The notes under the pieces were generated by a model. It was not told where the DNA came from. It was given only the letters and a program-made list of their open reading frames with translations, and made no database searches. Of a stretch of DNA of 64,000 nucleotides, positions 1 to 64,000 are shown in pieces. Numbering within the stretch: the first letter of the stretch is position 1; the number at the start of each line of letters is the position of its first letter. A program made the position numbers and the translations under genes. The stretch is from the IMG/VR virus record IMGVR_UViG_3300024252_000004, positions 310,001 through 374,000 of that record. One strand, written 5' to 3'.

Positions 1-10
1 AAGGAATTTA

Positions 11-277
11 ATGTTTGTTGTTCACTTCAAATCAGAATCTGGTGACAATTACTACTCAGCTTTCGAAAGAAAGCCTGACGATTACGAATTGAAAGTTTGG
101 ATCATTTATCATTGGCCTGAATCAATTGAAGATGGCGTCTGCTATATTCATGTTAATAGCGTTACAGAGTGTGAGTTTTATGACGTAGACGAAGGTGATT
201 TGGATCTCAGAGAGTTGCCGTATCCCGACAAAGTGGAGTGGATGTTGCCGTATCCCGACAAAGTGGAGTGGATGTAA
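11..277 (+). CDS. hypothetical protein ending in a duplicated decapeptide
   Basis: AAGGA RBS before ATG; C-terminus LPYPDKVEWM x2. Confidence 0.7.
   Translation: MFVVHFKSESGDNYYSAFERKPDDYELKVWIIYHWPESIEDGVCYIHVNSVTECEFYDVDEGDLDLRELPYPDKVEWMLPYPDKVEWM
214..275 (+). repeat. 30-bp perfect tandem duplication
   Basis: GTTGCCGTATCCCGACAAAGTGGAGTGGAT at 214-243 and 244-273. Confidence 0.95.
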
Positions 278-699
278 TGTACAAAGTTAACCATGATCAT
301 TTTCGATTGAACGCAGAAGAATCTGCTTGTCTTGACAAACAGTTTGAATCACTCATAATTAAGCACGCTCATTTTATTATGAAGAACGGTTTAAGTCATT
401 TTTTTGTGGTTGCTATTGAGGATAAAGAATTTCGGATAAAGTTTAAGTGGCCAAAGGGTTCCTGGGTTGATGCCGACGATGGACGCGGGAAGAGAATAGC
501 TGATGATGCAGTTCCTATTGGGGCGACAATGCAATACAGGGATTATAGAAAAAACGCTTATGATCATGGTGCTGTTGAAAAATATACCTGCTCTGAGTTT
601 TACAATAAAACAATGATTGATCTGAATGATATCTTTGGTAGGACGTTGAGAGCACAAATGAGGTATCACGATCATAAATGCAATTTTTGTGAGTCTTGA
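277..699 (+). CDS. hypothetical protein
   Basis: ATG overlapping the upstream stop (TAATG); ORF track extends it to 238. Confidence 0.65.
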   Translation: MYKVNHDHFRLNAEESACLDKQFESLIIKHAHFIMKNGLSHFFVVAIEDKEFRIKFKWPKGSWVDADDGRGKRIADDAVPIGATMQYRDYRKNAYDHGAVEKYTCSEFYNKTMIDLNDIFGRTLRAQMRYHDHKCNFCES

Positions 700-718
700 A
701 TAGTTAGGTTTGAAATAA

Positions 719-795
719 GGGTGGCGTGGTGTAATTGGCTAACACGCTGGACTGTCTATCCGGAATTTGGGGTTCAAATCCCCCGTTGCCCGCCA
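719..795 (+). tRNA. tRNA-Asp(GTC), best folded with an 8-bp acceptor and 4-bp T-stem
   Basis: Acceptor GGGTGGCG/CGTTGCCC, D-stem GTGT/ACAC, anticodon stem CTGGA/TCCGG, loop CT-GTC-TA, T-loop TTCAAAT, discriminator G, encoded CCA. Confidence 0.9.
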
Positions 796-805
796 AGGAA
801 ATGTT

Positions 806-1171
806 ATGAATGTAACGGAAGTTATATCAAAGATATCAGAGTCTAAGTTTTTCGACATCGAAACAACTCAATATCTGATGATTGTAAACATAAAACGCAC
901 ACACTTTTATTTTGTTATTGATTATGAATCGTCTCTGTTTTCTCTTTATAACTATGAGCATAATCTTCAAATTAAAAAACCTGATGGTTCATGGGTTAAT
1001 TTAAAAGGGGAGCCTATCATCACTCATTGGAGTGTTTTCGACATAACCGAGAAGATGGTAGGAAAATTCTCTCAAAAATACATCGAGGAATTTGAAGAGT
1101 TTGTGATGATAGATCTGCTCTTCATGAGTTCTGAATATAAATTAGAGGAAGCTGAATGGCCAAAGAATTAA
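806..1171 (+). CDS. hypothetical protein
   Basis: ATG after the tRNA with AAGGA RBS; the track start at 767 lies inside the tRNA. Confidence 0.65.
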   Translation: MNVTEVISKISESKFFDIETTQYLMIVNIKRTHFYFVIDYESSLFSLYNYEHNLQIKKPDGSWVNLKGEPIITHWSVFDITEKMVGKFSQKYIEEFEEFVMIDLLFMSSEYKLEEAEWPKN

Positions 1172-1551
1172 ATTCCGAATACAAATACCTAATCCCTTAC
1201 TTATCTCCCCTTCTTCAGGGTTTTGCAGCCCATTTCCCCCTTGATGAACTTGGCGGTGCAAGACAACTTGAATCCTTTAAAAAGGTTGAAGATTCGGACG
1301 GAGAGTTCGCAATCGCAGTTTCATATTGGATTGAAGGCGGAGATAGCCCGAATATAGAAACGGATTTGTTTTTGGTCTGTGACGAATCTTATGAGAAGCT
1401 TGCCAACTCAATGCTTCAAGATTTTGCCGCCAATAATGAAGAATACTACAAAGTTAAAATAATACACAGCTACGGGAAAGTTGTTCAATTTGTCCCAAAA
1501 GCGGAAAAGATTATACTTGAGAAGGTTAGTTATAACTTTCTTGAAGTGTAA
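1156..1551 (+). CDS. hypothetical protein
   Basis: GAGG RBS, operon-like packing. Confidence 0.65.
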   Translation: MAKELNSEYKYLIPYLSPLLQGFAAHFPLDELGGARQLESFKKVEDSDGEFAIAVSYWIEGGDSPNIETDLFLVCDESYEKLANSMLQDFAANNEEYYKVKIIHSYGKVVQFVPKAEKIILEKVSYNFLEV

Positions 1552-1654
1552 CGTATATCATAGCGCGAGCCGTAAGCTCATTGATCTTTATAAAAATGCG
1601 ACCAAGTTAGTATGAGCTATGACGGAAACCTTGGTTTGAGGAACGGTGAATTAG

Positions 1655-2350
1655 TTGAGTGATTTCAAAATTTTGATTGGGGATGACTTTTCGGGCATGT
1701 CTGCGGAAGAGATCCGTGCATACTATGACGGCATGACCATTGAGCAAAAAGCAGAGCACAAGGCAGAACAGGATCGTCGCTGGAAAGAGGAAGCGCGTAT
1801 TCGAAAGAAAAAGTATGCTGCAAAGCGAGTTGTAATCAACGAATACTACGATTCTTTCAACAAAGTTCTTACCTTGACTGAGGAAGATAAGCGTCACCTT
1901 TTTGAAGGTACCCATCCAAGGTTCAGGTTCAAGTCTGGATATAACAGATATGGTGCAGGTCATAAGTTATCCGCAAAACACTTGGATTGGAAATTTCATC
2001 CTGACGAAACGTACACAGCGAACGTTACGTTCACGGATGGTCACTCAACGTTCACCGTTACTCTTAGAGCAGAGGACAATCCTCACAAAGATGCGATTAA
2101 GCCGTGGCTAAACATGCCAGACGAAATCAAACCGAAATGGGGTGATGATATCATCCCGAAAGAATATAAGAGATTCTCGGTCAGCGAACCGGAACACACG
2201 ACGTATGCACTTTATACGGTGTATGCGAGAGACGAGGATCACCTTCAGGTGCTTCTTGACAATGGAATTCTTGACGATATGGATTCAGAAGATAGAGAGA
2301 GTGGCTATTCTAACGACAAGGTCACATTTAATGAAGATACTAGTTGGTAA
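1655..2350 (+). CDS. hypothetical protein
   Basis: 231-aa ORF after an intergenic gap, GAGGA upstream. Confidence 0.7.
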   Translation: MSDFKILIGDDFSGMSAEEIRAYYDGMTIEQKAEHKAEQDRRWKEEARIRKKKYAAKRVVINEYYDSFNKVLTLTEEDKRHLFEGTHPRFRFKSGYNRYGAGHKLSAKHLDWKFHPDETYTANVTFTDGHSTFTVTLRAEDNPHKDAIKPWLNMPDEIKPKWGDDIIPKEYKRFSVSEPEHTTYALYTVYARDEDHLQVLLDNGILDDMDSEDRESGYSNDKVTFNEDTSW

Positions 2351-2373
2351 CACACAACAAGGAGTTGTTTTAG

Positions 2374-3168
2374 ATGAATTTTAGAAATTTTGTTTTGTTC
2401 GCGGCGCTTACCAGCGTCATTGGTTGCGCCACTGTAGAGCCAGGTAATGCCGGCGTTGTAGTTGATTGGGATGGTGTGCAGGAAATTCCACTTCCAGAAG
2501 GCTTTCATCAGATCAATGTATTCACTGATACGGTAGTCAATTATCCTGTGAAGATTCAGGTTTATAATGCGCCAGCAAGTGCTATGTCGAAGGATATGCA
2601 GCTTGCAAACACACAAGTTACTGTTAATTATAAAGTAGCAATCGCAGATGCTCCCGGACTCTATCAGTCCGTTGGTATGATTGATGACGTTGAGGCTGTC
2701 CTTATCCGACCCAAGGTTCAGGATACTGTCAAGAAGTACACTGCACAGTACGCTGCGGAACAGCTTATTGGTGACAGAGAAGCAGTGACTGTTGCTATCA
2801 AAGAGGAACTTGTTGCGGAGCTTGCGGAACTCGATATCACAGTAACGGAAGTGTCTCTGACTAACTTCAATTTCGCGGAAGAATTCCAGAAAGCGGTTGA
2901 GGATAAACAGATTGCTGAGCAGCAGGCAAAGACTGCGATGAATCAGGTAGCAATCGAAGAGGCAGAGGCAGCGAAGACTGTGGTTAGAGCAGTTGCTGAA
3001 GCTGAGTCAACCCTTGCATTGGCACGGGCACAGGCAGAGGCTAACAAGCTGCTTGATCGTTCGCTTACCGAGAAGGTGATTCGGTACGAGATGGTTAAGA
3101 AGTGGGACGGTGTCAACTCCAAGGTTGTATCCGGTAACGGTAGCGGCCTCCTTATCTCAGTAGAGTAA
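2374..3168 (+). CDS. SPFH/band-7 (prohibitin-like) membrane protein, possible lipoprotein
   Basis: Signal peptide ending VIGC; VEPGNAGVVV, PEGFH, SKDMQ, EFQKAVEDKQIAEQQA coiled coil. Confidence 0.9.
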   Translation: MNFRNFVLFAALTSVIGCATVEPGNAGVVVDWDGVQEIPLPEGFHQINVFTDTVVNYPVKIQVYNAPASAMSKDMQLANTQVTVNYKVAIADAPGLYQSVGMIDDVEAVLIRPKVQDTVKKYTAQYAAEQLIGDREAVTVAIKEELVAELAELDITVTEVSLTNFNFAEEFQKAVEDKQIAEQQAKTAMNQVAIEEAEAAKTVVRAVAEAESTLALARAQAEANKLLDRSLTEKVIRYEMVKKWDGVNSKVVSGNGSGLLISVE

Positions 3169-3169
3169 A

Positions 3170-3232
3170 ATGGAAGCATTTATAATCTTGGCAACTATAG
3201 CTATTTGCCTACTGCTTTTCTTTGACGATTAA
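3170..3232 (+). CDS. 20-aa hydrophobic peptide (MEAFIILATIAICLLLFFDD)
   Basis: Translated by hand; starts 1 nt after the SPFH stop. Confidence 0.45.
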   Translation: MEAFIILATIAICLLLFFDD

Positions 3233-3248
3233 AAAATGGAGGCCGTTT

Positions 3249-3323
3249 ATGGCTTGGTATATATGGTTAATCATAGCGATATGTTGCCTCATACTAATCT
3301 GCAAACGGCCTCCGCACATTTGA
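3249..3323 (+). CDS. 24-aa hydrophobic peptide (MAWYIWLIIAICCLILICKRPPHI)
   Basis: GGAGG RBS 6 nt upstream; translated by hand. Confidence 0.5.
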   Translation: MAWYIWLIIAICCLILICKRPPHI

Positions 3324-3330
3324 GGACCCT

Positions 3331-3567
3331 ATGTCTATTTACGCTGTAATTTTAATTTTGGTTATGATTGGGCTTATCGCCGCAGGGATTAAATTCCTTC
3401 CAGGCTATATTCATAAGATCCAGATGAATGCAAGAAAAGTTGAGCTATTGGATCTTGAGATTGAAAAGAAAAGAAGCCAGCAGGCGGACGAGGAATTGAA
3501 TAGTTATCTCAGTGATGACGAGAGAGCCGAAATGCGCCGAAAAGCGGAGCAGGCACAAAGGAGTTAA
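3331..3567 (+). CDS. small single-pass membrane protein with coiled coil
   Basis: N-terminal hydrophobic helix; GAGGA RBS; TACTAAT 39 nt upstream. Confidence 0.7.
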   Translation: MSIYAVILILVMIGLIAAGIKFLPGYIHKIQMNARKVELLDLEIEKKRSQQADEELNSYLSDDERAEMRRKAEQAQRS

Positions 3568-3569
3568 AG

Positions 3570-4220
3570 ATGAAAGTAGTATGCATATCAGATACGCACA
3601 ACAAACATGAACAAATTGAGATACCAGAGTGCGATCTGCTTTTGCATACCGGAGACTTTTCGTCCAGAGGCTATAAGCACGAGTTTCAAAACTTTGTCAA
3701 GTGGCTGGACAAACAGCCTGCAAAGCACAAAGTATTTATATCTGGCAATCACGATTACATTTGCCAAAAAGAACGAGAGTTTGTTGCGGAATTCGTAGCA
3801 GACTACGATGTTCATTACTTGCTTGATAGCTCCGTTGAAATAGAAGGTCTCAAAATCTATGGCAGCCCTTGGCAGCCTTGGTTTCACAATTGGGCCTTCA
3901 ACTTCAATAAGAATGATCATGCTCAGGCTATATCAACTTGGGCTAAAATCCCTGATGATACTGATGTATTACTTACACATGGGCCACCATACAAGGTCCT
4001 TGATAGAGTGGCGAGAGTCATGCATGCTGGAGAAGATCCGAATGTTGGGTGCAAGTTCCTTTTAGGAAGAGTCATGGAAGTTAAGCCAAAGCTTCATGTT
4101 TTCGGACATATCCACGAGGCTTATGGGCAGCTTGAGCACAACGGAACACTTTTCATTAATGCTGCGAGTTGCACCTTACAATATCAGCCAACTAACTTAG
4201 CGACAGTAACGGAGCTATGA
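3570..4220 (+). CDS. calcineurin-like metallophosphoesterase
   Basis: SDTH, HTGD, GNHD, THGPP, GHIHE motifs. Confidence 0.92.
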   Translation: MKVVCISDTHNKHEQIEIPECDLLLHTGDFSSRGYKHEFQNFVKWLDKQPAKHKVFISGNHDYICQKEREFVAEFVADYDVHYLLDSSVEIEGLKIYGSPWQPWFHNWAFNFNKNDHAQAISTWAKIPDDTDVLLTHGPPYKVLDRVARVMHAGEDPNVGCKFLLGRVMEVKPKLHVFGHIHEAYGQLEHNGTLFINAASCTLQYQPTNLATVTEL

Positions 4221-4272
4221 TGTTCTTGATCACAATGGTGAAGACGGTTGATGCCTTATGCAGGGGGAGATA

Positions 4273-4773
4273 ATGAAGACAAGAACATTTCAAGAGTACC
4301 ATAAAGAGATTATGTCTCAGAAAAGGTACGGTGAAGATACATTTAAGGATTTCATTGAAACATGTTTTAAGCATTGTCCTGACCTTTTGGCCATCAGGCT
4401 GAGAGGTTGGACTCCAAGCTTCAATGATGGTGATCCTTGCTATCACTCAGAAGATCTAAAAGTTCTTTTTCGTGACGATGTTTACGGTTTCGATTGGGCA
4501 GTTCATTTTCATGAAAAGTACGAAAGTATTTGCGAAGAAATCTTTTTAATAAAAGCGACCCCGTCTCGTTGGAACGAAAAAGAAATGCACTACGGCGGCA
4601 TGAGTCGTGAGGATATCGCTGCTCTTGGAGATTGTCCGAAAAAAAGAGTCCTTTACGCTATTCGAAATCAATTCTATGCGGAACATGCTTATGGCACAGA
4701 TTATGAGTTGATCATCGATAGGACAGAGGAAGGTACGGATATCGAGTACAGACAGTACGAATGTGGTTACTGA
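4273..4773 (+). CDS. hypothetical phage protein (WTPSFNDGDPC motif)
   Basis: GGGAG RBS; 166-aa ORF. Confidence 0.7.
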   Translation: MKTRTFQEYHKEIMSQKRYGEDTFKDFIETCFKHCPDLLAIRLRGWTPSFNDGDPCYHSEDLKVLFRDDVYGFDWAVHFHEKYESICEEIFLIKATPSRWNEKEMHYGGMSREDIAALGDCPKKRVLYAIRNQFYAEHAYGTDYELIIDRTEEGTDIEYRQYECGY

Positions 4774-4775
4774 TT

Positions 4776-5063
4776 TTACGAGAGAAGGTCTTCTTCGACA
4801 ATTGATTCTACCATGCATCTAACGTCCCAAAAGAGTGGGGACTTAAACCATTCCCCTCTTTTGACGTACGATGAAACAAGTCTCTGATGGCACTCTTTCT
4901 CTAATTTGTAAACCTTCTCAGAAGGTAATGAATAGATTTCTATCAGTTCCAATGATTCAGAAGAACCAGTTTGTAACTGTTTCAGTCGCTTGGCAGGGTT
5001 TTTGCTAACACCGATTTTAAGGTCAGTGCCATTACTTATGATGTAAAGGTATGAAGTTTCCAT
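4776..5063 (-). CDS. GIY-YIG/T5orf172 (MUG113-like) nuclease-domain protein
   Basis: YLYII..LKIGVSKNPAKRLKQLQTG..LEKECH..GEWF. Confidence 0.85.
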   Translation of the reverse strand: METSYLYIISNGTDLKIGVSKNPAKRLKQLQTGSSESLELIEIYSLPSEKVYKLEKECHQRLVSSYVKRGEWFKSPLFWDVRCMVESIVEEDLLS

Positions 5064-5110
5064 GAGAACACCTAATATTTCGGGTAGGATTGTGAGTGAG
5101 GGTATCATTT

Positions 5111-5524
5111 ATGCAAGAATACGATTCGTTATATGATGAAGCACACGATCTCCTTTGGGGAAATCATTTTACAAGAGTTCTCCGGAACGGAGCCATGATT
5201 GAAGCTGAGCTTCGATGGGGACTACCCGGACCAGAAATAGGAGAAGTCTGCATTGACAAATACGGATGCGACTCTGAAGATATCTTCTATTGGGCGTCGC
5301 AAACTCTTAATGAATCTTACGCTTTGCCTACGCATGTTGAGAAAGCAATTATGGAATCGGATGAATATGTTTCATTTGCATTGCGTATAGATAAGGTTAA
5401 TAAAGAAGTCAAAAGCATTCAGAAAGAGAAGGGTGACAAGAAGTTCTATCAGCAATTTCTTAACGATTTAGAAGACGACCCTGACAATAACAAAGTTATG
5501 TTTCATAAAAGCTTAACTAAATAA
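5111..5524 (+). CDS. hypothetical protein
   Basis: GAGGG RBS, 137-aa ORF. Confidence 0.65.
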   Translation: MQEYDSLYDEAHDLLWGNHFTRVLRNGAMIEAELRWGLPGPEIGEVCIDKYGCDSEDIFYWASQTLNESYALPTHVEKAIMESDEYVSFALRIDKVNKEVKSIQKEKGDKKFYQQFLNDLEDDPDNNKVMFHKSLTK

Positions 5525-5528
5525 TCTC

Positions 5529-5614
5529 GGCCCCTTGGTGGAATTGGTTTACACAGCAGGTTCAAATTCTGTGCGCTTATGCGTTTCTCGGTTCGAGTCC
5601 GAGAGGGGCTACCA
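5529..5614 (+). tRNA. tRNA-Leu(CAA), class II (long variable arm)
   Basis: Acceptor GGCCCCT/AGGGGCT, anticodon loop TT-CAA-AT, variable arm GCGC-TTAT-GCGT, T-arm CTCGG-TTCGAGT-CCGAG, A-CCA end. Confidence 0.95.
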
Positions 5615-5627
5615 AAAGGAAATTAAA

Positions 5628-5990
5628 ATGGGATATTACACTGACTTCTCTCTTGAAATGATTGGTTCTGAAAATGATATTCGCAAAGTTCATATCGGAT
5701 TGGAAATGCAAAACTGCAATTGTCCAGATAGTCATGCCGATATCTTTAGCACAATAGCTTCCCTTGAATCAGGTGACGCTGTCGGGTGGAAATGGTACAA
5801 TAGTAAAGATGATATGGTAACATTTTCAAAGCATTTCCCCAATGTTCTATTCGTTTTAGAAGGCGAGGGAGCAGATAGCGAAGATATGTGGAGACTCTAT
5901 GTGAGGGGTGGAAGGTTCTTTGTGGTTGAGCCAGAAATTATCTGGCCAGAATTTGACGAATTAGATATATCGAAACACCTCGGAGAATAA
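5628..5990 (+). CDS. conserved-looking phage hypothetical protein (MGYYTDF..KWY..LEGEG)
   Basis: AAGGA RBS right after the tRNA; the track start at 5535 is inside the tRNA. Confidence 0.75.
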   Translation: MGYYTDFSLEMIGSENDIRKVHIGLEMQNCNCPDSHADIFSTIASLESGDAVGWKWYNSKDDMVTFSKHFPNVLFVLEGEGADSEDMWRLYVRGGRFFVVEPEIIWPEFDELDISKHLGE

Positions 5991-5992
5991 AG

Positions 5993-6907
5993 ATGCACCT
6001 AACGTCAATAGAACAAATTGACCGAGAGACATTAGAGAAGTTATTCCAAAGAGCGGATTACTGGAAAAGAATAAGAACACAAAAGCTTACAACAATTAAG
6101 CCGCTTCAGGGCCGCTTATTGACAAACCTATTTTATGAGCCATCGACAAGGACTGCATCATCGTTCTTTGCGGCGGCTTCTTTTCTTGGTGCCTCTGTTA
6201 ATCAAATTACCAATGTAGCTTTCTCTTCTGTATCAAAAGGCGAAACGTTTGAAGACACCATTCTGACTCTCGCACAATACTCTGACGGAATTATCTTAAG
6301 GCACCCTGAGAAAGGGTACGCAGACTTAGCCGCCAGTGTGTCTCCTGTCCCCATCATTAATGCTGGGGATGGCACAGGTGAACACCCTACTCAGACGCTA
6401 CTTGATTTATATACAATATACTCAGAGCTTGGCAGGATAGATGACTTAGCTGTGGCAATGGTTGGTGATCTTAAAAATGGGCGAACAGTTCATAGTTTAA
6501 CTAAAGCGTTTGCAAAGTACGAAACAGAAACCGATCTTATTTTCATCTCTCCAGAAGAGCTTAAGATGCCCGAAGAGTATTGCGAAGTCTCTAAGGTTCT
6601 TGGGATACAAGAAACAGAAGATATGACTTCCGCAATGGAAAATAATCATATCGATGTACTGTATATGACTCGCATACAAAAAGAGCGCTTCAATAATCAA
6701 GAAGATTATAAAAGGTATCATGGCTGCTATGAGCTTACGCCAAAAGAAATGAAGCTCATGCCGGACGAATCATGTGTCCTTCATCCCTTGCCAAGGGTTG
6801 GGGAGATATCGTCAGAGGTTGATCACGACCCAAGGGCTGCATACTTTCGTCAAGTAAAGAATGGTATGTTCATGAGAATGGCGATATTAGAGGCATTAAT
6901 TTCTTAA
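5993..6907 (+). CDS. pyrB: aspartate carbamoyltransferase catalytic subunit
   Basis: FYEPSTRT, SKGE, INAGDG, HPTQTLLD, YMTRIQKER, HPLPR. Confidence 0.97.
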   Translation: MHLTSIEQIDRETLEKLFQRADYWKRIRTQKLTTIKPLQGRLLTNLFYEPSTRTASSFFAAASFLGASVNQITNVAFSSVSKGETFEDTILTLAQYSDGIILRHPEKGYADLAASVSPVPIINAGDGTGEHPTQTLLDLYTIYSELGRIDDLAVAMVGDLKNGRTVHSLTKAFAKYETETDLIFISPEELKMPEEYCEVSKVLGIQETEDMTSAMENNHIDVLYMTRIQKERFNNQEDYKRYHGCYELTPKEMKLMPDESCVLHPLPRVGEISSEVDHDPRAAYFRQVKNGMFMRMAILEALIS

Positions 6908-6927
6908 TTTCCCACAAGATGGTATGT
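6902..6927 (+). promoter_or_regulatory. promoter-like motif B (TCTAA-N14-GKTATA), degenerate copy
   Basis: TCTTA-ATTTCCCACAAGAT-GGTATGT. Confidence 0.6.
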
Positions 6928-6992
6928 GGAGAAGAACGGTCCCCAAATGGATACCGGATTAAAATCTGGTGTTTCACAGAATAGGAAGCTAA

Positions 6993-7610
6993 ATGAGTTG
7001 TTACGAATGGGAAGAGGGCTCTATCAAAATACCTGTAAGCCATTGGCCTATGATTAAAAAGGCAGTTAGGGATGCCTATAACAAGCATCAAGAGGCGGAA
7101 TACATGGCGGCTCTTTCGGTGTATAATCGGGTATGCGCCGCCGGTAAGGGGCGACGCAATTTTGATTTTCGAGCAGCAGAGCGCAAGCTGAGCTATGAGA
7201 ATACGGATCGTTACCTTCTTCCCTGGCTAAAATTCAACGCATCTGAGAAACCGTTAAAACCGAAAAAGAAAGATTTTTCAAAAGCCACAAGCACCTCCAC
7301 TCTGTACTCATATGACGAAATCGTTATCGGCTTCGATAACAAGACCCGCTGTATTGAGTGGCGCGTCAGCGAAAACAACCGAGCAGTAGAGCGTGCTCAT
7401 GGGCACCCTGTCAGCAAAGCGTTCTTTTCGGAATTGAACAGGGTAAACTGGACCTCCAAAACTGGAGGCGTTTTCGTTGGCAATGATGAGTATAACAGAG
7501 AAGACTATAGTGCCGGTGGTGGTGGAAACTATATAACCAAATACTATGGTGGAATCGGAAAACGAGAAGCTGGTTTTAGTTCAAAACGTTCTTTGTTTAG
7601 CGGTTACTAA
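6993..7610 (+). CDS. hypothetical protein
   Basis: AGGA RBS; 205-aa ORF after motif B. Confidence 0.75.
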   Translation: MSCYEWEEGSIKIPVSHWPMIKKAVRDAYNKHQEAEYMAALSVYNRVCAAGKGRRNFDFRAAERKLSYENTDRYLLPWLKFNASEKPLKPKKKDFSKATSTSTLYSYDEIVIGFDNKTRCIEWRVSENNRAVERAHGHPVSKAFFSELNRVNWTSKTGGVFVGNDEYNREDYSAGGGGNYITKYYGGIGKREAGFSSKRSLFSGY

Positions 7611-7620
7611 AAGGATATTT

Positions 7621-8262
7621 ATGCCAGTTTATTACGGAATTCAAACAATCTTTATACACATTCCTAAATGTGCAGGAAGCGGAATGGCTCAAAAGCTATT
7701 CGCCCTTAACGAAAGTGGCGATGGGCTGAGTCAAGAGGTCGATAAGCATGAGAGTGCTTATGCTGTTGCAAATTATCTCAAGTACGATCTGTTCCTTCAG
7801 TTTTTCAAATTTGGATTTGTCAGGAACCCTTACGACAGAATGGTGTCGTGGTTCCATTACTACCAGAAACTATGGAAAAATCCAGACGAAGAACCATGCA
7901 GTCAAGATTGCATTGATCGGTTTCTTGAAATGGATTTTGATACATGGATCAAATCCCTTAAGAGGCATGAGGAAGGCGGGTGTCGTTCAGAAACTGCATG
8001 TCCGTTTCACTTTATCGCCAACCAGTATCAATATTTGATCTGGAGGGATGGAAGAATCTTTGTGGATTTTGTTGGTAAGGTTGAGAATATCGATGAAGAC
8101 TGGAGTTATGTTTGCGAAAAGGTTGGCCTTCCTCAAGAGAAGCTGGATGTATCCAATAGATCTGATAGGGAAGACTATCGAACTTATTACACGGAAGAAA
8201 CTAAGGCTATTGTCACAGCGCAATATGAAAAAGACTTAGAATATTTTGATTACTCATTCTGA
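7621..8262 (+). CDS. sulfotransferase family 2 protein
   Basis: 5'PSB FIHIPKCAGS, 3'PB FVRNPYDRMVS, C-terminal YEKDLEYFDYSF. Confidence 0.9.
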   Translation: MPVYYGIQTIFIHIPKCAGSGMAQKLFALNESGDGLSQEVDKHESAYAVANYLKYDLFLQFFKFGFVRNPYDRMVSWFHYYQKLWKNPDEEPCSQDCIDRFLEMDFDTWIKSLKRHEEGGCRSETACPFHFIANQYQYLIWRDGRIFVDFVGKVENIDEDWSYVCEKVGLPQEKLDVSNRSDREDYRTYYTEETKAIVTAQYEKDLEYFDYSF

Positions 8263-8273
8263 GAGGTAACATC

Positions 8274-8585
8274 ATGGAAGATACTGTAGGGCATATTCGC
8301 CACATCAACTACATGGTCCGCAATTTAGAGCGTGAGTTTGTGTTCTCGGATGGGTCTGGGCCAAAAATTATGATCGAAGACTATTGTTCTAAAAATTGGT
8401 CTTATGATCCTGATTCGAAAAAAGTGACCATTTCATTTGTGGGGGGATACTGGAATTCTTTTGAAGTGTTAGATGTGGCAAAAGGATCAGAGGTCACTCT
8501 TTTTTCTGTCAAATATGACACTGACACGCACAATTCTTATTTGGCCGTATCTAACCATAAGGAAAGCCATGAACAGGTTGACTAA
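8274..8585 (+). CDS. hypothetical protein
   Basis: GAGGT RBS. Confidence 0.65.
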   Translation: MEDTVGHIRHINYMVRNLEREFVFSDGSGPKIMIEDYCSKNWSYDPDSKKVTISFVGGYWNSFEVLDVAKGSEVTLFSVKYDTDTHNSYLAVSNHKESHEQVD

Positions 8586-9270
8586 AACTGTAAAGATTGG
8601 CAGAATAGACTTAGAGAAATTGGGTTTAATTCTGTCTCATTTTAGAAATGTAAATTGTAACTCACGAAACTCTGCCCTTCCAATGCTTGAAGAGATATTT
8701 GATAAGGAATCTGCTGAGGCATTAGCGTACTACATTGAGCCGCCAACTCAGATTAAGAAAGAAGATGTGCAAAAAACCATTGAGCGAGCATATAATGATG
8801 GTGTGTTTTCGCCATACCTTGCCGCCTGTAACATTATTCATATAGATCATATTGGAAATCCGGAACTGTTTATCGGGATTGCTAAGATAATTATGTGTGC
8901 TGTAACTGAAGGTAAAATTACTGAGTTGTTGATATCATTATATGAACTTAGCTTTATTTCGGCCCTATCATTAGACACAAGATCATCGATGATTGCTTGG
9001 ATATTTTCCAACAGAGAACACTTGACTGACGAAGTGTTGAAGATATGCAGATCGCCTTTCTTTTTTCCATCCGATGCAAGTGCGATGGTGATCCAGTTAA
9101 TTAAAATGGAAATGTACGACGAAGCGGTTGAGTTTTCAATCGAGAACGAAGGGGAGCATCTTCGGTACCTGCTTGCGTCGGAGCTTCCTATTGAATATAT
9201 GGCTCACTTGATGGACTCACCCGCCAGTGTTATGGAAGTTATTGATGAAAGATTGCAGAACGAAAGCTGA
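8569..9270 (+). CDS. hypothetical alpha-helical protein
   Basis: AAGGA RBS before ATG 8569. Confidence 0.7.
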   Translation: MNRLTKTVKIGRIDLEKLGLILSHFRNVNCNSRNSALPMLEEIFDKESAEALAYYIEPPTQIKKEDVQKTIERAYNDGVFSPYLAACNIIHIDHIGNPELFIGIAKIIMCAVTEGKITELLISLYELSFISALSLDTRSSMIAWIFSNREHLTDEVLKICRSPFFFPSDASAMVIQLIKMEMYDEAVEFSIENEGEHLRYLLASELPIEYMAHLMDSPASVMEVIDERLQNES

Positions 9271-9284
9271 ATGCTTCGAAATTT

Positions 9285-9310
9285 TCTAAAATTCCTGTAG
9301 GACGTTATAG
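9285..9310 (+). promoter_or_regulatory. promoter-like motif B
   Basis: TCTAA-AATTCCTGTAGGAC-GTTATAG, intergenic. Confidence 0.7.
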
Positions 9311-9353
9311 GTTTTCGAAGCGATACTTCAACCCTTAACCAAGGAAATTTAAC

Positions 9354-9596
9354 ATGGGTTTCAATAGAGTTTCGACCAACAAGCCGTGCGACAAGCACTT
9401 CTGTTTTTTCATTCAGGACTTTCGGGAAGGTGATTCCGTTTACGTCATGGTTAATAGGCAGCGCGTCCGAGGGCGAGTTGTGGCAGTTAACAAGCGTGAG
9501 AACGTAGTTCTGTGGGAGGATGGCGATGGTGTTATCAGCCGCTCAGTTCTTGACGAGTTCTCATTCCTCGGACCTTTCGACAGTGAGTGGGTCTGA
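9354..9596 (+). CDS. small protein, possibly SH3/KOW-like beta barrel
   Basis: FREGDSVYV..VRGRVVAV pattern; AAGGA RBS. Confidence 0.6.
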   Translation: MGFNRVSTNKPCDKHFCFFIQDFREGDSVYVMVNRQRVRGRVVAVNKRENVVLWEDGDGVISRSVLDEFSFLGPFDSEWV

Positions 9597-9613
9597 GAAC
9601 ACCAAGGAGATAG

Positions 9614-9859
9614 ATGATAGTTGTCTATGAGAATAGGAAATACTTTTTTCGCGATAAATGGCTTAGCGAAAGTGGTGCGGAGGTTAGCGATATCCTCTCT
9701 AATTTCCTTAGCGAAAAGGCCATGCAGGATGGAGTCGATCCTGGCCTATTTGCGAGCATTGTGACCCCGGTGCAAACTAGGGTTATCAAGGCAAAACCTA
9801 AGCCAAAGAAGGAAAAAAAGAAATCAACTCTTGAAGTCTTGTTTGACCTTAATTGCTGA
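9614..9859 (+). CDS. hypothetical protein
   Basis: AAGGAG RBS. Confidence 0.65.
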   Translation: MIVVYENRKYFFRDKWLSESGAEVSDILSNFLSEKAMQDGVDPGLFASIVTPVQTRVIKAKPKPKKEKKKSTLEVLFDLNC

Positions 9860-9913
9860 TTTCTTATCCTTATTTTGGATTAGTAAAACAAGTTGAGTAT
9901 CATTAATTAACGA

Positions 9914-9920
9914 TACTAAT
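9914..9920 (+). promoter_or_regulatory. promoter-like motif A (TACTAAT), putative late promoter
   Basis: TACTAAT in an AT-rich gap, 39 nt before ATG 9953. Confidence 0.65.
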
Positions 9921-9952
9921 ATAAAATTGATAAAACTGAAAAAGGAGTTTAA

Positions 9953-10165
9953 ATGAATTCTAACGAGAATCGGAGCGAGGTTATCGAGTCTACTCGTAAT
10001 CTCAAGAACCTTAGTGTGACTGTACGCTCTGGCAGTCTTAGGAAGCAGAGGCTTTCTAACAATGTCTCCCTTACACGTACCCTCGATGGCGGAGAGTTTA
10101 GTACAAGACTTACCATTAGAGAGGCCCGAGCCCTTCGTGATTTCCTGAACGAAACCCTGGACTGA
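9953..10165 (+). CDS. small basic hypothetical protein
   Basis: AAGGAG RBS. Confidence 0.75.
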   Translation: MNSNENRSEVIESTRNLKNLSVTVRSGSLRKQRLSNNVSLTRTLDGGEFSTRLTIREARALRDFLNETLD

Positions 10166-10294
10166 ACGAAAAAACGAAAATCGTGTTACAGGGGCGTAAC
10201 ACACCGAACCTAACAACGCAAAAAATTAAAGTCAAATAGACTTGGCGCAGCATCGGGGGATCCTTCTACAAGGTGAACCCGATCTCGCCATACG

Positions 10295-10609
10295 TTGGAG
10301 CGTATATTGCCAAGCATTACTATTAGCAAAGAGGCCATTGAAGACATCATGTGGTCATCTGTTGGTCCATCCGATAGCGGAGCATTCATCATTGTGCATG
10401 AAGGCGAGTGGACGCAGGACGGAAAATGTCAGTATCAGGAGATTATCTTCAAAAACACTGGCGATACTAAATGCTATTCATTTAACATTTCACGTTCTGG
10501 CTCTCCATTTACGTATTGGCATTACGACACAGAGTACATGGAAGAGATGACGTGTACCGAAGTTGAAGAAGTAGAGATCATTACCAAAATGTGGAGAGCC
10601 GTAAAGTAG
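10295..10609 (+). CDS. phage hypothetical protein (SRSGSPFTYWHY motif); start may be TTG at 10307
   Basis: ORF track; GGAG precedes the TTG at 10307. Confidence 0.7.
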   Translation: MERILPSITISKEAIEDIMWSSVGPSDSGAFIIVHEGEWTQDGKCQYQEIIFKNTGDTKCYSFNISRSGSPFTYWHYDTEYMEEMTCTEVEEVEIITKMWRAVK

Positions 10610-10627
10610 CCTCCCAAAGAGGATACC

Positions 10628-11323
10628 ATGGATTCCGCGAAATATCCCAGGTCGCTGCATTGGCCGAGTTCCCCAGGAACTACCTCAGATGACCGTTTCA
10701 TTACACAGGCACAAGCGCTCGCATTTCTAAATGTCGAGACTGTGCTTACCGAAAAGCTTGACGGTGGAAATACTACCATAACGAGAGATGCCTTTTTTGC
10801 AAGGTCTCATGGTGGAGAACCAGCTCACCCGTCATTCAATCTTCTACGCACCCTTCATAAGAATTATCTATGTAGGGCCATTGATAAAAATATATCAGTA
10901 TTTGCTGAGTGGTGCTTCGCAGTACACTCAATTAGGTACTCGATGCTTCAAGATTATCTCAACATTATCGCCGTCAGGAATGATGAAACCGGCGAATGGT
11001 GGGATTGGGACGAAGTATGTTTGATGGCTGATCACCTCGGCTTCCCCACTGTACCAGTTCTACTCCGTGGAACGTTTACAGACATAGGCGCCTTGGAAAA
11101 AACTATGACCACGTTCTCTGGCTTGTCGTCTTTGTACGGCCCAACAAGAGAAGGTGTAGTTCTAAGAAAAGTCAAGGGTGTTGCTGAGATCAAAGACGAG
11201 CGTGGTCTTTGCTTAGATGGTCTTGCTAAGTGGGTAAGAGAAGATCATGTTCAAACGGACGAACATTGGAGCAAGAAGAAAGTTGAAATTCAGCCAACCA
11301 TATCGGCACTGAGTTTTATGTAA
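10628..11323 (+). CDS. RNA ligase family nucleotidyltransferase (Rnl2-like)
   Basis: KYPR..H.P.SPG, motif I TEKLDGGN, EGVVLR, AKWVR. Confidence 0.88.
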   Translation: MDSAKYPRSLHWPSSPGTTSDDRFITQAQALAFLNVETVLTEKLDGGNTTITRDAFFARSHGGEPAHPSFNLLRTLHKNYLCRAIDKNISVFAEWCFAVHSIRYSMLQDYLNIIAVRNDETGEWWDWDEVCLMADHLGFPTVPVLLRGTFTDIGALEKTMTTFSGLSSLYGPTREGVVLRKVKGVAEIKDERGLCLDGLAKWVREDHVQTDEHWSKKKVEIQPTISALSFM

Positions 11324-11409
11324 TCAGCCTTTTGCTTCGTTCTAAAAATTGCGTATATATCCTAGACAAGAAAGCTAAATCCTGTAAACCTCCATCAAGG
11401 AAGAAATTA

Positions 11410-12330
11410 ATGCTCCGTAGACTATTCAGTATGTTCAGTGGATCCGCTCCTACCATCAAGGCAAGGAACGTGACACATAAGTACCTGTCCAACGCTCAGG
11501 TGTTGGCCAAGGCAATGGGGGATAAGCTTAGGATTAATCCTTCTGCCACCGCCCCCAAGGGAAAGAATCTTTTCATCATCGACTTCTATGGCGATAAGAT
11601 GGCTTCCCGCGCAGAATTTCTTGGAGAGGAGATTTCTTCCTTGATGACCGTTGCAAATCCGGAGACTGATGCGGTCCTTATCCGCCTCAATTCTCCTGGT
11701 GGAGCCGCACACGCATACGGATATGCGGCTTCTCAGATTGAAAGACTCAGAAAGCGTGGCCTTCATGTCACTGTGTCTGTAGATCGCGTAGCCGCTTCCG
11801 GTGGTTACTGGATGGCTTGTGTTGCGGATAAGGTTATCGCAGCGCCTTACTCTATCATCGGTTCCATTGGAGTCGTTGCAGAGTTTCCGAACTTCGCAAA
11901 GGTCCTTGAGAATCTCGGAGTTGAGTACAAGCAGTACACTGCTGGTAAGTTTAAGAGAACCGTATCTCCTTTCACCGAGGCAGATGAAGAGGGTGAGGCA
12001 GAGTTTGTTCGATCTCTCAATGAGATTTACGATGACTTCAGAGAGCACGTTATCTCCTTCCGTCCCGACGTTGATGCTGACGAGGTAGCTAACGGTAGAA
12101 CTTGGAATGGAACCAGGGCTCTTGAGATTGGCCTTGTTGATGAGGTTCTTACTTCGGAAGAGTTCATCGGGCGTGCTTGCACAGAGTTCTCGGCAATTAA
12201 GATTGAGTTCATCGGCGAAAGAGATAGTTTGGGCCGCATGATCGGAACTGGCATCGCAACGACTCTGTCTGACATCATCAGCCTTTCGATTGAGAAGCTG
12301 TTTGTCAACATGGGAATGTCGTGGAAGTAG
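11410..12330 (+). CDS. sohB: S49 peptidase SohB/SppA
   Basis: LNSPGG, VDRVAASGGYWMAC, GSIGV, TAGKFKRT. Confidence 0.9.
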   Translation: MLRRLFSMFSGSAPTIKARNVTHKYLSNAQVLAKAMGDKLRINPSATAPKGKNLFIIDFYGDKMASRAEFLGEEISSLMTVANPETDAVLIRLNSPGGAAHAYGYAASQIERLRKRGLHVTVSVDRVAASGGYWMACVADKVIAAPYSIIGSIGVVAEFPNFAKVLENLGVEYKQYTAGKFKRTVSPFTEADEEGEAEFVRSLNEIYDDFREHVISFRPDVDADEVANGRTWNGTRALEIGLVDEVLTSEEFIGRACTEFSAIKIEFIGERDSLGRMIGTGIATTLSDIISLSIEKLFVNMGMSWK

Positions 12331-12758
12331 ATAGAATATACAAATACGCCGAACTTCCTCCAGAAAAAGGAGTAGTTAAGTTCGGCTGGGGAGCTACAGA
12401 GGAAATGCCAGAGACAGATTACGTCTTAGGCTATCATTCCCGTTCTAAGTTCGCCACAGAGGAAGAGGTCAGTCTTTCTCGCAAAGAAGGGACTAATGCA
12501 GCCTCCGTGGCTGATTACACAAAGTTTCTGCAAAGCCTTACAGGAAGTACTCCAGAAGCATTCTATGAGAAATGGGATGGAAAAGAGGATGAGCTTAAGG
12601 CTTTTTGGTCAGCAAATTTCAGCAATGCCGATCCCAAACAATATCTATTTGTTTGGAAGCTATCAAGACTGTTAGTCACTGGCAAGAAATTCGTAATGTA
12701 TAGTAGGGGATTTAGGCTGGTGAAAAATGAGACAGGAGACACGCCGACAGAGGTATAA
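12321..12758 (+). CDS. hypothetical protein
   Basis: 145-aa ORF overlapping both neighbours. Confidence 0.65.
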   Translation: MEVDRIYKYAELPPEKGVVKFGWGATEEMPETDYVLGYHSRSKFATEEEVSLSRKEGTNAASVADYTKFLQSLTGSTPEAFYEKWDGKEDELKAFWSANFSNADPKQYLFVWKLSRLLVTGKKFVMYSRGFRLVKNETGDTPTEV

Positions 12759-13245
12759 TGGGAAAAAGAATGATGCAATTTCTTTACCGCTTAGCATTGT
12801 CACGGTCAACTTTGATTTTGATGACAATCTTGCTTTCACAATCAGAACCGCTGCTTGCTATGGTGTGGGCACTATTTATGTAATAGGCTCCGTACCGGAC
12901 AGAAGTTTTTTGAACTCTCGCTCCGGCAGTCTGTATGACTACGTTGACATCTACTCTTTCTCTCAGCCGAGAGACTTTACAGAGTTTGCAAAGAAGAACG
13001 GGTATAATATAGTGTCGGCCGAGCTTTCGGATGATTCTGTAAGCCTGTTCGATTACAAATTCGACATGGACACGCATACGTGTCTGGTGTTAGGCCATGA
13101 AACAACTGGCGTACCCATCGAATGTACCTTGAATGGAGATAATGTTTTCATACCAATGCTCGGAGTAGGGTTTTGTTTGAATACGTCCCAGACAGGAACA
13201 GCAATCATGACAGAGTATGTTCGTCAGTATTTGGAGAGAAAATGA
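12727..13245 (+). CDS. SpoU/TrmH SPOUT RNA 2'-O-methyltransferase
   Basis: NLAFTIRTAACYG, LVLGHETTGV, FIPMLG..CLN. Confidence 0.9.
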   Translation: MRQETRRQRYNGKKNDAISLPLSIVTVNFDFDDNLAFTIRTAACYGVGTIYVIGSVPDRSFLNSRSGSLYDYVDIYSFSQPRDFTEFAKKNGYNIVSAELSDDSVSLFDYKFDMDTHTCLVLGHETTGVPIECTLNGDNVFIPMLGVGFCLNTSQTGTAIMTEYVRQYLERK

Positions 13246-13435
13246 GGAAGCTTGTTAAGAAGGCGGTGAAGGTTGTTGTTACACCAGTTGCAACAGCCGC
13301 TGTTATGTCACAGTGGGCAATTGTAATTCTTGCCCTTTATGCACAGACAATTCGTCGCAACTATGGATCTAATAAGGAAGACTAATCTAATAATGAAGTG
13401 AGTTATAGTGAACGCTCACTTCACAGGGATTAGTC

Positions 13436-14623
13436 ATGGGAACAGTAGATAGATATACAGATGATTTAAAAGTAAAGCTCTCGTCAGGAAAGACGTTAAC
13501 GCTTGATGCGGATACGGTTGCCTTCACAGGTGATGTGTCAATATCAGGTGCGTTAGGCAACACGACAATCACTGGTAGTTTGTCAGTATCAAGTACGGCA
13601 ACATTCAGTGGCTCCATAGTGGCCAATGGCGATATCACAAGAGCCGCTACTTTATCGATCACAGCAACCGGTGTTTCTTCGGATCTAACGTTAACATCAG
13701 GAAGGGACATTAACTTAGTCGGAAACGACGATATTAATGTGACTCCAACAAATGATTACGATTTGACTGCTGGAGACGAGGTTAATATAACCTCTGGCAC
13801 CACCTGTGCGGTGATTGCATATTCATCGCTGTCATTGACTGGAGCCTTTGGCCTAACTCAATGTGCGGTAAATATAAGTTCTTCTGGGCTCTTCCTTTCT
13901 GGAACACAAGACTCCACTTATGTGGTGGACCTTTTGAACAGGTCAACGACTGTTGGCTCTGATGTCTTAATGGTTAGAACCTTGACAGAGTCTCCATCTT
14001 CCTCGACAAGATACGCGACATTTGCTTCCGGTGCTGCTCAGACCACAAGAGGTTTGATCAGGGGAGCAGCTACCGCAACATCGAGTGCCTTCTATTCGGA
14101 AGGAACATCTGGAGACTCCGCAGCGTATGGTATTTCACCAGACAATGTAGAAGTCAATAGTACGGGAGACTGCGTATTCGTTTCCGGTTCTGCTGATTAT
14201 GGTGAGTTCATTGAGTGTGGCGATTTAAGTGAGTGGCCCGTAGAGGTTCCAGAGGGTGACAAATACCTCGGACTACCAGAGGGCTACATAGTGTATGTAA
14301 GGGATAAGGCATTCTACAAAGAAGGCCCAGGGACACCGATGGTGGTATCTCATAGATCAATCATTGTTGGTAACGAAAGAGTTGACGAAGAATCAGTTGG
14401 ACAGGTAATGTCCTTCATTGGTCAGGTTCCTGTATTGGTTACAGGAGTTGTCAACTCTGGAGACTTGCTCATCCCTACAGGAGATTTCTATGCAGAAGCA
14501 TTCTCTCCTGATAACATTACCTTAGCTCAGTATATGAGAGCAATAGGTACAGCGTGGGAGTCTTCTGATAAAGAAGACATGAAGAGGGTCATGTGTTCTG
14601 TGGGTGTAAAAAACACTTATTGA
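13436..14623 (+). CDS. probable virion tail fibre/spike with C-terminal peptidase-G2-like autocleaved chaperone
   Basis: Gly/Ser/Thr-rich beta repeats, then GSADYGEF..GQVPVLV.G.V.SGDLLIP. Confidence 0.7.
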   Translation: MGTVDRYTDDLKVKLSSGKTLTLDADTVAFTGDVSISGALGNTTITGSLSVSSTATFSGSIVANGDITRAATLSITATGVSSDLTLTSGRDINLVGNDDINVTPTNDYDLTAGDEVNITSGTTCAVIAYSSLSLTGAFGLTQCAVNISSSGLFLSGTQDSTYVVDLLNRSTTVGSDVLMVRTLTESPSSSTRYATFASGAAQTTRGLIRGAATATSSAFYSEGTSGDSAAYGISPDNVEVNSTGDCVFVSGSADYGEFIECGDLSEWPVEVPEGDKYLGLPEGYIVYVRDKAFYKEGPGTPMVVSHRSIIVGNERVDEESVGQVMSFIGQVPVLVTGVVNSGDLLIPTGDFYAEAFSPDNITLAQYMRAIGTAWESSDKEDMKRVMCSVGVKNTY

Positions 14624-14658
14624 TAACAAACATATAATTGAAACTTGTTGAGGTAAAT

Positions 14659-14904
14659 ATGACCACAGAAGATAATGTATATACGTGGATTTGTCTGCGT
14701 TACGATTCCGTTGGCTTGGTGACTGCTGAGCTTAGATGGGACAATGAAACAGTTGAAACTCTTGGAGGCTCACACTCAAAGTGGACTCCGGTGAAATTTC
14801 ATGCACAGAGCAAATGGGGCAATAGCCTGCCGATTCATTGGCATGGTTACGAGATCCCTGAGGCTGTCAAAATCGATGGAGTCATCGAAGTATCGGAAGA
14901 CTGA
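14659..14904 (+). CDS. hypothetical protein
   Basis: GAGGT RBS before ATG 14659. Confidence 0.6.
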   Translation: MTTEDNVYTWICLRYDSVGLVTAELRWDNETVETLGGSHSKWTPVKFHAQSKWGNSLPIHWHGYEIPEAVKIDGVIEVSED

Positions 14905-15203
14905 TGACTGACGTAGTAATGTATGATTTACTTGATCAGCCACTGCGTATCGGTGACGAAGTCATTTATGCAAATAGTGGCCGCTTATGGAAAGGCAAGC
15001 TCCTTTATGTAAGCGGCCTCACTTGCGGATCTTGTCAGATAACAGTTCCAGAACTTGGTGGCAGGGTTGTAACGTTGCAACTTAGGAAGAGTAGAACTCC
15101 TTCTTATATCAGGACCTCTCAGCGTAAGCAGATTGAAACTGGTGAGTTTAAGATTAAGAGTTCAAGGTTAATTAAGATAGAGAAAGGTTCTGTGAAAGAG
15201 TAA
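14904..15203 (+). CDS. hypothetical protein (D.LDQPLRIGDEV motif)
   Basis: TGATG coupling. Confidence 0.65.
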   Translation: MTDVVMYDLLDQPLRIGDEVIYANSGRLWKGKLLYVSGLTCGSCQITVPELGGRVVTLQLRKSRTPSYIRTSQRKQIETGEFKIKSSRLIKIEKGSVKE

Positions 15204-15212
15204 TAAAAACTC

Positions 15213-15615
15213 GGGGGCGTTTTGGATTCGACCGGGTAACAGATAGGAATAGTGCAAGCCGATCAAGGTAACTCAGATCGTTATAAGCGTTACAAAAAAC
15301 AAACTAGTTGACGACTATTCATTCGTGTACGCAAACGCAGGCAGAGGCTTCGGCGCTCCTGTAGTAGCATACGCCTAATTCCGATTTAGGCATGTGGACT
15401 CTGTGTTCCATATATCCAAACACAGATAAGTGGTTGAACGCACTGACATAAACATTGTTCAAAAATGGAGTAGCCCGAAAGGGAGGAGGCGTCTATCATT
15501 TGGCGTCAGGGGATAAAATGAATACTTTGCCTATTTAGAGAAATGGGATAAGCTTGTGAACGACTTGAAATTGACGTTATGCGACACGAGGGTTCGACTC
15601 CCTCCGCCTCCACCA
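15213..15615 (+). ncRNA. ssrA: tmRNA
   Basis: 5' GGGGGCG..GGATTCGAC; 3' GAGGG-TTCGACT-CCCTC-CGCCTCC-A-CCA with G3.U alanine identity pair; internal tag ORF 15310-15378 (DDYSFVYANAGRGFGAPVVAYA*). Confidence 0.93.
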
Positions 15616-15622
15616 TCAAAAC

Positions 15623-15666
15623 TTGCCTGCTCCACCTTAATTGCGTATAATTAAGGTGGAGGGCAA
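15623..15666 (+). promoter_or_regulatory. RBS-sequestering hairpin containing a sigma70-type promoter
   Basis: CTCCACCTTAATT/AATTAAGGTGGAG perfect 13-bp stem; TTGCCT-N17-TATAAT; SD in the 3' arm, ATG at 15669. Confidence 0.8.
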
Positions 15667-15668
15667 AT

Positions 15669-16262
15669 ATGTCACAAATAGAGTTAACTTGCGAAATATG
15701 CGGAACTACCTTTAGTAGGGCTAAGAAAGAGTACAATAGATCTCTTAAGCTTGACAGGAGAATGTTCTGTTCAAGAAGCTGCACAGGAAAAGGTGTTAAG
15801 AATAATCTTGGAGACCAATTAGGTATAGGCAGACCTTCTAATTTGAATTCTGGAAATAGACAAGATGAATATTCCCCATTTAGATACTTTGTAAAAAAAG
15901 CGCGTGAAAGAAAGCACAAGTATGATATAGATGTAGAATATCTTAAAGTCTTATGGGAAATACAAGATGGTAGGTGTGCATTGAGCGGGCTAAAGATGGT
16001 ATTGCCAAAGAATGCATCTGTTTGGGAAAAAGATAAAGGCAATCCTTGGAAGCCAAGTCTCGACAGAACGGATCCCTCTGTTGGCTATATGAAGGGCAAT
16101 GTTAGATTTGTTTGCAATATTGGAAACCTTTGCAAAAACATTTGGCCAGACGATACCGTGTACCATTTCTGCAAAGAGGTAGCGAAGAATATGGCAAAGC
16201 CTGTGCGTTGCGGCGGATTAGATTATAAGGAGGCAGAGGATGGGCAAGAAAGAAGCTCTTGA
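15669..16262 (+). CDS. His-Me finger (HNH-like) endonuclease with N-terminal zinc ribbon
   Basis: CEICG..FCSRSC; CALSG..PSLDRTDPSVGYMKGNVRFVC..NLCK. Confidence 0.8.
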   Translation: MSQIELTCEICGTTFSRAKKEYNRSLKLDRRMFCSRSCTGKGVKNNLGDQLGIGRPSNLNSGNRQDEYSPFRYFVKKARERKHKYDIDVEYLKVLWEIQDGRCALSGLKMVLPKNASVWEKDKGNPWKPSLDRTDPSVGYMKGNVRFVCNIGNLCKNIWPDDTVYHFCKEVAKNMAKPVRCGGLDYKEAEDGQERSS

Positions 16263-16524
16263 AGAGGAAATCAAAAGGTTAGAATTAAAACTTGAGAAAC
16301 TTAAATCTGTTGAAAAGTGGATTAGGCCGCTCTCAGATTATTCTGACGAATAGAAGATAATGGAATTTGATTTGCTTTATGGGCAAGCTTTAGAGCATTT
16401 AAACGAAATAGAGTCTTCAGGATATGCCGATGATGATGCTGCGCATTATATGTTTAAATCCATGATGGATCTGTTATCTCCATTTGATTCTTCAATTTGG
16501 GACTATTACAATTCATTAACGTAA
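16240..16524 (+). pseudogene. 94-codon ORF interrupted by one in-frame TAG (16351-16353)
   Basis: AAGGAGG RBS; MGKKEALEEE..SDYSDE*KIMEFD..YNSLT; fills the gap to the next gene. Confidence 0.7.
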
Positions 16525-16536
16525 TAAGGAGAGAAA

Positions 16537-16800
16537 GTGCTAAGTAGAGCTGAGAAACTTGCTAAGCTATCTGAATGGATAGAGGCTCGTAAGCAATACT
16601 CTAAGGTATGTAACGATGCAATCTCTCTGTTGAAAAAGGACCTTTCGGTAAATTGCGATCATCCAGAGGATTTTGTTTCACCATACAGGTGGGAATGGGA
16701 TGATGGATATGGGAAACAGAAGATGATGGACGGTAAGCGCTGTACCATATGTCTCAAAGTCAAGCGATGGGATAGTAGCAGTATTTGGAGTGATGAGTGA
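16537..16800 (+). CDS. hypothetical protein (CDH..CTIC zinc-binding)
   Basis: AAGGAG RBS, GTG start. Confidence 0.65.
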   Translation: MLSRAEKLAKLSEWIEARKQYSKVCNDAISLLKKDLSVNCDHPEDFVSPYRWEWDDGYGKQKMMDGKRCTICLKVKRWDSSSIWSDE

Positions 16801-17015
16801 TACACGTTTTAACTTTTGATATGACATCTGTGTCTGGAGACGAGCATTCGGCTCATATTGTTCTTAACTCAAAAGAGGATGCCGAAAAGGTCCAGAGATA
16901 TCTTATTGAGAACAACGTAGTTAATGGCTCATGTCCTTTTCACAATTTTGATATTTCACCTTATGTTCCGGAAAAGTCAATGTCATTTGAAGAATGGAAG
17001 GAAAGGTGGGGATGA
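16797..17015 (+). CDS. hypothetical protein
   Basis: GTGA coupling. Confidence 0.55.
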   Translation: MIHVLTFDMTSVSGDEHSAHIVLNSKEDAEKVQRYLIENNVVNGSCPFHNFDISPYVPEKSMSFEEWKERWG

Positions 17016-17190
17016 TCAAACGGTTCATTCTGAAAAAGCTTCTTCCTTTCAGGGAGAGATATTGGGTTATTGTGACTTTTGAGGATCACACAACTGATGA
17101 GTGGCCTGAGGATGTACGGAAATATCATTACGACAGATGTGCTAAGCTGAGAGAGCAGGAAAGACGAAACGAAGGAAGAAAAAAATAAAA

Positions 17191-17418
17191 ATGCTGGATA
17201 GGAGCTTCATTGCAGACGTGGAAAAAGCTGCTTACGAATCTCTTACGAATAATGAGTCGTTCGAGATTATGGATGTGAGGATTTTCGAAAAATTCGATAG
17301 GATTTATCTATCAAATGACGGAAAGCTTGAATTTGTAATGAATAGTAATGCTCGTTCAAAAAGGCTTGCGGCGCAAAGGCTATCGATAATTGTGCAGGTT
17401 AAATTATATTTAGAATGA
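17191..17418 (+). CDS. hypothetical protein
   Basis: ORF track, operon packing. Confidence 0.55.
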   Translation: MLDRSFIADVEKAAYESLTNNESFEIMDVRIFEKFDRIYLSNDGKLEFVMNSNARSKRLAAQRLSIIVQVKLYLE

Positions 17419-17433
17419 TAACATGGAGAAAGG

Positions 17434-17613
17434 ATGATTTGGATATTAGAAGTAGATCTTCCATACGAATTCTATTTTGAGAATTACGAAGAGTTGCCAT
17501 ATATTCAGCGAATTCTGCATTTGATTTCTGATGAACTATGTGTGCAGTACATTGGTAAAGACGGAGAAGAACACGTCGCCGTAATTTATATCGAAGAGGA
17601 ACTTAAAAGATGA
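17434..17613 (+). CDS. 59-aa hypothetical protein, paralog of 17956-18177
   Basis: Translated by hand: MIWILEVDLPYEFYFENYEEL..IGKDGEEHVAVIYIEEELKR; GGAG RBS. Confidence 0.65.
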   Translation: MIWILEVDLPYEFYFENYEELPYIQRILHLISDELCVQYIGKDGEEHVAVIYIEEELKR

Positions 17614-17969
17614 AATATGATTTTGTACCAGTAAAGACCAGAGCCCCTAAGTTGATGTGGGAGATTGTAGCAGAGTTTATGCACGGAGATGCAGATCACT
17701 ATTCAAAAGAGAAAGTGAAGTTCGCAGAAGAGGACGACTTTCTTGAGAAGGTAAAGATCTTAAAAGACAGGTTGGCTTATCGTCAGAAGTTCTGGAACGC
17801 AGCGATTGATTCAAACAATGCCTGGGCGGACGAACAAGAGGGTTGGCTGGAAGTGCCATTTGAGTATGGATCAGATAGTAGCTGGAGAGCTGACATTGAT
17901 GGCTTTGAATGTTTCTACTATGATGAAAACGGTGTTAAGTTCAAGGTGGTTTTCAATGAAGAAGGTTGA
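17610..17969 (+). CDS. phage hypothetical protein (MHGDADHY motif)
   Basis: GAGGA RBS, ATGA coupling. Confidence 0.7.
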   Translation: MKYDFVPVKTRAPKLMWEIVAEFMHGDADHYSKEKVKFAEEDDFLEKVKILKDRLAYRQKFWNAAIDSNNAWADEQEGWLEVPFEYGSDSSWRADIDGFECFYYDENGVKFKVVFNEEG

Positions 17970-18177
17970 GCTAAATATTCCTTATGCCCTTAAGGTAAAG
18001 GACTATCACGATCTATATGATTACGCTAAGATGTTTAAGAACCTTAGTGTGCTTATAGAAATGGAAGAGATCGGATTTGATGGCACTGATTATATCGGCA
18101 TCGTCTACATAGATAAAGGTTCAGAGTATGAGGCTTTGAGGCGAGAACTCATTGAGGATACGTGGCAAGTCGTATAG
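17956..18177 (+). CDS. hypothetical protein, paralog of 17434-17613
   Basis: AAGGTGG RBS; MKKVELNIPY..IGFDGTDYIGIVYID. Confidence 0.65.
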   Translation: MKKVELNIPYALKVKDYHDLYDYAKMFKNLSVLIEMEEIGFDGTDYIGIVYIDKGSEYEALRRELIEDTWQVV

Positions 18178-18187
18178 AGAGGTAACA

Positions 18188-18757
18188 ATGAATGAGATAA
18201 CCATAGCTGGAGCAAGATTCCTCGTCGGAAAATTGCCGGAGCATCTAACCCTTGACAAGGATGAGTTCGAAAAGCTATGGGAGATTCGTCCGTCACATTT
18301 CAATGCGATCAGGATGTTTGACAAAGAAGTCTTTATCCCAAGATGGCAACAAGCCTATGGGAAAAATTATTTCTTTTCAAACCAGACAAGCGAAGCGCTG
18401 CCGATCACAAAAGAACTTGAGCCGTTTCTGCTATGGGCACAGACATTCAATCCTGCATATAACGGGTTGCTTCTTAACTGGTACGACTCCGATCTAAAGC
18501 ACTACATAGGTAGGCATACGGATAGCACCACAGGACTCGTAAAGGGCTCGCATATAATTACCGCATCACTTGGTGCAGACAGAGCCTTCCGAATTAGGGA
18601 GCGCGGTAAGGGTAAAGGTTTTGAGGACTATATTGTCTCTAACGGTTCTGTAGTTGTCATACCTTGGGAGACCAACCGCACGCACACGCACGAGGTTCCT
18701 TATCATGGGAAGTACTCAGGCAAAAGAATTTCTGTAACAGCAAGGGCATTTGTATGA
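18188..18757 (+). CDS. AlkB-family 2OG-Fe(II) dioxygenase
   Basis: PRWQQAYG, NGLLLNWY, HTD, SLG..RAF, THEVP, RISVTAR. Confidence 0.92.
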   Translation: MNEITIAGARFLVGKLPEHLTLDKDEFEKLWEIRPSHFNAIRMFDKEVFIPRWQQAYGKNYFFSNQTSEALPITKELEPFLLWAQTFNPAYNGLLLNWYDSDLKHYIGRHTDSTTGLVKGSHIITASLGADRAFRIRERGKGKGFEDYIVSNGSVVVIPWETNRTHTHEVPYHGKYSGKRISVTARAFV

Positions 18758-19131
18758 GAGATGAACTTCAGCAAAAAATATATGACAAGTATCCTGAAAT
18801 GTTTAATAATCGTTATCATACAGAAATTCTATGTGGTGATTGCTGGCTTCCAATTGTAGATGCAGCTTGCCAAAAAATAAAGAGACGACTTAAGGGTACA
18901 GGACACTTTGTAAGGTTTATTTCAATTAGTAGCTTATCGTATCCCCCTTCTCTTGGATTTTTGGGACCAGCGAGACTAAGATTTACTTGGACTTTGGTAA
19001 GAAGAGAATTTTATACACATAATGAACCGAGCAATCAGGGCAAGATTTTGATCGGGGAAGTTAAAGAGATTTTATGCATGGCTACACGTTTGTCTTTGCT
19101 GATACCAGAGGAGATCATAAATGATCGGTAA
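18754..19131 (+). CDS. hypothetical protein
   Basis: ATGA coupling. Confidence 0.6.
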   Translation: MRDELQQKIYDKYPEMFNNRYHTEILCGDCWLPIVDAACQKIKRRLKGTGHFVRFISISSLSYPPSLGFLGPARLRFTWTLVRREFYTHNEPSNQGKILIGEVKEILCMATRLSLLIPEEIINDR

Positions 19132-19369
19132 ATTATTCGAGTCTATTAACAAGGTGAGAGAGATTAACTCGGAGCATTGTTATCACAAGGTTCTCGTGTT
19201 TGATGAGGATGGGCATTACGAAACTCTCATGATGACGGAACACGAGTTATCTGTAATTAGACAGCGCTCAGAGAGGAACCGTGACGAGGAGCTTGTTCCT
19301 AAGTGGCATGACAAGGCTTATGTTTCTGCTGTTTTTTCGGTAAAGAGTCTATTCGCCAAAGTTTTCTAA
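19121..19369 (+). CDS. hypothetical protein
   Basis: GGAG RBS. Confidence 0.65.
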   Translation: MIGKLFESINKVREINSEHCYHKVLVFDEDGHYETLMMTEHELSVIRQRSERNRDEELVPKWHDKAYVSAVFSVKSLFAKVF

Positions 19370-19390
19370 ATTTCCCATAAGATGTTATAG
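19365..19390 (+). promoter_or_regulatory. promoter-like motif B, facing an antisense gene
   Basis: TCTAA-ATTTCCCATAAGAT-GTTATAG. Confidence 0.7.
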
Positions 19391-19408
19391 GATGACGTAG
19401 CCTTTGTT

Positions 19409-20335
19409 TTACGCGATTGAAGCCCACCAAGCTTCGGCGTCAAAGTTCTCATCTTCATCGGCTAATGGCAATTCTTCCGAATCATCAGGCGTAGGCGCCT
19501 GCTGCTCAATAAGGGAAGCAATTGCCATTTGTGCTGTACCGGTAATGAATTCAAGGTTTGGCAGATAAAGAGTCTTCATGAACTTCTCGGCAGGAGCTTC
19601 AACAGCGAGCCATAGAAGCATAGAGATACCAAAGTCTATTGCGGAGACTGTCAAGCCTCCAATTCCAAGACCTGCGAAATATCCCAATACTGTCGGCATC
19701 AATAGGAGGATATCTTTAAACCCGTCAAGAAGATTGACGACAAAAGAAATTCCTTCGTCCCACAGTAAGCTGCCAGATTTTGTAAGTTCTACAACGGTTT
19801 TGAGTTCGACTGGAGACTCGGAATACTCTTTAGCTTTGCTCATCATTTTTGCAGGCTGTAGTGTGTCCATCCAGTTAAGGCCAACGTCACCAGATTTACC
19901 CTGTACTTTTTTGAATTCCTGAAAGCCATAATACACATTCTTAATGGCTATTAAGAAACTGAATAGTGGAGCAGCTTTGCCGAGCAGAGCCATAGCTCCT
20001 GCTTCTTTAACAAAGAAATCCTCTGATGTCATATTCATATTTGACATTACAACCCTAAGCTTCTCAGCAGAATCTTTAATATCTTCAGGGTCAGCTTCTT
20101 TTAGCGCCGCTGCATCTTTAAGGTTTTTTGCAGCTTCAACGAGGTATACTATAGCTTTAGTTTGCACCTGAGTTTCGTGAGGACGTTCGATCTCATTGAG
20201 AACTGCTTTCCACGCCTCAAGGTCTCCGCCAACGATATTTGCAGACTTGATTAGCAAGTGCGTAAGCTCGTCGGCTTCGCGGTTAAGGTTGGCTTCTTTT
20301 AGGATATCAATAAGGTATTTAAGTTCTTTGTCCAC
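19409..20335 (-). CDS. putative late/virion protein with hydrophobic helices and an N-terminal 'L..L...L.......AD' helix
   Basis: AGGAG RBS; TACTAATAAAA on the minus strand at 20358-20368. Confidence 0.8.
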   Translation of the reverse strand: MDKELKYLIDILKEANLNREADELTHLLIKSANIVGGDLEAWKAVLNEIERPHETQVQTKAIVYLVEAAKNLKDAAALKEADPEDIKDSAEKLRVVMSNMNMTSEDFFVKEAGAMALLGKAAPLFSFLIAIKNVYYGFQEFKKVQGKSGDVGLNWMDTLQPAKMMSKAKEYSESPVELKTVVELTKSGSLLWDEGISFVVNLLDGFKDILLLMPTVLGYFAGLGIGGLTVSAIDFGISMLLWLAVEAPAEKFMKTLYLPNLEFITGTAQMAIASLIEQQAPTPDDSEELPLADEDENFDAEAWWASIA

Positions 20336-20369
20336 TGACTGCTCCTAAGCATAAAGGTTTTATTAGTAA

Positions 20370-21494
20370 ATGAATATAATTCAAGCCAGTAATGCTAACG
20401 TAGTAAGGGTTGCGGAGTATTTCCTACCAAAGGAAATTACAAATCAAAACTTAATAATAGCAGGTGGGTTTGCTACGTGGCTGCTATATTTGCATAAGAC
20501 CGTAGAAGATTGGGATAAGTTTTTTGCAGACTTAGATGTGAGTCTCATAAATCTTGAGGATAAACGGTTAAAGGATGAAGCGACAAAAGGTATTGCGAAA
20601 TTTGGAGATATAGATATCTGGATTCCGGAGAACCATTCTTTAAGAAAGATGAAAATAATCACAAGTCAGGAGCTTTATCCCTTTGGCCTTAAAGAAAACG
20701 CAGGACTTGTGGAGAAAAGTCTTGCTTCCGAGAAATCATTTGAGAAAAGCTTCGGCATTTCCTCTGACCTTCTGAAGGTTAGCAGATTCGCACACACATA
20801 TAGGCTTGAGCATACAGTTAAACTTTTAGGAAAAATAGCGGTTCCGTCAGTGTTCGGCTTGTTTGAGCCAATTGTAATTCCGTATAGAAAGCGAATTAAA
20901 ATGAGGAATGCTTTTCAGATTATAAGAAGAACCTGTGATTCGTTAGAGGAAGTTTTTTCTACATTTGATTTTCACCATACAAGAGCAGCCTACTACAATG
21001 GCTTACTACACTTTACAAAAAAAGCTGAGAGGACTTTCGAAGAGAAGACAATCTTTCCGACAAAGAGTTTCCTTGAGCGACACGATAGCATATCTATTAA
21101 CTCTGCCTGTAGAGCATTTAAGTATATGGAGAGGTACGGATTTGGCTTCTCAGAAGACTTGGCAGATAAGATTGCGGACCTGTATCTTCAAGTTGGAATA
21201 GCAGAGGATACTGCGGATTATGTTGGCCCTCCAAAATATGCCATCATCAATTTATTCAATGCAACGAATCTCACCCCAGAGTATGATCCAGATTATTTAA
21301 TCTTTTTTTCAGAGATCACTCCAGAAACCTTGAGTAAGGTTAAAGGTATTTATCTTAAAAGATTTCTAACATCATTTAAGACATTTTCGAGAATGTCATG
21401 CTTTAAAGATGAGTATATAGGTTTGTTGCTATGTTGCGACATGGAAGAAATAAGTAAAGTAATCGAGAGGCGACTATATGAACAATCCGACTGA
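20370..21494 (+). CDS. Pol-beta superfamily (poly(A)/CCA-adding-like) nucleotidyltransferase
   Basis: IIAGGF, GDIDIW, FSTFDF, RAFKY..YGF motif set. Confidence 0.7.
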   Translation: MNIIQASNANVVRVAEYFLPKEITNQNLIIAGGFATWLLYLHKTVEDWDKFFADLDVSLINLEDKRLKDEATKGIAKFGDIDIWIPENHSLRKMKIITSQELYPFGLKENAGLVEKSLASEKSFEKSFGISSDLLKVSRFAHTYRLEHTVKLLGKIAVPSVFGLFEPIVIPYRKRIKMRNAFQIIRRTCDSLEEVFSTFDFHHTRAAYYNGLLHFTKKAERTFEEKTIFPTKSFLERHDSISINSACRAFKYMERYGFGFSEDLADKIADLYLQVGIAEDTADYVGPPKYAIINLFNATNLTPEYDPDYLIFFSEITPETLSKVKGIYLKRFLTSFKTFSRMSCFKDEYIGLLLCCDMEEISKVIERRLYEQSD

Positions 21495-21813
21495 ACTAAG
21501 AAATTACATTTACTCTGTTGATGACGAAGAAACATTGGTCACTCTCAATGGAATGTTTCGTGACGCTTTGACTATCATTGATGTAGAGAGGAAGCTTCAG
21601 GAGCTAAAAGACAGCCTGTTCGACGGAGCCAGGATGGAGCACATGATGACATTAGCTCCATTTGAAGACGAAGAAGAGGTCATTCATATGGCGGTTACAG
21701 TCTTGAAGGGTAAGCTCAATGTGATTGAGGAAAGAAAGAAGGAAGAAGTAGCCGCCGAGCCTGAGGAACAAAAGCCCGAAGCTGTTCAGGAGGACTCAAA
21801 AACCGAGGATTGA
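21478..21813 (+). CDS. acidic hypothetical protein
   Basis: GAGG RBS. Confidence 0.7.
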   Translation: MNNPTELRNYIYSVDDEETLVTLNGMFRDALTIIDVERKLQELKDSLFDGARMEHMMTLAPFEDEEEVIHMAVTVLKGKLNVIEERKKEEVAAEPEEQKPEAVQEDSKTED

Positions 21814-21862
21814 TACTAATATCATGAAGCTCATGTGAATACCCAAATCTGGAGACTATCAC

Positions 21863-22813
21863 ATGGATAGAAAGATTAGAAAATCCCTTTTAGAGGACTT
21901 GATCAAAGCTGCTCAAGAGACTGATGATGATGAAGATGTAAGCTCTTTCATGGGCGATTTCCTCCCTTATGATGAGGGTCAGTTCGGAAACCATGAAGTC
22001 TTTATGGAAGACTTCACCACAAGGTTTAGGCCGAAAGATATCAATCAGGCAATCGCTATGTCTAATAATTCCAATTGGATCACGATTCCAGAGGTAGCAA
22101 GAAGAAAAGGTTTTCCTCACCTATATGTCCTTGACCCAGGAAAGGCAACTCCTTATGAAAGATACTTTGGAGTTAAGACTGAGTACGGGTATTTGGACAC
22201 ACCAGCTACAGCGGCGCTCAGAGCAGCAGTGTTCAACCCTGGTAAGGTGCATCGTTTTGAGGCTAACCAACCAATGCTTGAGATTCCACCAGATTACTCA
22301 TCTTTACCATCTGGAACAAAGTTTATGATATTGGATCCGCAGGCTGAGCAGTCTGTGATTGCGAATGCTTCAAGAATTATGGAAGGTGCGCAAGGGCGAC
22401 CAGAACATATCAGAAGGGTTAAGATTGACGAAACTGGCGCAGGAGAGTTTACCTCTACTCATGGCGGAGACAGACCTAAGTTAACGCCAGGAATGGCAGA
22501 GAATGATCCCGAACTTGATTCTAAGCTAAAGCATCTTGACACCGCAATCGATCGTTTCTATAAGGAAGATAAGGACGGTGGGATGCAACTTCGAAGGCTG
22601 CACTCTACAGTTGCAAGATTGAGACAAATCCTCGATTCGAAAATTGATGGTTTGGTGTCAGAACAAAGGGATAAGAATAGGGCTTTGAGATTCGAATTCA
22701 AGAAAGAAGAGTATGATGATCTAATTAAGCAAGCGCTTCTAAGAATCATTATCGCAGAGCTTACAGGCGAAGGTTCGCCATTCGAGGGGACAGACCTCGG
22801 ATTGCTTCAATGA
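21863..22813 (+). CDS. putative late protein
   Basis: TACTAAT at 21814-21820; GGAG RBS. Confidence 0.8.
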   Translation: MDRKIRKSLLEDLIKAAQETDDDEDVSSFMGDFLPYDEGQFGNHEVFMEDFTTRFRPKDINQAIAMSNNSNWITIPEVARRKGFPHLYVLDPGKATPYERYFGVKTEYGYLDTPATAALRAAVFNPGKVHRFEANQPMLEIPPDYSSLPSGTKFMILDPQAEQSVIANASRIMEGAQGRPEHIRRVKIDETGAGEFTSTHGGDRPKLTPGMAENDPELDSKLKHLDTAIDRFYKEDKDGGMQLRRLHSTVARLRQILDSKIDGLVSEQRDKNRALRFEFKKEEYDDLIKQALLRIIIAELTGEGSPFEGTDLGLLQ

Positions 22814-23154
22814 ACATAGAGTTTGAAAAAGATGAAATGATGATAGTGGATGGTCACAGTAAAACCGTTGATGGTTATGTTGTAAAGGACTTTCCAGTAT
22901 TCGGAATAGCTAAATACAAGTTAAAAGACTCGGGAGCCCAGCCTAATTGGCAATGGAGCATTATCCATATCCCGTCAGAAGATATCTTTTCGGATATCTT
23001 CAGAACCAAGAAGAGTGCGGAGGAATGGCTGGACATTTTCTTGGAGGAAACTCAAGGACCAAAACAAATTCTGCTTACGGTCCCTGGTGTAAGATTGATT
23101 AGAATTGATTTTGCAGAAGAGATTAGGACAACATTCGCAGAATGGAATAGATAG
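22810..23154 (+). CDS. hypothetical protein
   Basis: ATGA coupling. Confidence 0.65.
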   Translation: MNIEFEKDEMMIVDGHSKTVDGYVVKDFPVFGIAKYKLKDSGAQPNWQWSIIHIPSEDIFSDIFRTKKSAEEWLDIFLEETQGPKQILLTVPGVRLIRIDFAEEIRTTFAEWNR

Positions 23155-23164
23155 GGACAAATAA

Positions 23165-23869
23165 ATGAAGAGAGTCGTCATATCCGACATTCACATTGGC
23201 AGCCAATATTTTAAGGCGGTTGAGCTTTTGCGTTTTTTAAGTGAAGTCGAATATGATGAGTTAATTTTAGCAGGGGACATTATTGATTTCATCAAGGTCC
23301 CTGAGTTTACTGACCGTGCTTTAGCAATCGCACGCACAGTTGATTACTCAAAGACTATCATTTATGTTGTTGGAAATCACGATACCCCGCTCAGAGGGTT
23401 TATTGGCAAAGAATTCTTCGGCATCAAATTTGTTGACAAATATGAATTTGAAGAAGGCGGAAGAAAGTTTAGGGTTGAGCATGGGGATGCCTACGATCAT
23501 CCTATTCTTCAGAACAAAATATTTATGACGCTACTGTCTATCGTTCACGATGCGATTGAAAAGATCACAGAGTTCGATATAACTACTTGGTGGTCAGATT
23601 ACAAGATTAAAAAGAGAAAGCTACGACGTATCTGGGATATTTTGAAAAAGAATAAAGACGTTGACGTATTTATAATGGGGCATTCGCACCATCCAGAGTT
23701 TGTAATTTGGGGACTTCCTGATAAGGATGATATTTCTATCAAGACTTATGTAAACACTGGAGATTGGGTCTCGCATCAGACCTATGTTGAAATCATTGAC
23801 GGAATTGTGAGGTTGAAAGATTATGGAGCAGGAAACACTGATATTGGATCGGACGAATTTACCGATTAA
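23165..23869 (+). CDS. LpxH-like metallophosphoesterase
   Basis: SDIHIG, GDIID, GNHD, EHGD, GHSH, NTGDW. Confidence 0.88.
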   Translation: MKRVVISDIHIGSQYFKAVELLRFLSEVEYDELILAGDIIDFIKVPEFTDRALAIARTVDYSKTIIYVVGNHDTPLRGFIGKEFFGIKFVDKYEFEEGGRKFRVEHGDAYDHPILQNKIFMTLLSIVHDAIEKITEFDITTWWSDYKIKKRKLRRIWDILKKNKDVDVFIMGHSHHPEFVIWGLPDKDDISIKTYVNTGDWVSHQTYVEIIDGIVRLKDYGAGNTDIGSDEFTD

Positions 23870-24512
23870 CGAGTGGCTTAATTACATAGACAGTGAGGGC
23901 TGCGGATTAGATTTAGTCATTACCGACCCTCCATATCCATTCGATAACAAAAATGGCTCAGGGAGACACTCCTATCATGAAGGTGCCGACCTCATGTATC
24001 ATAGGATGGACTGGAAGGAACTTCAGAGTGTTTTTGTCAAGATTAAAGATTTAATGAATGATGGTGGAAGAATCTATGTTTTCTCCAATCGTGATGGATA
24101 TGAAAAGACGAAACAGCTCATGCTCGATGCAGGCTATCGTTACCTTAATACTATCGTTTGGGATAAAGAAAGGTTTGGTGGCGGGTATCACTGGAGGAAT
24201 TCAGTCGAGTACATCCATTATTTCTGCAAGCCAAAGAAGCCAGCAGTCCTTGTCAAAGGTGCTCGCAATGTGTTTGAGTATAAGAAGCCTACAAAGAAGT
24301 GTGCTATTCCTGAGATTGGTTATGACCCAGCGTCCAATGACTCTCCGAAGCCTCACGAAATATGGAGAGACATCATATTGCATGGCGGAGCAGAGGGTGA
24401 TGTAGTAGCAGACCCATTTGCCGGCTCTGACCCATTGTCAGCAGCACTACTTTTGAACGACGAACTTGCAGAGAAGGTAAGTAGAGCATATACAAATTCT
24501 TTTGATGTTTAA
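23823..24512 (+). CDS. beta-class N4/N6 DNA methyltransferase
   Basis: ITDPPY, IVWDK, SPKP, DPFAGS. Confidence 0.85.
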   Translation: MEQETLILDRTNLPINEWLNYIDSEGCGLDLVITDPPYPFDNKNGSGRHSYHEGADLMYHRMDWKELQSVFVKIKDLMNDGGRIYVFSNRDGYEKTKQLMLDAGYRYLNTIVWDKERFGGGYHWRNSVEYIHYFCKPKKPAVLVKGARNVFEYKKPTKKCAIPEIGYDPASNDSPKPHEIWRDIILHGGAEGDVVADPFAGSDPLSAALLLNDELAEKVSRAYTNSFDV

Positions 24513-24578
24513 ATAGTTTTTAATCTACCCGAAACGTAAAAATGGTTGGAACCTTTTATGTTCTATGGAGATTAAAAC

Positions 24579-26180
24579 ATGGGAAAAGTTGTAAAGATTG
24601 GACCTGAAGCAAGAAAAGAAATGCTTCAAGGTGTAGATATTTTAGCAAACGCCGTTAAGGCCACTCTTGGTCCGCGAGGAAGAAACGTTGCTATCGAAAG
24701 GGAATGGGGTCACCCGCTTATTACAAAAGATGGTGTGACTGTAGCTCGACAGATCAGATTGGATGATAGAATTCAGAACATGGGAGCACAGTTGGTGCGT
24801 TCGGTTGCAGCCGCAGCAAATAGCGCGGCAGGAGACGGGACAACAACTGCAACTGTTCTCGCTCAGGCAATCTACTCCAAAGGCTTAGTTCTTGTAGACG
24901 AAGAGGGACTCAACCCTGTTCTTCTTAGACGCGGCATTGACCTTGCTGTGACAAAACTTTCAAGTAGACTGAAGGGCTTATCTGCATCTGTAAGCGATGA
25001 AGCAAGCATGAGAAGTGTTGCTGTAATCTCTGCAAATAATGATAAGGTTCTCGGTGCCAAAATCGCAGAAGCTATCGCGGCAGTTGGTCAGCACGGAGTC
25101 ATTTCCGTTGAGGAAGCGACTGGAAGATCAACTGAGGTGTTCTACTCGGAAGGTATCAAGCTCGATAAGGGATGGACCTCTGAGCATTTCGTGACAAATT
25201 CTGCAAGATTTACGGCAGAATTTGATGATTGTCTTATATTTCCTTATGATGGGGCGATTTCCAGCATCACTGATGTAAGGGAAATTTTTGAGGAATTAGC
25301 CGAGCAATCCAAACCCGTTCTTTTGGTTGTAAAGCAGATCACAGATGAAGCTATTGCTCATCTTGTCTACAACAAGATTCAGGGAAATATTAGAATCGCG
25401 GTAGTTCGTTCTCCTGGGTTTGGTGATTCGAGACGTGCATTCCTCGAAGACCTTGCCATTGTTTCTGGCGGAAAGATGTTCTGTGATAATGACGGAATCG
25501 GTCTTGACGGAGCAACAGTTGCTGATCTTGGGACCGCACGCAGGGTCATCGTAAGCCAGAACAGCACAACTATAATTGAAGGTGGGGCAGATCCCAAAGA
25601 TGTTGAGGCGAGAGCCATTCAGATTAAAGAGCAGCTTACTGCTGGTGGTCAACATGATTATCAGCTTGAGATTCTAAAAAGCAGACTTGCAAGAATCACT
25701 GGCTCGGCAGCGATTTTTAAGGTCGGCGGAAAATCTGAAGCTGAAATGAGAGAGAGAAAGGACAGAGTGGAAGATGCTATCAACGCTGTACGTTCAGCGC
25801 TTGAAGAAGGTGTAGTTCCCGGTGGTGGCTCCGCACTAATTCATGCCCTTCCAGTCCTTGACGAGATTGAGACAGATGGCCTTCTTCCTGAAGAGGTGGC
25901 CGGCATTGGAATTATCAGAGAGGCAGTTAAGGCCCCATTTTATCAGATTCTTGATAACGCCGGAGTCACTGGTGCTGATGATTTTGTTGAGCAGATTTTG
26001 AATTCTGATGAGCCAAGCGGTTATGATGCTCTTAATCTTGAGTTTGTAACTAACATGTTAGACAATGGGATTATGGATCCTTGTAAAGTTGTAAGAAGCT
26101 CTTTGGAGCATGCTGCATCAGCCAGTGGAACACTGCTGACGACAGAGGTTGCAATTTACGAAACTGAAACGGAGAGATAA
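24579..26180 (+). CDS. groEL: chaperonin GroEL
   Basis: TLGPRGRNV, ITKDGVTVA, GDGTTTATVLA, EGVVPGGG. Confidence 0.98.
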   Translation: MGKVVKIGPEARKEMLQGVDILANAVKATLGPRGRNVAIEREWGHPLITKDGVTVARQIRLDDRIQNMGAQLVRSVAAAANSAAGDGTTTATVLAQAIYSKGLVLVDEEGLNPVLLRRGIDLAVTKLSSRLKGLSASVSDEASMRSVAVISANNDKVLGAKIAEAIAAVGQHGVISVEEATGRSTEVFYSEGIKLDKGWTSEHFVTNSARFTAEFDDCLIFPYDGAISSITDVREIFEELAEQSKPVLLVVKQITDEAIAHLVYNKIQGNIRIAVVRSPGFGDSRRAFLEDLAIVSGGKMFCDNDGIGLDGATVADLGTARRVIVSQNSTTIIEGGADPKDVEARAIQIKEQLTAGGQHDYQLEILKSRLARITGSAAIFKVGGKSEAEMRERKDRVEDAINAVRSALEEGVVPGGGSALIHALPVLDEIETDGLLPEEVAGIGIIREAVKAPFYQILDNAGVTGADDFVEQILNSDEPSGYDALNLEFVTNMLDNGIMDPCKVVRSSLEHAASASGTLLTTEVAIYETETER

Positions 26181-26464
26181 TGGATGATTTTTTGCTGGTC
26201 AATGCAGGACTCAATCTTCAGAAGTTCGAGAACAATAAGCATTTCTCATTGGAAGAGCACCCTGAGATTATGGAAGCACTTAATGTATTTCCAAATGGGG
26301 AGATTTGCGGAATTCGACTTGAAGCAATCGAAGAGGTCTTAAACGACACAGAAGTTGACAACATTCGCAATGAACTCAAGGCAGCCCCAAAGCATGTAGA
26401 GATTAGATCAGCAAGAGATTTCTTAAAGGTCATAGCATACTACATTGATATTGAAGAATATTGA
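26180..26464 (+). CDS. hypothetical protein
   Basis: TAATG coupling to groEL; no GroES motif seen. Confidence 0.65.
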   Translation: MDDFLLVNAGLNLQKFENNKHFSLEEHPEIMEALNVFPNGEICGIRLEAIEEVLNDTEVDNIRNELKAAPKHVEIRSARDFLKVIAYYIDIEEY

Positions 26465-26479
26465 CCTTAGCAAATAGTT

Positions 26480-26515
26480 CAAAAGCCTGATAGCAATTTA
26501 GCTGTCGGGCTTTTG
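26480..26515. terminator. intrinsic (bidirectional-looking) terminator
   Basis: CAAAAGCCTGATAGC/GCTGTCGGGCTTTTG stem. Confidence 0.8.
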
Positions 26516-26553
26516 TCATTTCTAATAATATAGTTTGTTTGATTGAGGTGAAC

Positions 26554-28113
26554 GTGCGTAAGCTTGCAGACTTAGAAGTTACAGAGAAGACAGATCCTGC
26601 TACCGGAAATAAAATCCGTATTAGCACGACTGCTCGTCTTGCGTTGAGAATTATGTTTCCAAAGTTTACTGAAGAAAGGAATGCGAGACTAAATGATCGA
26701 ATGGCATTCATGTTCAGTAATTCAGCAGGCAACGTTGTTCACCGTTTCAAATTAGGGAACAAAGATACCGGAGCATGGCGCCCAGCGGAACCAGATTCTG
26801 GTGAACAGAATAATAGAGAAGTTGCTGAAATTAGGTCAGGCCCAGGCGGAGACTTTTTCTTCATTTCTGCTATTAGGCAGGGATACATTGATATCTTAAC
26901 ATTACAAGATAATTGGAAGCAGGGAAAGCCTAATCAAGGTGGATCAAAAGGTGCTGGCGCAGGAGCCGGTGATGGAGATGTATCTTTGGCGAGTCTGAAT
27001 ATCGACATGAGTATATTCGGAGCTACTAATAAAACGAATTTGGACAGAAACAGGAGACATAACATGTCAGCATTGCGCATTCTTGCAGATTTAGCAAACA
27101 AGTTGGACAGTTTTGGTGAGACCAAGGCTGCTGATGAAGTAACCAAGATGATAGAGAAGAGAGCTAGGTGGCCTTTTGGAAAGGCGGACGAAGAGGAAGA
27201 ATTTCCTGCTGCCCCTCCAGTCCCTAAGCCTCCTGTGTCTCCACAGTCTTCTCCATTTTTAAGAGGAACAATTCCTCCTGCGCCGCCTATGAACCCTGTT
27301 GTTACGACCAGTCCGGAAGGTTTCAGCGATGCTCCAGTTGCTGAACCAGCAGAGTCAAGAGTAGTTGGAAAGCTTGGTCCGATTAGGCCAGACAAAGATC
27401 CTTACTCTTACGAATTCCTTCCTTCCGAAGGTGTCTTCAGAGTTTCCAGCTACACTTATGGGCCAGGAGCGGCCCCTAACCCAAGGGCAGAGAGAGCCGT
27501 TGGCGCACATATTACAAGAGAAAATGCAAGAGCTTGGGCTGTATTGTCCGAGTATGTTCCAGAAGGGGACAAGTCCCCTTCCGAAGGGAGACATCTTCTC
27601 ACAGAGTCTACAGGTGATCCTGCAAGAGACTGGAAAGAAGCACAGCTTCAGTTTGCTGGCTGGGTTAACTCAGGACACTTTGGTACTGAACTTCAGAAGA
27701 AGTTTAGACTTGCAGACCCGGGTATGCCAATGCGTCAGCTTATGGATGCAGAGCTTTCTCCAGAGAGTGCGGGATTCCTTGTTGAAAGGTTTGAGGCAAT
27801 GATTGCTGGAAATGTTCTTTCGGATCTAAAAGATCCTGAGACTCTCCTCAGATATGCTCTTGAGCTTCAGAACTATGCTCATCTTGCTAACAGGGCAAGG
27901 GCAGTAGGTCAGCAGTCAATGAGAGAATCTGAGACGGTCATGTCTCCGGGTGGATACCCATCATCATACCCATCATCATCAGAGGCTGAAGATTTCACAC
28001 TGGCATCTATGGACTCAATAGAGGATATAAGAAAGAAGGCATCTGCTAACGTAGATAGGCTTGCAGCACTTTTCACAGTCCCAGGTGGAAGCGGTCCTTT
28101 CGGAAGGGACTGA
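26554..28113 (+). CDS. putative late/virion protein; nested in-frame start at 27064
   Basis: GAGGTG RBS then GTG (MRKLA); TTCTAATAATA at 26520; internal TACTAAT 27024 + AGGAG + ATG 27064. Confidence 0.8.
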   Translation: MRKLADLEVTEKTDPATGNKIRISTTARLALRIMFPKFTEERNARLNDRMAFMFSNSAGNVVHRFKLGNKDTGAWRPAEPDSGEQNNREVAEIRSGPGGDFFFISAIRQGYIDILTLQDNWKQGKPNQGGSKGAGAGAGDGDVSLASLNIDMSIFGATNKTNLDRNRRHNMSALRILADLANKLDSFGETKAADEVTKMIEKRARWPFGKADEEEEFPAAPPVPKPPVSPQSSPFLRGTIPPAPPMNPVVTTSPEGFSDAPVAEPAESRVVGKLGPIRPDKDPYSYEFLPSEGVFRVSSYTYGPGAAPNPRAERAVGAHITRENARAWAVLSEYVPEGDKSPSEGRHLLTESTGDPARDWKEAQLQFAGWVNSGHFGTELQKKFRLADPGMPMRQLMDAELSPESAGFLVERFEAMIAGNVLSDLKDPETLLRYALELQNYAHLANRARAVGQQSMRESETVMSPGGYPSSYPSSSEAEDFTLASMDSIEDIRKKASANVDRLAALFTVPGGSGPFGRD

Positions 28114-29690
28114 TGGAGAAAAAGACGCCGGGGTTTTCATTAGATGATTTAGTTCCATCTGAAGAAGCTGCGTCAGGCATGCACGTTCCTGTAGGGGAGA
28201 TGATGTTTGCAATCCCGAATAAAGCAGATGATGAAGAGATTGAGGAGGAAGGTATGGAAAAGGAAGCCTTAGGCTTGACCAGTATGCCTCAATCTTTATA
28301 TGGCGGCGAAGTTCTTGACCTGCCAGGAAGTCCTCAGCCTTCTGGACTCAGCAGAGAACAGGGCGAGGATGAAGAGACTGAATTTTTTGGAGCTAAAGAG
28401 GAGGGCGTAGATCTTCCTCCAGAACATTACAAAACTCAGAAGAAACAGGGAATCTCAGAAGATGATGAAACAGATGAAGAATTCTTTGACTTCTTATTTA
28501 CTAACAAAAGTCACAACTTCCTGAGAGAGGAATCAAACATGAGACACTTAATTGAGAAATTAGCCGAAGGGTTAGATAAGGTTGGAGAAAAGGACGCAGC
28601 ACTTGTTGCATTGGCACTTACCGACGATAGAATAAACTATTCGGAGTCTGTAAAACCTCCTGCACCTGATAATTCTGCCCCTGATTCGAGAAAAGATGAA
28701 ATCTATAAAAAATTAGTATATGATTTTGGGATGATTACAGATTGGCTTTATCGCCCAGACGGTGAATTTACACCCAACAAATTAGAGAAAATGTGGGAAA
28801 TGCTCAAGCAGCGCAAGCCTGCGCTGAGTGATGACAGAAAAGCGGAATTTATGAGTCTTGCAAAAGAGTGGGGGATGCAAGATCGTTATGGGGAAAGTTC
28901 TGCGGAAGAAGTTTCGACCGGCGAAGGAGTGCTTGCAAAGCCAGCAGAGCAGCCGTCTGGCGGAGTAACTCCGGTAGCTAAGCCAAGATCCGGCTGGGAA
29001 GGTTACTTCGCAAATGGTGGACCAAAAGGCATGAAAGCCGCCTGGGAAGCATGGGTGGCAGCCAACCCTAATCAGGGATATGATGCGTCTTTCTTGTCAT
29101 GGGTTAAGTGGTACAGGAAGCAGGTTACAGATAGAACCATTCCGTCTGGAGGTAATGTAGATGCTGTTCTTAGACTATTAGGAGGGGCTGCTCCCGCAGC
29201 GCCAGCCGCAAAAACAGATGAGGCAGCTAAGCCTGCTGAGGATACTGAGCCACCTATTGCAGAAGAGGGTAAGCCTCCAAGAGAGGCAATGGAAGAATAC
29301 TTCAGAGCTATTTCTTCTAAGACAAGAGAAGCGAGAATCGCAGGTCCGTTAAGACTAAGAAACGCAAGAGTCAGAAGAAGAATCAGAAGACTCGGAGATC
29401 CAGCAGCGGCAGTAGAAGCTGTTCTCTCTTTCAGAGGCGGAGGCGATGTTGAGAAGGGTCTTGCGCTTTATGATAGTTATGATCAGACACAGACACCTGA
29501 AGGAACAGAAGAGCGCGGTGGCAAAACCGTATCAACCTACAAGATGTCTGAGTTCCAAAACAAGGCAGTCAGTGATATCCTTACTCTGAAAGTAAGGGAT
29601 TATAGAGCTGGCAGAGGACGTACCAGAAGAAGCGTGGCTTTTGAGGACAGACAAGATCAGCTTCTAAAGATGGCAGCAGAAAATTCCTAA
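28113..29690 (+). CDS. putative late/virion protein; nested in-frame start at 28539
   Basis: TGATG coupling; acidic N-terminus; internal TACTAAC 28499 + GAGGA + ATG 28539. Confidence 0.8.
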   Translation: MEKKTPGFSLDDLVPSEEAASGMHVPVGEMMFAIPNKADDEEIEEEGMEKEALGLTSMPQSLYGGEVLDLPGSPQPSGLSREQGEDEETEFFGAKEEGVDLPPEHYKTQKKQGISEDDETDEEFFDFLFTNKSHNFLREESNMRHLIEKLAEGLDKVGEKDAALVALALTDDRINYSESVKPPAPDNSAPDSRKDEIYKKLVYDFGMITDWLYRPDGEFTPNKLEKMWEMLKQRKPALSDDRKAEFMSLAKEWGMQDRYGESSAEEVSTGEGVLAKPAEQPSGGVTPVAKPRSGWEGYFANGGPKGMKAAWEAWVAANPNQGYDASFLSWVKWYRKQVTDRTIPSGGNVDAVLRLLGGAAPAAPAAKTDEAAKPAEDTEPPIAEEGKPPREAMEEYFRAISSKTREARIAGPLRLRNARVRRRIRRLGDPAAAVEAVLSFRGGGDVEKGLALYDSYDQTQTPEGTEERGGKTVSTYKMSEFQNKAVSDILTLKVRDYRAGRGRTRRSVAFEDRQDQLLKMAAENS

Positions 29691-29710
29691 GCCAATTTAG
29701 AATGGAGCAG

Positions 29711-29739
29711 AAACAAGGAGGGCTTAGCCTTCCTTGTTT
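29711..29739. terminator. intrinsic terminator
   Basis: AAACAAGGAGGGC/GCCTTCCTTGTTT stem. Confidence 0.8.
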
Positions 29740-29756
29740 GCGTTAGAGCATATTTT

Positions 29757-29782
29757 TCCAAATTTCCCACAGGGTGGTATAA
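29757..29782 (+). promoter_or_regulatory. promoter-like motif B
   Basis: TCCAA-ATTTCCCACAGGGT-GGTATAA just after the terminator. Confidence 0.7.
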
Positions 29783-29856
29783 GGGAGCATGTCCGTAGCT
29801 CTTAGTAGTTGCCTTGTATTCGCTTCGGTACTATTATCGCTCATGGAGGAATTTAC

Positions 29857-30867
29857 ATGTTGTTATCCGCAGATGTTGTAGTGGGGCTCGCTTGGGGCGA
29901 TGAAGCAAAAGGAAAGATCACCTCAGCCTTGGCAGCTACAGGGCAGTACGACGCCGTGGCTCGCTGGGCCGGAGGCAATAACGCAGGCCATACGGTCTAC
30001 GTCAATGGCGAAAAATACAAAACACACCTTGTTCCAAGCGGCGTATTCCACGGAATGCTTTCCATCGTTGGTCCCGGCTGTGTATTGCATCCAGAAGAAT
30101 TTGAAAAAGAATTGGCTTACCTCGCAGGACACGGATTCGATACCTCTCTTGTGAAGGTATCTCCGAATTGCCACATTGTTCAAGACGAGCATATTGAGTT
30201 TGACAAGCAGAACCTTGCAAAGAAGCTTGGCACAACCTCAAAAGGTATTGCACCGAGTTACGCAGCTAAGGCGGCAAGAACAGGTCTTCTTGCCAAAGAC
30301 TATTACGAAGGCAGTGACATCCTATGGGACGGTCAGCTTAGCGGTGTATTATTGTGTGAAGGAGCGCAGGGGGCTTGGTTAGATATTGATCACGGGAATT
30401 ATCCCTATGTGACCTCAAGCATTACACTTGCCTATGGAGCTTGCAGTATAGGCTTCGCACCACAGCTCATTAAGAGCATCTGGGGCGCTGCCAAAATTTA
30501 TGACACAAGAAGCGGAGAAGATCCTATTTTTCCTGCGTCACTACTTGATGACCCTATGCTGTCAAAGGTTGGGGAAATTGGGGCCGAATATGGTGTGACC
30601 ACAGGGCGCAGAAGAAAGGTAAATTGGCTTGATGTTGATATGCTGATTAAGTCTATCAATTTGACTGGATGCACACACGTTGTTGTTAGCAAATGTGATG
30701 TATTGGAAGAGGCCGGAGTTTACAGGATGTATTGTAGAGGGATTCAGAACGAGCTTTCTGAGTTCGAAAGCATTACCGATATGACCGGAGTGCTGGAGAC
30801 TCTTCTTAGAAAGAATTGTTCCCTTCTCAAGAGAGTGATCTTTTCCTCTTCACCGGAGAATATATGA
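29857..30867 (+). CDS. purA: adenylosuccinate synthetase (short form)
   Basis: GLAWGDEAKGK, GGNNAGHT, EGAQG, YPYVTSS, GVTTGRRR; GGAGG RBS. Confidence 0.95.
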   Translation: MLLSADVVVGLAWGDEAKGKITSALAATGQYDAVARWAGGNNAGHTVYVNGEKYKTHLVPSGVFHGMLSIVGPGCVLHPEEFEKELAYLAGHGFDTSLVKVSPNCHIVQDEHIEFDKQNLAKKLGTTSKGIAPSYAAKAARTGLLAKDYYEGSDILWDGQLSGVLLCEGAQGAWLDIDHGNYPYVTSSITLAYGACSIGFAPQLIKSIWGAAKIYDTRSGEDPIFPASLLDDPMLSKVGEIGAEYGVTTGRRRKVNWLDVDMLIKSINLTGCTHVVVSKCDVLEEAGVYRMYCRGIQNELSEFESITDMTGVLETLLRKNCSLLKRVIFSSSPENI

Positions 30868-31700
30868 GTAAAAGAAGTATGTTGATATATCATGCCAATT
30901 GCCCTGACGGCTTTGGCGCGGCATATGCATTTTGGAAAAAATACGGATATGGTATTGATTACTGTGCAGTAAAGCATGGTGATCCGATACCGGATGATAT
31001 TGACGACAGAGATATCTGGATAGTAGATTTCTGTTTTAAGTTTCCAGAAATGGATGAAGTGATTGAAAGAGCTAAGAGCGTGGTCGTTATCGATCACCAC
31101 ATTACGGCTATGGAATCGATGGAGGGCGTTACTCGTCCGAATCTTGAAACCATATTTAAAATGGATAACTCAGGCGCGGTGTTGGCATGGAAATACCTTT
31201 TCCCTGACGAAGACGTTCCAAAGATTCTTCAGTACATTGAAGATAGAGATATTCATAAGTGGGAGCTAGAGGGTGCCGAAGCACTTTTGGCTAATCTTGA
31301 TTCTAATGAAAAGAATCTTGAAATCTGGGATGATTTTGCTCAAGACATTGAGACCTCAAGAGGTTTGATGAATCAGATTAAGGGCGGAAGAATTCTTCTT
31401 GATTACAAAAAGGAGATCAGTGATTCCATTAAGAGAGGCATGTATTACATGACTATCCGAGGAATTGAGTTCCCTGTCATTAACACCGCAGTGATATTCC
31501 GTGGAGACATCCTTTCGGAGATTGCTGATAGTACAGATTTTGGCGTAGCGGCTGCTTATAATTTTGACGGAAAGCATTATGTCTTCTCGTTAAGGTCGAG
31601 AGGCGAAGTCGATGTTGCTAAGATTGCGGAATCGTTCCCCGGTGGTGGCGGGCACAAAGGAGCCGCAGGGTTTTCGGTCCTTACTATGGAGGACCTTTAG
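30864..31700 (+). CDS. DHH/DHHA1 phosphoesterase
   Basis: YHANCPDGF, VDF, IDHH, FSLRS, GGGHKGAAGF. Confidence 0.92.
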   Translation: MSKRSMLIYHANCPDGFGAAYAFWKKYGYGIDYCAVKHGDPIPDDIDDRDIWIVDFCFKFPEMDEVIERAKSVVVIDHHITAMESMEGVTRPNLETIFKMDNSGAVLAWKYLFPDEDVPKILQYIEDRDIHKWELEGAEALLANLDSNEKNLEIWDDFAQDIETSRGLMNQIKGGRILLDYKKEISDSIKRGMYYMTIRGIEFPVINTAVIFRGDILSEIADSTDFGVAAAYNFDGKHYVFSLRSRGEVDVAKIAESFPGGGGHKGAAGFSVLTMEDL

Positions 31701-31734
31701 CTCTTCACAATACCCGGAGTGAAAAATTTAATAT

Positions 31735-32481
31735 ATGGAGATAAACAAGAGAACACCTCAAAGTATTCTTGAAGAGTTAGCGAATTACAAAGATGCGACA
31801 ATGTGGAATTTTATCAAATGCTTTTCTAAATTATCCCTTGGCAAAGAGGAGATAAGAAGTTGCTATACAACTTATTACCACATTGGCGGAGAAGAGAATA
31901 ATTCGTTAAGTTTTCGAAAAATCATTGAGAAGATGGGGCCAGGGTCAGGAGGAAGTTTTATTAAACTTTGTTTCACAGTTTACCCTGAGTTATTAGACGA
32001 GGTTTTTAGCGACGATCTTGATGACGGAATTATTGGGGCATACGGAATTAATTGGATCCGACTGCTGCTCGCGCAAAGTGGTTATGTCAGAACGATAAAT
32101 ATATACGATAAGTTGACTGACAGTTCTGACCCATACCTTTATCTGTTCGCGTTGGAGGTATGTTCGATTGATAAATTAAAAGAACATAAAAGTCACGAGT
32201 CAAAGAAGGCACGAAAAATTGTGTTCAGTAGACTTGGTCCTGTGGAATGTTTGAACGATATGCTTCAGGACGGTACGAAAGATATACGGGCGCTCGGGGT
32301 CAGATTCGCCCCGATGCATTGCGAAATGTTTAACGAAATGAGTGAGGAGGCGGCTTTACAAATTTGCAACAATTTGCTAAAAAAAGGTGATGACGAACTA
32401 ATCGTCATGTTAATGGGAAACAAAAACAACAAGAGCAATGCCTTTTCTGGTTTGCTTAATTTTAGAATAGAAGAGATGTAA
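31735..32481 (+). CDS. hypothetical helical-repeat protein
   Basis: 248-aa ORF. Confidence 0.7.
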   Translation: MEINKRTPQSILEELANYKDATMWNFIKCFSKLSLGKEEIRSCYTTYYHIGGEENNSLSFRKIIEKMGPGSGGSFIKLCFTVYPELLDEVFSDDLDDGIIGAYGINWIRLLLAQSGYVRTINIYDKLTDSSDPYLYLFALEVCSIDKLKEHKSHESKKARKIVFSRLGPVECLNDMLQDGTKDIRALGVRFAPMHCEMFNEMSEEAALQICNNLLKKGDDELIVMLMGNKNNKSNAFSGLLNFRIEEM

Positions 32482-32483
32482 TT

Positions 32484-32669
32484 ATGGCATACGACAAATC
32501 ACATTACGGTCCGAAACTCAAAGTCAAAGTCACCAATAGTATTGGTGGCAGAGTAGATTATCACGAAGGTCTTACTAAATTTGATATTGATTGGATTAAA
32601 TCTAATCCCAACCTCCAAGTAGAGGTTCTCGAAGTAAGAAATGGAAGACGTAGGCAGCTTAAGAGATGA
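32484..32669 (+). CDS. small hypothetical protein
   Basis: Operon packing. Confidence 0.6.
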   Translation: MAYDKSHYGPKLKVKVTNSIGGRVDYHEGLTKFDIDWIKSNPNLQVEVLEVRNGRRRQLKR

Positions 32670-33253
32670 ACAAAGGGAGAGTTATATTTGTGCTCTCCCT
32701 TCTTGTTACGTTTCTGGTGGGGTTCAAAACAATGACTCCAGCTTATAACAAACTATCAGATGTGTCGTTTACTGTTCACGATGTGTGGGCCAATACAAGT
32801 GTTCCATTGGGAACGAGGTACATATATCATGGGCAGGATTCGGCGCTTTCTGATAAAGAAGTTGAGAGGGTGATTAAGAAGACGGAAATAGCTATCCAAC
32901 ATTACTCCAAAGAAAAGGGCTATCCAATGGAGCAATGCAGAACAATCGACACCTTAGAGATTTATTATGTGAGGCAGGATGAGTTGAACAAAAGAGGAAG
33001 ATTTCCTATTTTTATGAATGAAAACCTTAGCCCCAATGATGTTGTGTGGGGAGTTTACGATCCTGTAAGCCAAAGCCCTCATTACGCTGTTTTGATGATA
33101 TCGAATCCAGGCGGAACCAAGACTGAAGAGACTCAAGCGCATGAGTTGTATCACTATTGGTATGACAGATTTTGTTGGGAGCGGCATCACCCTGGAGATC
33201 CAGAGTCTGCTGCCCTTGAATTTGAAACCTTTTATGAATTAAACTATATGTGA
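32666..33253 (+). CDS. exported/membrane-anchored zinc metallopeptidase-like protein
   Basis: N-terminal hydrophobic helix; AHELYH (HExxH) with downstream ESAA. Confidence 0.6.
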   Translation: MNKGRVIFVLSLLVTFLVGFKTMTPAYNKLSDVSFTVHDVWANTSVPLGTRYIYHGQDSALSDKEVERVIKKTEIAIQHYSKEKGYPMEQCRTIDTLEIYYVRQDELNKRGRFPIFMNENLSPNDVVWGVYDPVSQSPHYAVLMISNPGGTKTEETQAHELYHYWYDRFCWERHHPGDPESAALEFETFYELNYM

Positions 33254-33259
33254 GTTAAG

Positions 33260-34303
33260 ATGAAATTAAGAAGAGCTTTAGCATTTGATGACGTGCTTCT
33301 TGTTCCAAGAAAATCAGAGATACCTTCCAGGCTTGCCGTTGATCCTTCAGTAGACGTTGGTGGAATCAAATTAGGCATTCCCCTTATTTCCTCTCCAATG
33401 GATACTGTAACAGAAGGACTTATGGCAAAACAACTTGGGCTGCTTGGCGGTCTGGGGATAATTCATAGGTACTGTTCTGTTAGTGAACAAATTGCTCACT
33501 TAAGAATACCAATTGCTGCCGGAGTATATGGAGGCTTTGCAATCGGAGTTGGAGCAGAAGCGGAAGAAAGATTCTCCATGATTCTGGAAGAATATGGCAG
33601 CAGCCTTGATGTTGTATGCATTGACATTGCGAATGGCCATAGCACGCTTATGGAGAGGACCATTAAGAAAGTTAGAGATATGGCTCCAGATATTTCAATC
33701 ATGGCAGGAAATGTTGCTACCAGAGACGGATACAGGTTTCTCGCAGATCTCGGAGTAAATTCTGTCAGGGTAGGTATCGGCGGAGGAAGCATCTGCAAAA
33801 CGCGAATTCAGACAGGGTTCGGCGTTCCTACATTTTCTTCTCTTCTTTGGGCCGCAGACGCTAAAGAGTCTGGTAAATACGAGGCGTCCATCATTGCAGA
33901 TGGAGGCATTAGGCACCCCGGAGATTTAGCTAAAAGCATTGCGGCCGGCGCAGATGCTGTTATCTGTGGTAGCATCTTTGCTGGGAGCAAAGAAGCCCCT
34001 GGTGATGTAATCACATGGACAGATGGCATTGCCTATAAGAAATACAGGGGAATGGCATCGGAAGAGATTCAGGTAGAGAAGAGGGGCGGAATGAAGCCGG
34101 GAACCTGCGCAGAAGGAACGTCTACTCTTGTTAGATATGAAGGCTCCATGAAGAGAGTCACTGAGGAGTTTGAGGGCGGAATTAGGTCCGCCTTAACTTA
34201 CAACGGTTCTTGGGATATTCCACATTTCCAGGTGACCGCAGAATTTATTGAGATTACAGATTCTGGATTAAGAGAGTCTCACTCTCACGGAACAAGGAAA
34301 TAA
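33260..34303 (+). CDS. IMP dehydrogenase/GMP reductase family (no CBS domains)
   Basis: FDDVLLVP, SSPMDTVT, DIANGHS, GIGGGSICKTR, IADGGI, YRGMAS; guaB versus guaC not resolved. Confidence 0.93.
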   Translation: MKLRRALAFDDVLLVPRKSEIPSRLAVDPSVDVGGIKLGIPLISSPMDTVTEGLMAKQLGLLGGLGIIHRYCSVSEQIAHLRIPIAAGVYGGFAIGVGAEAEERFSMILEEYGSSLDVVCIDIANGHSTLMERTIKKVRDMAPDISIMAGNVATRDGYRFLADLGVNSVRVGIGGGSICKTRIQTGFGVPTFSSLLWAADAKESGKYEASIIADGGIRHPGDLAKSIAAGADAVICGSIFAGSKEAPGDVITWTDGIAYKKYRGMASEEIQVEKRGGMKPGTCAEGTSTLVRYEGSMKRVTEEFEGGIRSALTYNGSWDIPHFQVTAEFIEITDSGLRESHSHGTRK

Positions 34304-34304
34304 T

Positions 34305-34634
34305 ATGAGCGAAGATAAAAAGTTACCATCAGTAGAAGAGGTGCTGGAAGAGTTTAGAGTTCTTAAGGGAAGGATTGGAGGTATTCAGAAATATCTGGCA
34401 GGGCTCCATGCTGAGGAAGAAGGCAGGGCTGGCAGTGTCGAGTCAGAGGAGCCTGAGGAGACTTATATTACATATAGTAGAGCCGAAGAGGTGCTCCACA
34501 TAACCCAAATGATTACAGAACAGTTAAAAATTATGCACAACTTCTCTGATCACGAAATACAAATGGATGTTTCAAAAACTTCCGCCCGAGTGATCAAGGT
34601 ACACAGCCGAATCTTAGACCACCTAGAGAAATAA
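34305..34634 (+). CDS. hypothetical protein
   Basis: AAGGA RBS. Confidence 0.65.
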   Translation: MSEDKKLPSVEEVLEEFRVLKGRIGGIQKYLAGLHAEEEGRAGSVESEEPEETYITYSRAEEVLHITQMITEQLKIMHNFSDHEIQMDVSKTSARVIKVHSRILDHLEK

Positions 34635-34638
34635 TTTT

Positions 34639-34664
34639 TCTAAGCTACTCGTAGGAGGTTATAG
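34639..34664 (+). promoter_or_regulatory. promoter-like motif B
   Basis: TCTAA-GCTACTCGTAGGAG-GTTATAG. Confidence 0.65.
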
Positions 34665-34721
34665 GAGGTCGTGCAGGAAATGCGTCTTCATCCCCCTACT
34701 CACAAAGGAGTTATATAGCTT

Positions 34722-35795
34722 ATGGCAACAATTAAAAGTACACTTGATTCATTACTATCTATGCCGAATGACCAGTCGATTCTGATTATCTCGCCGCACG
34801 GAATGGGCAAGTCAAGCTTAGTTAAACAGGCATCTAAAATGTTAGGTGCTGAATTTCATGATGTTAGACTTTCTCAGTGTGAGGTTGGAGACATCAAAGG
34901 TCTGCCATTCCTAAATGAGGAAACACGGACTACGGAGTTCTTCAAACCACGTTGGTGGCCAAGAGATATGAGTAGCTCTGGCTACCTATTTTTCGATGAG
35001 CTTAACCGAGCTAACAATGAGGTGCAGCAGGCTGTTTTCGAGATCGTTCTTGATAGAAGGCTTGATGGAGATTATCTTCCTGACGGATGGAGAGTTGTTG
35101 TTGCAATCAACGGCGACGAAAGATATCAGGTCAGCGAGCTTGATCCAGCCCTTTTTGACAGATTCTATATCGTTGATTTCCATCCGGAAGTAAACGAGTG
35201 GCTTGACTGGGCAGAGGAAGCCGGCATTCACGGCTCTATCCTACAGTTCATTCAGTCTAGCCCAGAGTATCTTGACCCTCCAAAGGATCTGAAGCAGGGT
35301 ATGGTATATCCTTCTCGTAGAAGTTGGGATAAGTTTAATCAGGCTATGACTCATCTTGGTCTTTGGGAGTCAAAGGATCCTGGCAAAATCACAGAGTTGT
35401 GTCTTGGTTGGATTGGCAGAGCGGCAGGAATTAGATTTACCGAATTCTATCTCAAGGATTTCAAGCTTATCAGCGGTGATGACATTCTGAATAAATTTGA
35501 TGAGATCAGAGAGGATCTTGACAGAATGAAGGGTGACCCTTCGGCTATGGCGACAATTGCGAGAGGTCTTGGTAGAGCTATCTCTACTATGGACAAGGAC
35601 ATTCTGCCTGAGCAGTTGGAGAACCTGAAGAAGGCTCTGAGAATACTTCCGAGAGAGATTGCGTCATCCGTATGGATGGAAGCTGGTCGATCAAAGTCAA
35701 TTAGAAAGCATCTTTCTCAGATGAGGAAAACCGATCCTGATTTCGTGAAATTTGTAACAAAGCTTTATGCGACCAACAGAAAAAAGGATGCGTAA
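34722..35795 (+). CDS. MoxR-like AAA+ ATPase
   Basis: PHGMGKS, LFFDELNRA, LDPALFDRF, PSRRSW. Confidence 0.9.
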   Translation: MATIKSTLDSLLSMPNDQSILIISPHGMGKSSLVKQASKMLGAEFHDVRLSQCEVGDIKGLPFLNEETRTTEFFKPRWWPRDMSSSGYLFFDELNRANNEVQQAVFEIVLDRRLDGDYLPDGWRVVVAINGDERYQVSELDPALFDRFYIVDFHPEVNEWLDWAEEAGIHGSILQFIQSSPEYLDPPKDLKQGMVYPSRRSWDKFNQAMTHLGLWESKDPGKITELCLGWIGRAAGIRFTEFYLKDFKLISGDDILNKFDEIREDLDRMKGDPSAMATIARGLGRAISTMDKDILPEQLENLKKALRILPREIASSVWMEAGRSKSIRKHLSQMRKTDPDFVKFVTKLYATNRKKDA

Positions 35796-37070
35796 ATGAG
35801 TGAAATGGAAAAGACAGAGCTGGAAGAAAACGAAGAGAAGGTAAGGCTTCAAAAGGAGTTGCTTGCGGCAAGAAGGGTTATGTCCCGAGAGGGGCTTGAG
35901 AGACTTGAAATTGGAATCTCAAGATTAACTTTATCTTTTCCACTCTTTTACATTCCCCTCATTAACCTTAGAAAGGTTGAGTCATGGAACATTCCAACGA
36001 TGGGTGTTGGTCCGGTCAATAAGATTGAACTCGGACTATACTATAACCCCGAGTTTACGCTTAGTCTAAATCCTATTGAGTTGCGAGCAGTATTACAGCA
36101 TGAAGCCATGCACATTCTGCTTCAGCACCTTACCAGAGGTAGAGACTTCGGTTCCAATTTCAAGATGTATAACATTGCGGCTGATTTGACCATCAATCCC
36201 AAGCTCGAAGGTATTCCGAGTTGGGCTTATTTCCCCGAAAAGGAAGGTCTTCCTTCGAATGAATCGGCAGAACTTTACTACAAGCTCCTAAAAGAGCGAC
36301 GTGAAGAGATGACGAAGAGAATGAAGAAGCAGATGGAGGGTATGACTGACGAACAAATCGCTGATGCATTCTTTAAGTCCCTTGAGGGAGAGGCACTTGA
36401 CGACCACTCTATGTGGGAAGATATGACTCAGACTCAGAAGGATATCATCAAAGAGAAGATTCGTAACTTATCAGAAGAGGCTATGAGGGCGCAGGATGCT
36501 GTCGGTTGGGGAAAGGTTCCGGGGAATTTGCATGAAGAGATTATGGCGGCGAATAAGCCGTTAGTAAATTGGAAAAGAGAGCTTAAGTTCTTTATTGGGC
36601 AGGTTGTCTCATGCGGGAGGAAGAGTACAAGGCTGCGTCCCAACAGGCGCTACAAGTATCTCCAGCCTGGAACGAAAAGGAGTTATACCAGTAAGCTTCT
36701 AATCGCATTGGATTGCTCCGGCTCAGTATCTGATAAAGAGCTTCAGATGTTTATTGATGAAGTGACGGGAATGGTAGGTAAGGTTCAGGTTGATGTAATT
36801 CCATTCGATGCGGTATGTCATGGAGAACCTCAGAAATTCACAAGGAAAAATGCCAGCATCAAAGTGCATGGCAGAGGCGGAACCGATTTCGGTCCCCCTA
36901 TCAGAATGGCTGATGATCTTAAGTATGATGGACTAATCGTAATGACAGATGGAGAGTGCAGTTTCCCTGTCGCTCCACGCTGTAGAATGATGTGGGTTCT
37001 GTCGCGCAATTCGTCATGGGCTGACCCGCCCCCTTACGGAAGGGTTATACAGCTTAATGAATTAGGTTGA
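35796..37070 (+). CDS. DUF2201-type metallopeptidase + VWA domain protein
   Basis: QHEAMH, NIAADL.IN, DCSGS MIDAS, GRGGTDF, MTDG. Confidence 0.88.
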   Translation: MSEMEKTELEENEEKVRLQKELLAARRVMSREGLERLEIGISRLTLSFPLFYIPLINLRKVESWNIPTMGVGPVNKIELGLYYNPEFTLSLNPIELRAVLQHEAMHILLQHLTRGRDFGSNFKMYNIAADLTINPKLEGIPSWAYFPEKEGLPSNESAELYYKLLKERREEMTKRMKKQMEGMTDEQIADAFFKSLEGEALDDHSMWEDMTQTQKDIIKEKIRNLSEEAMRAQDAVGWGKVPGNLHEEIMAANKPLVNWKRELKFFIGQVVSCGRKSTRLRPNRRYKYLQPGTKRSYTSKLLIALDCSGSVSDKELQMFIDEVTGMVGKVQVDVIPFDAVCHGEPQKFTRKNASIKVHGRGGTDFGPPIRMADDLKYDGLIVMTDGECSFPVAPRCRMMWVLSRNSSWADPPPYGRVIQLNELG

Positions 37071-37074
37071 GTAC

Positions 37075-37108
37075 AAAGGGGTAGAGACTTCCGGGTCTCT
37101 ACCCCTTT
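37075..37108. terminator. intrinsic terminator
   Basis: AAAGGGGTAGAGAC/GTCTCTACCCCTTT 14-bp stem. Confidence 0.85.
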
Positions 37109-37155
37109 CCCCGCTTGAGGGCGGGGTGAAAAACAATACATTTACGGAGTGAAAA

Positions 37156-38352
37156 ATGTTGCAAATTTATGAAAAGGTTCCGAGTAAGATGGCTACCATC
37201 ATGGTCACATTTGATGGTGGAGCAAGAGCAGAAGGGGATAAGTTTTCTCCTGGTTTAGCACACATGTTAGAGCACATGATGTTTAAAGGTACGGAGACGA
37301 GGACCAGTATTGAGATACCAAGAGAGATTGCCCTTTTAGGCGGAAGCACTAATGCTTTTACCTCGAATGAGATGGTTAGTTACTTCATCACAGTGCCTTA
37401 TGAGAACCTTGAGCAGGCCATGGCTATCTTGTCCGACATCACCACCAACTCTACTTTCCCAGAGGATGAATTCTTGAAGGAAAGAGAGGTCGTTCTTGAG
37501 GAGGAAGCGGAGGGGCAGGCAAGTATTGACACTTTCCTTTGGGACTCCTTTGCTGGAGACTTCTTCACTGGCAGATTATCCTCTACAGTCATTGGAACTA
37601 AGGAGTCAATCGAAGGATTTACTCTTCCAGAGCTTAAGAAGTTCTACAAGAAATTCTACAGCAGAAGGAATGCTGTTGTTGCGATGAGTTCCTGCCTTGG
37701 CAAGAGAGAGGCCGGAAAGCTGATGAGAAAATACTTCGGAAGAAATTCGAAAAATGTAGCTCATAATGTTCCTGTTTACTCTCCGGAATATGGAGGGGCA
37801 AGGCAGATGAATCTCACAAGGCCATTGATCGAGCACGCATATGTGTGGATGTGTTATCCTGGCAGAACCTATGGTACTGATAACGAGGCAGCAGACTCCG
37901 TTATGCTTTCAATCCTTGGAAGTGGAATGGACAGCAGACTCTTTGAGAATATAAGAGAGAAGCATGGTCTATGCTATGGCATTCATGCAGGAGGTGTTGC
38001 GTTTAGAGATCAGGGATCTATCGTTATCAATTCCTCAACAAGGGCGGAGAATGTCGATAAACTCGTTGGACTTGTGAATGACGAAGTTGAAAAGATGCAG
38101 AATGAATTAATCACCGAAGAGGAGCTTCTTCGTTCTCAAAATCAGTTTAGAGCACAGACATATTCTTTGGCAGAAAATAGCAAGAGTGCAGTTAGTTGGG
38201 CAACCAAGAGGGCCTTCTTTGGGCTCAGCGATATTGATGCAGTCTCAGAGGGCGTAGCTGCCTTAACCAGAGAGGACATCAGAGAGTCTGCTCAGAGATA
38301 TTTTGATAGAGAGAAAGAACTCTTGATGGTAGTTAGACCGGAGGAATCATGA
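37156..38352 (+). CDS. M16 family zinc peptidase
   Basis: GLAHMLEHMMFKGT, NAFTS, SRLFENIREKHGLCY. Confidence 0.93.
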   Translation: MLQIYEKVPSKMATIMVTFDGGARAEGDKFSPGLAHMLEHMMFKGTETRTSIEIPREIALLGGSTNAFTSNEMVSYFITVPYENLEQAMAILSDITTNSTFPEDEFLKEREVVLEEEAEGQASIDTFLWDSFAGDFFTGRLSSTVIGTKESIEGFTLPELKKFYKKFYSRRNAVVAMSSCLGKREAGKLMRKYFGRNSKNVAHNVPVYSPEYGGARQMNLTRPLIEHAYVWMCYPGRTYGTDNEAADSVMLSILGSGMDSRLFENIREKHGLCYGIHAGGVAFRDQGSIVINSSTRAENVDKLVGLVNDEVEKMQNELITEEELLRSQNQFRAQTYSLAENSKSAVSWATKRAFFGLSDIDAVSEGVAALTREDIRESAQRYFDREKELLMVVRPEES

Positions 38353-39335
38353 AGTTAAAGGTAACAGGGGATGTTGATTTCATTGCTCACTCTGCATGGA
38401 TATCAACCGTAAATGAGATGCGCGCAAACGCACGCACGCATGAGGATAAGATTCGAGTTGTGCAGTTCCTTGTGGAACATCATCACACCTCTCCTTTAGA
38501 GGGAATAACTCTTACGTTCACTGACTTTGTAGATGCTGAGAATAGAGAGGTAGAAGATGTTTTTCTTGATTTCGCAGTAAACAAATTTGCGAAATTTACA
38601 TTAGAAGATGATGACGCTATTGCAACAATCGATCTTTTGAATTTCTGCAAGATGACCCTTACACCAAGAGAGGACGATGATGTTGATTTTGGAATACTTT
38701 GGGACGCTTTTGCAGAGCAACGCCCAGAACTTGCTCTGATTCTCACCAGCTTTGGTCCAATTGAGGAACACTTCGCAGAAGAGTTGGAGGCCGATCTTTT
38801 AGGCGAGCATAACATGTCCGTTCAGTTGGTACAGTTTCACGACGGTGGTTCCAGAGAACATAGTCGAGCATCATGGAGAGTGAAGTGTCCGCTGTCGATC
38901 TCAGTGCAGATCCTGCGCCACAGGAGCGGTTCATATAATCAGGTGAGCGGCAGGTACAAGACGATTAGGCAGGAATTGTTCGAGACGCCTGACGATTGTG
39001 CAGAGATCGCTGCACGTATGGGAGAAAACCTCGATAAGTATATGGGTTCTGCTGAGGCATGTATCGCAAGATATCTACAATTTATGAGAAAAGCAAAGAA
39101 ATCTCGTGATGATGAGGTAATATCTAATGATGAGTATAAGAGGATGCGAGAGGTAGCCAGATTCATTCTTCCAGAAGGGCGGATGACGGAACTCTACATC
39201 ACTTATTACTTAGATGACTTTTATGATAATTATCTAAGACTAAGGGATTCTGAACATGCACAAACCGAACATATTTGGATTGCTCAAGAAATGCGTAAGA
39301 CGCTTGAGCAACATAAAACAGAGGATCAAGAATGA
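38349..39335 (+). CDS. thyX: FAD-dependent thymidylate synthase
   Basis: HTSPLE, RHRSGSYNQVSGRY, REVARFILP, LRLR..HAQ.E. Confidence 0.9.
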   Translation: MKLKVTGDVDFIAHSAWISTVNEMRANARTHEDKIRVVQFLVEHHHTSPLEGITLTFTDFVDAENREVEDVFLDFAVNKFAKFTLEDDDAIATIDLLNFCKMTLTPREDDDVDFGILWDAFAEQRPELALILTSFGPIEEHFAEELEADLLGEHNMSVQLVQFHDGGSREHSRASWRVKCPLSISVQILRHRSGSYNQVSGRYKTIRQELFETPDDCAEIAARMGENLDKYMGSAEACIARYLQFMRKAKKSRDDEVISNDEYKRMREVARFILPEGRMTELYITYYLDDFYDNYLRLRDSEHAQTEHIWIAQEMRKTLEQHKTEDQE

Positions 39336-39996
39336 CTTAACGTTTGATCTCAGTTTAGCGGAGGAAGATTTTGCGATTGATGCGATGGATTTCGCTGACG
39401 GCGTAGAGTCTCACGAGCTACCCGTTAATTCGGTTAGCGGAGAGCAGTTAGCCAAATTGTTCTACGATAACTATCAACATTTGCTTCCGCAAACTAAAGA
39501 GCCTGGGCCGCCATGGGGAGAGATTTCTGAGGCTAACAGGCTTCATTTAGTTAGGACCAGCGAAAAAGTGTTGGAGCAGCTCTTTGATGTTAAGATTGAT
39601 ATAGATGAGAAGTATCCAGACGATTTAATGATAGACCTCATTCCTGTTAAGAATTTTTTCGATGAATATGTCGGTGCGATAATTGCTGATTACTCAGCCT
39701 TCGCTGATGATGTTGAGGATCTCGCAGAGGACATTTGCCCTGCCGTGATCGATTCGACTTCTATTAAAGGTAACGCTTTATATATCAAGCTATCCGAAGT
39801 AAACGGAGGCTTTAAGGGTTATCTAAGATTGGAACCTACAAGAGAAGGTGAGTTTGCCCAACGCTACTCAGAAGATGAAGAGATTTGGGCTTCAAGATAT
39901 AGGATTTTATTGTACGGTGGCTCTGCCATTGAATACCTAGATTCGAACCTTGAAGGTACGGCGTTATTTGTTGATAATCAAAAGGAAAACACATGA
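39256..39996 (+). CDS. acidic hypothetical protein (start uncertain)
   Basis: ORF track; probable true start downstream of 39335. Confidence 0.6.
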   Translation: MHKPNIFGLLKKCVRRLSNIKQRIKNDLTFDLSLAEEDFAIDAMDFADGVESHELPVNSVSGEQLAKLFYDNYQHLLPQTKEPGPPWGEISEANRLHLVRTSEKVLEQLFDVKIDIDEKYPDDLMIDLIPVKNFFDEYVGAIIADYSAFADDVEDLAEDICPAVIDSTSIKGNALYIKLSEVNGGFKGYLRLEPTREGEFAQRYSEDEEIWASRYRILLYGGSAIEYLDSNLEGTALFVDNQKENT

Positions 39997-40316
39997 CATT
40001 TGTTAACCTAATATTGTTTATTCTTATTGGCACAGGTATAACTAATGTTGTGGTTAACGCATCAATCCTTGACAGGGTTAGAGATATGTTGACAAGTAAG
40101 TCTGATTTTCTGTCCGGCTTATTGGGATGCATGCTTTGCTCTGGTTTTTGGGTAGGAGCCTTACTATCACTTGGCTACACAGGCATTGGCTTAATTGCTG
40201 GTGGCGCAGTAGTTAGTTTACTGAGTTATACATTTGGGAGTGTTATGGAATATCTCCATGCATCAATCACTGTAAAGGAAGCTCAGGTTGAATACATAGA
40301 TGATGAGGAAGAATAA
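39993..40316 (+). CDS. DUF1360-like membrane protein
   Basis: Hydrophobic helices with LLGCMLCSGFWVG. Confidence 0.65.
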   Translation: MTFVNLILFILIGTGITNVVVNASILDRVRDMLTSKSDFLSGLLGCMLCSGFWVGALLSLGYTGIGLIAGGAVVSLLSYTFGSVMEYLHASITVKEAQVEYIDDEEE

Positions 40317-40807
40317 TGAGATATTCGGTTCCCGAAAAAGTAATGAGATTATTGTGGGAAGATGACAAATTTTTTAATGTGACCTGCAAGTCGGCCAGGG
40401 TTTCTGTAAATTGTTTTCCAAAGAATGACCAGTGGGTTGATGAAAGAGGTTTTAATATGTCTTTTGCGCTTGCCGGATACGGTCCAAAAGACCTTTTGGT
40501 ACAAATCGCATCGAGCACCTTGACTATTTCCAGTAACGGAATTGCTGAGGTATCACCTGAGCAGCCAGTTATTAAAGAGAGCGATGATGCTATGGATGAA
40601 TATACAAAAACTGCTAAGCAGGTTATTCAGAAGGGCGCCATTTCGAGAGGAATTGCTCGCAGAAGCTTCAAAGTTAGTCATGCTATTTCAGATGCATTTG
40701 ATTGTTATAAAGCTATGGCCAGCATTGAGCATGGCTTGCTTCACATAGTAATCCCACCCAAAGAATCCATTGGGGTAAAAGTTGTGGATATCATGGAGAA
40801 CGGATGA
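40316..40807 (+). CDS. small heat shock protein (Hsp20/IbpA-like)
   Basis: FALAGY, RGIARRSF, ASIEHGLLHI.IP. Confidence 0.88.
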   Translation: MRYSVPEKVMRLLWEDDKFFNVTCKSARVSVNCFPKNDQWVDERGFNMSFALAGYGPKDLLVQIASSTLTISSNGIAEVSPEQPVIKESDDAMDEYTKTAKQVIQKGAISRGIARRSFKVSHAISDAFDCYKAMASIEHGLLHIVIPPKESIGVKVVDIMENG

Positions 40808-41058
40808 TGTTATCGATCAGAGAATTAGTCGAAGGTGTGGTGTCCTCAATTGTTGACAACACAGACACGGTAGAGATTGTCGAGGAAGAAACTGACAGTG
40901 GACTTCTGTTCACGATTACTGTAGGCAAAGACGATGTCGGTAAGCTTATAGGTAAGGAAGGTCGCGTGGCAAGCGCCCTCCGCACAGTTGTGAAGGCAGC
41001 GGGTGCAAAGAAGGGTCAGAGAGTCCTCGTTAACGTAAATAATAAACCGTTAGGGTAA
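40804..41058 (+). CDS. khpA: single KH-domain RNA-binding protein (KhpA-like)
   Basis: IVDNTDTV..DDVGKLIGKEGRVASALRTVV. Confidence 0.85.
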   Translation: MMLSIRELVEGVVSSIVDNTDTVEIVEEETDSGLLFTITVGKDDVGKLIGKEGRVASALRTVVKAAGAKKGQRVLVNVNNKPLG

Positions 41059-41063
41059 GGATT

Positions 41064-41267
41064 ATGATGATGTCTGAAAGCAAACTCGATGTCTTGACGA
41101 AGAAGATCATCAAGATGTATAAGAACTACGGTTTAGATGTATCGAATATGTCTGATGAAGAAATTTCTCGAATTCGCGAGAAGTATGAAAAGATGGGATC
41201 GAATATAGATAACGACTTGAAAAAGTCTGAAAAGTATTCAGGTAATTTTTCAGACCATATTCTATAA
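41064..41267 (+). CDS. small hypothetical protein
   Basis: AAGGA RBS. Confidence 0.6.
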   Translation: MMMSESKLDVLTKKIIKMYKNYGLDVSNMSDEEISRIREKYEKMGSNIDNDLKKSEKYSGNFSDHIL

Positions 41268-41302
41268 ATGTTTTATTGCCTGCTGTATTGGTTGTGTAAA
41301 AT

Positions 41303-41779
41303 ATGAAAGTTTGCAAAAAATGTGGCGAACCAAAGCCATTAGAAAATTATTACCGTTCTGGTAAAGGAAAAAGAAGAGGAACCTGTGTTGGTTGCTACAG
41401 AGATCATAGAAAGGTTTCTGACCATAAACCCGAAAGTAGATTTAAAAAATACAAGAGGGACGCACGCCGCAGAAGTTTAGAGTTTAAACTTAGCAGAGAA
41501 CAGTTCTTTTCCTTTCACGGTAAGTCTTGCCGATACTGCGGAGTAAGCGTTACTCCGATTAGTTTAGACAGAATAGACAACAACCAAGGCTACTTGATAG
41601 AAAATGTTGATGCGTGTTGTCATTGGTGCAATAGATTAAAGCACATTTTTGGCGAGACAGATTTTCTAACGCATATTGAAAAGATATGTAATTATCAAAT
41701 AGGAAAAAATGATGATAAACAAGAAAGTCTTAGCCAAAAAGTTAGCGAAAAGCACACTCCTAACACAGAAAGAGGCTGA
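41303..41779 (+). CDS. His-Me finger (HNH-like) endonuclease
   Basis: KVCKKC.E.KPL..C..C; CRYCG..SLDRIDNNQGY..NV..CC.WCN.LK. Confidence 0.82.
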   Translation: MKVCKKCGEPKPLENYYRSGKGKRRGTCVGCYRDHRKVSDHKPESRFKKYKRDARRRSLEFKLSREQFFSFHGKSCRYCGVSVTPISLDRIDNNQGYLIENVDACCHWCNRLKHIFGETDFLTHIEKICNYQIGKNDDKQESLSQKVSEKHTPNTERG

Positions 41780-42014
41780 TCAGGTAGTGGATAAACTCTT
41801 CAGCATTGTGCTTGAAGAACTGAAGAAGGGACAGGACATCTCAATCGTAGGATTTGGAAAGTTTTATTTGTACGAGCATAAGTCACGTCCTGTTCGAAAT
41901 CCAAAAAATCAAGAAGAGATGATGCTTAAGCCTTATAAGTCAATGAGGTTTAAGACGAGCAACGTTGTGAAAAAACTACTAAAAGATCTGTCTTATAGTG
42001 AAGATTCAGAATAA
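41709..42014 (+). CDS. HU/IHF DNA-binding protein
   Basis: NKKVLAKKLA, GFGKF, RPVRNPK, RFK. Confidence 0.92.
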   Translation: MMINKKVLAKKLAKSTLLTQKEADQVVDKLFSIVLEELKKGQDISIVGFGKFYLYEHKSRPVRNPKNQEEMMLKPYKSMRFKTSNVVKKLLKDLSYSEDSE

Positions 42015-42035
42015 GACTGAAGAGGTAGGATTACT

Positions 42036-43337
42036 ATGGCAACAGACAGCTCAACTAAATTGACAAAATTTGTAAGGTCACAGACCATCGTAACCGCAGA
42101 CTTCGCCAACGCAATGTATGGCGGACTGTACGGCACGACGGAAGGTGATGCATTGGACGCAGATGATCCTCGCGTAGCAGGACACGTCCATGATGGGGAG
42201 AATGCCGATGGTCATTCTCAGAAAGTACATCTTGTAAATCACGTTACCGACCAGTTAACGAATTCGAACTTAGCTGATGATGCGGTTACGAAAAGAAATG
42301 TTGCAAGTTTCACAGATGCCTCAGATGCCATTCCGGAATCGGAAGTCATCGATGGGACAACGTATTACTACCTTGACATCGATCAACCCATTGGTTATTC
42401 GACACTACAACTCTCGGCAGATGGAGGCTCGGTTTCAGGCGATGGTGCCGGAGACATTGAAGCAGATTCATCTGAAGATACGGTTAATATCAAAGCTGGT
42501 TCCGGAATTGATATTCTCACAGACTTAACAAATGATTCGCTTACAATTAGCAGCACTGCACAGAGTTTTGGAATTGTGGCCATGGGAGCAACGTCCGGAG
42601 AGACGGGACAGTTTTCAGGAACAGGCCCTCTTGAGTCGGATCTTGCGAGAGATACCGTAACTCTTGAAGCTGGTTATGGTATGGACATCACTGGTGACGC
42701 ATCAGGTGACATAGTTAAGTTTAGAGCACAACACTCTATGACGTATCAGCTTCTTGGTCTTGACGCTTGGGTTAATGGTAATTCGCCGGCCGGATGGGGC
42801 ACAGTACAGACAAGACATTATACAGATGGTGGCGGCAGTGATTTGTCATATACCTATCAGATCGTTGCTGATGATGATTATGTTTATGCGACTGTACCTA
42901 TTCCGGAGAATGCATTTGGAGATAGGCCAGATAAGGTTGTGTTTAAATCATACTTCATTGCAGCAGATCAGGGAACAGCTTATCTCGCAGCACTAAATCC
43001 TGATCCTACTTTTACAATCAGTTTGGAAATAGGTTCTAATGAGACCCAAGCAGACAACGTTGATAAAGGAACGATTGAAGATGACCAAGATATTACCGCT
43101 TCCGGTATGAATCTTTGGACAACAGGTATCGCGGTGGCTTCCACTGCTGTAACAGGGCCTAACAGATATTACATTCTGACTTGGCCGGAGCAGACTTTAG
43201 GCAAAAGTGGTGTCGGACTTTTAAGTATAAGAATGACTGGAACTACAGGTTTCTCATCTGGCATTGGTGACTTTGATAATGGTACTAACAGGGGTCGGGC
43301 TGAATTTATCAAAGCAGAACTAACCTGGTATTACTAA
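42036..43337 (+). CDS. probable virion structural/tail fibre protein
   Basis: GHVHDG..GHS metal-knot-like motif; repeated D-T-V..AG.G.DI units. Confidence 0.65.
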   Translation: MATDSSTKLTKFVRSQTIVTADFANAMYGGLYGTTEGDALDADDPRVAGHVHDGENADGHSQKVHLVNHVTDQLTNSNLADDAVTKRNVASFTDASDAIPESEVIDGTTYYYLDIDQPIGYSTLQLSADGGSVSGDGAGDIEADSSEDTVNIKAGSGIDILTDLTNDSLTISSTAQSFGIVAMGATSGETGQFSGTGPLESDLARDTVTLEAGYGMDITGDASGDIVKFRAQHSMTYQLLGLDAWVNGNSPAGWGTVQTRHYTDGGGSDLSYTYQIVADDDYVYATVPIPENAFGDRPDKVVFKSYFIAADQGTAYLAALNPDPTFTISLEIGSNETQADNVDKGTIEDDQDITASGMNLWTTGIAVASTAVTGPNRYYILTWPEQTLGKSGVGLLSIRMTGTTGFSSGIGDFDNGTNRGRAEFIKAELTWYY

Positions 43338-43367
43338 GATATCTTTGCCTACGAATGAGCGAAGTTT

Positions 43368-43393
43368 TCTAAATTTCCCACAAGGGGTTATAA
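43368..43393 (+). promoter_or_regulatory. promoter-like motif B
   Basis: TCTAA-ATTTCCCACAAGGG-GTTATAA. Confidence 0.7.
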
Positions 43394-43438
43394 GTATGCA
43401 GGTAAGGTTTTTCGCCCCTGCTGGCCAAGGGGAGCAAC

Positions 43439-43783
43439 GTGGAAAAATTAGAAGCATATTTGATCCTCGGATGCAATGGACACTGCGGAAAAGATGGGTT
43501 CATCAACTGTACGGGGATATCAAATGTCGTTATAGACCTTGAAGAGCTTGGCGACGGAACTTATGCTAGGCTATTACAATTCCTCGAAGGCCCATGTGAA
43601 TTATTTGAAAAGGCCATGTATAATAGGAATAAGGTTGCTAATACATTAGCAATGATACATCGGGATTATGGTGCTATACCACAGAAGATGCTTTTCAACA
43701 TACAGGGTTTTATGCAAATGCATAGAAAATGTGGGCACTACATGATTTTAATTATGAAAGAGGATTACACTAAACATGGCTGA
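43439..43783 (+). CDS. hypothetical Cys/His protein
   Basis: GGGGAG RBS, GTG start. Confidence 0.7.
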   Translation: MEKLEAYLILGCNGHCGKDGFINCTGISNVVIDLEELGDGTYARLLQFLEGPCELFEKAMYNRNKVANTLAMIHRDYGAIPQKMLFNIQGFMQMHRKCGHYMILIMKEDYTKHG

Positions 43784-44150
43784 AACACCAAGCTCCAAAT
43801 ATATGGAGTCAAAAAAAATTAGAGACGCCCAAACAGATATGCTGAGGGCGATTGATGAATACAAAGCTGTCCTTAAAGATAGCGTTCATCCAGACAATCA
43901 GAACGTAGCCTACAAGAAAAGAGAGCAACACGCTCTTGATAAGATGATTAGAGGCGCAAGCGATTTGGATTCTCTGATGGATGAGCCGGGAGCAGGAATA
44001 TTCGGGCTCATTAGTTTATTGTTCCGCTCAAATCTTTATCTCAAAAATGAGATCATAAAAGTGAGGAAGGAGCTTAAGCAGAATGAAGTAAAGCTTATGA
44101 AACTTCAGGCCAATGCTAAGGGTGCAAAGAAAAGAACGAAGGCAAAGTAA
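43776..44150 (+). CDS. hypothetical coiled-coil protein
   Basis: GAGGA RBS. Confidence 0.7.
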   Translation: MAETPSSKYMESKKIRDAQTDMLRAIDEYKAVLKDSVHPDNQNVAYKKREQHALDKMIRGASDLDSLMDEPGAGIFGLISLLFRSNLYLKNEIIKVRKELKQNEVKLMKLQANAKGAKKRTKAK

Positions 44151-44380
44151 TGACCCTTAGTGAGTTCTATAGAATAACTGAGGCGCAACATAATCAGCAA
44201 CAAGAGAAGATCAACGAATATGTCGCTCTTGCTAAAAATGCTGGTGTTGCGGAAGAAGAATACAAGAAGGACACTGTTTACATTGCGCTTGTTACCGAAG
44301 CTGAAAAATATAGATTTGCAAAGAATCTTATAATGCAGCACATTAAACCAAAGGATAAGAACACCTTTTTCAAACGTTAA
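44150..44380 (+). CDS. hypothetical protein
   Basis: TAATG coupling. Confidence 0.6.
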   Translation: MTLSEFYRITEAQHNQQQEKINEYVALAKNAGVAEEEYKKDTVYIALVTEAEKYRFAKNLIMQHIKPKDKNTFFKR

Positions 44381-44395
44381 AGGAGATGAAGACTC

Positions 44396-45454
44396 TTGAA
44401 TTCTAAAGCTGTTGAATTTGAAAAATTGCTTGAGTTAGCCAAAATTAAAGTTGATAACATTACATTAGAAGAGACACCCTTCATCGACAAATACGAAGTC
44501 AGATTGATGGATGGAGTGAAGTATTCTAAGTTAGAAAAAGTCCTGCCGGAACTCGGCATGACATTAAAAGCCAAAGCTTGCCCAATCGGTTATCCGGTTA
44601 TGGAACGAGGCATTTATCGCATTGAGGTGCAGAAGGTATCTTTAGCGTCCACTCCATATGCGGAGCTTAGGAGTATCAGAGGGGAAGGCTACGCGCCTGT
44701 CTCCTTGGGTGTAGATAATTGTGGCATGCCTTTTGGTATCGACCTTCAGACTCTGCCGAACCTTTTAATAGGAGGCACTCCAGGCGCAGGCAAGAGCATG
44801 CTTTTGCACTCCATCATCCTGTCTCTAATAGAGAAGAACTCCAAACTATACTTGGTAGATCCCAAGATGGTAGAGTTTAATATGTACGAGGATCTCAGAA
44901 CCGTTTCGGGCATTGAGCATAGTGTTAAGGGTGTTTATGGCATTATTAATTCGGTTACGGAGATAATGAATAATAGGTTCGAGCGCCTCAGAGATAAAGG
45001 TTATCGAGATGTAATGTCATATAACTCGAACGCACGCACGCCTATGCGTCCTGTGGTCATAGTTGTAGATGAGTGGGCCGATATCATCTTACAGGATAAG
45101 AAGATTCAGAAGCCTCTCTGTGTCATCGCTCAGAAAGGTAGGGCTGCTGGGATCTCAGTTATCTTGGCTACTCAGAGGCCATCATCAGAAGTAATCCCAG
45201 GATTGATCAAAGCTAATTTCTCGGGTAGGATAGCCCTAAGGGTGGCGTCGTACAGGGATAGCATGATTATCCTTGACAAGAAAGGTGCAGAGAAGCTACG
45301 TGATGTGGGTACTGGTTTATATATGGATCATCGCCGCGCCACCCCAATGTTATTTAGAAGTCCATATATCGGGAATTTGGCAGAAGCCAAAAAGGTTTCT
45401 TTAGATATCTACAAAGAAATTAATCCTTCGGTATGGAAAAGGTTATTTGGATGA
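44396..45454 (+). CDS. FtsK/SpoIIIE motor-domain ATPase
   Basis: PNLLIGGTPGAGKS, VDPKMVEF, IVVDEWAD, KGRAAGI.VILATQRPS, GAEKL. Confidence 0.93.
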   Translation: MNSKAVEFEKLLELAKIKVDNITLEETPFIDKYEVRLMDGVKYSKLEKVLPELGMTLKAKACPIGYPVMERGIYRIEVQKVSLASTPYAELRSIRGEGYAPVSLGVDNCGMPFGIDLQTLPNLLIGGTPGAGKSMLLHSIILSLIEKNSKLYLVDPKMVEFNMYEDLRTVSGIEHSVKGVYGIINSVTEIMNNRFERLRDKGYRDVMSYNSNARTPMRPVVIVVDEWADIILQDKKIQKPLCVIAQKGRAAGISVILATQRPSSEVIPGLIKANFSGRIALRVASYRDSMIILDKKGAEKLRDVGTGLYMDHRRATPMLFRSPYIGNLAEAKKVSLDIYKEINPSVWKRLFG

Positions 45455-45987
45455 AGAAATTTGCGAGCAAACAAGACATCATAAAGACTGTTAGCATTGT
45501 TAAGCTCGCAGAAGAGGCCGGTCTCTCAATGGAAGACTGTGTATCTGGAAACTTTGACCTGAGATGTAAGTGTCCTGCAAAGGATCACAAGGGTGGCAAC
45601 GAAAGGACAGCCTCTTTATACATCGATAGCAACAATAACAACTTTTATTGCTACGGATGTGGCGCATCATCCAATGTCCTTGATTTTTATATGCTGGTAA
45701 ACAATATAGAATTCGGAGAAGCCTTCAGAACTTTGAGAGAGAGGGCAATCCCCTCTGGTGAAAAAACCACCTTCATTGGGAAAGCTTCGAACTTCGTTGT
45801 ATTGATGGAAATATCTGAATTTTTTAGAGTCCAAATGTTGAAAAACAGTAAGGATTTGAAGTGGATAAGCGGTATAATGAAGAAGACAGATAAGTATTTG
45901 GAAGGCATAGAATCCACTGATGTGGCGAAAACAAGAGCCCTTCTGATTTCACTCAAAAAGACATTTAAGAAGAGGTATTCTATATGA
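45451..45987 (+). CDS. stand-alone CHC2 primase zinc-binding domain protein
   Basis: CPAKDH..ERTASL..FYCYGCG; no TOPRIM domain. Confidence 0.85.
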   Translation: MKKFASKQDIIKTVSIVKLAEEAGLSMEDCVSGNFDLRCKCPAKDHKGGNERTASLYIDSNNNNFYCYGCGASSNVLDFYMLVNNIEFGEAFRTLRERAIPSGEKTTFIGKASNFVVLMEISEFFRVQMLKNSKDLKWISGIMKKTDKYLEGIESTDVAKTRALLISLKKTFKKRYSI

Positions 45988-47171
45988 GAGTAGCAATCCT
46001 GGGGGATACTCACATCGGTGCTATTTTTGGATTAGGTAGCTCTAAGCCCGAAGGTGGAAACACAAGGGTCGATGACTACAAGGCAACACTTAATTATATT
46101 GTAGACTACTGCATTGATAGTGGTATTGATTTGTTCATACAAACTGGTGATGTATTTGAATCAAGAAATCCATCGCCAGAGCATATGTCAATCTTTAATG
46201 ATGCGCTCAGGCGCCTATCCTTAGCTGGCGTAGCGGTTGCTGTAATCATGGGCAATCACGACTATCGTAGAAGTGGTAACACTTTCACAAGTGCGATCTC
46301 TTCTATGGCTGCTGTGTATTATCCGAACGTTAAGATTGCACTTGAGCCGGAGATTCTTGAGTTAAAGAAGGGCGGAGAACACCTACAGGTTGTGCTCATC
46401 CCTTACAGAGATAGAAAAATGTACGAAGGATCCACAACGGAGGAAGACTCATTGCTGTATGAGCAAGAGGTTAAGGAACTGGTTTCAGCTTGTGATCCAG
46501 ATAGTCCAATCATCGCCGTTGGTCATAATTTTTTCAAAGAGAACTCCTACAATGATTATGGCGGTTTAGAAGTTTTGCCAAGCTTTAACGCTTTCGATGG
46601 TTGTGACATGGTGACGATGGGTCACTATCATGGTTTCAAGATTCTGAGGAAAATAAAGCCTATTGCAATCTATGCAGGTTCGATGGAGAAGTCGAACTTC
46701 GGGGATGAAAAGGTTAAGAAGTATTTCGTAGAGTACGACACTGCGAAGAAGAAAGTGAAATTCATAAAAACTCCTGTTCGCGAACTGCTCAATGGCACTA
46801 CTGATCTGTCAATGTATGACACCGAGCACTTCTGGAAAGCACTGAAAGATGAATTTTCGAAAGTAGATTTCAAGGATAAGATTGTAAGATACAATATCGC
46901 CTTACAGGGCAAGATTCTTCCGACGATTAAGAGGACAGACATCAGAGATATGCTCTATGATCTTGGTGCCTACTTCGTTTCGAAGGTGACGCTTGAGCCT
47001 ATTTTTAATAGGATGGTCAGAGACAGTGCTGTCCTTGAGCATAAGGACGATATGTCAAGAACTCAGGCTTTTATTGATAGCCAGCCATACGATGACGAGC
47101 TAAAAGCAAAGCTCCTCAAAGAGGCAAAACTTATTGTAGGAACGAATGACTCCACTATTTCTGAAACTTGA
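45984..47171 (+). CDS. sbcD: SbcD/Mre11-like nuclease
   Basis: GDTHIG, TGDVF, GNHD, MGHYH, YAGS; adjacent to SbcC. Confidence 0.9.
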   Translation: MRVAILGDTHIGAIFGLGSSKPEGGNTRVDDYKATLNYIVDYCIDSGIDLFIQTGDVFESRNPSPEHMSIFNDALRRLSLAGVAVAVIMGNHDYRRSGNTFTSAISSMAAVYYPNVKIALEPEILELKKGGEHLQVVLIPYRDRKMYEGSTTEEDSLLYEQEVKELVSACDPDSPIIAVGHNFFKENSYNDYGGLEVLPSFNAFDGCDMVTMGHYHGFKILRKIKPIAIYAGSMEKSNFGDEKVKKYFVEYDTAKKKVKFIKTPVRELLNGTTDLSMYDTEHFWKALKDEFSKVDFKDKIVRYNIALQGKILPTIKRTDIRDMLYDLGAYFVSKVTLEPIFNRMVRDSAVLEHKDDMSRTQAFIDSQPYDDELKAKLLKEAKLIVGTNDSTISET

Positions 47172-49251
47172 AAACTTCTTCTCCCATAAGGAGAGCGAGA
47201 TTGACTTTACACAGTTCAATTCTGCACTTCTTATTGGTAACGTAGAGGGAGATTACGACGTATCGAATGGTTGCGGTAAAAGCGCCATCTTCGAAGGGTT
47301 GCTGTGGTGCCTTTTTAATAAGTCAAGAGCCGCAGCTATGAATGATATAATCATGTGGGGAGAGAATGAGTGCATGGTCACTATGACATTCTCTCATGAT
47401 CTGGAGACTTACAGGATTCGTAGACTTAGAAGCCGAGTGTCCTCGACATCCACTGTTGCTTTCGACATTCAAGATGAATGTGGCGAATGGATGGATATAT
47501 CTCGTTCTACTTCTAAGCTCACGAATGAAGAGATTATGAAGAGAATTAAATTCGACTATAAAACCTTCATCAACTCGGCCTATTTTAGACAGAATGATAT
47601 CTCGGAATTTGCAGAGTCTGACCCAGGAAGGAGAAAGGAAATCCTTAAGTCGATTATCGACATTTCAAAATGGGACGAATATGAGGTAGAGACTAAGTCA
47701 AAGCTTAGAGTTGCAAAAGGTGAGGCGAAAGTCCTTGAGGCCCTTTGTAAAGATTATGATAAGCTCGTAGAGGACCTTGTTGAGTATGAGGAATTGTATG
47801 AAGAAGCGGCAGTTGCCGCTAAGCAAGATTCTAAGGAACGTTCTGACGTAGAGAAGAAGGTTGATAAATTCGCTAAGGCTTACAGCAAGATGAAAGAGAA
47901 CCTTGATACTGACCAATGGGATAAGGTATCTGGAGATATCGATAGGCTTAAAAGGAAGCTTGCAGATAAAAATATTAAGGCAAAGGATCTCGCAAGAAAG
48001 GTTGCGAAGTTCGAACAGGAAGTTGCAGGTCTTGAAAGAAGAGAGTCTGATATTCAGCGGCAGGCTGACTCCATCATCCTTGTCGATAATGCAGAGAAGC
48101 TTCTTGAGGAGCTTAGAAAAGAAGTAACGACTCATAAAGCTGAGTCGTCATCTGCAAGGGATAGGCTTTCTGATCTTAAAAATACTCATATCCTTGATGG
48201 AGAATGTCACGTTTGTGGCAGCGTCGTGGACGCAGACGTACACGCACGCCTTGTAAGTGAGCATGAAGATGCGGTCACGTTATATAGGCGCAAAAAGGTT
48301 TTTGCAGACAATAAGCTGAGGGAGTTAACAGTCCGTTCAGAAACTTATGAAAAGTCCCTTCGTGACAAAAGAAAGAAGGACTCTCTGCTCAACACTATCA
48401 AGAACGTATTGATGCAGGGAAAGATTGCTAAAGAGCACCTTATTGCAATTTCCGAACAGCACGAAGAGGCTGTCGGCTCCGTTGAAAAAAATCGTGAATC
48501 AATTGTAACCAACGAACGCATCCTGGCATCGTTAAGGAGCGACGACTTCAACAACCTGCGCAAGCAGATTGAGGAGCTAAGGATTCGCAAAACGGCCCTG
48601 GATGCCTCTCTTGCTAAGGTTAACATGAGCGTTGGCATTTATCAGGAAAAGGTAGCTACCTGCAAGGTTAAGATTAAAGAGATGGAAGAGTCAAAGGTTG
48701 AGCTTTCGATCAAAAGAGATAGAATTGATGTTTTGACCAAACTCTATAAAATCTTTGGCAAAAACGGAATCCAGACCATCCTTCTGAATGCCGTTATTCG
48801 AGACCTTGAGAACACCTGTAATAAGATTCTGAACTCGATATGTACAGATCATTTTGAAATCATCATTGAAACTCAGAGAGTTGGTTCTGATGGAGTTACT
48901 ATGGTTGATACTTTAGATCTCAGAGTGAAAAAGGATGGCGTGGTCCAGCACTTCAAGTCGCTGAGCGGGGGTGAAAAATTTCGCGTATCCCTCGCCATCC
49001 GTATCGCATTAAGCGAAATATCGTCGAGACATGGAGGCTCTGCATTAGAATTTCTCCTTCTTGATGAGATTAATTCACCGCTTGACAGGCATGGTATCGA
49101 GACACTATTCATCAATGTCATTAAGTCATTGGAGGATCGTTACAAAATCATGGTAATTACTCATGATGATACACTAAAGGAACGATTTGATAGTATTATC
49201 GATGTGACAAAATCAAGTGGCGAAAGTACAGTTAATTTTATTACGAGGTAA
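47146..49251 (+). CDS. sbcC: SbcC/Rad50-like SMC ATPase
   Basis: NGCGKS, coiled coil with CHVC zinc hook, LSGGE, LLLDE, ITH. Confidence 0.93.
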   Translation: MTPLFLKLENFFSHKESEIDFTQFNSALLIGNVEGDYDVSNGCGKSAIFEGLLWCLFNKSRAAAMNDIIMWGENECMVTMTFSHDLETYRIRRLRSRVSSTSTVAFDIQDECGEWMDISRSTSKLTNEEIMKRIKFDYKTFINSAYFRQNDISEFAESDPGRRKEILKSIIDISKWDEYEVETKSKLRVAKGEAKVLEALCKDYDKLVEDLVEYEELYEEAAVAAKQDSKERSDVEKKVDKFAKAYSKMKENLDTDQWDKVSGDIDRLKRKLADKNIKAKDLARKVAKFEQEVAGLERRESDIQRQADSIILVDNAEKLLEELRKEVTTHKAESSSARDRLSDLKNTHILDGECHVCGSVVDADVHARLVSEHEDAVTLYRRKKVFADNKLRELTVRSETYEKSLRDKRKKDSLLNTIKNVLMQGKIAKEHLIAISEQHEEAVGSVEKNRESIVTNERILASLRSDDFNNLRKQIEELRIRKTALDASLAKVNMSVGIYQEKVATCKVKIKEMEESKVELSIKRDRIDVLTKLYKIFGKNGIQTILLNAVIRDLENTCNKILNSICTDHFEIIIETQRVGSDGVTMVDTLDLRVKKDGVVQHFKSLSGGEKFRVSLAIRIALSEISSRHGGSALEFLLLDEINSPLDRHGIETLFINVIKSLEDRYKIMVITHDDTLKERFDSIIDVTKSSGESTVNFITR

Positions 49252-49253
49252 TT

Positions 49254-49472
49254 ATGACAGTAAAAGAACTAATAGAAGAGTTGAAAGGGTTGGAGCAAGA
49301 TAAGGTGCTTCTTGTTTCTGAAGAGAATCAGACGGGATATGTCAGAATGGATATTGATTCGACACTTATGAACTTCAGAAAAGAAGAAACGTCTTGGGGT
49401 GGCGAATATTTCGCAGAAGATGAAGATGGTGAGTTTGAAGCTTATTTTCTCTATATCAGAGATTTCATCTAA
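49254..49472 (+). CDS. small phage protein (MTVKELIEEL)
   Basis: GAGGT RBS. Confidence 0.7.
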   Translation: MTVKELIEELKGLEQDKVLLVSEENQTGYVRMDIDSTLMNFRKEETSWGGEYFAEDEDGEFEAYFLYIRDFI

Positions 49473-49515
49473 ATCTACTAATAAAAGTCGTTTCCTAGTT
49501 GAGGATCAATAAAAA

Positions 49516-50400
49516 ATGACTTTACTTCTTACAATGACAGAGAGTGATAGCTCAATTATATCTGGTGTACCAGAGTACGTTGAGTTTGAGACCAATGAAC
49601 CGGCCACTGTTTTCTATACAGTGGACGGGACCGGACCAGATGCTGCGGATTTAATCGCGGTTGGCAAGGTATATCTTCCGACTCATGGTCAAGCATTCAC
49701 TTTAAGTGCTGTGGCTATTTCTGGTTCAGAGGAATCTGATATCCTTGAGGAGGATTACTCAACGGATTCTTCGGCTTTGGCGAGGACGAGGAATGTAAGT
49801 GGTGAAGGTATCGTTATTCTTCCGGCAGGAGAGTATGACAATTTTGTTGATCACCTCTCTGAGGACACTAATGGTCAGGAGTCTCAAAGAACCACTATAG
49901 AGTTTTTAGATCTTATGATCATAACAAGCACTACCAATAGTCTTGGAGAGCCATTAGCCAGCGGTAGTTTGAGTACTGAAACGACTCATGATTTCATCAA
50001 CATTCCAGATAGGAGTGGTGGCACGGAGATACCTGATATCTCTTCGGTTCATGACAGCGATTTTTTCCCTAATGCAAAGGTGATAGTTATCGATGGTTCG
50101 ACTGAGGCTCTTTTAGATTCTCAAGCTGTTAGAATCATTAATAGGCCACACGGTACGATTGACCCATCGAGTAGTTTTTACAACGATCACATCATTGAGC
50201 GTCCATTGGTTTCTGGCAATTTTGTTAGAGCGATGTACAATCCGAAAACAGGGAAAGCGGTTTTTTATTATAGAGAGAGTCGAGACAATAGGTGGATTAA
50301 ATCTGTTCAATCGGTTCAGCCAAAATGTATAAAAGCCGAGTCCAAACCGGGATTTGTTTTCAAGTGGATTGAGAGCAGATCGATGTCCAAGATTTATTGA
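49516..50400 (+). CDS. putative late structural protein with a chitobiase/FN3-associated Ig-like domain
   Basis: ATVFYTVDGTGP motif; TACTAATAAAA at 49476, 40 nt upstream. Confidence 0.7.
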   Translation: MTLLLTMTESDSSIISGVPEYVEFETNEPATVFYTVDGTGPDAADLIAVGKVYLPTHGQAFTLSAVAISGSEESDILEEDYSTDSSALARTRNVSGEGIVILPAGEYDNFVDHLSEDTNGQESQRTTIEFLDLMIITSTTNSLGEPLASGSLSTETTHDFINIPDRSGGTEIPDISSVHDSDFFPNAKVIVIDGSTEALLDSQAVRIINRPHGTIDPSSSFYNDHIIERPLVSGNFVRAMYNPKTGKAVFYYRESRDNRWIKSVQSVQPKCIKAESKPGFVFKWIESRSMSKIY

Positions 50401-50408
50401 GGAAAAAC

Positions 50409-51185
50409 ATGTTAAAGTTATCAGCATCATCAATTGGGTGTTTTCAAAAATGCCCAAAGCAGTATCACTATAGATACATCGTTAAGCCAGACATTGAGGC
50501 AAAGGACTGGTCTTTCCTTGAGTTTGGTAAATGCGCTCACGAAGCGTTAGAAAATTTCCATAAGTATTTAATGGACAACGTTGTGGAACCTGAGAAGTAC
50601 AAGTATCTCATGAGAGACTCTTTGAAGGCCGCAGTTAAGAATTACAATGCGCAGATTCTTAAGCCAGATTTTCCCGAACTTAAGCAAGTGCTTCAGAATT
50701 ACCTGGACATGATTAAGAGAGAGGGGCTGCCACCTGTAGTTGATGTGGAGCGAAGTTTCAAATTTAAGCTCGACGGCAACCTATTAAGAGGATTCATCGA
50801 TAGGACCGATGTGATCGAGCCGGGCTACTACCATGTAGTTGACTATAAAACAAACAAAAACCCGAAATACCTAAAGCCTTTTCAGTTACTCTTATATGGC
50901 TTGGCATTGAAGGAACTCTACCCAGATGTAGAACGGATAAGAGGTTCGTATTGCTTACTCAAGCACAACTCAAGATTGAAAACCTGGGAGTTCTCAGAGC
51001 GAGATCTTCAGAAGACTCGGGAGACGATTGCCAAAGTCGGAACCGATATCACTCTTGGGGAGAATTGGGAAAAGAAACCAACCATCCTCTGCAACTGGTG
51101 CGATTACCAATCAATTTGCCAAGGCCCATCCTTAGAGTTAGACACAGCAGGCCAAAATTGGGTAGGGGACAACATTTTCAAGTAG
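50409..51185 (+). CDS. PD-(D/E)XK Cas4/RecB-like exonuclease
   Basis: LSASSI..CPK.Y, GFIDR.D, VDYKT, QLLLY, LCNWCDY..IC. Confidence 0.9.
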   Translation: MLKLSASSIGCFQKCPKQYHYRYIVKPDIEAKDWSFLEFGKCAHEALENFHKYLMDNVVEPEKYKYLMRDSLKAAVKNYNAQILKPDFPELKQVLQNYLDMIKREGLPPVVDVERSFKFKLDGNLLRGFIDRTDVIEPGYYHVVDYKTNKNPKYLKPFQLLLYGLALKELYPDVERIRGSYCLLKHNSRLKTWEFSERDLQKTRETIAKVGTDITLGENWEKKPTILCNWCDYQSICQGPSLELDTAGQNWVGDNIFK

Positions 51186-51193
51186 GAGAATAA

Positions 51194-51961
51194 ATGGACG
51201 AGTTAACAGAAGAATTGAACGAAGAGCTGAATAAGATTGAGAACGAAATAGAGGTTGCTAAAGAAGGGAAGAAAGCTTCTTTCGAGGGCATAGTTAGAGT
51301 ATATGACGAGACGTTCTATGTGAACACCGAAACCGGTGTTGGTTTGGATAGCGTGCTAAAGAAGATTGAGCCGCTCTTGAATAAGATGTCTTCCAAGACA
51401 TATATTGCTGGATATACCTTTGAGGATATCAAACAAGAATTAACCATTATGGCGATCCAGGGGGTCTGTTCTTACAACCCTGCACGAGGAACAAAGCTTA
51501 GTTCATTCCTTCAGACTCATCTTAAGAATAAGCTTATCTCTAAGTTAAGAAGCGTTAATAAAATGTCCAATGATTCTTTTGCGCTATATGAGAAGAAGGG
51601 TTCTAATGTTGGTGGCGGTAAGATCAGAAAGGTAAGGGAAGAGATTCTGTTTAGTGCCTGTACCCCAGATAGTGTTGTAGACCCATCTATGATGTTCGAG
51701 AATACTGTCGCAGAGGAAGAGGGACTGTACGGAAAGACTGGACCATCGTTTGCTGATAAGGATTTTCAGCTTGCGCTTGAAAGTCTTGAGGGTGAAATTG
51801 ATGAAGACACTATCACTATCATGAAGCTCATCTATTACGAAGATTACCCAATTAAAAAGGCAGCAGCAGTTGTAGGATTGACGGGATGGGCCGCAAGTAT
51901 GCGACTCAAGAAGCTTACTGAGAACGAGTGCTTCATGGATGCCTTCGGAGATATGGTATAA
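51194..51961 (+). CDS. phage RNA polymerase sigma factor (sigma70 regions 2 and 4)
   Basis: FEDIKQEL..YNPARGTKLSSFL..LKNKL; C-terminal HTH YYEDYPIKKAAAVVGLT..RLKKL. Confidence 0.8.
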   Translation: MDELTEELNEELNKIENEIEVAKEGKKASFEGIVRVYDETFYVNTETGVGLDSVLKKIEPLLNKMSSKTYIAGYTFEDIKQELTIMAIQGVCSYNPARGTKLSSFLQTHLKNKLISKLRSVNKMSNDSFALYEKKGSNVGGGKIRKVREEILFSACTPDSVVDPSMMFENTVAEEEGLYGKTGPSFADKDFQLALESLEGEIDEDTITIMKLIYYEDYPIKKAAAVVGLTGWAASMRLKKLTENECFMDAFGDMV

Positions 51962-51967
51962 AAGTGA

Positions 51968-53362
51968 ATGGCCGTAGTAACAGACAACGACATCTTGAGG
52001 TACATAGATACTGAAAAAGATCTTTCCAGGTTCAATATAAAGACCCTAGAAAGGCTTAAGGATATCTCAGCCTCCAAGAGACGAATTCTCGAAATAGAAA
52101 GAGAGTTCGTTTCTCTTCCATTGGATCAATGGGAGTTTGAGGATGTCGCGGATGTTGCTGCGGCCATTTCTATTTATAGGTCTTCTCGTAGCCTTTTCTA
52201 TAAAACCTATGGAGTGAAGAAGCCAAAAAGCCTTACCAAGAAAGAATTGGCAGAAAGGTTGAATATTAAAATTGACTTCATTCAAGATGCTGCCAACGAG
52301 TTCACAGGTAGAAAGGTTGAAGAGATTAATCTTGTTCAGGATGAGGAGCTTTTTTATGAACTCGGCAAGCACATGGCGCGACGGGGGAGAAAAAGGTTAC
52401 AAACCGTTGTGAAGGAACTTGAGCCGCTTTCATTAGATGAGCTTAATAAGCTGGAACCAATAATGATCTCTAAAGATAGAGCAAGAAGACAAGCGACCCT
52501 ATACTCCCTTGGTCTATACTTCAGAGAAGAACTGTCCAAAATTAAAATTGAAGCTTCGTTAACGAAGGAAAGTCTTATGTCGTGGATTGATAGATTGGAT
52601 TCTATAATGGATAATGTTCCTGCCAACCTTTTCAAAAACTATAACGTTTCTCTTGAAATGCTTCCGTCAGAATTTGATTCCGGAATGGGTCAGAATAGTT
52701 ATTTTCGAAAGACTCATCGTCTAAGGAACATTTTAGATTTTGATAATATGGTAAGAGACCTGTCGGATGCTCCTTCCTTATTTAACAATGGCGATTTCGA
52801 CTTCGCAGAGCCTATGGTGGGCAGGCTCACTCCGGACGAGAAGAAGGTTATAGGTGCGGGCTTTTCAAAAGAGAAAAGAAGGAAATCAAAAACTAAAACC
52901 TTCGGAGTTATGCTGCCTATTCCGAGATTAGGAAATGAGAAAATGAGCCTCATGCACGCACACATACGCGCGTGTGGACAAAATATAACCCCTCTTTTTG
53001 ATGAATGTATTTCAAACATCAGGGTTTCGTATGAAGATGAGCAAGTCTATTTTAAAGCTTTAATGATGAAACCTTTATGGACAGTCTTGGATTCTTCTTC
53101 TAATAACGTAAGATATGGTATGGTACTGTCCAGACTTATCGGTTATGAGTTTCGGCATGTTGAAGAGTTTGATAAGGTAAAGGTCATCGATTTGGTTAAT
53201 GAATGCAGAAGCGATTTTATGTCTCTTGACTTAGGCAGTGTAGCTTTTGTTCCAAAGACCAGATCCGAAGAAGATGCTTTTCATAAAATCAAACCATGGA
53301 TCAATGAGATAGCCTCCCAGCTCAGGGATGACTATTACACTACTACTAATGATAGTTGTTAG
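51968..53362 (+). CDS. hypothetical protein
   Basis: 464-aa ORF. Confidence 0.8.
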   Translation: MAVVTDNDILRYIDTEKDLSRFNIKTLERLKDISASKRRILEIEREFVSLPLDQWEFEDVADVAAAISIYRSSRSLFYKTYGVKKPKSLTKKELAERLNIKIDFIQDAANEFTGRKVEEINLVQDEELFYELGKHMARRGRKRLQTVVKELEPLSLDELNKLEPIMISKDRARRQATLYSLGLYFREELSKIKIEASLTKESLMSWIDRLDSIMDNVPANLFKNYNVSLEMLPSEFDSGMGQNSYFRKTHRLRNILDFDNMVRDLSDAPSLFNNGDFDFAEPMVGRLTPDEKKVIGAGFSKEKRRKSKTKTFGVMLPIPRLGNEKMSLMHAHIRACGQNITPLFDECISNIRVSYEDEQVYFKALMMKPLWTVLDSSSNNVRYGMVLSRLIGYEFRHVEEFDKVKVIDLVNECRSDFMSLDLGSVAFVPKTRSEEDAFHKIKPWINEIASQLRDDYYTTTNDSC

Positions 53363-53398
53363 ATTGAATATTTTTATTCTGACATAAGGCGAATTAAT

Positions 53399-56300
53399 AT
53401 GCACAAAATTGCTAATGAAGTTACTTTTGCAAATCAGCAAATGGTTGAAAGAATCTTTTCTCGCATGAGAGACGGAGAGTACGCAGATACGGTAGCTACT
53501 CTTTCAGCCATTCATGACCTAATGTCGCAGCAAGCAGACCTTAGCGTCATTGATGCGACCAAGGAAGTTATTGGAGACAATAACTTCGTTCAGGGATTTG
53601 CACGATACATTACACATTATATTGGAGAAGGACAGTTCAGGGGAGTACCTTTTGAAAGTCTGTCAGAATCTCTATATGCATTCAGAGCACCTGCGGCTAT
53701 CCCTGAAGGGGAACAGGTTCCGGAGGCGGCGACTACAGAGCCGGCAGAAGAAGAAGGCTTAAGCAAGCCTGACTTTGCAGAAGACCTTGAGAGAATCAAG
53801 ACGCAAAAATACCCTGAAGCTGAGAGGGAAAGGGTTATGATGTCCTTTAAGAACCTCGGCCTTCATTTAAAGAAGCTTCACGAAGCTACAGAAGAAGGTG
53901 ATGTTGAGCTTTATGCTGAGCAAATCAGGGGAACTATTGAGTTCTTAGATTCTTTAGTTAAGTATGCCCCTCTTGACAAGAAGGATGAATCGGATCCGGA
54001 TAGCAAGAAGAAAGGGCCTAGCAAAAAAAGGGGATCAAAAGTTGTTAAAGCTGGAGAGACGAATCTTTCAGAAGAAGATGTCGCAAACAGAATGGACACA
54101 AGGGTTCGTGTACAAGAGATTCCTGCAACGTTGAGCATGGAGACTTTGGGGTCTCATGCAATTGTAAGGGGAATCGAAATTGTTTCCGAGACAGGTTTGA
54201 CCACGGAAACCATCCGCCAGACAGAGGAGTCTCTTGTTCAGGTTATGAACAATGCAAAGAAAGCTTTTGTTCATTTTGAACAACTTACTTCTGGAATGAT
54301 TGAACGGCATCGACAGACCAGAACAAAAGGTAAGGGCTCAGACAAAGCTGATTCAAAGGTTAGTAATAGCGTACTTATCGATTTTAACAATTTGATTTAC
54401 GCAATCAAGGGTGTTGATCTTTTTGTTAAGAAAGCAATTAGGGCAGCAATTATGGATCCAGAGAATTCAATTTCTGGAGTGGAACTTGCTGGACTTAGAG
54501 ATAAATTGCTTGTGCCACAATTTGTTGCGGATAAGGCGTTCTTCAGTGAGACAATTGTGCTTGGATTATCGTACCTTGCAGTTAGAGATGTAGGTCTGCT
54601 ATACGCCGGTATAAAAACATGGGGAGACTTCGAAGGCGACACATACTCTTCAGTTGTTGAGGACTATGGAAAGGATCTTCATGGCGGACGAAGCTTAGAA
54701 GATGATACTACTGAATACATTTTTAAACTTATGTGGTCAAAGTTCAGAAGGATGCTCTCTGCGACATCAACAGATCAGGCAGTAAACGATTCAGATCCGA
54801 TGAAGAACTTCATTAGTAATGTTTTATTCCAGAAAGGCTTTGTTGCGCAAAACCTTAGAAGAGATCTTCGTTCATCTGAAAGCAGCAAGGTTAACATTGC
54901 TAAATGCCCCACATGTACTCGTCCAATTAAATGGTCCGGCAAACCCCTTAAGGATTTGGATCTAATCCAGTCTAGAGGCGCATACCTTCCTATGTATTCT
55001 TTTGTAGGAAAGCGCTTAAAAGATGATGGCCGAAAAACATCATTTATCATAACTGAGAGACACTTAGAGGAGGGAGGTCCTTATCCTGCTCCGGATTCTT
55101 CAAAAATTGGAAACGCTTCTCAGATGAATGAGACTAAAGCTGATGGCTCTTTGACGAACAAAGCTAAGCTCCTAAAGAGGACTCGTTCTGTCATTGATAG
55201 CTACGAAGGTTCCAAAACATGGTCAGAAATCCTTGAGTTACTTTATTCCAATGAGCCTGCCGAGCATGAAGAAGGACTTCAGAGAAGAGCCGGAGCATTA
55301 GCTCATCTTGGCGCGGTACGGTTACGGCACAAAAGAAAGGGAGGCGCAGGCGTCCCAGTCATGACGGACATTAGTACGATCATGTATGCTTGCCCATTCC
55401 AGAAGGAAGAGGCAGAAACGGGATTTTCGAAAAGCGACATATTCAGTCCAAAAGATGAGATTACAAAAATTAAAACAGAGCTTCAGTATCCTGACGATCC
55501 AGAGACTCAAGCCGCTGTTGGTGCAATTTTTGACAAAATTGATGAACTTAATCTGTCATTTGCAGAAGCTGTGATGAACGATCCGGATATCGAGGCTCTC
55601 ATTCGTGGAGAACTCGAAGAAGCATTCGATCAGGCTTATGATCTTGCAGGCGTAGTTAGGGGCGAAGATGAAGCAGAAGAAGAGGGAGAGGTTGGTCCTG
55701 CATTTTCTCCATCTGGCTGTGGCTTGAAGTTGTCGCCTTACGAAGATGATCCGTCAAAGATGACTTATGGTTCCAATTCTAATCCAAATGTGTTACAGTA
55801 TACATGGAACCCTCGTGAATTTGATGAAACACAAGAAGCTGCGGCACAGAAGAGCCTGTCTGGAGGATACAAGTTCTCTAAGACGATCTTTAGGTGTCCG
55901 GCAAGAATCGTTGATCCATCATCCACAGATCTTATAAAATATAAAAACGTTGCAATTCCGAAGTCTGGACCGTCTGGCATTGGGAGTGGAGCCTATGTTC
56001 CGCCTACAAACGCATCAGGATATGCGGCTTATGATGAGATCGAAAATGGGACTTTCTCTTACCTTGTATGTGGCGCCTCAACTTCCCTCTCCGCTTTTGA
56101 TAAAACTTCTGGAGGAGAAGGCTCTATCTATACCATTTTAAGAAACCTTCTTAATGTAATTAAGGGTTCCAGCGCAACAGGGGAGAGTGTTACTAACTCC
56201 CAGAAGAATGCAGCAAAAAACATAATCGACTTCCTTATTCTTGAAGGAATTGACTACATGGACCTCATCAAAGCATTAGAGGTTGCAGACGCTCCAGAGC

Positions 56301-59300
56301 CAGAACTTGCTACAACCGCCCGTTTGAAGAAATGCAGAATAAAAAAGATAGAAAAAATGCTCGTTACAGCAGCAAGACAGCTTCCGTCTCAGTTCTCTGA
56401 GATTGAAGAGCTTGTTCTTGTGTGTCCTCACGGTCATAGGTTTTCACTTAAGCAGTCTGTAGGGTTCAGCGAGACCCACGTTTCTGTAAGAATGTCGGGC
56501 GCCAATAAAGGATATGCTGCGGCCAAAGAACTTTATGCTTTGACCGGAATTGAAAGCCTTGAGGCTGCAAAAAGGATTGGAGTTATTGTTAGAGCTGTTG
56601 ACGAAGAAGAGTTGAAGACTTTTGAGGATATTGGTAGCGAGAATCACAGTGTTGAAGAGTTAGCATTTGTAATCCCTGATGAGTTGGGGAACCCAGTCAG
56701 ATGGAAGTTTTCACCCCGTATTACTGATCTTATCAAGAAGAATGCATTCTCTGAGTACCCTGGTGCTGGACAGGAAGATATTCCTTCATCAATCGAGTAT
56801 TCAAAAGTGAAATTTGGTGGGCAATTTTTGGCGGACCTTATCAAGGAGGGGGCTGGTTCAGGGAGTGAGGAAGAAATCGCTGCTGGAAAACAAGCTGCTG
56901 CGGATTATCGCAGAGATGAAGATGCCGGAAGCGAAACTCTTTCCAGAGCAATCGAGGGCATTGACTCTAAGGACCTCGCGAGCAACATTGAGGCTTTGGC
57001 AAGATCCCTTAGGGGCGCTCTTAAGATTGTAATCACTTGGAATAATAGAGCTATTGAGCCTGAGTTTTTCAACAAAGTTGTTGCAAACTCGGATTTCTCA
57101 ATCGAAGGAGTACCCGAAGAAATTCTTAGTATCGATGGATTATTCTACACTGAAGATGACGGTTTGGACTCAGCAGCACTGAGCGCCGTATTAACAGCTT
57201 TCGCCCCAAGGCTCAAGACCTATATCGTAGCGACAAATGCTTTCCAAGGAGAGGACTACGTTGGTTCAGCAACAGCTTTAGCTACAGCGGCATTGGTTGA
57301 TGCTGTAGTTCAAGTTGCAAATGATACGGAACACGATATCGAATTCGATCTCGATCTCGACTCTGACAATACAGAATTTGAGTTTGTCTATGCAAAACTT
57401 GCTTCATTCTTTGAAGATTATAGAGCAGATTTTCAGAAGCTAATTCCTTACATCACTCATAGTGATGAAAGATATGTGGCTAAAGCGCAAGAGATTGCCT
57501 CTAAGACACCAGTTCTTTCAATTTTTTACACGATTGCATCTTACCGCACCGAGAAAAAAGGTCAGGAGAGAACAAGACTTCGTGAAGCATACGGAAAGAA
57601 AATATTCTTGGTCGCATACGCAAGATATCTTGCAAATGCAATCGCAGTTGTTTATAATGAATGCATGGCGCCAGGAAGATGTATTCCAGGGGCATACATC
57701 GGATATAACATTGGAGTAGATCTGTCTACAACTGACAAAGTATTAGCTTTGACTAGTGGTGATCTCAGAATAATTGAAGATAACCCGAATCTTCGGGGTG
57801 CAAATCACGGGATTGTTCTCAGAAATGTTGTAGCAGCATATAATGGTATTATCGCAAGAATGTCTATTGCAAGAAATATGGCAATTTCTCCAATTGGTTT
57901 GGCCGAAGCTAAGAAAGAACTTCTTAGGCAGTCCGGAACATCTGGTGACCCGTTGGCTCATGCAGTTTTCTCTTCTGCTTTCCCAATGCAAACTGTTGAT
58001 TTCGGAATGGAGAACCTTACTTATGGTTCAGGGAATATTCCAAATGCATTCGGCATTAGGGCTGGCAAAGGAAGAGCTTTACCTTCTGAGCTTCATGAGT
58101 CAGAAGAAGAAGGTGTTGAACCGGCAGTATTGCCGCCAGCAATGCTACCGGTAACAAGGAGGGACGGCTCCCCTGTTCTTGACAGAGCGGGGCAGCAGAA
58201 AGTCATTCCAGCATATCTTCATCCAGATTCAGGTTTCGATAGTTCGAAATTCCAGATTGGCATGTGTATGGGTAAGACAGGCAAATCCCTTACTTGGCCT
58301 CTCGATCATGCAAGTGATTTCGTAGGGTTCCCGCTTCCATTCAACAGAGATAAAACTGCCACAGTAACAAGAGCGGCAGATGCTGCCGTTTATGATTTCA
58401 GATTCGTAATCGATATCGAAGGGGTACCTCAAGATATTTCTTTCCTCTTTAGAAGAGGAAGAATGACAAAGGAGGAAGATGGGGAAAGAAAAAATAAGTA
58501 TCTCCCAATTTTGCGAGAACTTTATTCTAAACTTGATACTTTTGAAGATCAAAGAGGTGATGCACTTGAGGATGCTAAGAATAGCGAAGAAGAGGATGCA
58601 ATCAATAATCATTTTGATGACGCTATTAGAGAAACTCAGTCTGCTCTAAAGCAGATTCCTCTATTCATAAAAGCAGGAAAGTCTTATGTGAGAAATAAAG
58701 CTTCCCTCGGTTCTTCTGAGCCAAAATGGATTTCCGAAGCTCATCCGACAGCACTTCTTGTAGCTCCGAATGAGGCTCTCAACCTTATCAAAAATGTTGA
58801 GAGATTCGCTGGCATGCTTTCTGTTGCTCCAAACCAAGAACTATTAGAAAGGTTTGTAATTCAGGTGTATGGACTTGGGGTTGTTAGGGATATTGTTCAA
58901 GAAGCACAGAACAAGTACACAGACGAAATTGCCGAAATTAGGGCTGAAGATATTTTCGACACTCACATCGATGGAAACACTTCCTCTGGGAAAAAGATGC
59001 TTTCGCATATCAATAGTAGCCTTTCAAAGGTTTACTCTGAGCATCTTGGGCAGTACTATGATCTCATTCCTTCTGGCGCAGACGGAACCGGTTCTAACTT
59101 GGTATTGCTCGAAGCGTCTGTACCTTCGTTTAAGGAGAATAGAAGATCCGAATCCGGATTTGAAGTCGTCCCTGATGAAGGATTAGGAACACCACCTTCT
59201 ATTGGCAAACTGGCATCAAGAATGAATAAGAATAATTCAATCTCAGATTTCTTTGGACGTGGCGCTGAAGGTGATGTTGGCATGACTTATTTGCAGAAGG

Positions 59301-59482
59301 CTCAAGAGTCTATGATCGAATACGTTAAGGGGCATGCATCCGGGGAGCTTGGCTCCCACACAACGGAGGCGTCATTGAAGACCGAATATTTGAAGAAGAT
59401 CGCTAAGAGGCGCAAGTCTTGGGAGCGTATGATGTTAACGATGGGTGAGGCCGACATAGAGGTCGATGACCTCGTCGGCTGA
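53399..59482 (+). CDS. giant (2027 aa) putative late protein with dispersed Cys knuckles
   Basis: Uninterrupted ORF; TACTAAT at 53344; CPTC, CPF, GCG, CPA, VCG, CPHGH. Confidence 0.85.
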   Translation: MHKIANEVTFANQQMVERIFSRMRDGEYADTVATLSAIHDLMSQQADLSVIDATKEVIGDNNFVQGFARYITHYIGEGQFRGVPFESLSESLYAFRAPAAIPEGEQVPEAATTEPAEEEGLSKPDFAEDLERIKTQKYPEAERERVMMSFKNLGLHLKKLHEATEEGDVELYAEQIRGTIEFLDSLVKYAPLDKKDESDPDSKKKGPSKKRGSKVVKAGETNLSEEDVANRMDTRVRVQEIPATLSMETLGSHAIVRGIEIVSETGLTTETIRQTEESLVQVMNNAKKAFVHFEQLTSGMIERHRQTRTKGKGSDKADSKVSNSVLIDFNNLIYAIKGVDLFVKKAIRAAIMDPENSISGVELAGLRDKLLVPQFVADKAFFSETIVLGLSYLAVRDVGLLYAGIKTWGDFEGDTYSSVVEDYGKDLHGGRSLEDDTTEYIFKLMWSKFRRMLSATSTDQAVNDSDPMKNFISNVLFQKGFVAQNLRRDLRSSESSKVNIAKCPTCTRPIKWSGKPLKDLDLIQSRGAYLPMYSFVGKRLKDDGRKTSFIITERHLEEGGPYPAPDSSKIGNASQMNETKADGSLTNKAKLLKRTRSVIDSYEGSKTWSEILELLYSNEPAEHEEGLQRRAGALAHLGAVRLRHKRKGGAGVPVMTDISTIMYACPFQKEEAETGFSKSDIFSPKDEITKIKTELQYPDDPETQAAVGAIFDKIDELNLSFAEAVMNDPDIEALIRGELEEAFDQAYDLAGVVRGEDEAEEEGEVGPAFSPSGCGLKLSPYEDDPSKMTYGSNSNPNVLQYTWNPREFDETQEAAAQKSLSGGYKFSKTIFRCPARIVDPSSTDLIKYKNVAIPKSGPSGIGSGAYVPPTNASGYAAYDEIENGTFSYLVCGASTSLSAFDKTSGGEGSIYTILRNLLNVIKGSSATGESVTNSQKNAAKNIIDFLILEGIDYMDLIKALEVADAPEPELATTARLKKCRIKKIEKMLVTAARQLPSQFSEIEELVLVCPHGHRFSLKQSVGFSETHVSVRMSGANKGYAAAKELYALTGIESLEAAKRIGVIVRAVDEEELKTFEDIGSENHSVEELAFVIPDELGNPVRWKFSPRITDLIKKNAFSEYPGAGQEDIPSSIEYSKVKFGGQFLADLIKEGAGSGSEEEIAAGKQAAADYRRDEDAGSETLSRAIEGIDSKDLASNIEALARSLRGALKIVITWNNRAIEPEFFNKVVANSDFSIEGVPEEILSIDGLFYTEDDGLDSAALSAVLTAFAPRLKTYIVATNAFQGEDYVGSATALATAALVDAVVQVANDTEHDIEFDLDLDSDNTEFEFVYAKLASFFEDYRADFQKLIPYITHSDERYVAKAQEIASKTPVLSIFYTIASYRTEKKGQERTRLREAYGKKIFLVAYARYLANAIAVVYNECMAPGRCIPGAYIGYNIGVDLSTTDKVLALTSGDLRIIEDNPNLRGANHGIVLRNVVAAYNGIIARMSIARNMAISPIGLAEAKKELLRQSGTSGDPLAHAVFSSAFPMQTVDFGMENLTYGSGNIPNAFGIRAGKGRALPSELHESEEEGVEPAVLPPAMLPVTRRDGSPVLDRAGQQKVIPAYLHPDSGFDSSKFQIGMCMGKTGKSLTWPLDHASDFVGFPLPFNRDKTATVTRAADAAVYDFRFVIDIEGVPQDISFLFRRGRMTKEEDGERKNKYLPILRELYSKLDTFEDQRGDALEDAKNSEEEDAINNHFDDAIRETQSALKQIPLFIKAGKSYVRNKASLGSSEPKWISEAHPTALLVAPNEALNLIKNVERFAGMLSVAPNQELLERFVIQVYGLGVVRDIVQEAQNKYTDEIAEIRAEDIFDTHIDGNTSSGKKMLSHINSSLSKVYSEHLGQYYDLIPSGADGTGSNLVLLEASVPSFKENRRSESGFEVVPDEGLGTPPSIGKLASRMNKNNSISDFFGRGAEGDVGMTYLQKAQESMIEYVKGHASGELGSHTTEASLKTEYLKKIAKRRKSWERMMLTMGEADIEVDDLVG

Positions 59483-59522
59483 TTCTCAGCAAGCTGAAAA
59501 ACAATTGAAATAGGAACTGAAA

Positions 59523-59939
59523 ATGACTGAAGGAACACTTGATGAGGTACTCGTTGATCTGTCTGAGAAGAAGGAGATTACTCCGGAAGCAATTCGCAGA
59601 TTTTACAAAGAACTTGGAGAAGTAACGGAGACGATAAAGGCTGCTCGTGATGCCTTAAAAGAAGCGGTAAGTGACAACGAAGAGATCACCGGGATTGATG
59701 AAGAGATTGCGACCCTTAAGGAGCGCAGAAAAGAGATCATTGAGACAAATCCCGTACTCGTCGGGTACAAGGGCGAGCTTGACGATGCCACTGGTGACCG
59801 CAAGGATTTAGTGGCTGACGCTAAGCGCGACGGAATCCCCAGGAAGGAGATCACCACGGCAGAAAAAATGCTCAAGGGCGACATCGATCCTGAGGTCACC
59901 ACCGAGGTATATCTCAACATTGCCGACTTGGTTGGCTAA
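59523..59939 (+). CDS. GapR/DsbA-like dsDNA-binding protein
   Basis: Coiled coil then RKDLVADAKRDGIPRKEI..KMLK, resembling DUF2312. Confidence 0.55.
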   Translation: MTEGTLDEVLVDLSEKKEITPEAIRRFYKELGEVTETIKAARDALKEAVSDNEEITGIDEEIATLKERRKEIIETNPVLVGYKGELDDATGDRKDLVADAKRDGIPRKEITTAEKMLKGDIDPEVTTEVYLNIADLVG

Positions 59940-59959
59940 ATCAATTTTCGGAGAAACAA

Positions 59960-60334
59960 ATGAATGATTTCTTTTTGACTCGTTACGTGATCTGTGATTT
60001 ATTTACCGAGGAAGATGTCGTATTTTTTTCTGATTCAGATTATCATTGGGATTCAGGAGTTGCTTACGATGAGTTTGATGAATCTGCCCTTTTCAAAACT
60101 GAAGAGGAAGCAGATGAGGCGCTTAGAAAAATTCAAGATGATTTCATTAATAGCGGGACTCCGTCTAGCGAGTTAGATTTCACAATCCTTGAAATCAATC
60201 TTCTGCATGGTATTGCAGCAGAAATTAGAAAAGAAATGGTTTCTATTTACGGTTCATCCTTAACGGAATATTCTGCTGACGTAGATATGGCTATTGCTAT
60301 TGTGAAGTTGTTAAGAAAAAAGAAGATATTATGA
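59960..60334 (+). CDS. hypothetical protein
   Basis: GGAG RBS. Confidence 0.65.
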   Translation: MNDFFLTRYVICDLFTEEDVVFFSDSDYHWDSGVAYDEFDESALFKTEEEADEALRKIQDDFINSGTPSSELDFTILEINLLHGIAAEIRKEMVSIYGSSLTEYSADVDMAIAIVKLLRKKKIL

Positions 60335-60876
60335 GTTGGTGCCAAACATATACCGGCCAAATATCATACCCATTGGAGCCGGAGCGTGAGCAGGTTATAT
60401 CCTTAGAAGATATAGCTCATGCTCTGGCGCACCAATGTAGGTATAATGGACACTGCAAAAGCTTCTATTCTGTTGCTGAGCATTCAGTTTATGTTGCAGA
60501 AGAGATATATCGCAAGACGAGCAGCTACGAAGACGCCATGAAGGGCTTGTTACATGATGCGACGGAAGCATACCTTGGCGATATGCCGAGACCGATCAAG
60601 GCTTTGATCCCTCAGTTTCAGGAAATTGAGGCAGAGTGGCATAAGAAAATCTTTGCTCATTTCAAATTAAGTGAAGAGATGCCGTCGATTGTAAAAGAGG
60701 TTGACATTCAGTTGCTTTACACTGAAGCTCAACAGATCATGGTTTGGCCACCGCCACAATCATGGTATTTTCCAGATAACATACAAGGAATTGACGTACA
60801 AATTGAGTGCGTAAGTCCCGAAAGGGCAGAGAGAATGTTCTTAAATCACTTCTCTCGATACAATAAAAATCTCTAA
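60331..60876 (+). CDS. HD-domain phosphohydrolase (YfbR/YfdR-like 5'-deoxynucleotidase)
   Basis: DIAHALA..CRYNGH, YSVAEHS, LLHDATEAYLGD. Confidence 0.9.
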   Translation: MSWCQTYTGQISYPLEPEREQVISLEDIAHALAHQCRYNGHCKSFYSVAEHSVYVAEEIYRKTSSYEDAMKGLLHDATEAYLGDMPRPIKALIPQFQEIEAEWHKKIFAHFKLSEEMPSIVKEVDIQLLYTEAQQIMVWPPPQSWYFPDNIQGIDVQIECVSPERAERMFLNHFSRYNKNL

Positions 60877-60912
60877 ATTGATAGAGTACACGAAAACTAA
60901 GGAAGTTTAACC

Positions 60913-63900
60913 ATGGGTTCTTCAGGCAAAGCAGCGCCGTTCGTGTCATTACATAACCATACTGAATTGGGTTCCCCATTAGACGGGATGAATGACACCC
61001 ACGATTTATTCGTGAGGGCAAAAGAAATCGATCATGCAGCAGTGGCTGTCACTGATCACGGTACTATGACCGCAATATTCGATGCATGGGAAGCGTCAAA
61101 GAAAACGGGTGTACAGTTAATCCCAGGTATGGAAGCGTATTTCGCTAACGATTTATCAGTAAGGAAGAGTAACCATATGGTCTTCCTTGCCAAGAATGAA
61201 ATAGGATACAAAAACCTCTTGAGGCTTAGCTATGAGTCCTTCAAGAATCAGGTAAACAGCTACATGGGCAAAAAGGTTCCGAGAGTATCTTGGAAACACA
61301 TTGAGAAGTGGAATGAAGGTGTCATTTGCCTTACTGCTTGCTCCAATGGACTTATCGCCAAAACATTGATTACAGAAGAAGATGAGGCCAAAGCTATTTG
61401 CCATATGAATAGGCTTAACAATATCTTCAAAGATAATTTTTATCTTGAAATCCAGCCGCACTCCCTATATCACACGAATAAAAATGGAAGTGTTATTGAT
61501 CAAGGCGCTTTGAATTCTGCAATGGTTCGCCTATCTCACGATATGGGGATTCCATACGTCGTCACTTGCGATGCTCATTACAGAGATGCAGAGCACGCTA
61601 AGTATCATGATTTCATGCTTGCTGTGAAAGATAAAGCGGCTGTAGATGATCCTGACAGATTCCGTTACGGAGTTCAGGACATGTATCTTAAGACTCACGA
61701 AGAGATTGTCTCTCACTTTGGTCCTGCTATCGCACAGAAAGGAATGGATAATTCGATGAAGATCCTTGCCGAGTGTGAGAATCCAACATATCTTGAGCCA
61801 AAAGGACCGATCCTTCCAAAGTTTCCTGTTAGAGATGAGCCTGACTATAAGGCATTCTCTGGTTGGAGAGAAAAGAAGGCTGCTCATGTCGAAGAGGATA
61901 AAGCGTATCTTCGTTACAAGTGCATGGAAGGGTTCAAAAACATATTCCCAATGTTGCCACTTGAGCAAAAAAGAGAATATTGGGACAGAGTTAAAAAGGA
62001 GCTTGTCATCCTTGAAGATAAGGATTTCTCTTCTTACATGCTCATTGTTGCAGACTACACAAATTGGGCAAAAGAGCATATGCCTGTCGGACCAGCGAGA
62101 GGCTGTTTAGTTGGAAAAACTCATGTTATTATGAAAAATGAAGTCAAAAGGCTTGATCATATAGAAGTAGGTGACGAGCTATTTTCTCATAGCGGAAAGA
62201 TTCGAAAAGTTACAGATACTATGAAGTATGAGGTAGACGAAAACCTTTTAGAAATAGAGACATACTACGGAGATTCAGACCCCCTTGTATTAACAAAAGA
62301 TCATAAGGTTTTTGCCCAAAAGGCTTTGCGTCCTGATAATTACAATAATTGGGCTGATTCCACTAAAAAAGCGAGAGCTTCTTGGAAGAAGCCGACTTCG
62401 GATATTGAAGAGATTAGCGCAGAAGACTTAAGGGTTGGGGACTGGATATTTTACCCAAATTTGGATTTTAAAGGTGAAAACAACCTGACTTGGAATATTA
62501 AAAAAAATACAGAACTCATTTCTGTAAATTCAGAGTTTGATTATTCTATAAGAGATCTCAGCAAGAAGGCCGGACTTAGCAGGAGCTTTTTAACAAAAGT
62601 TGCTAATAGGCTTCCTCTAAATTTGAAAAATCAGAAAACTAAAGATTGTTTAATTAAGTTATCTGATTCAATAAGAGGATCTTTTGAAAACATAGAAAGC
62701 TGGATTTCTTACTGGAAGATAAATAGCTTCAGAAAGTACCATATAAATAAAGAAATAAAGTTAGATCAAGATTTAGCTTGGTTATTTGGAAAGTGGATTG
62801 CGGACGGATGGATGTCTAAAAGTGGAAAATGGGGAGTATGTTTTCATTCTGATGAAATCGAACAAATGAAAAGGGTTAAGTTTGTGTTGGAAGGCTTGGG
62901 GGTTAATTATATTAAAACTTATGAGCACAAAACGAAAAAGCTTGTTCAGTTCGAAACCTCAAATAAGCCACTTTTAATATGGTGGAAATCAATTTTTTCA
63001 GAATATGAATTTAGTTCGAAAACTAAATATATCCCTAAAGACTTAATGAGCGTTTCCAGACCTTTGCTGAGATATCTTATTGCCGGCATTATTGATGGTG
63101 ATGGTCATATAATGGAAAGCAGAGTTAATGTAACTACTGTTTCTAGAAAACTTGCAGAACAGTTAAAATATTGCTATTTAAGATTTTCACTGCCTTCTTC
63201 GATTTCTATTAACAAAAGAATTCATACACACCTTGGGCATACAGAGGAAAGCATATCTTATGCTGTAGAGGCTCCAAAAGATTCTAATAAAAATAGATAT
63301 GTTTGGCACAAAACAGACAAAGGTTTCTTTGTAAAAATAAACAAAATATCAGAAAGGAAAGATGTAGATTTTGTTTATGACATAACAGTTGATGAGGATC
63401 ATTCTTATTTGACCACAAATGGTGCAGTCCATAATTCAGCCGCAGGAAGCTTGGTCGCATTCTTAATTGGATGTACGACCATCAATCCTATGGATTATGG
63501 TCTTATCTTTGAGAGATTCCATAATGCACAGAAGACCAGTTTTCCAGATATCGATACAGATTTCGCTGAACCCGGAAAGGTTAAGGAATATCTAAAAGCT
63601 AAATACGGAGAAGATAAGGTTGCATCAATCTCTAACCTATCAACTATGTCTCCGAAGGTCGCGCTTAAAGATGCGGCTCGTTCATTGAGACTTGGCGGGG
63701 ATAAGAGTTCTGCATTCAAAATCGCCAACCATTTAACATCAATTATGCCTGACGCGAATTCTATCGAAGAAGCGATTGCTGCAAGCATGGCGACTGACCA
63801 ACAGGATTTCGCAAGGGAAATGAGGCGTTACCCTGAGCTTTACGAGTACGCTACAAAGCTCCAAGGTTTGACCAGAAACTGGGGTATGCATGCGGCTGGA

Positions 63901-64000
63901 GTTGTAATTTCTGATGTACCTCTTTACGAACTTGTTCCTCTTAGGATTGATCAGGTTGACCCGAAGAATCCAGACACTTGGATTACTGCAACTCAGTGGG
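60913..64000 (+). CDS. dnaE: DNA polymerase III alpha subunit, intein-containing, truncated by the window end
   Basis: Translated by hand: LHNHT, VTDHG, GPARG|intein|SAAGSLVAF, FERF, FPDIDTDF, GMHAAGVVI; no stop before 64000. Confidence 0.96.
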   Translation, partial: MGSSGKAAPFVSLHNHTELGSPLDGMNDTHDLFVRAKEIDHAAVAVTDHGTMTAIFDAWEASKKTGVQLIPGMEAYFANDLSVRKSNHMVFLAKNEIGYKNLLRLSYESFKNQVNSYMGKKVPRVSWKHIEKWNEGVICLTACSNGLIAKTLITEEDEAKAICHMNRLNNIFKDNFYLEIQPHSLYHTNKNGSVIDQGALNSAMVRLSHDMGIPYVVTCDAHYRDAEHAKYHDFMLAVKDKAAVDDPDRFRYGVQDMYLKTHEEIVSHFGPAIAQKGMDNSMKILAECENPTYLEPKGPILPKFPVRDEPDYKAFSGWREKKAAHVEEDKAYLRYKCMEGFKNIFPMLPLEQKREYWDRVKKELVILEDKDFSSYMLIVADYTNWAKEHMPVGPARGCLVGKTHVIMKNEVKRLDHIEVGDELFSHSGKIRKVTDTMKYEVDENLLEIETYYGDSDPLVLTKDHKVFAQKALRPDNYNNWADSTKKARASWKKPTSDIEEISAEDLRVGDWIFYPNLDFKGENNLTWNIKKNTELISVNSEFDYSIRDLSKKAGLSRSFLTKVANRLPLNLKNQKTKDCLIKLSDSIRGSFENIESWISYWKINSFRKYHINKEIKLDQDLAWLFGKWIADGWMSKSGKWGVCFHSDEIEQMKRVKFVLEGLGVNYIKTYEHKTKKLVQFETSNKPLLIWWKSIFSEYEFSSKTKYIPKDLMSVSRPLLRYLIAGIIDGDGHIMESRVNVTTVSRKLAEQLKYCYLRFSLPSSISINKRIHTHLGHTEESISYAVEAPKDSNKNRYVWHKTDKGFFVKINKISERKDVDFVYDITVDEDHSYLTTNGAVHNSAAGSLVAFLIGCTTINPMDYGLIFERFHNAQKTSFPDIDTDFAEPGKVKEYLKAKYGEDKVASISNLSTMSPKVALKDAARSLRLGGDKSSAFKIANHLTSIMPDANSIEEAIAASMATDQQDFAREMRRYPELYEYATKLQGLTRNWGMHAAGVVISDVPLYELVPLRIDQVDPKNPDTWITATQW
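62104..63435 (+). mobile_element. intein (444 aa) with LAGLIDADG homing endonuclease and HTH insertion
   Basis: Starts CLVGKTHV, block B TKDHK, ends VHN followed by Ser; LFGKWIADG and IAGIIDGDG; SIRDLSKKAGLSRSFL; AT-richer than its flanks. Confidence 0.95.

What the first reader, a model, noticed from the sequence alone, without database searches (positions are those of the whole stretch)
3292..53350. TACTAAT(AAAA): single-box putative late promoter
Seen at 3292, 9914, 21814, 27024, 49476, 53344 and on the minus strand at 20362-20368. Variants occur at 13380/13386, 26520 and 28499. Each lies 33-56 nt before a start codon, five of them at 39-40 nt, with no evident -35 box. Downstream genes are mostly structural-looking or orphans, not metabolic or replication genes. 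Established analogy: the T4 late promoter TATAAATA is a single box read by gp55. Inference: the late regulon of this phage.
Basis: partly seen in the sequence, partly recalled or inferred. Interest (0 to 1): 0.62.

Follow-up and report, generated by a model that had tools for sequence, protein, structure and literature searches.

The report
Single-box phage promoter motif TACTAWTA
An 8-base box, TACTAATA or TACTATTA, sits just upstream of about two dozen genes of an uncultured 395-kb jumbo phage and is kept at the same genes in distant relatives, so it is very probably a phage-specific promoter with no -35 partner; that it is the "late" class is plausible but not shown.

Summary
In the window alone TACTAAT is not over-represented (12 found, 7.6 expected). 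The window is bases 310001-374000 of a 395,127-bp phage genome, and there TACTAATA is the most enriched of all 8-mers upstream of gene starts. All 15 copies lie upstream of a gene on the same strand, 14 of them 30-60 nt before a start codon. The real motif is TACTAWTA. No -35 or other flanking position is conserved.

The box is kept before orthologous genes in relatives whose proteins are only 25-66% identical. All 17 related contigs with a complete tail-sheath 5' end carry it 39-63 nt before the ATG, and the only other conserved island there is the ribosome-binding site.

Targets include the sheath and tube unit, but also a tubulin-like gene, a GroEL unit, an HNH endonuclease, glycosyltransferases and the unit holding the phage's only sigma factor.

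A second, two-box promoter class heads small ORFs, a tRNA and nucleotide-metabolism genes. No gp55, T4-type clamp or phage RNA polymerase was found.

Verdict: a real single-box promoter class. Late timing and the sigma that reads it are inferred.

The parts
9914..9921 (+). TACTAATA box, 39 nt before the ATG at 9953 (70-aa ORF)
   Evidence: Good SD (AAGGAG). The ORF has homologues in G001 and G002, but no box was found within 260 nt upstream of them.
20361..20368 (-). TACTAATA box, 33 nt before the GTG at 20335 (308-aa gene on the minority strand)
   Evidence: The gene is inverted relative to its neighbours, so it needs its own promoter. The G001 orthologue carries TACTAATT 32 nt upstream.
21814..21821 (+). 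TACTAATA box, 49 nt before the ATG at 21863. It heads a unit of 316, 114, 234 and 229 aa, then GroEL (24579-26180) and a 94-aa gene, ending at the terminator 26480-26515
   Evidence: Cpn60; terminator. The G001 orthologue has TACTAATA 56 nt upstream.
27024..27031 (+). TACTAATA box, 40 nt before the ATG at 27064 (349-aa orphan, followed by a 478-aa ORF as called)
   Evidence: The syntenic G001 homologue (23% identity) has TACTAATA about 59 nt upstream. No family or atlas hit for the protein.
29829..29836 (+). TACTATTA box, 28 nt before the ATG at 29857 (PurA-like adenylosuccinate synthetase). It lies downstream of a two-box class A promoter whose -10-like part is at 29776
   Evidence: Not conserved in G001 or G002, so this is the weakest of the consensus sites.
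49476..49483 (+). TACTAATA box, 40 nt before the ATG at 49516. It heads a unit of a 294-aa protein (weak, sub-threshold match to a carbohydrate-binding/Fn3-associated domain), a PD-(D/E)XK/Cas4-like nuclease, the sigma factor and a 464-aa ORF
   Evidence: The G001 orthologue has TACTATTA 21 nt before its ATG. Not found in G002.
53344..53351 (+). TACTAATG, an off-consensus box, 55 nt before the ATG at 53399 (2027-aa orphan)
   Evidence: Position 8 = G is otherwise not seen at sites near starts. The position is syntenically conserved: TACTAATA lies 21 nt before the homologous gene in G002 and G003, and TACTAATT lies about 43 nt upstream in G001.
3292..3299 (+). TACTAATC, an off-consensus box, 39 nt before the ATG at 3331 (78-aa orphan)
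   Evidence: Only 1 of 7 TACTAATC copies genome-wide lies near a start. No orthologue was available to test. Status uncertain.
10318..10325 (+). TACTATTA, 76 nt before a possible start at 10394. Status uncertain
   Evidence: It may lie inside an ORF and there is no comparative support.
51194..51961 (+). The only sigma-70-family gene in the genome (255 aa, region 2 plus a region 4.2 helix-turn-helix). Candidate reader of the box
   Evidence: PF04542 at 26.8-29.6 bits, above its cut-off. TIGR02937 aligns over residues 53-242. A conserved C-terminal HTH is visible in alignment A1. The PDB profile hits are sigma factors only. No paralogue in the genome.

Best explanation
TACTAWTA is the -10-type recognition box of a phage-specific promoter class that works without a sequence-specific -35 element.

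By analogy with T4 late promoters, whose box spans -13 to -6, transcription would start about 6 nt after the last A. That gives 5' leaders of roughly 15-45 nt that carry the Shine-Dalgarno.

About 22-25 such promoters in the 395-kb genome head compact units. Several of these are closed by intrinsic terminators.

The most likely reader is the host RNA polymerase core carrying the phage's single sigma-70-family factor (window 51194-51961). That gene can first be reached by read-through from a two-box 'class A' promoter at window 43365-43394. It then has a TACTAATA box of its own, which would give positive feedback.

Timing is probably middle to late.

Shown here: the motif, its strand and position bias, its conservation across relatives, the identity of some targets, and the presence of the sigma gene.
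For: (1) An unbiased k-mer scan ranks TACTAATA first of all 8-mers upstream of starts, with 13 observed against 0.62 expected. 13 of 15 copies lie 25-70 nt before a called start. The other two are also upstream and co-oriented. None is antisense or inside a gene, although about 8 copies are expected from base composition.

(2) The motif is tight: only the A/T change at position 6 is tolerated. No flanking column from -50 to +44 carries information apart from the SD region.

(3) Phylogenetic footprint:
- In G001 (335 kb, GC 0.34, proteins 25-66% identical), 8 of the 13 target genes with a homologue there keep a TACTAWTW box upstream.
- TACTAATW is enriched near starts in G001, 12 observed against 3.1 expected.
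- All 17 related IMG/VR contigs with an intact sheath 5' end keep the box 39-63 nt before the ATG. The rest of the spacer is free to vary except for CGGAGG.

(4) Four credible inverted, minority-strand genes, which must have their own promoter, carry the box 33-38 nt upstream: genome 98844, 223381, 288212 and 330368.

(5) The units are bounded by terminators. These follow the tube gene at 19782, the tubulin gene at 96373, the 764-aa gene at 128043 and the HNH gene at 231571, and there is one at window 26480-26515.

(6) The box often starts 3-10 nt after the previous stop codon, which leaves no room for a free -35 element.

(7) Machinery:
- There is one phage sigma with regions 2 and 4.
- No RNAP beta-subunit domain was found (PF00562).
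- No T7-type RNAP was found (PF00940; the controls for that search were silent, so this negative is weak).
- Canonical sigma-70, Bacteroidetes-type and T4 TATAAATA motifs are not enriched.

(8) Precedent: phiEco32 gp36, a phage sigma with sigma2-like and sigma4-like domains, uses middle and late promoters whose only consensus is AATGTA centred at -11.5 (PMC12276001). The T4 late box TATAAATA lies at -13 to -6 (PMC1524935).
Against: There are no transcript 5' ends.

In G001, G002 and G003 some boxes end only 13 nt before the ATG. A T4-like start would then leave an 8-nt leader and, at one G001 site, would cut the SD.

The sigma has a well-conserved region 4 helix-turn-helix. That fits a two-box promoter such as class A better than a box-only promoter.

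The targets are functionally mixed: tubulin-like, GroEL, HNH, PurA-like and glycan enzymes. The capsid, portal and terminase genes were not located, so 'late' rests mainly on the sheath and tube unit.

Five of the 13 target genes with a G001 homologue lack the box upstream there.
Confidence: 0.72

Rival explanations
1. The box is an early promoter read by unmodified host RNA polymerase, acting as a -10-only or extended -10-like element. The phage sigma, expressed from it, reads the two-box class A promoters instead.
For: The sigma gene lies in a unit headed by the box in both G000 and G001. The sigma has both region 2 and region 4. Class A has a strict -35-like and -10-like pair with fixed spacing and often a CGT in its -10 part, as ECF-type promoters do.
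Against: Class A heads small orphan ORFs, a tRNA and nucleotide-metabolism and repair operons, which is a typical early or middle set. The box heads the sheath and tube unit. The box does not look like any known primary-sigma consensus, and TATAAT-type sites are not enriched. G002 lacks the box before its sigma unit. The box is identical across phages of GC 0.34-0.44, which probably have different hosts, while class A differs between G000 and G001.
Confidence: 0.13
2. The box is the DNA site of a phage transcription factor that activates or represses a nearby core promoter. One candidate is the very conserved 153-aa sigma-region-4/LuxR-type HTH protein at genome 383932-384393.
For: That protein is the best-conserved protein between G000 and G001, at 75% identity. 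It passes the Pfam cut-offs for Sigma70_r4, Sigma70_r4_2 and GerE. A conserved binder would fit a conserved site.
Against: The box has no dyad or direct repeat. It is strictly co-oriented with the gene. No second conserved element that could serve as the core promoter exists within 50 nt on either side. In the sheath footprint nothing else except the SD is conserved. If the box sat at -35, the start would fall on or beyond the ATG, yet these genes have SD leaders.
Confidence: 0.08
3. The box acts in RNA (UACUAAUA), as an intercistronic processing site or a 5'-UTR element controlling stability or translation.
For: It lies at a fairly constant distance before the SD and ATG, often directly after the previous stop codon inside long same-strand gene arrays. 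It is AU-rich, like many endonuclease sites.
Against: Four credible inverted genes have the box as the only recognisable upstream signal and would still need a promoter. Box-to-SD spacing varies freely across relatives, with box-to-ATG distance 21-63 nt and no conserved pairing partner. No Rfam family overlaps the sites.
Confidence: 0.05
4. The pattern is a chance or compositional effect of AT-rich, stop-containing words in intergenic DNA.
For: The 7-mer count in the window is not above shuffles. The word contains TAA and is AT-rich.
Against: It ranks first of 65,536 8-mers for upstream enrichment, at p about 2e-13. One-mismatch neighbours of the same composition are at background. The bias is strand-specific. 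The box is retained in 17 of 17 sheath upstream regions of diverged relatives.
Confidence: 0.02

Closest known systems
Phage T4 late promoters (TATAAATA at -13 to -6, read by gp55 with gp33 and the gp45 clamp)
   Same: Both are a single 8-bp AT-rich box with no -35 element, placed a few tens of nt before the start codon. 6 of 8 positions are identical (TAnnAATA). Both head a tail structural unit, and both also head a homing-type HNH endonuclease gene. T4 facts come from PMC1524935 and the T4 record annotation. That T4 homing endonucleases use late promoters is from my own knowledge.
   Different: The consensus differs at positions 3 and 4, and TATAAATA itself is not enriched here. No gp55-family protein (phrog_234, phrog_12791) and no T4-type clamp (phrog_223) is detectable. 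The only sigma present has a region 4, which gp55 lacks. The target set is more mixed.
phiEco32 middle and late promoters read by the phage sigma gp36 (consensus AATGTA centred at -11.5)
   Same: A phage-encoded sigma with sigma2-like and sigma4-like domains works with host core RNAP. The promoters are defined by one short -10-region consensus (PMC12276001). The sigma here has the same two-domain layout.
   Different: The consensus is different. The phage type is unrelated: a 77-kb podovirus there, a 395-kb myovirus-like jumbo phage here. In phiEco32 the gp36 C-terminal domain still makes functionally important -35 contacts and needs the cofactor gp79. Neither could be tested here. That this sigma reads this box is inferred, not shown.
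Extended -10 / '-10-only' bacterial and phage promoters (TGnTATAAT)
   Same: These work without a -35 hexamer. Extra upstream bases of the -10 region carry specificity. TAC-TAATAW can be read as three extra bases plus a TAATAW hexamer.
   Different: There is no TG. The hexamer matches TATAAT at only 4 of 6 positions. TGnTATAAT and TATAAT are not enriched upstream of genes in this genome.

Membership tests
T4-type late transcription system | Single conserved box of about 8 bp in the -10 region, with no -35 element | tested here: met
   The information profile of 22 aligned sites shows only the 8-9 bp box. The sheath footprint shows the same. The position relative to the true transcription start could not be tested.
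T4-type late transcription system | Consensus TATAAATA | tested here: not met
   The motif is TACTAWTA, 6 of 8 identical. TATAAATA has 11 copies, 2 near starts against 0.7 expected, so it is not enriched.
T4-type late transcription system | gp55-family sigma encoded by the phage | tested here: not met
   phrog_234 and phrog_12791, both of which T4 gp55 hits, give no match in the genome even at E <= 10. Very remote homologues cannot be excluded.
T4-type late transcription system | gp45-type sliding clamp acting as mobile enhancer | tested here: not met
   phrog_223, which T4 gp45 hits, gives no match in the genome.
T4-type late transcription system | gp33 co-activator | not tested
T4-type late transcription system | Drives virion structural genes after replication onset | tested here: inconclusive
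   The sheath and tube unit is headed by the box. Many other targets are non-structural or unknown. No expression data.
Phage-sigma single-element promoters (phiEco32 gp36 type) | Phage encodes a sigma with sigma2-like and sigma4-like domains | tested here: met
   Window 51194-51961 matches PF04542 and TIGR02937 and has a conserved C-terminal HTH.
Phage-sigma single-element promoters (phiEco32 gp36 type) | That sigma initiates at the box | not testable with these tools
   This needs in vitro transcription or transcriptomics. The only indirect hints are that it is the sole sigma gene and that it sits in a box-headed unit.
Phage-sigma single-element promoters (phiEco32 gp36 type) | Consensus AATGTA at -11.5 | tested here: not met
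   The box is TACTAWTA. The phiEco32 consensus is taken from PMC12276001.
Canonical sigma-70 promoter | TTGACA-N16-18-TATAAT pair | tested here: not met
   No -35 signal at the box sites. Canonical pairs are not enriched upstream of genes or in the window.

The most novel reading that the evidence does not exclude
A whole clade of uncultured marine-type jumbo phages (sheath proteins 45-66% identical, GC 0.34-0.44) uses a strictly conserved -10-only promoter, TACTAWTA. The box is nearly the T4 late box, but the phages have no gp55, gp33 or gp45. It would be read by a two-domain (sigma2 plus sigma4) phage sigma, perhaps helped by the ultra-conserved 153-aa sigma4-like protein. That would be an independent origin of T4-style single-box late transcription, with an autoregulated sigma fed by a separate two-box early/middle class.
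Probability: 0.35. Interest if true: 0.55.

Novelty: new member of a known kind. Interest (0 to 1): 0.45.

Why it matters
The phage has no cultured relative: megablast with 20 kb of the window found nothing in the phage collection, and tblastn with the sheath protein found only a 28%-identical match over its C-terminal quarter. Most of the proteins checked here have no recognised family.

A validated promoter code would divide the 395-kb genome into transcription units and temporal classes, using TACTAWTA together with the two-box class A. It would also mark which orphan genes are co-regulated with the tail sheath, and give a directly testable sigma-promoter pair.

The box is invariant across a diverged clade. 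It could therefore serve as an annotation signal for related metagenomic contigs, and as a compact orthogonal promoter and sigma part if the pairing is confirmed.

It is not a new principle. Phage-specific single-element promoters are well known from T4 and phiEco32.

Tried and rejected
- Megablast of 20 kb of the window against the phage collection: no match.
- Conserved -35 or any other flanking element at 22 aligned sites: none.
- Canonical sigma-70, extended -10, Bacteroidetes (TAnnTTTG) and T4 TATAAATA motifs: not enriched.
- Phage RNA polymerases: no match for PF00562. No match for PF00940, but its controls were silent, so this negative is weak. No NADFDGD-like motif in any ORF.
- gp55 and gp45 families: none.
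- Sigma paralogues, by a profile search of the six-frame translation: none.
- Function of the orphan targets: no informative Pfam or PHROG match for most, no usable protein-atlas hit for the 349-aa and 316-aa proteins, and no tblastn hit for the 2027-aa and 1516-aa proteins.
Whether head genes carry the box is unknown.
- Literature search for TACTAATA as a promoter: only unrelated eukaryotic hits among those listed.
- PurZ (2-aminoadenine) reading of the PurA-like gene: rejected, because the GDE motif is retained and the PurA models score far higher.
- Avoidance of the box inside genes: suggestive in G000 (0 copies in coding sequence against roughly 7 expected) but absent in G001, so not claimed.

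Full report
**Context.** The window is bases 310001-374000 of a 395,127-bp virus record that CheckV rates complete. Its GC content is 0.44, and about 80% of the ORFs I called lie on the + strand. It has no close relative among 50,697 deposited phage genomes. Its tail-sheath protein finds only a 28%-identical match over 28% of its length, to an annotated sheath gene. I placed the whole genome in the Python box, made simple gene calls with SD-guided starts, and used those for the genome-wide tests.

**The observation.**
- Distances to the start codon are 33-55 nt. Four exact sites and the 28499 variant sit at 39-40 nt.
- Counted in the window, the 7-mer is unremarkable: 12 found against 7.6 +/- 2.9 expected.
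- The signal is positional. Among all 8-mers, TACTAATA is the most enriched in the -80..-15 region of 564 starts: 13 observed, 0.62 expected, p about 2e-13.
- Of the 15 copies in the genome, 13 lie 25-70 nt before a called start. One more, at window 9914, precedes a 70-aa ORF that my caller missed but that has homologues in two relatives. The last lies 299 nt before a tubulin-like gene, just after a terminator-like hairpin.
- None is antisense or inside a gene.
- Only one variant is tolerated: TACTATTA, with 5 of 13 copies near starts. All other single changes are at the background rate of about 3%.
- The base after the box is A or T in 20 of 22 sites. Nothing else from -50 to +44 carries information except the purine-rich SD zone. 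The motif is therefore TACTAWTA(W). It is single-box, and the AAAA tail is incidental.

**Conservation.** Using the phage sigma protein as a probe, I found relatives and fetched two in bulk: G001 (335 kb, terminal repeats, GC 0.34) and G002 (a 132-kb fragment).
- G000 and G001 share 133 reciprocal best hits, mostly 25-66% identical, in broad synteny.
- Of the 13 box-headed genes with a G001 homologue, 8 keep a TACTAWTW box upstream. These are the sheath gene, the 228-aa, 764-aa, 308-aa (inverted), 316-aa, 349-aa and 294-aa genes, and the 2027-aa gene.
- By my estimate a chance match has a probability of roughly 0.015 per gene.
- TACTAATW is also enriched near starts in G001: 12 observed, 3.1 expected.
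- A scan with the sheath protein returned 29 related loci. All 17 with an intact 5' end carry the box 39-63 nt before the ATG (16 have TACTAATA, one has TACTATTA). These span sheath identities of 45-63% and GC of 0.34-0.44.
- In the alignment of these regions, the only conserved islands between the upstream stop codon and the ATG are the box and the SD CGGAGG.

This is a clean phylogenetic footprint.

**What the box heads.**
- The best-defined unit runs box, tail sheath, tube-like virion protein, terminator. The sheath call rests on a sub-threshold match to the PF17482 C-terminal domain (21 bits against a 26.9-bit cut-off) and on tblastn to an annotated sheath gene. The tube-like protein matches phrog_985. 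Baseplate genes lie in the same roughly 55-kb module.
- Other units:
  - a 1516-aa orphan followed by glycosyltransferases;
  - a GT8 glycosyltransferase;
  - a sulfotransferase with a sugar epimerase;
  - a tubulin/TubZ-like gene;
  - a 764-aa protein closed by a strong terminator, just before topoisomerase I;
  - an HNH endonuclease;
  - a four-gene unit that runs into GroEL;
  - a PurA-like gene;
  - the unit made of a 294-aa protein, a Cas4-like nuclease, the sigma factor and a 464-aa ORF;
  - several small orphans.

- Four credible inverted genes, which must have their own promoter, carry the box 33-38 nt upstream.
- The box commonly begins a few bases after the preceding stop codon. That explains why there is no room for a free -35 element.

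**A second promoter class.** The same k-mer analysis exposed a roughly 30-bp, two-box element: TTTTCTAA, 14 nt, then GTTATAG, with a partly conserved spacer.
- A variant family lies in a region of small genes at 144-158 kb.
- There are about 25 credible sites.
- It heads small ORFs, tRNA-Tyr, the MoxR-VWA-M16 peptidase-ThyX operon, the FtsK-SbcD-SbcC operon and, upstream of a TACTATTA box, the PurA-like gene.
- G001 has an analogous but different element: ACTCTAAAAA, about 15 nt, then AGTAATA.
- This gene content looks early or middle, which by contrast makes the box class the later one.
- Several replication genes (DNA polymerase, DnaB, primase, UvsX, RNR) have neither element nearby. The programme therefore has further, unidentified signals.

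**Machinery.**
- The genome has exactly one sigma-70-family gene, at window 51194-51961. Its alignment with four relatives shows an invariant region 2 core and a typical region 4.2 helix-turn-helix. The sigma-factor matches of its PDB profile cover those same two regions.
- There is no detectable RNAP beta-subunit domain, T7-type RNAP, gp55 family or T4-type clamp.
- A 153-aa protein with a sigma-region-4/LuxR-type HTH is the most conserved protein between G000 and G001.
- Canonical sigma-70, Bacteroidetes-type and T4 late consensus sequences are not enriched.

**Mechanism proposed.** The box is a -10-type element.
- If it is placed as in T4, where TATAAATA spans -13 to -6 (PMC1524935), transcripts start about 6 nt after the box and carry the SD.
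- Because the phage has one sigma and two promoter classes, the simplest scheme has three steps. First, host holoenzyme reads class A, possibly with the 153-aa HTH protein. Second, read-through from the class A promoter at window 43365-43394 reaches the sigma gene; no convincing + strand terminator intervenes. Third, the sigma reads TACTAWTA, including the box in front of its own unit.
- phiEco32 gp36 shows that a sigma with sigma2-like and sigma4-like domains can use promoters with only a -10-region consensus (PMC12276001).

The reverse assignment, in which the box is read by the host and class A by the phage sigma, is the main rival. It fits the sigma's intact region 4 and the ECF-like look of class A, but it fits the gene content poorly. 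An operator for the HTH protein and an RNA-level signal are less likely, for the reasons given under the rival explanations.

**Weak points.**
- There are no transcript data.
- A few relatives place the box only 13 nt before the ATG.
- Head genes were not found, so 'late' rests mostly on the sheath and tube unit and on the contrast with class A.
- 5 of the 13 G001 homologues lack the box upstream.

**Verdict.** The single-box promoter reading is well supported. 'Late regulon read like T4 gp55' is supported in architecture, unproven in timing, and not supported in machinery. It is a new consensus of a known kind of element, and of moderate interest.

Noticed in passing
window 9282-9311, 19362-19391, 29754-29783, 34636-34665, 43365-43394 (about 25 credible sites genome-wide): A second promoter-like class with two boxes: TTTTCTAA, 14 nt, GTTATAG(G), with a partly conserved spacer. 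It heads small ORFs, tRNA-Tyr, and the MoxR-ThyX, FtsK-SbcCD and PurA-like units. G001 has an analogous but different version: ACTCTAAAAA, about 15 nt, AGTAATA.
   Followed up: partly
window 19362-19391 (+): A class A promoter points into the 3' end of the inverted 308-aa gene (19409-20335, - strand), which is itself headed by a TACTAATA box. This could be an antisense or convergent transcription arrangement.
   Followed up: no
genome 383932-384393 (L023:3932-4393): A 153-aa protein with a sigma-70 region 4 / LuxR-type HTH. It is the most conserved protein between G000 and G001 (75% identity) and lies next to the primase and UvsX genes. It is a candidate transcription co-factor.
   Followed up: partly
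window 15213-15615; genome about 159-316 kb: The phage encodes a tmRNA (Rfam 81 bits) and about 45 tRNAs. One has anticodon CTA (genome 302460-302537), a possible amber suppressor. Coding density under the standard code is normal, so recoding was not pursued.
   Followed up: no
genome 106542-113036 (L009): A phage copy of the bacterial PrkA kinase, DUF444 and SpoVR trio. An intein with a LAGLIDADG domain sits in SpoVR and another in the ribonucleotide reductase large subunit (113807-116989).
   Followed up: no
window 24579-26180 and genome 379379-381049: Two GroEL-type chaperonin genes in one phage genome.
   Followed up: no
genome 94900-96342: A tubulin/TubZ-like gene (PF00091, PF22453). A TACTAATA box lies 299 nt upstream and a terminator lies downstream.
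   Followed up: partly
window 29857-30867: A short (336-aa) adenylosuccinate synthetase that hits a PHROG annotated as a 2-amino-adenine (PurZ-type) pathway enzyme. It keeps the PurA GDE motif and scores far better on PurA models, so it is PurA-like and not PurZ. An IMPDH/GMP reductase gene follows at 33260-34303.
   Followed up: yes
genome 144000-158500: A region of small genes on both strands with repeated blocks of about 50 bp: GGGGAGAAAA, then GGGGTGAAAA, then AACTCATAAGAYGTTATAGAG. It looks like an early region with reiterated strong promoters.
   Followed up: no
G001 (L062-L078) 470-2800, 19270-20450, 295540-296620: Tandem paralogous genes of about 190 aa in relative G001, whose conserved 3' ends and junctions dominate its upstream k-mer statistics.
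   Followed up: no
window 60913-64000 (gene runs to genome 375688): A 1591-aa DNA polymerase (phrog_405). A weak endonuclease-family match (phrog_4645, E 1e-5) falls between the N- and C-terminal polymerase matches, so it probably carries an inserted mobile element.
   Followed up: no

What the first reader, a model, noticed from the sequence alone, without database searches (positions are those of the whole stretch)
6902..43393. Second promoter class TTTTCTAA-N14-G(T/G)TATA with fixed spacing, and a candidate cognate sigma factor in the window
Seen: six copies at or just after gene ends (6902, 9285, 19365, 29757, 34639, 43368), all with an exact 14-nt spacer. Four share the spacer start ATTTCCCA(C/T)A. 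They head operons such as purA, moxR and the ftsK-sbcCD block, and one directly follows a terminator. The upstream box resembles the sigma28 CTAAA box, but the downstream box does not match GCCGATAA. Inference: an early/middle promoter read by a phage sigma, perhaps 51194-51961, which has regions 2 and 4.
Basis: partly seen in the sequence, partly recalled or inferred. Interest (0 to 1): 0.62.

Follow-up and report, generated by a model that had tools for sequence, protein, structure and literature searches.

The report
Phage-specific promoter class in jumbo phage
A 27-base motif repeated about 48 times in an uncultivated 395-kb phage is very probably a phage-specific promoter for its non-structural genes and tRNAs, but whether the phage's own sigma factor reads it is not shown.

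Summary
The motif is real and far from chance. The window holds 4 exact and 2 degenerate copies, all with a 14-nt spacer. A weight matrix finds 47 copies on the gene strand and 1 on the other strand of the 395,127-bp phage genome, and none in shuffled sequence.

All copies lie between 141.8 and 353.4 kb. They sit just upstream of small ORFan cassettes, tRNA genes and DNA, nucleotide or translation genes. In two cases the downstream box ends 13-14 nt before a mature tRNA 5' end. A pyrimidine-purine step 7-8 nt after GTTATA, which was not used to find the sites, marks a likely start site. This places the boxes at -35..-28 and -13..-8. The promoter reading is well supported (about 0.85-0.9).

ORF 51194-51961 is a genuine, divergent sigma-70-family protein, and no phage RNA polymerase was found. 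The link between this sigma and the motif is unproven:
- The sigma family is widespread, with nearly invariant DNA-reading helices.
- The motif occurs only in this phage.
- A second motif, TACTAATA, precedes the endolysin gene and several giant ORFs of unknown function, and is conserved at orthologous sites in relatives. It is an equally good or better candidate target for the sigma.

Verdict: a new member or variant of a known kind.

The parts
6899..6926 (+). Degenerate class-2 copy ATTTCTTA-N14-GGTATG (19.9 bits). The next ORF with a Shine-Dalgarno sequence starts at 6993.
9282..9309 (+). Class-2 promoter-like site TTTTCTAA-N14-GTTATA (42.7 bits). Predicted start about 9317. The downstream ORF starts at 9354.
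19362..19389 (+). Class-2 site (47.0 bits). It points into the 3' end of the - strand gene 19409-20335, so it would give an antisense read-through towards 20370.
29714..29736 (+). Terminator-like hairpin followed by a T-run, directly upstream of site 29754.
29754..29781 (+). Class-2 variant TTTTCCAA-N14-GGTATA (33.0 bits), 28 nt before purA (29809-30867).
34636..34663 (+). Class-2 site (43.5 bits), 59 nt before the MoxR-type AAA gene (34722-35795) and the VWA/DUF2201 gene (35796-37070).
43365..43392 (+). Class-2 site (42.8 bits) heading 43439-43783, 43776-44150, ftsK 44396, a DnaG-type Zn-ribbon protein 45433, sbcD 45984 and sbcC 47146. By read-through it could also reach the sigma gene.
51194..51961 (+). 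255-aa divergent sigma-70-family protein with region 2, a disordered linker and a region-4 helix-turn-helix. It is the candidate reader.
49476..49483 (+). TACTAATA, the second (late-type) motif, 33 nt before the 294-aa gene that heads the 294-aa / PD-(D/E)XK nuclease / sigma / 464-aa gene run. It is conserved at the same place in three relatives.
53344..53350 (+). TACTAATg before the 2027-aa orphan gene. It is conserved in relatives but overlaps the end of the upstream ORF.
9914..9921 (+). TACTAATA 32 nt before a 70-aa ORF, in tandem downstream of class-2 site 9282.
20362..20368 (-). TACTAAT on the - strand, 26 nt before the - strand gene 20335..19409. The G001 orthologue has the same motif.
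21814..21821 (+). TACTAATA 42 nt before the 316-aa gene (21863).
27024..27031 (+). TACTAATA 33 nt before an ATG with a Shine-Dalgarno sequence (349-aa reading).

Best explanation
The motif (consensus aaTTTTCTAA-AtTTCyCAyAGGAy-GTTATA-Gr) is a phage-specific promoter. The host core RNA polymerase uses it to transcribe the phage's pre-late genes: an array of small ORFan cassettes, most tRNA clusters, and DNA, nucleotide and translation-related operons. Transcription most likely starts at a purine 8 nt after GTTATA. The two boxes then lie at -35..-28 and -13..-8, the geometry of a sigma-70-family promoter. The sequence matches no housekeeping or sigma-28 consensus, and no phage polymerase was found. 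The specificity is therefore most likely supplied by a phage-encoded sigma-type factor. The 255-aa sigma at 51194-51961, the only protein in the genome with a sigma region 2, is the leading single candidate. Shown: the motif family, its placement, its orientation and the sigma's identity. Inferred: the start site, promoter activity and the pairing with the sigma. The stated confidence of 0.4 is for the whole statement including the sigma pairing. The promoter part alone is about 0.85-0.9.
For: The motif family has 47 copies on + and 1 on -, with 0 in a shuffle, and is confined to 141.8-353.4 kb. A feature not used in the search supports a start site: a pyrimidine at +32 in 41/48 sites and a purine at +33 in 44/48 sites, counted from the first T of TTCTAA. 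The boxes end 13-14 nt before the mature tRNA-Ser and tRNA-Phe, 28 nt before tRNA-Gly, and 63 nt before tRNA-Met and tRNA-Tyr. The median distance to a start codon with a Shine-Dalgarno sequence is 45 nt, and 32/47 sites are within 100 nt against 38% of random positions. Sites follow terminator hairpins. Downstream genes are non-structural: PurA, MoxR/VWA, FtsK-SbcCD, SprT plus UvrD, a CCA-adding-type nucleotidyltransferase, a PP-loop ATPase, PTH2 and HNH. Canonical TTGACA-N17-TATAAT sites are not enriched: 61 against 54-71 in shuffles genome-wide, and 31 against 36.9 and 24 against 30.7 in the window scans. No RNA polymerase genes were found. Sigma identity rests on Sigma70_r2 at 26.8 bits (cut-off 24), TIGR02937 aligned over residues 53-242, and fold matches to sigma A, H, 32, 28, S and B chains over about 230-240 aligned columns at probability 1.0. 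The sigma residue that aligns by eye (SigK alignment, E. coli sigma-70 recalled from memory) with the -12-reading Q437 varies (N/H/K/Y) inside an otherwise conserved helix, so specificity could differ between phages. Relative G001 has an analogous but different two-box cassette motif, CTCTAAAA..AGTAAyTAA, at 30 sites, all on the + strand.
Against: The sigma's region 2.4-like and 4.2-like helices are nearly invariant across at least 84 clusters, yet the motif exists only in this phage and is missing at the orthologous site in relatives whose sigma is 65-77% identical. The sigma gene itself lies downstream of a class-2 site. If the sigma were required for class-2 there would be no visible source of the first sigma molecules, because no housekeeping-type promoter was seen. 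The ORFan cassettes look like immediate-early genes, which would normally need the unmodified host enzyme. TACTAATA is a competing target for the same sigma.
Confidence: 0.4

Rival explanations
1. Cascade model. Class-2 sites are the early or middle promoters and are read by the host holoenzyme at time zero. The reading may be helped or redirected by a phage factor such as the conserved 157-aa region-4-only protein, in the manner of T4 MotA/AsiA acting on a -30 box. The 255-aa sigma, made from the class-2 operon at 43365, then reads the conserved single-box TACTAATA promoters of late genes.
For: TACTAATA occurs 13 times on + and 2 on -, and 9 of the 13 + strand copies lie in the roughly 9% of the genome that is intergenic. 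It precedes the endolysin gene and giant orphan ORFs in the left 141 kb, which carries no class-2 site. TAyTAATA-type words are the most enriched intergenic words in relative G002. The motif is conserved at orthologous sites in L059, L062 and L063 and, on the - strand, in G001, matching the near-invariant sigma helices. The sigma gene lies in a class-2-headed run of genes, which gives a coherent early-to-late order. Tandem class-2 plus TACTAATA arrangements before single genes (230738/230808, 261646/261863, 9282/9914) look like two temporal classes. The variant TTTGCTAAA resembles the T4 MotA box (from memory).
Against: Class-2 lacks the A(-11)/T(-7) pattern of housekeeping -10 elements and has no TTGACA. 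It is species-specific, whereas housekeeping specificity is nearly universal. The host is unknown. TACTAATA has no visible -35 partner, although the sigma keeps a conserved region 4.
Confidence: 0.3
2. The motif is the promoter of an unrecognised phage-encoded (possibly virion-delivered) RNA polymerase. The analogy is T7, T3 and SP6, where each phage carries many copies of its own roughly 20-nt promoter ending in TATAG.
For: The conservation is contiguous over about 27 nt and ends in TATAG/GG. The motif is species-specific, and the relative has a related but different version. Six orphan proteins of 1,444-3,218 aa have no family match.
Against: PF00940, PF00623 and PF00562 give no match. No NADFDGD-type motif and no T7-type motif A/B/C set occurs in any large ORF. 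There is no hairpin covariation of the N4 type. The pyrimidine-purine step lies 8 nt after the box, not at the G next to TATA. The phage encodes sigma-type proteins instead.
Confidence: 0.08
3. The motif is not a promoter. It could be a repeated recombination or regulatory cassette, an operator for a DNA-binding protein, or an RNA processing signal.
For: The cassette copies are embedded in longer repeats of 60-88 nt, which could spread by recombination. There is no transcript evidence.
Against: Strand bias is 47 to 1. The sites lie between terminators and genes, with no other conserved element in short intergenic regions such as 29691-29808. They sit immediately before tRNA genes. The two-box profile carries a start-site-like pyrimidine-purine step. 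There is no RNA or DNA hairpin covariation.
Confidence: 0.1

Closest known systems
Promoters read by phage-encoded sigma-70-family factors (phiEco32 gp36, consensus AATGTA centred at -11.5, PMC12276001; SPO1 gp28 and gp33/34; from memory)
   Same: A phage without its own polymerase encodes a divergent sigma with sigma-2 and sigma-4 domains. The phage-specific promoters are unlike TTGACA/TATAAT. The -10 region rATGT(T)ATA resembles gp36's AATGTA.
   Different: Here the upstream box TTTTCTAA is strong and the spacer is itself conserved. About 48 copies include tRNA promoters. The pairing with the sigma is untested. The sigma has no relative among the 50,697 phage records of the GenBank-derived collection searched.
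PeSL cassettes (promoter-early stem-loops) of T4-type phages (PMC2839356)
   Same: An array of small ORFan genes at genome 143.5-158 kb. Each gene is bounded by a stem-loop and its own strong, nearly identical promoter. The same architecture is present in relative G001.
   Different: PeSL promoters are sigma-70-like; these are not. These cassettes also carry a palindrome of sigma-54-like -24/-12 boxes and a GGGG(T/A)GAAAA element.
T4 late promoter TATAAATA read by gp55 (from memory)
   Same: The second motif, TACTAATA, is a single -10-type octamer with 6 of 8 positions identical. It lies about 25-45 nt before start codons, including the endolysin gene, and is conserved across the phage lineage.
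   Different: The candidate sigma here keeps a region 4. Neither a gp33 nor a clamp dependence is known. No gp55 homologue was sought.
Sigma-28 / FliA promoters TAAA-N15-GCCGATAA
   Same: The upstream box contains CTAAA.
   Different: The distance from TAAA to the downstream box is 13 nt, not 15-18 nt, and GTTATA does not match GCCGATAA. This is not a member.
T7-family single-subunit polymerase promoters
   Same: Many near-identical, species-specific copies of a contiguous motif ending in TATAG.
   Different: No such polymerase gene was detected, and the inferred start lies 8 nt downstream of the box.

Membership tests
Sigma-70 family protein (ORF 51194-51961) | Region 2 (core binding and -10 recognition) | tested here: met
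   PF04542 scores 26.8 bits against a cut-off of 24 and 29.6 bits in the six-frame search. Region 2 aligns to SigK.
Sigma-70 family protein (ORF 51194-51961) | Region 4 helix-turn-helix | tested here: met
   The query alone is weak on PF04545 (12.9 bits). TIGR02937 aligns residues 53-242. Homologues carry PF04545 or PF08281. The AF2 model has a C-terminal helical bundle with pLDDT above 90, and its fold matches span full-length sigma chains.
Sigma-70 family protein (ORF 51194-51961) | Binds core RNA polymerase and directs initiation | not testable with these tools
   The host is unknown and no complex job was run.
Two-box sigma-70-family promoter (class-2 motif) | Two conserved boxes at fixed spacing, co-oriented with and upstream of genes | tested here: met
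Two-box sigma-70-family promoter (class-2 motif) | Transcription start 5-9 nt after the downstream box | tested here: inconclusive
   There is a pyrimidine-purine step at +7/+8 (41/48 and 44/48 sites). The tRNA 5' ends bound the start to within 13 nt of the box. No transcript data are available.
Housekeeping promoter TTGACA-N17-TATAAT | Match to both hexamers, with A at -11 and T at -7 | tested here: not met
   In the canonical frame the hexamers read TTTTCT and TTATAG. Canonical sites are not enriched anywhere in the genome.
Sigma-28 (FliA) promoter | TAAA-N15-GCCGATAA | tested here: not met
   Both the spacing and the downstream box differ (consensus from memory).
T7-type single-subunit polymerase promoter | A cognate single-subunit polymerase gene in the genome | tested here: not met
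   PF00940 gives no match, but the control genomes cannot ring for this family. No motif A/B/C set was found.
PeSL regulatory cassette | Stem-loop plus strong early promoter flanking small non-essential ORFs in a hyperplastic region | tested here: met
   The arrangement is met. The promoter is not sigma-70-like, so this is an analogue rather than the same element.

The most novel reading that the evidence does not exclude
The phage runs a private, fast-evolving promoter code on the host core enzyme. A species-specific two-box promoter would be read from the first minutes by a phage sigma that is either packaged in the virion or paired with the conserved region-4-only protein as a split sigma. 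The ORFan cassettes would in addition carry convergent sigma-54-type -24/-12 boxes that recruit host sigma-54. This would be a three-layer transcription programme with no housekeeping-type promoter at all.
Probability: 0.12. Interest if true: 0.8.

Novelty: new variant of a known kind. Interest (0 to 1): 0.5.

Why it matters
Large uncultivated marine-type phages that encode sigma factors instead of polymerases are common in metagenomes: at least 84 protein clusters, on contigs up to 422 kb. Their transcription programmes are unknown. This genome offers a nearly complete, testable map:
- about 48 strong phage-specific promoters driving tRNAs, ORFan cassettes and metabolic operons;
- a lineage-wide late-type octamer, TACTAATA;
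- two sigma-like proteins.

The map gives ready-made templates for in vitro pairing experiments. It also improves operon annotation of such phages.

Tried and rejected
- Megablast of 11 kb of the window, and tblastn of the sigma, against 50,697 phage records gave no match. The DnaE N-terminus finds only hits of about 32% identity or less, so no cultured relative or host could be named.
- A GroEL search in bacterial genomes gave one uncultured MAG at 45% identity, which says nothing about the host.
- Searches for a phage RNA polymerase were all negative: Pfam PF00940, PF00623 and PF00562, catalytic-motif regexes, PHROGs and Pfam on the giant ORFs, and a protein-atlas search of the 2027-aa protein.
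- An N4-type promoter hairpin was rejected. Mutual information shows only sub-family signals and no compensatory pairs.
- Rfam found only tRNA and tmRNA in the window and the cassette region.
- The G000 weight matrix and the exact pattern find no motif family in relatives G001-G004: the exact pattern has no match and the best single matrix hit is 24 bits. G001 orthologues of purA, moxR and the gene before ftsK have no G001-type motif upstream. G001 tRNA upstream regions show no shared motif. ATATATAAT in G001 is only weakly strand-biased and was not pursued.
- No sigma-54 gene or bEBP activator gene was found.
Full report
SETTING. The window is bases 310,001-374,000 of a single 395,127-bp IMG/VR virus record. 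CheckV rates it 100% complete, and its G+C content is 43.8%. Nearly all genes lie on the + strand. No related record exists among 50,697 deposited phage genomes, either at the DNA level or for the sigma protein.

THE OBSERVATION. The exact pattern TTTTCTAA-N14-G[TG]TATA occurs four times in the window, against 0.00 expected. Coordinates are 1-3 nt off. The statements about the shared spacer start, the position at gene ends, the terminator before 29754 and the downstream purA, moxR-type and ftsK-sbcCD genes all hold.

In the whole genome the relaxed exact pattern TTCTAA-N14-G[TG]TATA occurs 16 times on the + strand and once on the - strand. A weight matrix built from these sites finds 47 + strand sites and 1 - strand site above 10 bits, and none in a shuffled genome. 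All sites lie between 141.8 and 353.4 kb. None lies in the left 141 kb or the last 42 kb.

ANATOMY. The spacer is itself conserved, in two sub-types: A-TTTCyCAyAGGAy and G(T/A)AACTCAyAGGAy. The element is therefore about 27 contiguous informative bases. A feature outside the matrix appears 7-8 nt after GTTATA: a pyrimidine in 41/48 sites, then a purine in 44/48 sites. This is the usual signature of a bacterial-type start site. If that purine is +1, TTTTCTAA spans -35..-28 and GTTATA spans -13..-8. There is no compensatory covariation that would indicate a hairpin.

WHAT LIES DOWNSTREAM. Three kinds of unit follow the sites.
- ORFan cassettes. Twelve sites form a regular array at 143.5-154.3 kb. 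Each precedes a small, G+C-rich ORF with a Shine-Dalgarno sequence 19-39 nt away. One precedes a roughly 370-nt unit with no ORF. Each unit ends in a hairpin.
- tRNA genes. The genome has 44 tRNA genes and a tmRNA, all on the + strand. Class-2 boxes end 13 nt before tRNA-Ser, 14 nt before tRNA-Phe, 28 nt before tRNA-Gly and 63 nt before tRNA-Met and tRNA-Tyr. The TGCTAA..GGTATA variant is the tRNA-associated sub-type. No translation signal is involved here, and the start must lie within 13 nt of the box. This is the strongest sequence-only argument for a promoter.
- Non-structural operons. The remaining sites head genes for PurA, MoxR/VWA, FtsK-SbcCD, SprT-UvrD, a phosphoesterase with a CCA-adding-type nucleotidyltransferase, a PP-loop ATPase, PTH2, an HNH endonuclease and others.

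Site 19362 is an exception. It points into a real - strand gene, 19409-20335, which is conserved in relative G001 at E = 5e-20. It would therefore produce antisense RNA on its way to the + strand gene at 20370.

WHO COULD READ IT. Housekeeping-type TTGACA-N17-TATAAT sites are not enriched in the genome or the window, and almost all of them lie inside genes. No RNA polymerase gene was found by Pfam or by catalytic motifs. Six orphan proteins of 1,444-3,218 aa remain unexplained.

The genome encodes exactly one protein with a sigma region 2, ORF 51194-51961. Its identity rests on these results:
- PF04542 scores above the curated cut-off.
- TIGR02937 aligns over residues 53-242.
- The AF2 model has mean pLDDT 79, with a disordered linker at residues 136-181.
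- Fold matches are all sigma chains in holoenzyme structures, over about 230-240 aligned columns.

A second protein of 157 aa (genome 383920-384393, outside the window) has only a region-4 helix-turn-helix. It is more conserved than the sigma: 75% against 52% identity to relative G001.

COMPARATIVE EVIDENCE. The sigma belongs to a family of at least 84 clusters, all from metagenomes, on contigs up to 422 kb. Its region-2.4-like helix (KLSTFLxTHLxNKxISKLRS) and region-4.2-like helix (VGL[TS]GWAASMRLKKL) are nearly invariant. One position in the first helix varies (N/H/K/Y). My own by-eye alignment, via the SigK match and the E. coli sigma-70 sequence recalled from memory, places this position at Q437, the residue that reads -12.

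The class-2 motif, by contrast, is private to this phage.
- A 17-base version of the pattern scanned over 2.9 million viral contigs found multi-hit contigs only from this phage (at least 99.9% identical). The other eight hits were singles, about the chance level.
- Relatives with 65% and 77% identical sigma have unrelated sequence at the site orthologous to 43365.
- The 335-kb relative G001 (sigma 52% identical) has the same cassette architecture. Its two-box motif is CTCTAAAA-AnATAT-N8-AGTAAyTAA, at 30 sites, all on the + strand and all inside its cassette region.

A SECOND MOTIF. TACTAATA occurs 13 times on the + strand and twice on the - strand. Nine of the 13 + strand copies fall in intergenic DNA. 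It lies 23-50 nt before start codons with a Shine-Dalgarno sequence. It precedes the endolysin gene and several giant orphan ORFs in the class-2-free left arm. It is the top intergenic word in relative G002. It is conserved at orthologous places while the flanks diverge: before the 293/294-aa gene that heads the operon containing the sigma gene (G000, L059, L062, L063), and on the - strand before the 308-aa gene (G000 and G001). It resembles the T4 late promoter TATAAATA (from memory). Class-2 and TACTAATA occur in tandem before some genes, as expected for two temporal classes.

WEIGHING. That class-2 is a promoter is well supported (about 0.85-0.9). Its geometry fits a sigma-70-family factor on the host core enzyme. 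Which factor reads it cannot be settled from sequence.

- The 255-aa protein is the only region-2 protein in the genome.
- It has two domains, and the promoter has two boxes.
- The promoter is not of the housekeeping type.
- One specificity position in the sigma varies between phages.

- The sigma helices are invariant while the motif is private to this phage.
- TACTAATA is conserved across relatives and is an alternative target.
- The sigma gene lies inside a class-2-headed run of genes and directly behind a TACTAATA. This fits a cascade of class-2, then sigma, then TACTAATA better than a self-dependent class-2.

I give the pairing 0.4, the cascade rival 0.3, another or unknown phage reader about 0.1-0.2 (the unknown-polymerase rival alone is scored 0.08), and 'not a promoter' 0.1.

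COMPARISON AND NOVELTY. Phage-encoded sigmas with private promoters are known, for example phiEco32 gp36 with AATGTA (PMC12276001) and, from memory, SPO1 and T4. Promoter plus stem-loop ORFan cassettes are also known (PeSLs, PMC2839356). A published survey of jumbo phages notes sigma factors in polymerase-less groups (PMC7824862). This case is a new variant: a new sigma family and a new consensus that also drives tRNA genes, in an uncultivated lineage.

LIMITS.
- Gene calls outside the tool outputs come from a simple longest-ORF script.
- The host is unknown.
- No transcript data could be obtained.
- Consensus sequences of T4, SPO1, sigma-28 and T7-type promoters are quoted from memory.

Noticed in passing
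window 9914, 21814, 27024, 49476, 53344 (+), 20368 (-); genome-wide: A second promoter-like motif, TACTAATA. It lies 23-50 nt before start codons, precedes the endolysin gene and giant orphan ORFs, and is conserved at orthologous sites in relatives. It is probably the late class and a rival target of the phage sigma.
   Followed up: partly
genome 143.5-158 kb (L004:3400-18200); G001 258.8-285 kb: A PeSL-like array of about 16 small, G+C-rich ORFan cassettes. Each has a terminator hairpin, GGGGAGAAAA, a palindrome, TTTTCTCCCC-loop-GGGGTGAAAA and a class-2-type promoter. The same architecture, with different sequences, occurs in a relative whose sigma is 52% identical.
   Followed up: partly
genome 141.6-156 kb (L004:1600-16000); G001 258-285 kb: Sigma-54-like boxes TGGCAC-N5-TTGC[AT], often as face-to-face pairs on both strands: 7 on + and 4 on - in this phage, 5 and 4 in the relative, and 0 in shuffles. 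They are almost entirely confined to the cassette regions (one looser match in the relative lies outside). No rpoN or enhancer-binding-protein gene was found in the phage.
   Followed up: partly
genome 383920-384393 (outside window; L057): A 157-aa protein with only a sigma region-4 or LuxR-type helix-turn-helix. It is 75% identical in G001 and 69% in G002, so it is more conserved than the 255-aa sigma. It could be a late activator or the partner of a split sigma.
   Followed up: partly
genome 141080-141890 (L004:1080-1890): An approximately 800-nt non-coding stretch rich in short direct repeats (cataag, ggaa and cttaaacataaaa units), immediately before the first class-2 site. It could be an origin or a control region.
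   Followed up: no
window 15213-15615; genome 159-326 kb: A phage tmRNA (Rfam 81 bits) with the unusual tag DDYSFVYANAGRGFGAPVVAYA, and 44 tRNA genes, all on the + strand. One tRNA at genome 302460 has anticodon CUA (an amber suppressor, labelled 'Pyl' by ARAGORN).
   Followed up: no
window 19362-20370: Class-2 site 19362 fires antisense through a conserved - strand gene (19409-20335) that has its own TACTAAT on the - strand. This is a possible case of temporal control by convergent transcription.
   Followed up: partly
window 60913-63999; genome 113807-116989: DnaE (Pol III alpha) is interrupted by an intein with Hint and LAGLIDADG domains. The ribonucleotide reductase large subunit also carries an endonuclease-like insert.
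   Followed up: no
window 37071-37140: A terminator hairpin followed by CCCCGC-loop-GCGGGGTGAAAAAC, the same GGGGTGAAAA element as in the cassettes but without a class-2 box. Its function is unknown. The A-run lies 3' of the stem, so it is not a classical terminator.
   Followed up: no
window 53399-59482 and genome 42417-52073, 30770-36871: Giant orphan proteins of 2027, 3218 and 2033 aa have no Pfam or PHROG match; the protein-atlas search, run only on the 2027-aa protein, also found nothing. The 2027-aa gene is syntenic with the sigma gene in all relatives examined.
   Followed up: partly

What the first reader, a model, noticed from the sequence alone, without database searches (positions are those of the whole stretch)
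19409..59482. Shared 'L..LA..LD..G....AD' N-terminal helix and terminal K-x-A motifs across unrelated late proteins: candidate capsid-targeting and maturation code
Seen: LKYLIDILKEANLNREADELTHLLIKSA (start 20335, minus strand), LADLANKLDSFGETKAADEVTKMIEKRA (27064) and IEKLAEGLDKVGEKDAA (28539) align, while the protein bodies are unrelated. K-x-A recurs at the ends of TACTAAT-preceded proteins: MRKLA (26554), MHKIA (53399), LIKAA (21863). It also recurs in the C-terminal forms TLASMDSIEDIRKKA, SVAFEDRQDQLLKMA and TEASLKTEYLKKIA. Established: T4 internal proteins use an N-terminal capsid-targeting sequence, and T4/phiKZ prohead proteases cut after Glu. Inference: a different system with a helical targeting propeptide removed at K-x-A, loading a family of injected proteins.
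Basis: partly seen in the sequence, partly recalled or inferred. Interest (0 to 1): 0.75.

Follow-up and report, generated by a model that had tools for sequence, protein, structure and literature searches.

The report
Shared hairpin tag on late proteins
An uncultured 395-414 kb jumbo phage puts the same 32-residue helix-turn-helix tag at the start of at least ten unrelated proteins that share one promoter type with its head and tail genes; the tag also occurs in other uncultured large phages and is in no family library, so it looks like an undescribed protein-sorting or docking signal, but nothing shows that it is cut off at K-x-A.

Summary
A gapless 32-residue helix-turn-helix occurs in 10 proteins of this phage at 32-53 bits; shuffled and reversed proteomes reach at most 7 bits. 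A profile search of 1.8 billion proteins found 32 proteins, almost all from uncultured phages, usually with a copy at residue 1-10 and sometimes repeated. Pfam and PHROGs do not hold it.

The two internal copies, in genes 26554-28113 and 28113-29690, each begin at a conserved Met. The first has a nucleotide-conserved TACTAATA and AGGAG ahead of it; the second has weaker versions. They are probably nested genes whose products start with the tag.

Seven of the ten tagged genes carry the TACTAATA-class element (Fisher 2e-8). That element also precedes the major-capsid operon and a large gene at the head of the tail module. Tagged bodies include a LysM-lysozyme, a kinase-like protein, an ADP-ribosyltransferase-like protein and a hydrophobic protein.

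The K-x-A code fails. K-x-A runs at background frequency, is not enriched at C-termini, and is conserved only as the end of the tag's second helix. No prohead protease was found.

Best reading: a portable docking tag for late proteins, perhaps for virion loading. No partner is identified.

The parts
19409..20335 (-). Gene A, 308 aa. The hairpin tag is at residues 1-32, followed by a helical, partly hydrophobic body.
   Evidence: ORF and translation. Profile score 45.9 bits. Orthologues in L020 and L021 at 76% and 60% identity. Hydrophobic windows fall between residues 112 and 245.
20240..20335 (-). Hairpin tag of A, residues 1-32, ending in K-S-A.
   Evidence: AF2 secondary structure is H3-14, turn, H18-33, from a low-confidence model.
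20361..20368 (-). TACTAATA promoter-like element, 33 nt before A's start codon.
26554..28113 (+). Gene C, 519 aa. It has a conserved N-terminal domain, then an internal tag, a Pro-rich linker and a conserved C-terminal domain.
   Evidence: Five-member family alignment A1.
26520..26527 (+). TTCTAATA, a one-mismatch variant of the promoter-like element, 34 nt before C's start.
27024..27031 (+). Internal TACTAATA inside gene C, 40 nt before ATG 27064. It is read in frame as the invariant peptide A-T-N-K.
   Evidence: Identical at nucleotide level in L020 and L021 while the flanks diverge. 12 of 13 plus-strand TACTAATA in the genome lie 25-62 nt before a start codon.
27052..27056 (+). AGGAG ribosome-binding site, with 7 nt between it and ATG 27064.
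   Evidence: Conserved in all three orthologues. Only 10 of 1907 internal in-frame ATGs have AGGAG at this distance.
27064..28113 (+). Proposed nested gene C' (349 aa), in frame with C. Its product would begin with the hairpin tag, encoded at 27064-27165.
   Evidence: Tag score 52.9 bits. Inferred from sequence only; no protein data.
28113..29690 (+). Gene D, 525 aa. It has a conserved acidic N-terminal 142 aa, then an internal tag and a variable middle region.
28499..28506 (+). TACTAACA, one mismatch from the element, 40 nt before ATG 28539.
   Evidence: The L021 orthologue has exact TACTAATA 49 nt upstream. In L020 the site is degenerate.
28539..29690 (+). Proposed nested gene D' (383 aa). 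Its product would begin with the hairpin tag, encoded at 28539-28634. This case is weaker than C'.
   Evidence: Met conserved in three orthologues, with GAGGA-like sites in two. Tag score 38.2 bits.
21863..22813 (+). Gene B, 316 aa, with TACTAATA at 21814-21821. It is not a member of the tag family.
   Evidence: No profile hit. Its N-terminus is conserved in orthologues.
53399..59482 (+). 2027-aa protein with TACTAAT at 53344-53350.
   Evidence: Best profile hit 1.7 bits. No Pfam, PHROG or GenBank-phage match.

Best explanation
The feature is a conserved, portable module of about 32 residues made of two antiparallel helices.

This jumbo phage places the module at the N-terminus of at least ten otherwise unrelated proteins. 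Two of those appear to be made from in-frame nested genes that have their own promoter element and ribosome-binding site.

Shown: the motif, its significance, its conservation, its bias towards N-termini, its link to the TACTAATA-class element, and its presence in other uncultured large phages.

Inferred: the conserved acidic and polar positions N10, D13, D22 and D25 form a face that docks on one common partner made late in infection. The tag would then sort a set of accessory, effector-like proteins to one place. I think that place is most likely the assembling virion (head interior or tail lumen), so that the proteins are delivered with the DNA, as the T4 capsid-targeting sequence or a P22 scaffold helix-turn-helix fusion does. 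Removal of the tag by a protease is not part of this explanation.

That the module is real I put at about 0.9. The confidence given for this explanation is for the whole statement, including virion sorting.
For: Motif statistics are. Protein-level selection is shown. Orthologue conservation is shown.

The search of 1.84 billion proteins gave 32 hits at E <= 0.001, and 53 instances align without a gap. Of 23 families outside this phage and outside the C family, 20 have a copy starting within residues 1-10. Contigs L022, L023 and L035 each carry two tagged genes.

AF2 models a two-copy protein as helix-turn-helix twice, with pLDDT 82.

The [AT][AT]CTA[AT]TA element lies 25-62 nt upstream of 7 of 10 tagged genes against 17 of 497 others, p = 2e-8. 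The same element precedes the operon that ends in the major capsid protein (phrog_2522, E = 5.6e-72) and the 1069-aa gene at the head of the tail module.

Tagged bodies:
- LysM plus Phage_lysozyme, E = 1e-34, with the tag ending exactly where LysM begins.
- A protein-kinase-like domain.
- An ADP-ribosyltransferase-like domain, which is a lead only.
- Hydrophobic protein A.
- An acidic 139-aa protein.

Ordinary lysozymes of about 140 aa lack the tag, so it is an add-on. In a 348-kb phage a tagged protein is encoded directly after the tail-tube gene.
Against: - No partner has been identified.
- No protein of the head module between terminase and tail genes carries the tag.
- Tagged genes are scattered through the genome rather than sitting in the structural module.
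- There are no virion proteomics and no cultured relative.
- A kinase and the phage's only Phage_lysozyme-family enzyme could equally act inside the infected cell.
- The tag resembles a generic idealised helical hairpin: PPR repeats score 5-6 bits per unit and a de novo designed protein gives E = 0.1.
- Late timing is inferred from which genes follow the promoter element. It has not been measured, and no RNA run holds this DNA.
Confidence: 0.4

Rival explanations
1. The helix is a capsid-targeting propeptide that a prohead protease removes after K-x-A. K-x-A near other N- and C-termini marks further maturation cuts.
For: The conserved part of the tag ends at K30-x-A/S32 and variable, often acidic, sequence follows. 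The tagged set resembles T4 packaged cargo. Some relatives of gene C carry an HEMGH insert just upstream of the tag.
Against: K.A is at background frequency and is not enriched at C-termini. PF03420 is absent, and no protease family is recognisable in the head module. The capsid protein has no long propeptide. Tag copies occur internally, in tandem and at the very C-terminus, where cleavage would release nothing. The HEMGH insert is missing from this phage and has no PDB relative. K30 and A32 fit a helix-packing pattern without needing any cleavage.
Confidence: 0.08
2. The hairpin is an association or localisation tag for late functions inside the cell rather than in the virion. It might bundle tagged proteins with each other, or hold lysis and host-takeover proteins (lysozyme, membrane proteins, kinase) at one site or on one regulator until needed.
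For: The tagged set includes the only Phage_lysozyme-family enzyme in the genome and hydrophobic proteins. The second wall hydrolase, an amidase, follows a small gene with a sub-threshold hairpin look-alike that has the same promoter element upstream. Some proteins carry 2-3 copies, and a two-copy protein is modelled with pTM 0.64. Three of ten tagged genes are on the minus strand against 24 of 497 others, so they are separately transcribed units.
Against: A fold of two different tags together gave no verdict, so it supports nothing. The kinase-like, transferase-like and acidic proteins have no evident tie to lysis. In another phage a tagged gene lies inside the tail module.
Confidence: 0.25
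3. The hairpin is only a stabilising N-terminal cap or a recurrent low-information helical hairpin with no shared partner. Its spread reflects easy convergent origin or domain shuffling without a common function.
For: It resembles consensus PPR units and a de novo designed hairpin. Paralogous tags in this genome share only about 18% identical residues and 36% identical bases. Searches with the folded model found no structural relative.
Against: The 53 instances align without a gap, and surface-type positions N10, D13, D22 and D25 are among the most conserved. The tag shows a strong N-terminal bias and a strong link to one promoter class. Three phages conserve a promoter element, ribosome-binding site and Met that put the tag at the start of a nested product.
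Confidence: 0.15

Closest known systems
T4 capsid-targeting sequence of internal proteins IPI-III and Alt, removed by the gp21 prohead protease (from established knowledge; reviewed in PMC9026906 and PMC5694885, which one search listed but I did not read)
   Same: A short tag shared by unrelated late proteins sits at the N-terminus. The cargo set includes an ADP-ribosyltransferase-like protein.
   Different: The T4 tag has about 10 residues and ends in L/I-x-E. This one is a 32-residue acidic hairpin ending in K-x-A. There is no sequence likeness, no gp21-family protease and no gp23-type capsid protein. The tag also occurs internally and in repeats. Packaging and cleavage are untested.
C-terminal helix-turn-helix of the P22 scaffolding protein, which binds coat protein and is used to load foreign cargo into P22 capsids (from established knowledge)
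   Same: It is a helix-turn-helix of about 30 residues with a Gly at the turn, and it acts as a portable docking unit.
   Different: The P22 unit is C-terminal and basic, and it sits on the scaffold itself. The present tag is N-terminal and acidic, and it sits on enzymes. No homology is detectable.
Lambda C/Nu3, Mu I/Z and P2 gpO: in-frame nested genes in which a protease shares its C-terminal part with a scaffold protein (from established knowledge)
   Same: Genes C and D have an in-frame internal start with its own ribosome-binding site, and here its own promoter element too. In some relatives the long form of C carries an HExxH insert just upstream.
   Different: C and D lie beside a chaperonin gene, about 57 kb from the terminase gene, and not in the head module. 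This phage's copy of C has no protease motif. There is no protein evidence.
Propeptides of head and ejection proteins in phiKZ, 201phi2-1 and SPN3US, cut at S/A/G-x-E (PMC7411985 and PMC10052503, listed and not read in full)
   Same: These are jumbo phages that load many accessory proteins into the head.
   Different: The cleavage motif is different. No homologous proteins or protease were found here.
Single TPR or PPR helical-hairpin unit
   Same: The sequence pattern is alike: helix, Gly turn, E-A, helix.
   Different: Those repeats work as tandem arrays. Here single units stand alone at N-termini. Matches are only 5-6 bits per unit, and Pfam reports no TPR or PPR hit.

Membership tests
T4-type capsid-targeting sequence system | A gp21-family prohead protease (Pfam PF03420) is encoded by the phage. 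| tested here: not met
   PF03420 has no match in the 395-kb record, though the control genomes did not ring either. No protease family is on record or found for the head-module genes recovered from fuller assemblies.
T4-type capsid-targeting sequence system | A tag of about 10 residues ends in the L/I-x-E cleavage site. | tested here: not met
   The tag has 32 residues. Position 32 is A or S in 32 of 53 instances and E in 2.
T4-type capsid-targeting sequence system | Tagged proteins are found processed inside the capsid. | not testable with these tools
   The phage is uncultured and no proteomics exist.
P22-type scaffold coat-binding helix-turn-helix | An independent helix-turn-helix of about 30 residues. 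| tested here: met
   AF2 models a two-copy protein as H2-14, turn, H18-45 and H53-77, turn, H81-92, with pLDDT 82.
P22-type scaffold coat-binding helix-turn-helix | A C-terminal position on the scaffolding protein and a basic binding face. | tested here: not met
   The tag is mostly N-terminal, and its conserved charged positions are acidic: D13, E20, D22 and D25.
TPR/PPR repeat proteins | Tandem arrays of adjacent units that reach the family thresholds. | tested here: not met
   Copies are single or widely spaced. There are no Pfam TPR or PPR hits. Matches to designed PPR proteins are 5-6 bits per unit.
Nested protease/scaffold genes (lambda C/Nu3 type) | An in-frame internal start codon with its own ribosome-binding site. 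| tested here: met
   In gene C, the ATG, AGGAG at -12 and TACTAATA at -40 are conserved in three phages. The case for gene D is weaker.
Nested protease/scaffold genes (lambda C/Nu3 type) | The long form carries a protease domain, and the gene lies in the head module. | tested here: not met
   The HEMGH insert occurs only in relatives P0003-P0005 and not in this phage, and it has no PDB relative. The genes lie next to the chaperonin gene, far from portal and capsid genes.
Any curated protein family (Pfam-A, PHROGs) | The tag region matches a family model. | tested here: not met
   No hit covers the tag in the phage's own proteins or in canonical database examples. The only matches are sub-threshold: PF05396 at 23.2 bits against a cut-off of 27.1, and unknown-function PHROGs at E = 0.003-0.08. 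The T7 scaffold protein itself scores -1.2 bits against the motif profile.

The most novel reading that the evidence does not exclude
The hairpin is the address label of a cargo-loading system, not yet described, that is shared by a broad clade of uncultured jumbo phages. One acidic helix-turn-helix, read by a single virion receptor, would load a changeable set of enzymes into the particle for injection: lysozyme, kinase, ADP-ribosyltransferase-like protein and membrane proteins. Nested genes with internal late promoters would make tagged and untagged-extension forms of the same protein.
Probability: 0.3. Interest if true: 0.8.

Novelty: new variant of a known kind. Interest (0 to 1): 0.6.

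Why it matters
Jumbo phages carry many proteins of unknown role, and how accessory proteins are chosen for packaging or for a common site is known only for T4 and phiKZ-like phages.

A short, recognisable tag would mark a whole regulon of late accessory proteins. It would let such proteins be picked out of metagenomic phage genomes by sequence alone. It would point to a receptor that can be searched for. It could also serve as a portable handle for loading foreign proteins.

Two results stand whatever the tag does. TACTAATA is the dominant start-proximal element in this genome. Genes C and D probably hold nested genes, which improves the annotation of this phage group.

Tried and rejected
- Relatives among GenBank phages: none at DNA or protein level for the window, gene C, the 2027-aa protein or canonical tag proteins.
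- Literature search for the motif as a string gave only irrelevant hits.
- T7 scaffold lead: one tag protein hit PF05396 below its cut-off, but T7 gp9 itself scores -1.2 bits against the motif profile. Rejected.
- PDB sequence searches gave only designed PPR or de novo hairpins for the motif, and nothing for the P0021 family or the HEMGH insert.
- Foldseek of the two-copy model against viral structures gave no match better than E = 0.97.
- ESM Atlas gave leads only, and none for the tag alone.
- AF2 of protein A reached pLDDT 40 and is unusable beyond secondary structure.
- Complex prediction with the tag of A against the tag of the lysozyme gave no verdict (score 0.01). It counts neither for nor against binding.
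- No RNA run holds this DNA, so transcript starts could not be read and read laying was not used.
- The database protein that begins at Met143 of D is not evidence for a separate gene, because its contigs are simply broken 27 nt upstream.
- Hairpin look-alikes below significance were not counted: the products of genome 87956-89530 and 190895-191299, and two proteins beside the capsid gene in L032.
- Arg codons AGG and AGA are the commonest in this genome, so the AGGAG inside 'RR' is not remarkable on its own.
Full report
**Setting.** The window is bases 310001-374000 of a 395,127-bp IMG/VR phage record. Almost all genes are on the plus strand: my own gene calls give 480 plus and 27 minus. Nothing similar exists among GenBank phages.

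Most of the window encodes metabolic and replication functions, not structural proteins:
- a chaperonin at 24579-26180
- an adenylosuccinate-synthetase-like protein
- a DHH phosphoesterase
- a MoxR-type ATPase and a DUF2201-family (PF13203/PF09967) protein; in the related contig L020 the next gene bears Peptidase_M16 domains
- FtsK-like and SbcCD-like proteins
- a sigma-factor-like protein

**The helix.**
- A fourth copy turned up at the N-terminus of a 139-aa acidic protein elsewhere in the genome.
- A profile built from these copies and their orthologues finds ten proteins at 32-53 bits. The four weaker N-terminal members had first appeared as look-alikes in a search with a profile that did not contain them.
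- One protein outside the training set scores 14 bits. Reversed and shuffled proteomes stay at or below 7 bits.
- Eight of the ten copies begin at residues 1-7.
- Orthologues in two related contigs keep the motif. In gene A synonymous differences outnumber non-synonymous ones, so selection acts on the protein.

**Beyond this phage.** The profile was run against 1.84 billion representative proteins and gave 32 hits at E <= 0.001.
- One hit is a TPR-like repeat protein. The rest come from metagenomic contigs, several of 200-400 kb.
- Their 53 motif instances align over 32 residues without a gap.
- L5, L8, A9, L12, D13, G16, A21 and D25 are nearly invariant. N10, E20 and D22 are strongly preferred.
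- Of 23 families unrelated to this phage's proteins, 20 have a copy starting within the first ten residues. Many have second or third copies, some at the extreme C-terminus.
- Three other contigs each carry two tagged genes.
- Pfam and PHROGs do not cover the motif.
- AF2 models a natural two-copy protein as two helix-turn-helix units with pLDDT 82.
- The only sequence likeness is to consensus PPR units and a designed hairpin. That describes the shape, not the ancestry.

**K-x-A.** K-x-A occurs at background frequency across the proteome.
- It is not enriched at the C-termini of TACTAAT genes.
- A weak N-terminal enrichment plausibly comes from the K-E-A at the tag's own turn.
- M-x-K-x-A opens four proteins in 507.
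- The proteins at 21863 and 53399 do not match the profile.
- K-x-A is conserved only at positions 30-32 of the tag, with K in 28 and A or S in 32 of 53 instances.

**Internal copies are probably N-terminal after all.** In genes C and D the tag starts at a Met conserved in every orthologue.
- In C this ATG (27064) has AGGAG ending 7 nt upstream and an exact TACTAATA 40 nt upstream.
- Both elements are identical at nucleotide level in three phages whose flanking sequence has diverged. The TACTAATA is read in frame as the invariant peptide A-T-N-K.
- Genome-wide, 12 of 13 plus-strand TACTAATA sites lie 25-62 nt before a start codon.
- Only 10 of 1907 internal in-frame ATGs have AGGAG at that distance.
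- D has TACTAACA at -40 and a GAGGA-like site. One orthologue has exact TACTAATA and the other is degenerate.
- I infer nested genes C' (349 aa) and D' (383 aa). The conserved upstream parts show that the long forms are made as well.

**Promoter link.** TACTAAT is the most enriched upstream 7-mer, 16 observed against 1.4 expected.
- The relaxed element [AT][AT]CTA[AT]TA lies 25-62 nt upstream of 24 genes. Seven of these are among the ten tagged genes (p = 2e-8). C' and, with one mismatch, D' add two more tagged products.
- The record lacks about 19 kb that fuller 414-kb assemblies hold between the terminase and tail genes.
- That stretch contains the terminase (GpA_ATPase domain), the portal (phrog_16240) and a 339-aa major capsid protein (phrog_2522).
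- TACTAAT precedes the operon that ends in the capsid gene. It also precedes the 1069-aa gene at the head of the tail module.
- Late timing is therefore a reasonable inference, but it has not been measured.

**What is tagged.**
- A LysM-lysozyme, in which the tag ends where LysM starts. Three full-length relatives keep the tag, while ordinary lysozymes of about 140 aa lack it.
- A protein-kinase-like protein.
- A protein with ADP-ribosyltransferase-like features, which is a lead only.
- Hydrophobic protein A.
- An acidic protein and several proteins of unknown kind.

Three of the ten tagged genes are on the minus strand, against 24 of 497 others.

**Mechanism.** A single hairpin with conserved surface acidic residues, placed at the start of many unrelated late proteins, is best read as a docking tag for one partner.
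- Virion loading fits the timing and the cargo types. It also fits a tagged gene that lies next to the tail-tube gene in another jumbo phage.
- Against it, no partner is known, and the head module holds no tagged protein.
- No prohead protease is recognisable, and the capsid protein has no long propeptide.
- Cleavage is therefore not supported. Association or localisation inside the cell remains a serious rival.

Noticed in passing
window 26554-28113; relatives P0003, P0004 and P0005: Three homologues of gene C carry an extra segment of about 140 residues with an HEMGH motif (zinc-peptidase-like), placed just before the conserved A-T-N-K/TACTAATA site and the tag. This phage and its closest relative lack the segment.
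   Followed up: partly
window 24579-26464; genome 379379-381049: The phage encodes a GroEL-type chaperonin followed by a 94-aa gene, directly upstream of genes C and D. A protein at genome 379379 has an N-terminus that looks like a second chaperonin.
   Followed up: no
window 29857-31700; genome 181513-182802: Two adenylosuccinate-synthetase-like genes match the PHROG used for PurZ. One sits next to a DHH phosphoesterase gene. This may point to a modified purine in the DNA.
   Followed up: no
ends of the 395-kb record; loci L029 and L032: The record is called 100% complete but lacks about 19 kb that 414-kb assemblies hold between its two ends. The missing stretch has most of the terminase gene, the portal gene, a DUF192-domain protein, a GIY-YIG gene and the major capsid operon.
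   Followed up: yes
window 28512 (27 nt before ATG 28539); loci L037 and L038: Two independent assemblies break at exactly the same base, just upstream of the D' start. This may mark a strain-variable junction in front of the tag.
   Followed up: no
genome 190189-191299, minus strand (L040): A small, very basic protein with a hairpin look-alike near its C-terminus and the promoter element upstream is followed by an Amidase_2 gene that also carries a peptidoglycan-binding-like C-terminus. This is the phage's second wall hydrolase.
   Followed up: partly
genome 94900-96342: A 480-aa protein gives a weak match to the phage tubulin PhuZ (E = 1.4e-4).
   Followed up: no
genome about 141000-158000: This stretch is gene-poor in my calls. 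tRNA T-loop words (GGTTCGA, GGTTCAA) are enriched upstream of the short ORFs there, so it is probably a large tRNA gene block.
   Followed up: no
window 51194-51961: A protein similar to sigma-70 region 2 is encoded about 1.4 kb upstream of the TACTAAT-preceded 2027-aa gene. It is a candidate for the factor that reads the TACTAATA element.
   Followed up: no
genome 386521-387453; proteins P0007, P0017, P0020-P0022, P0024, P0031: Seven tag-bearing database proteins share a conserved Cys/His-rich C-terminal domain. This phage has a homologue at the syntenic place between the primase and terminase genes. Its Cys residues are degenerate and its N-terminus is only faintly tag-like.
   Followed up: partly
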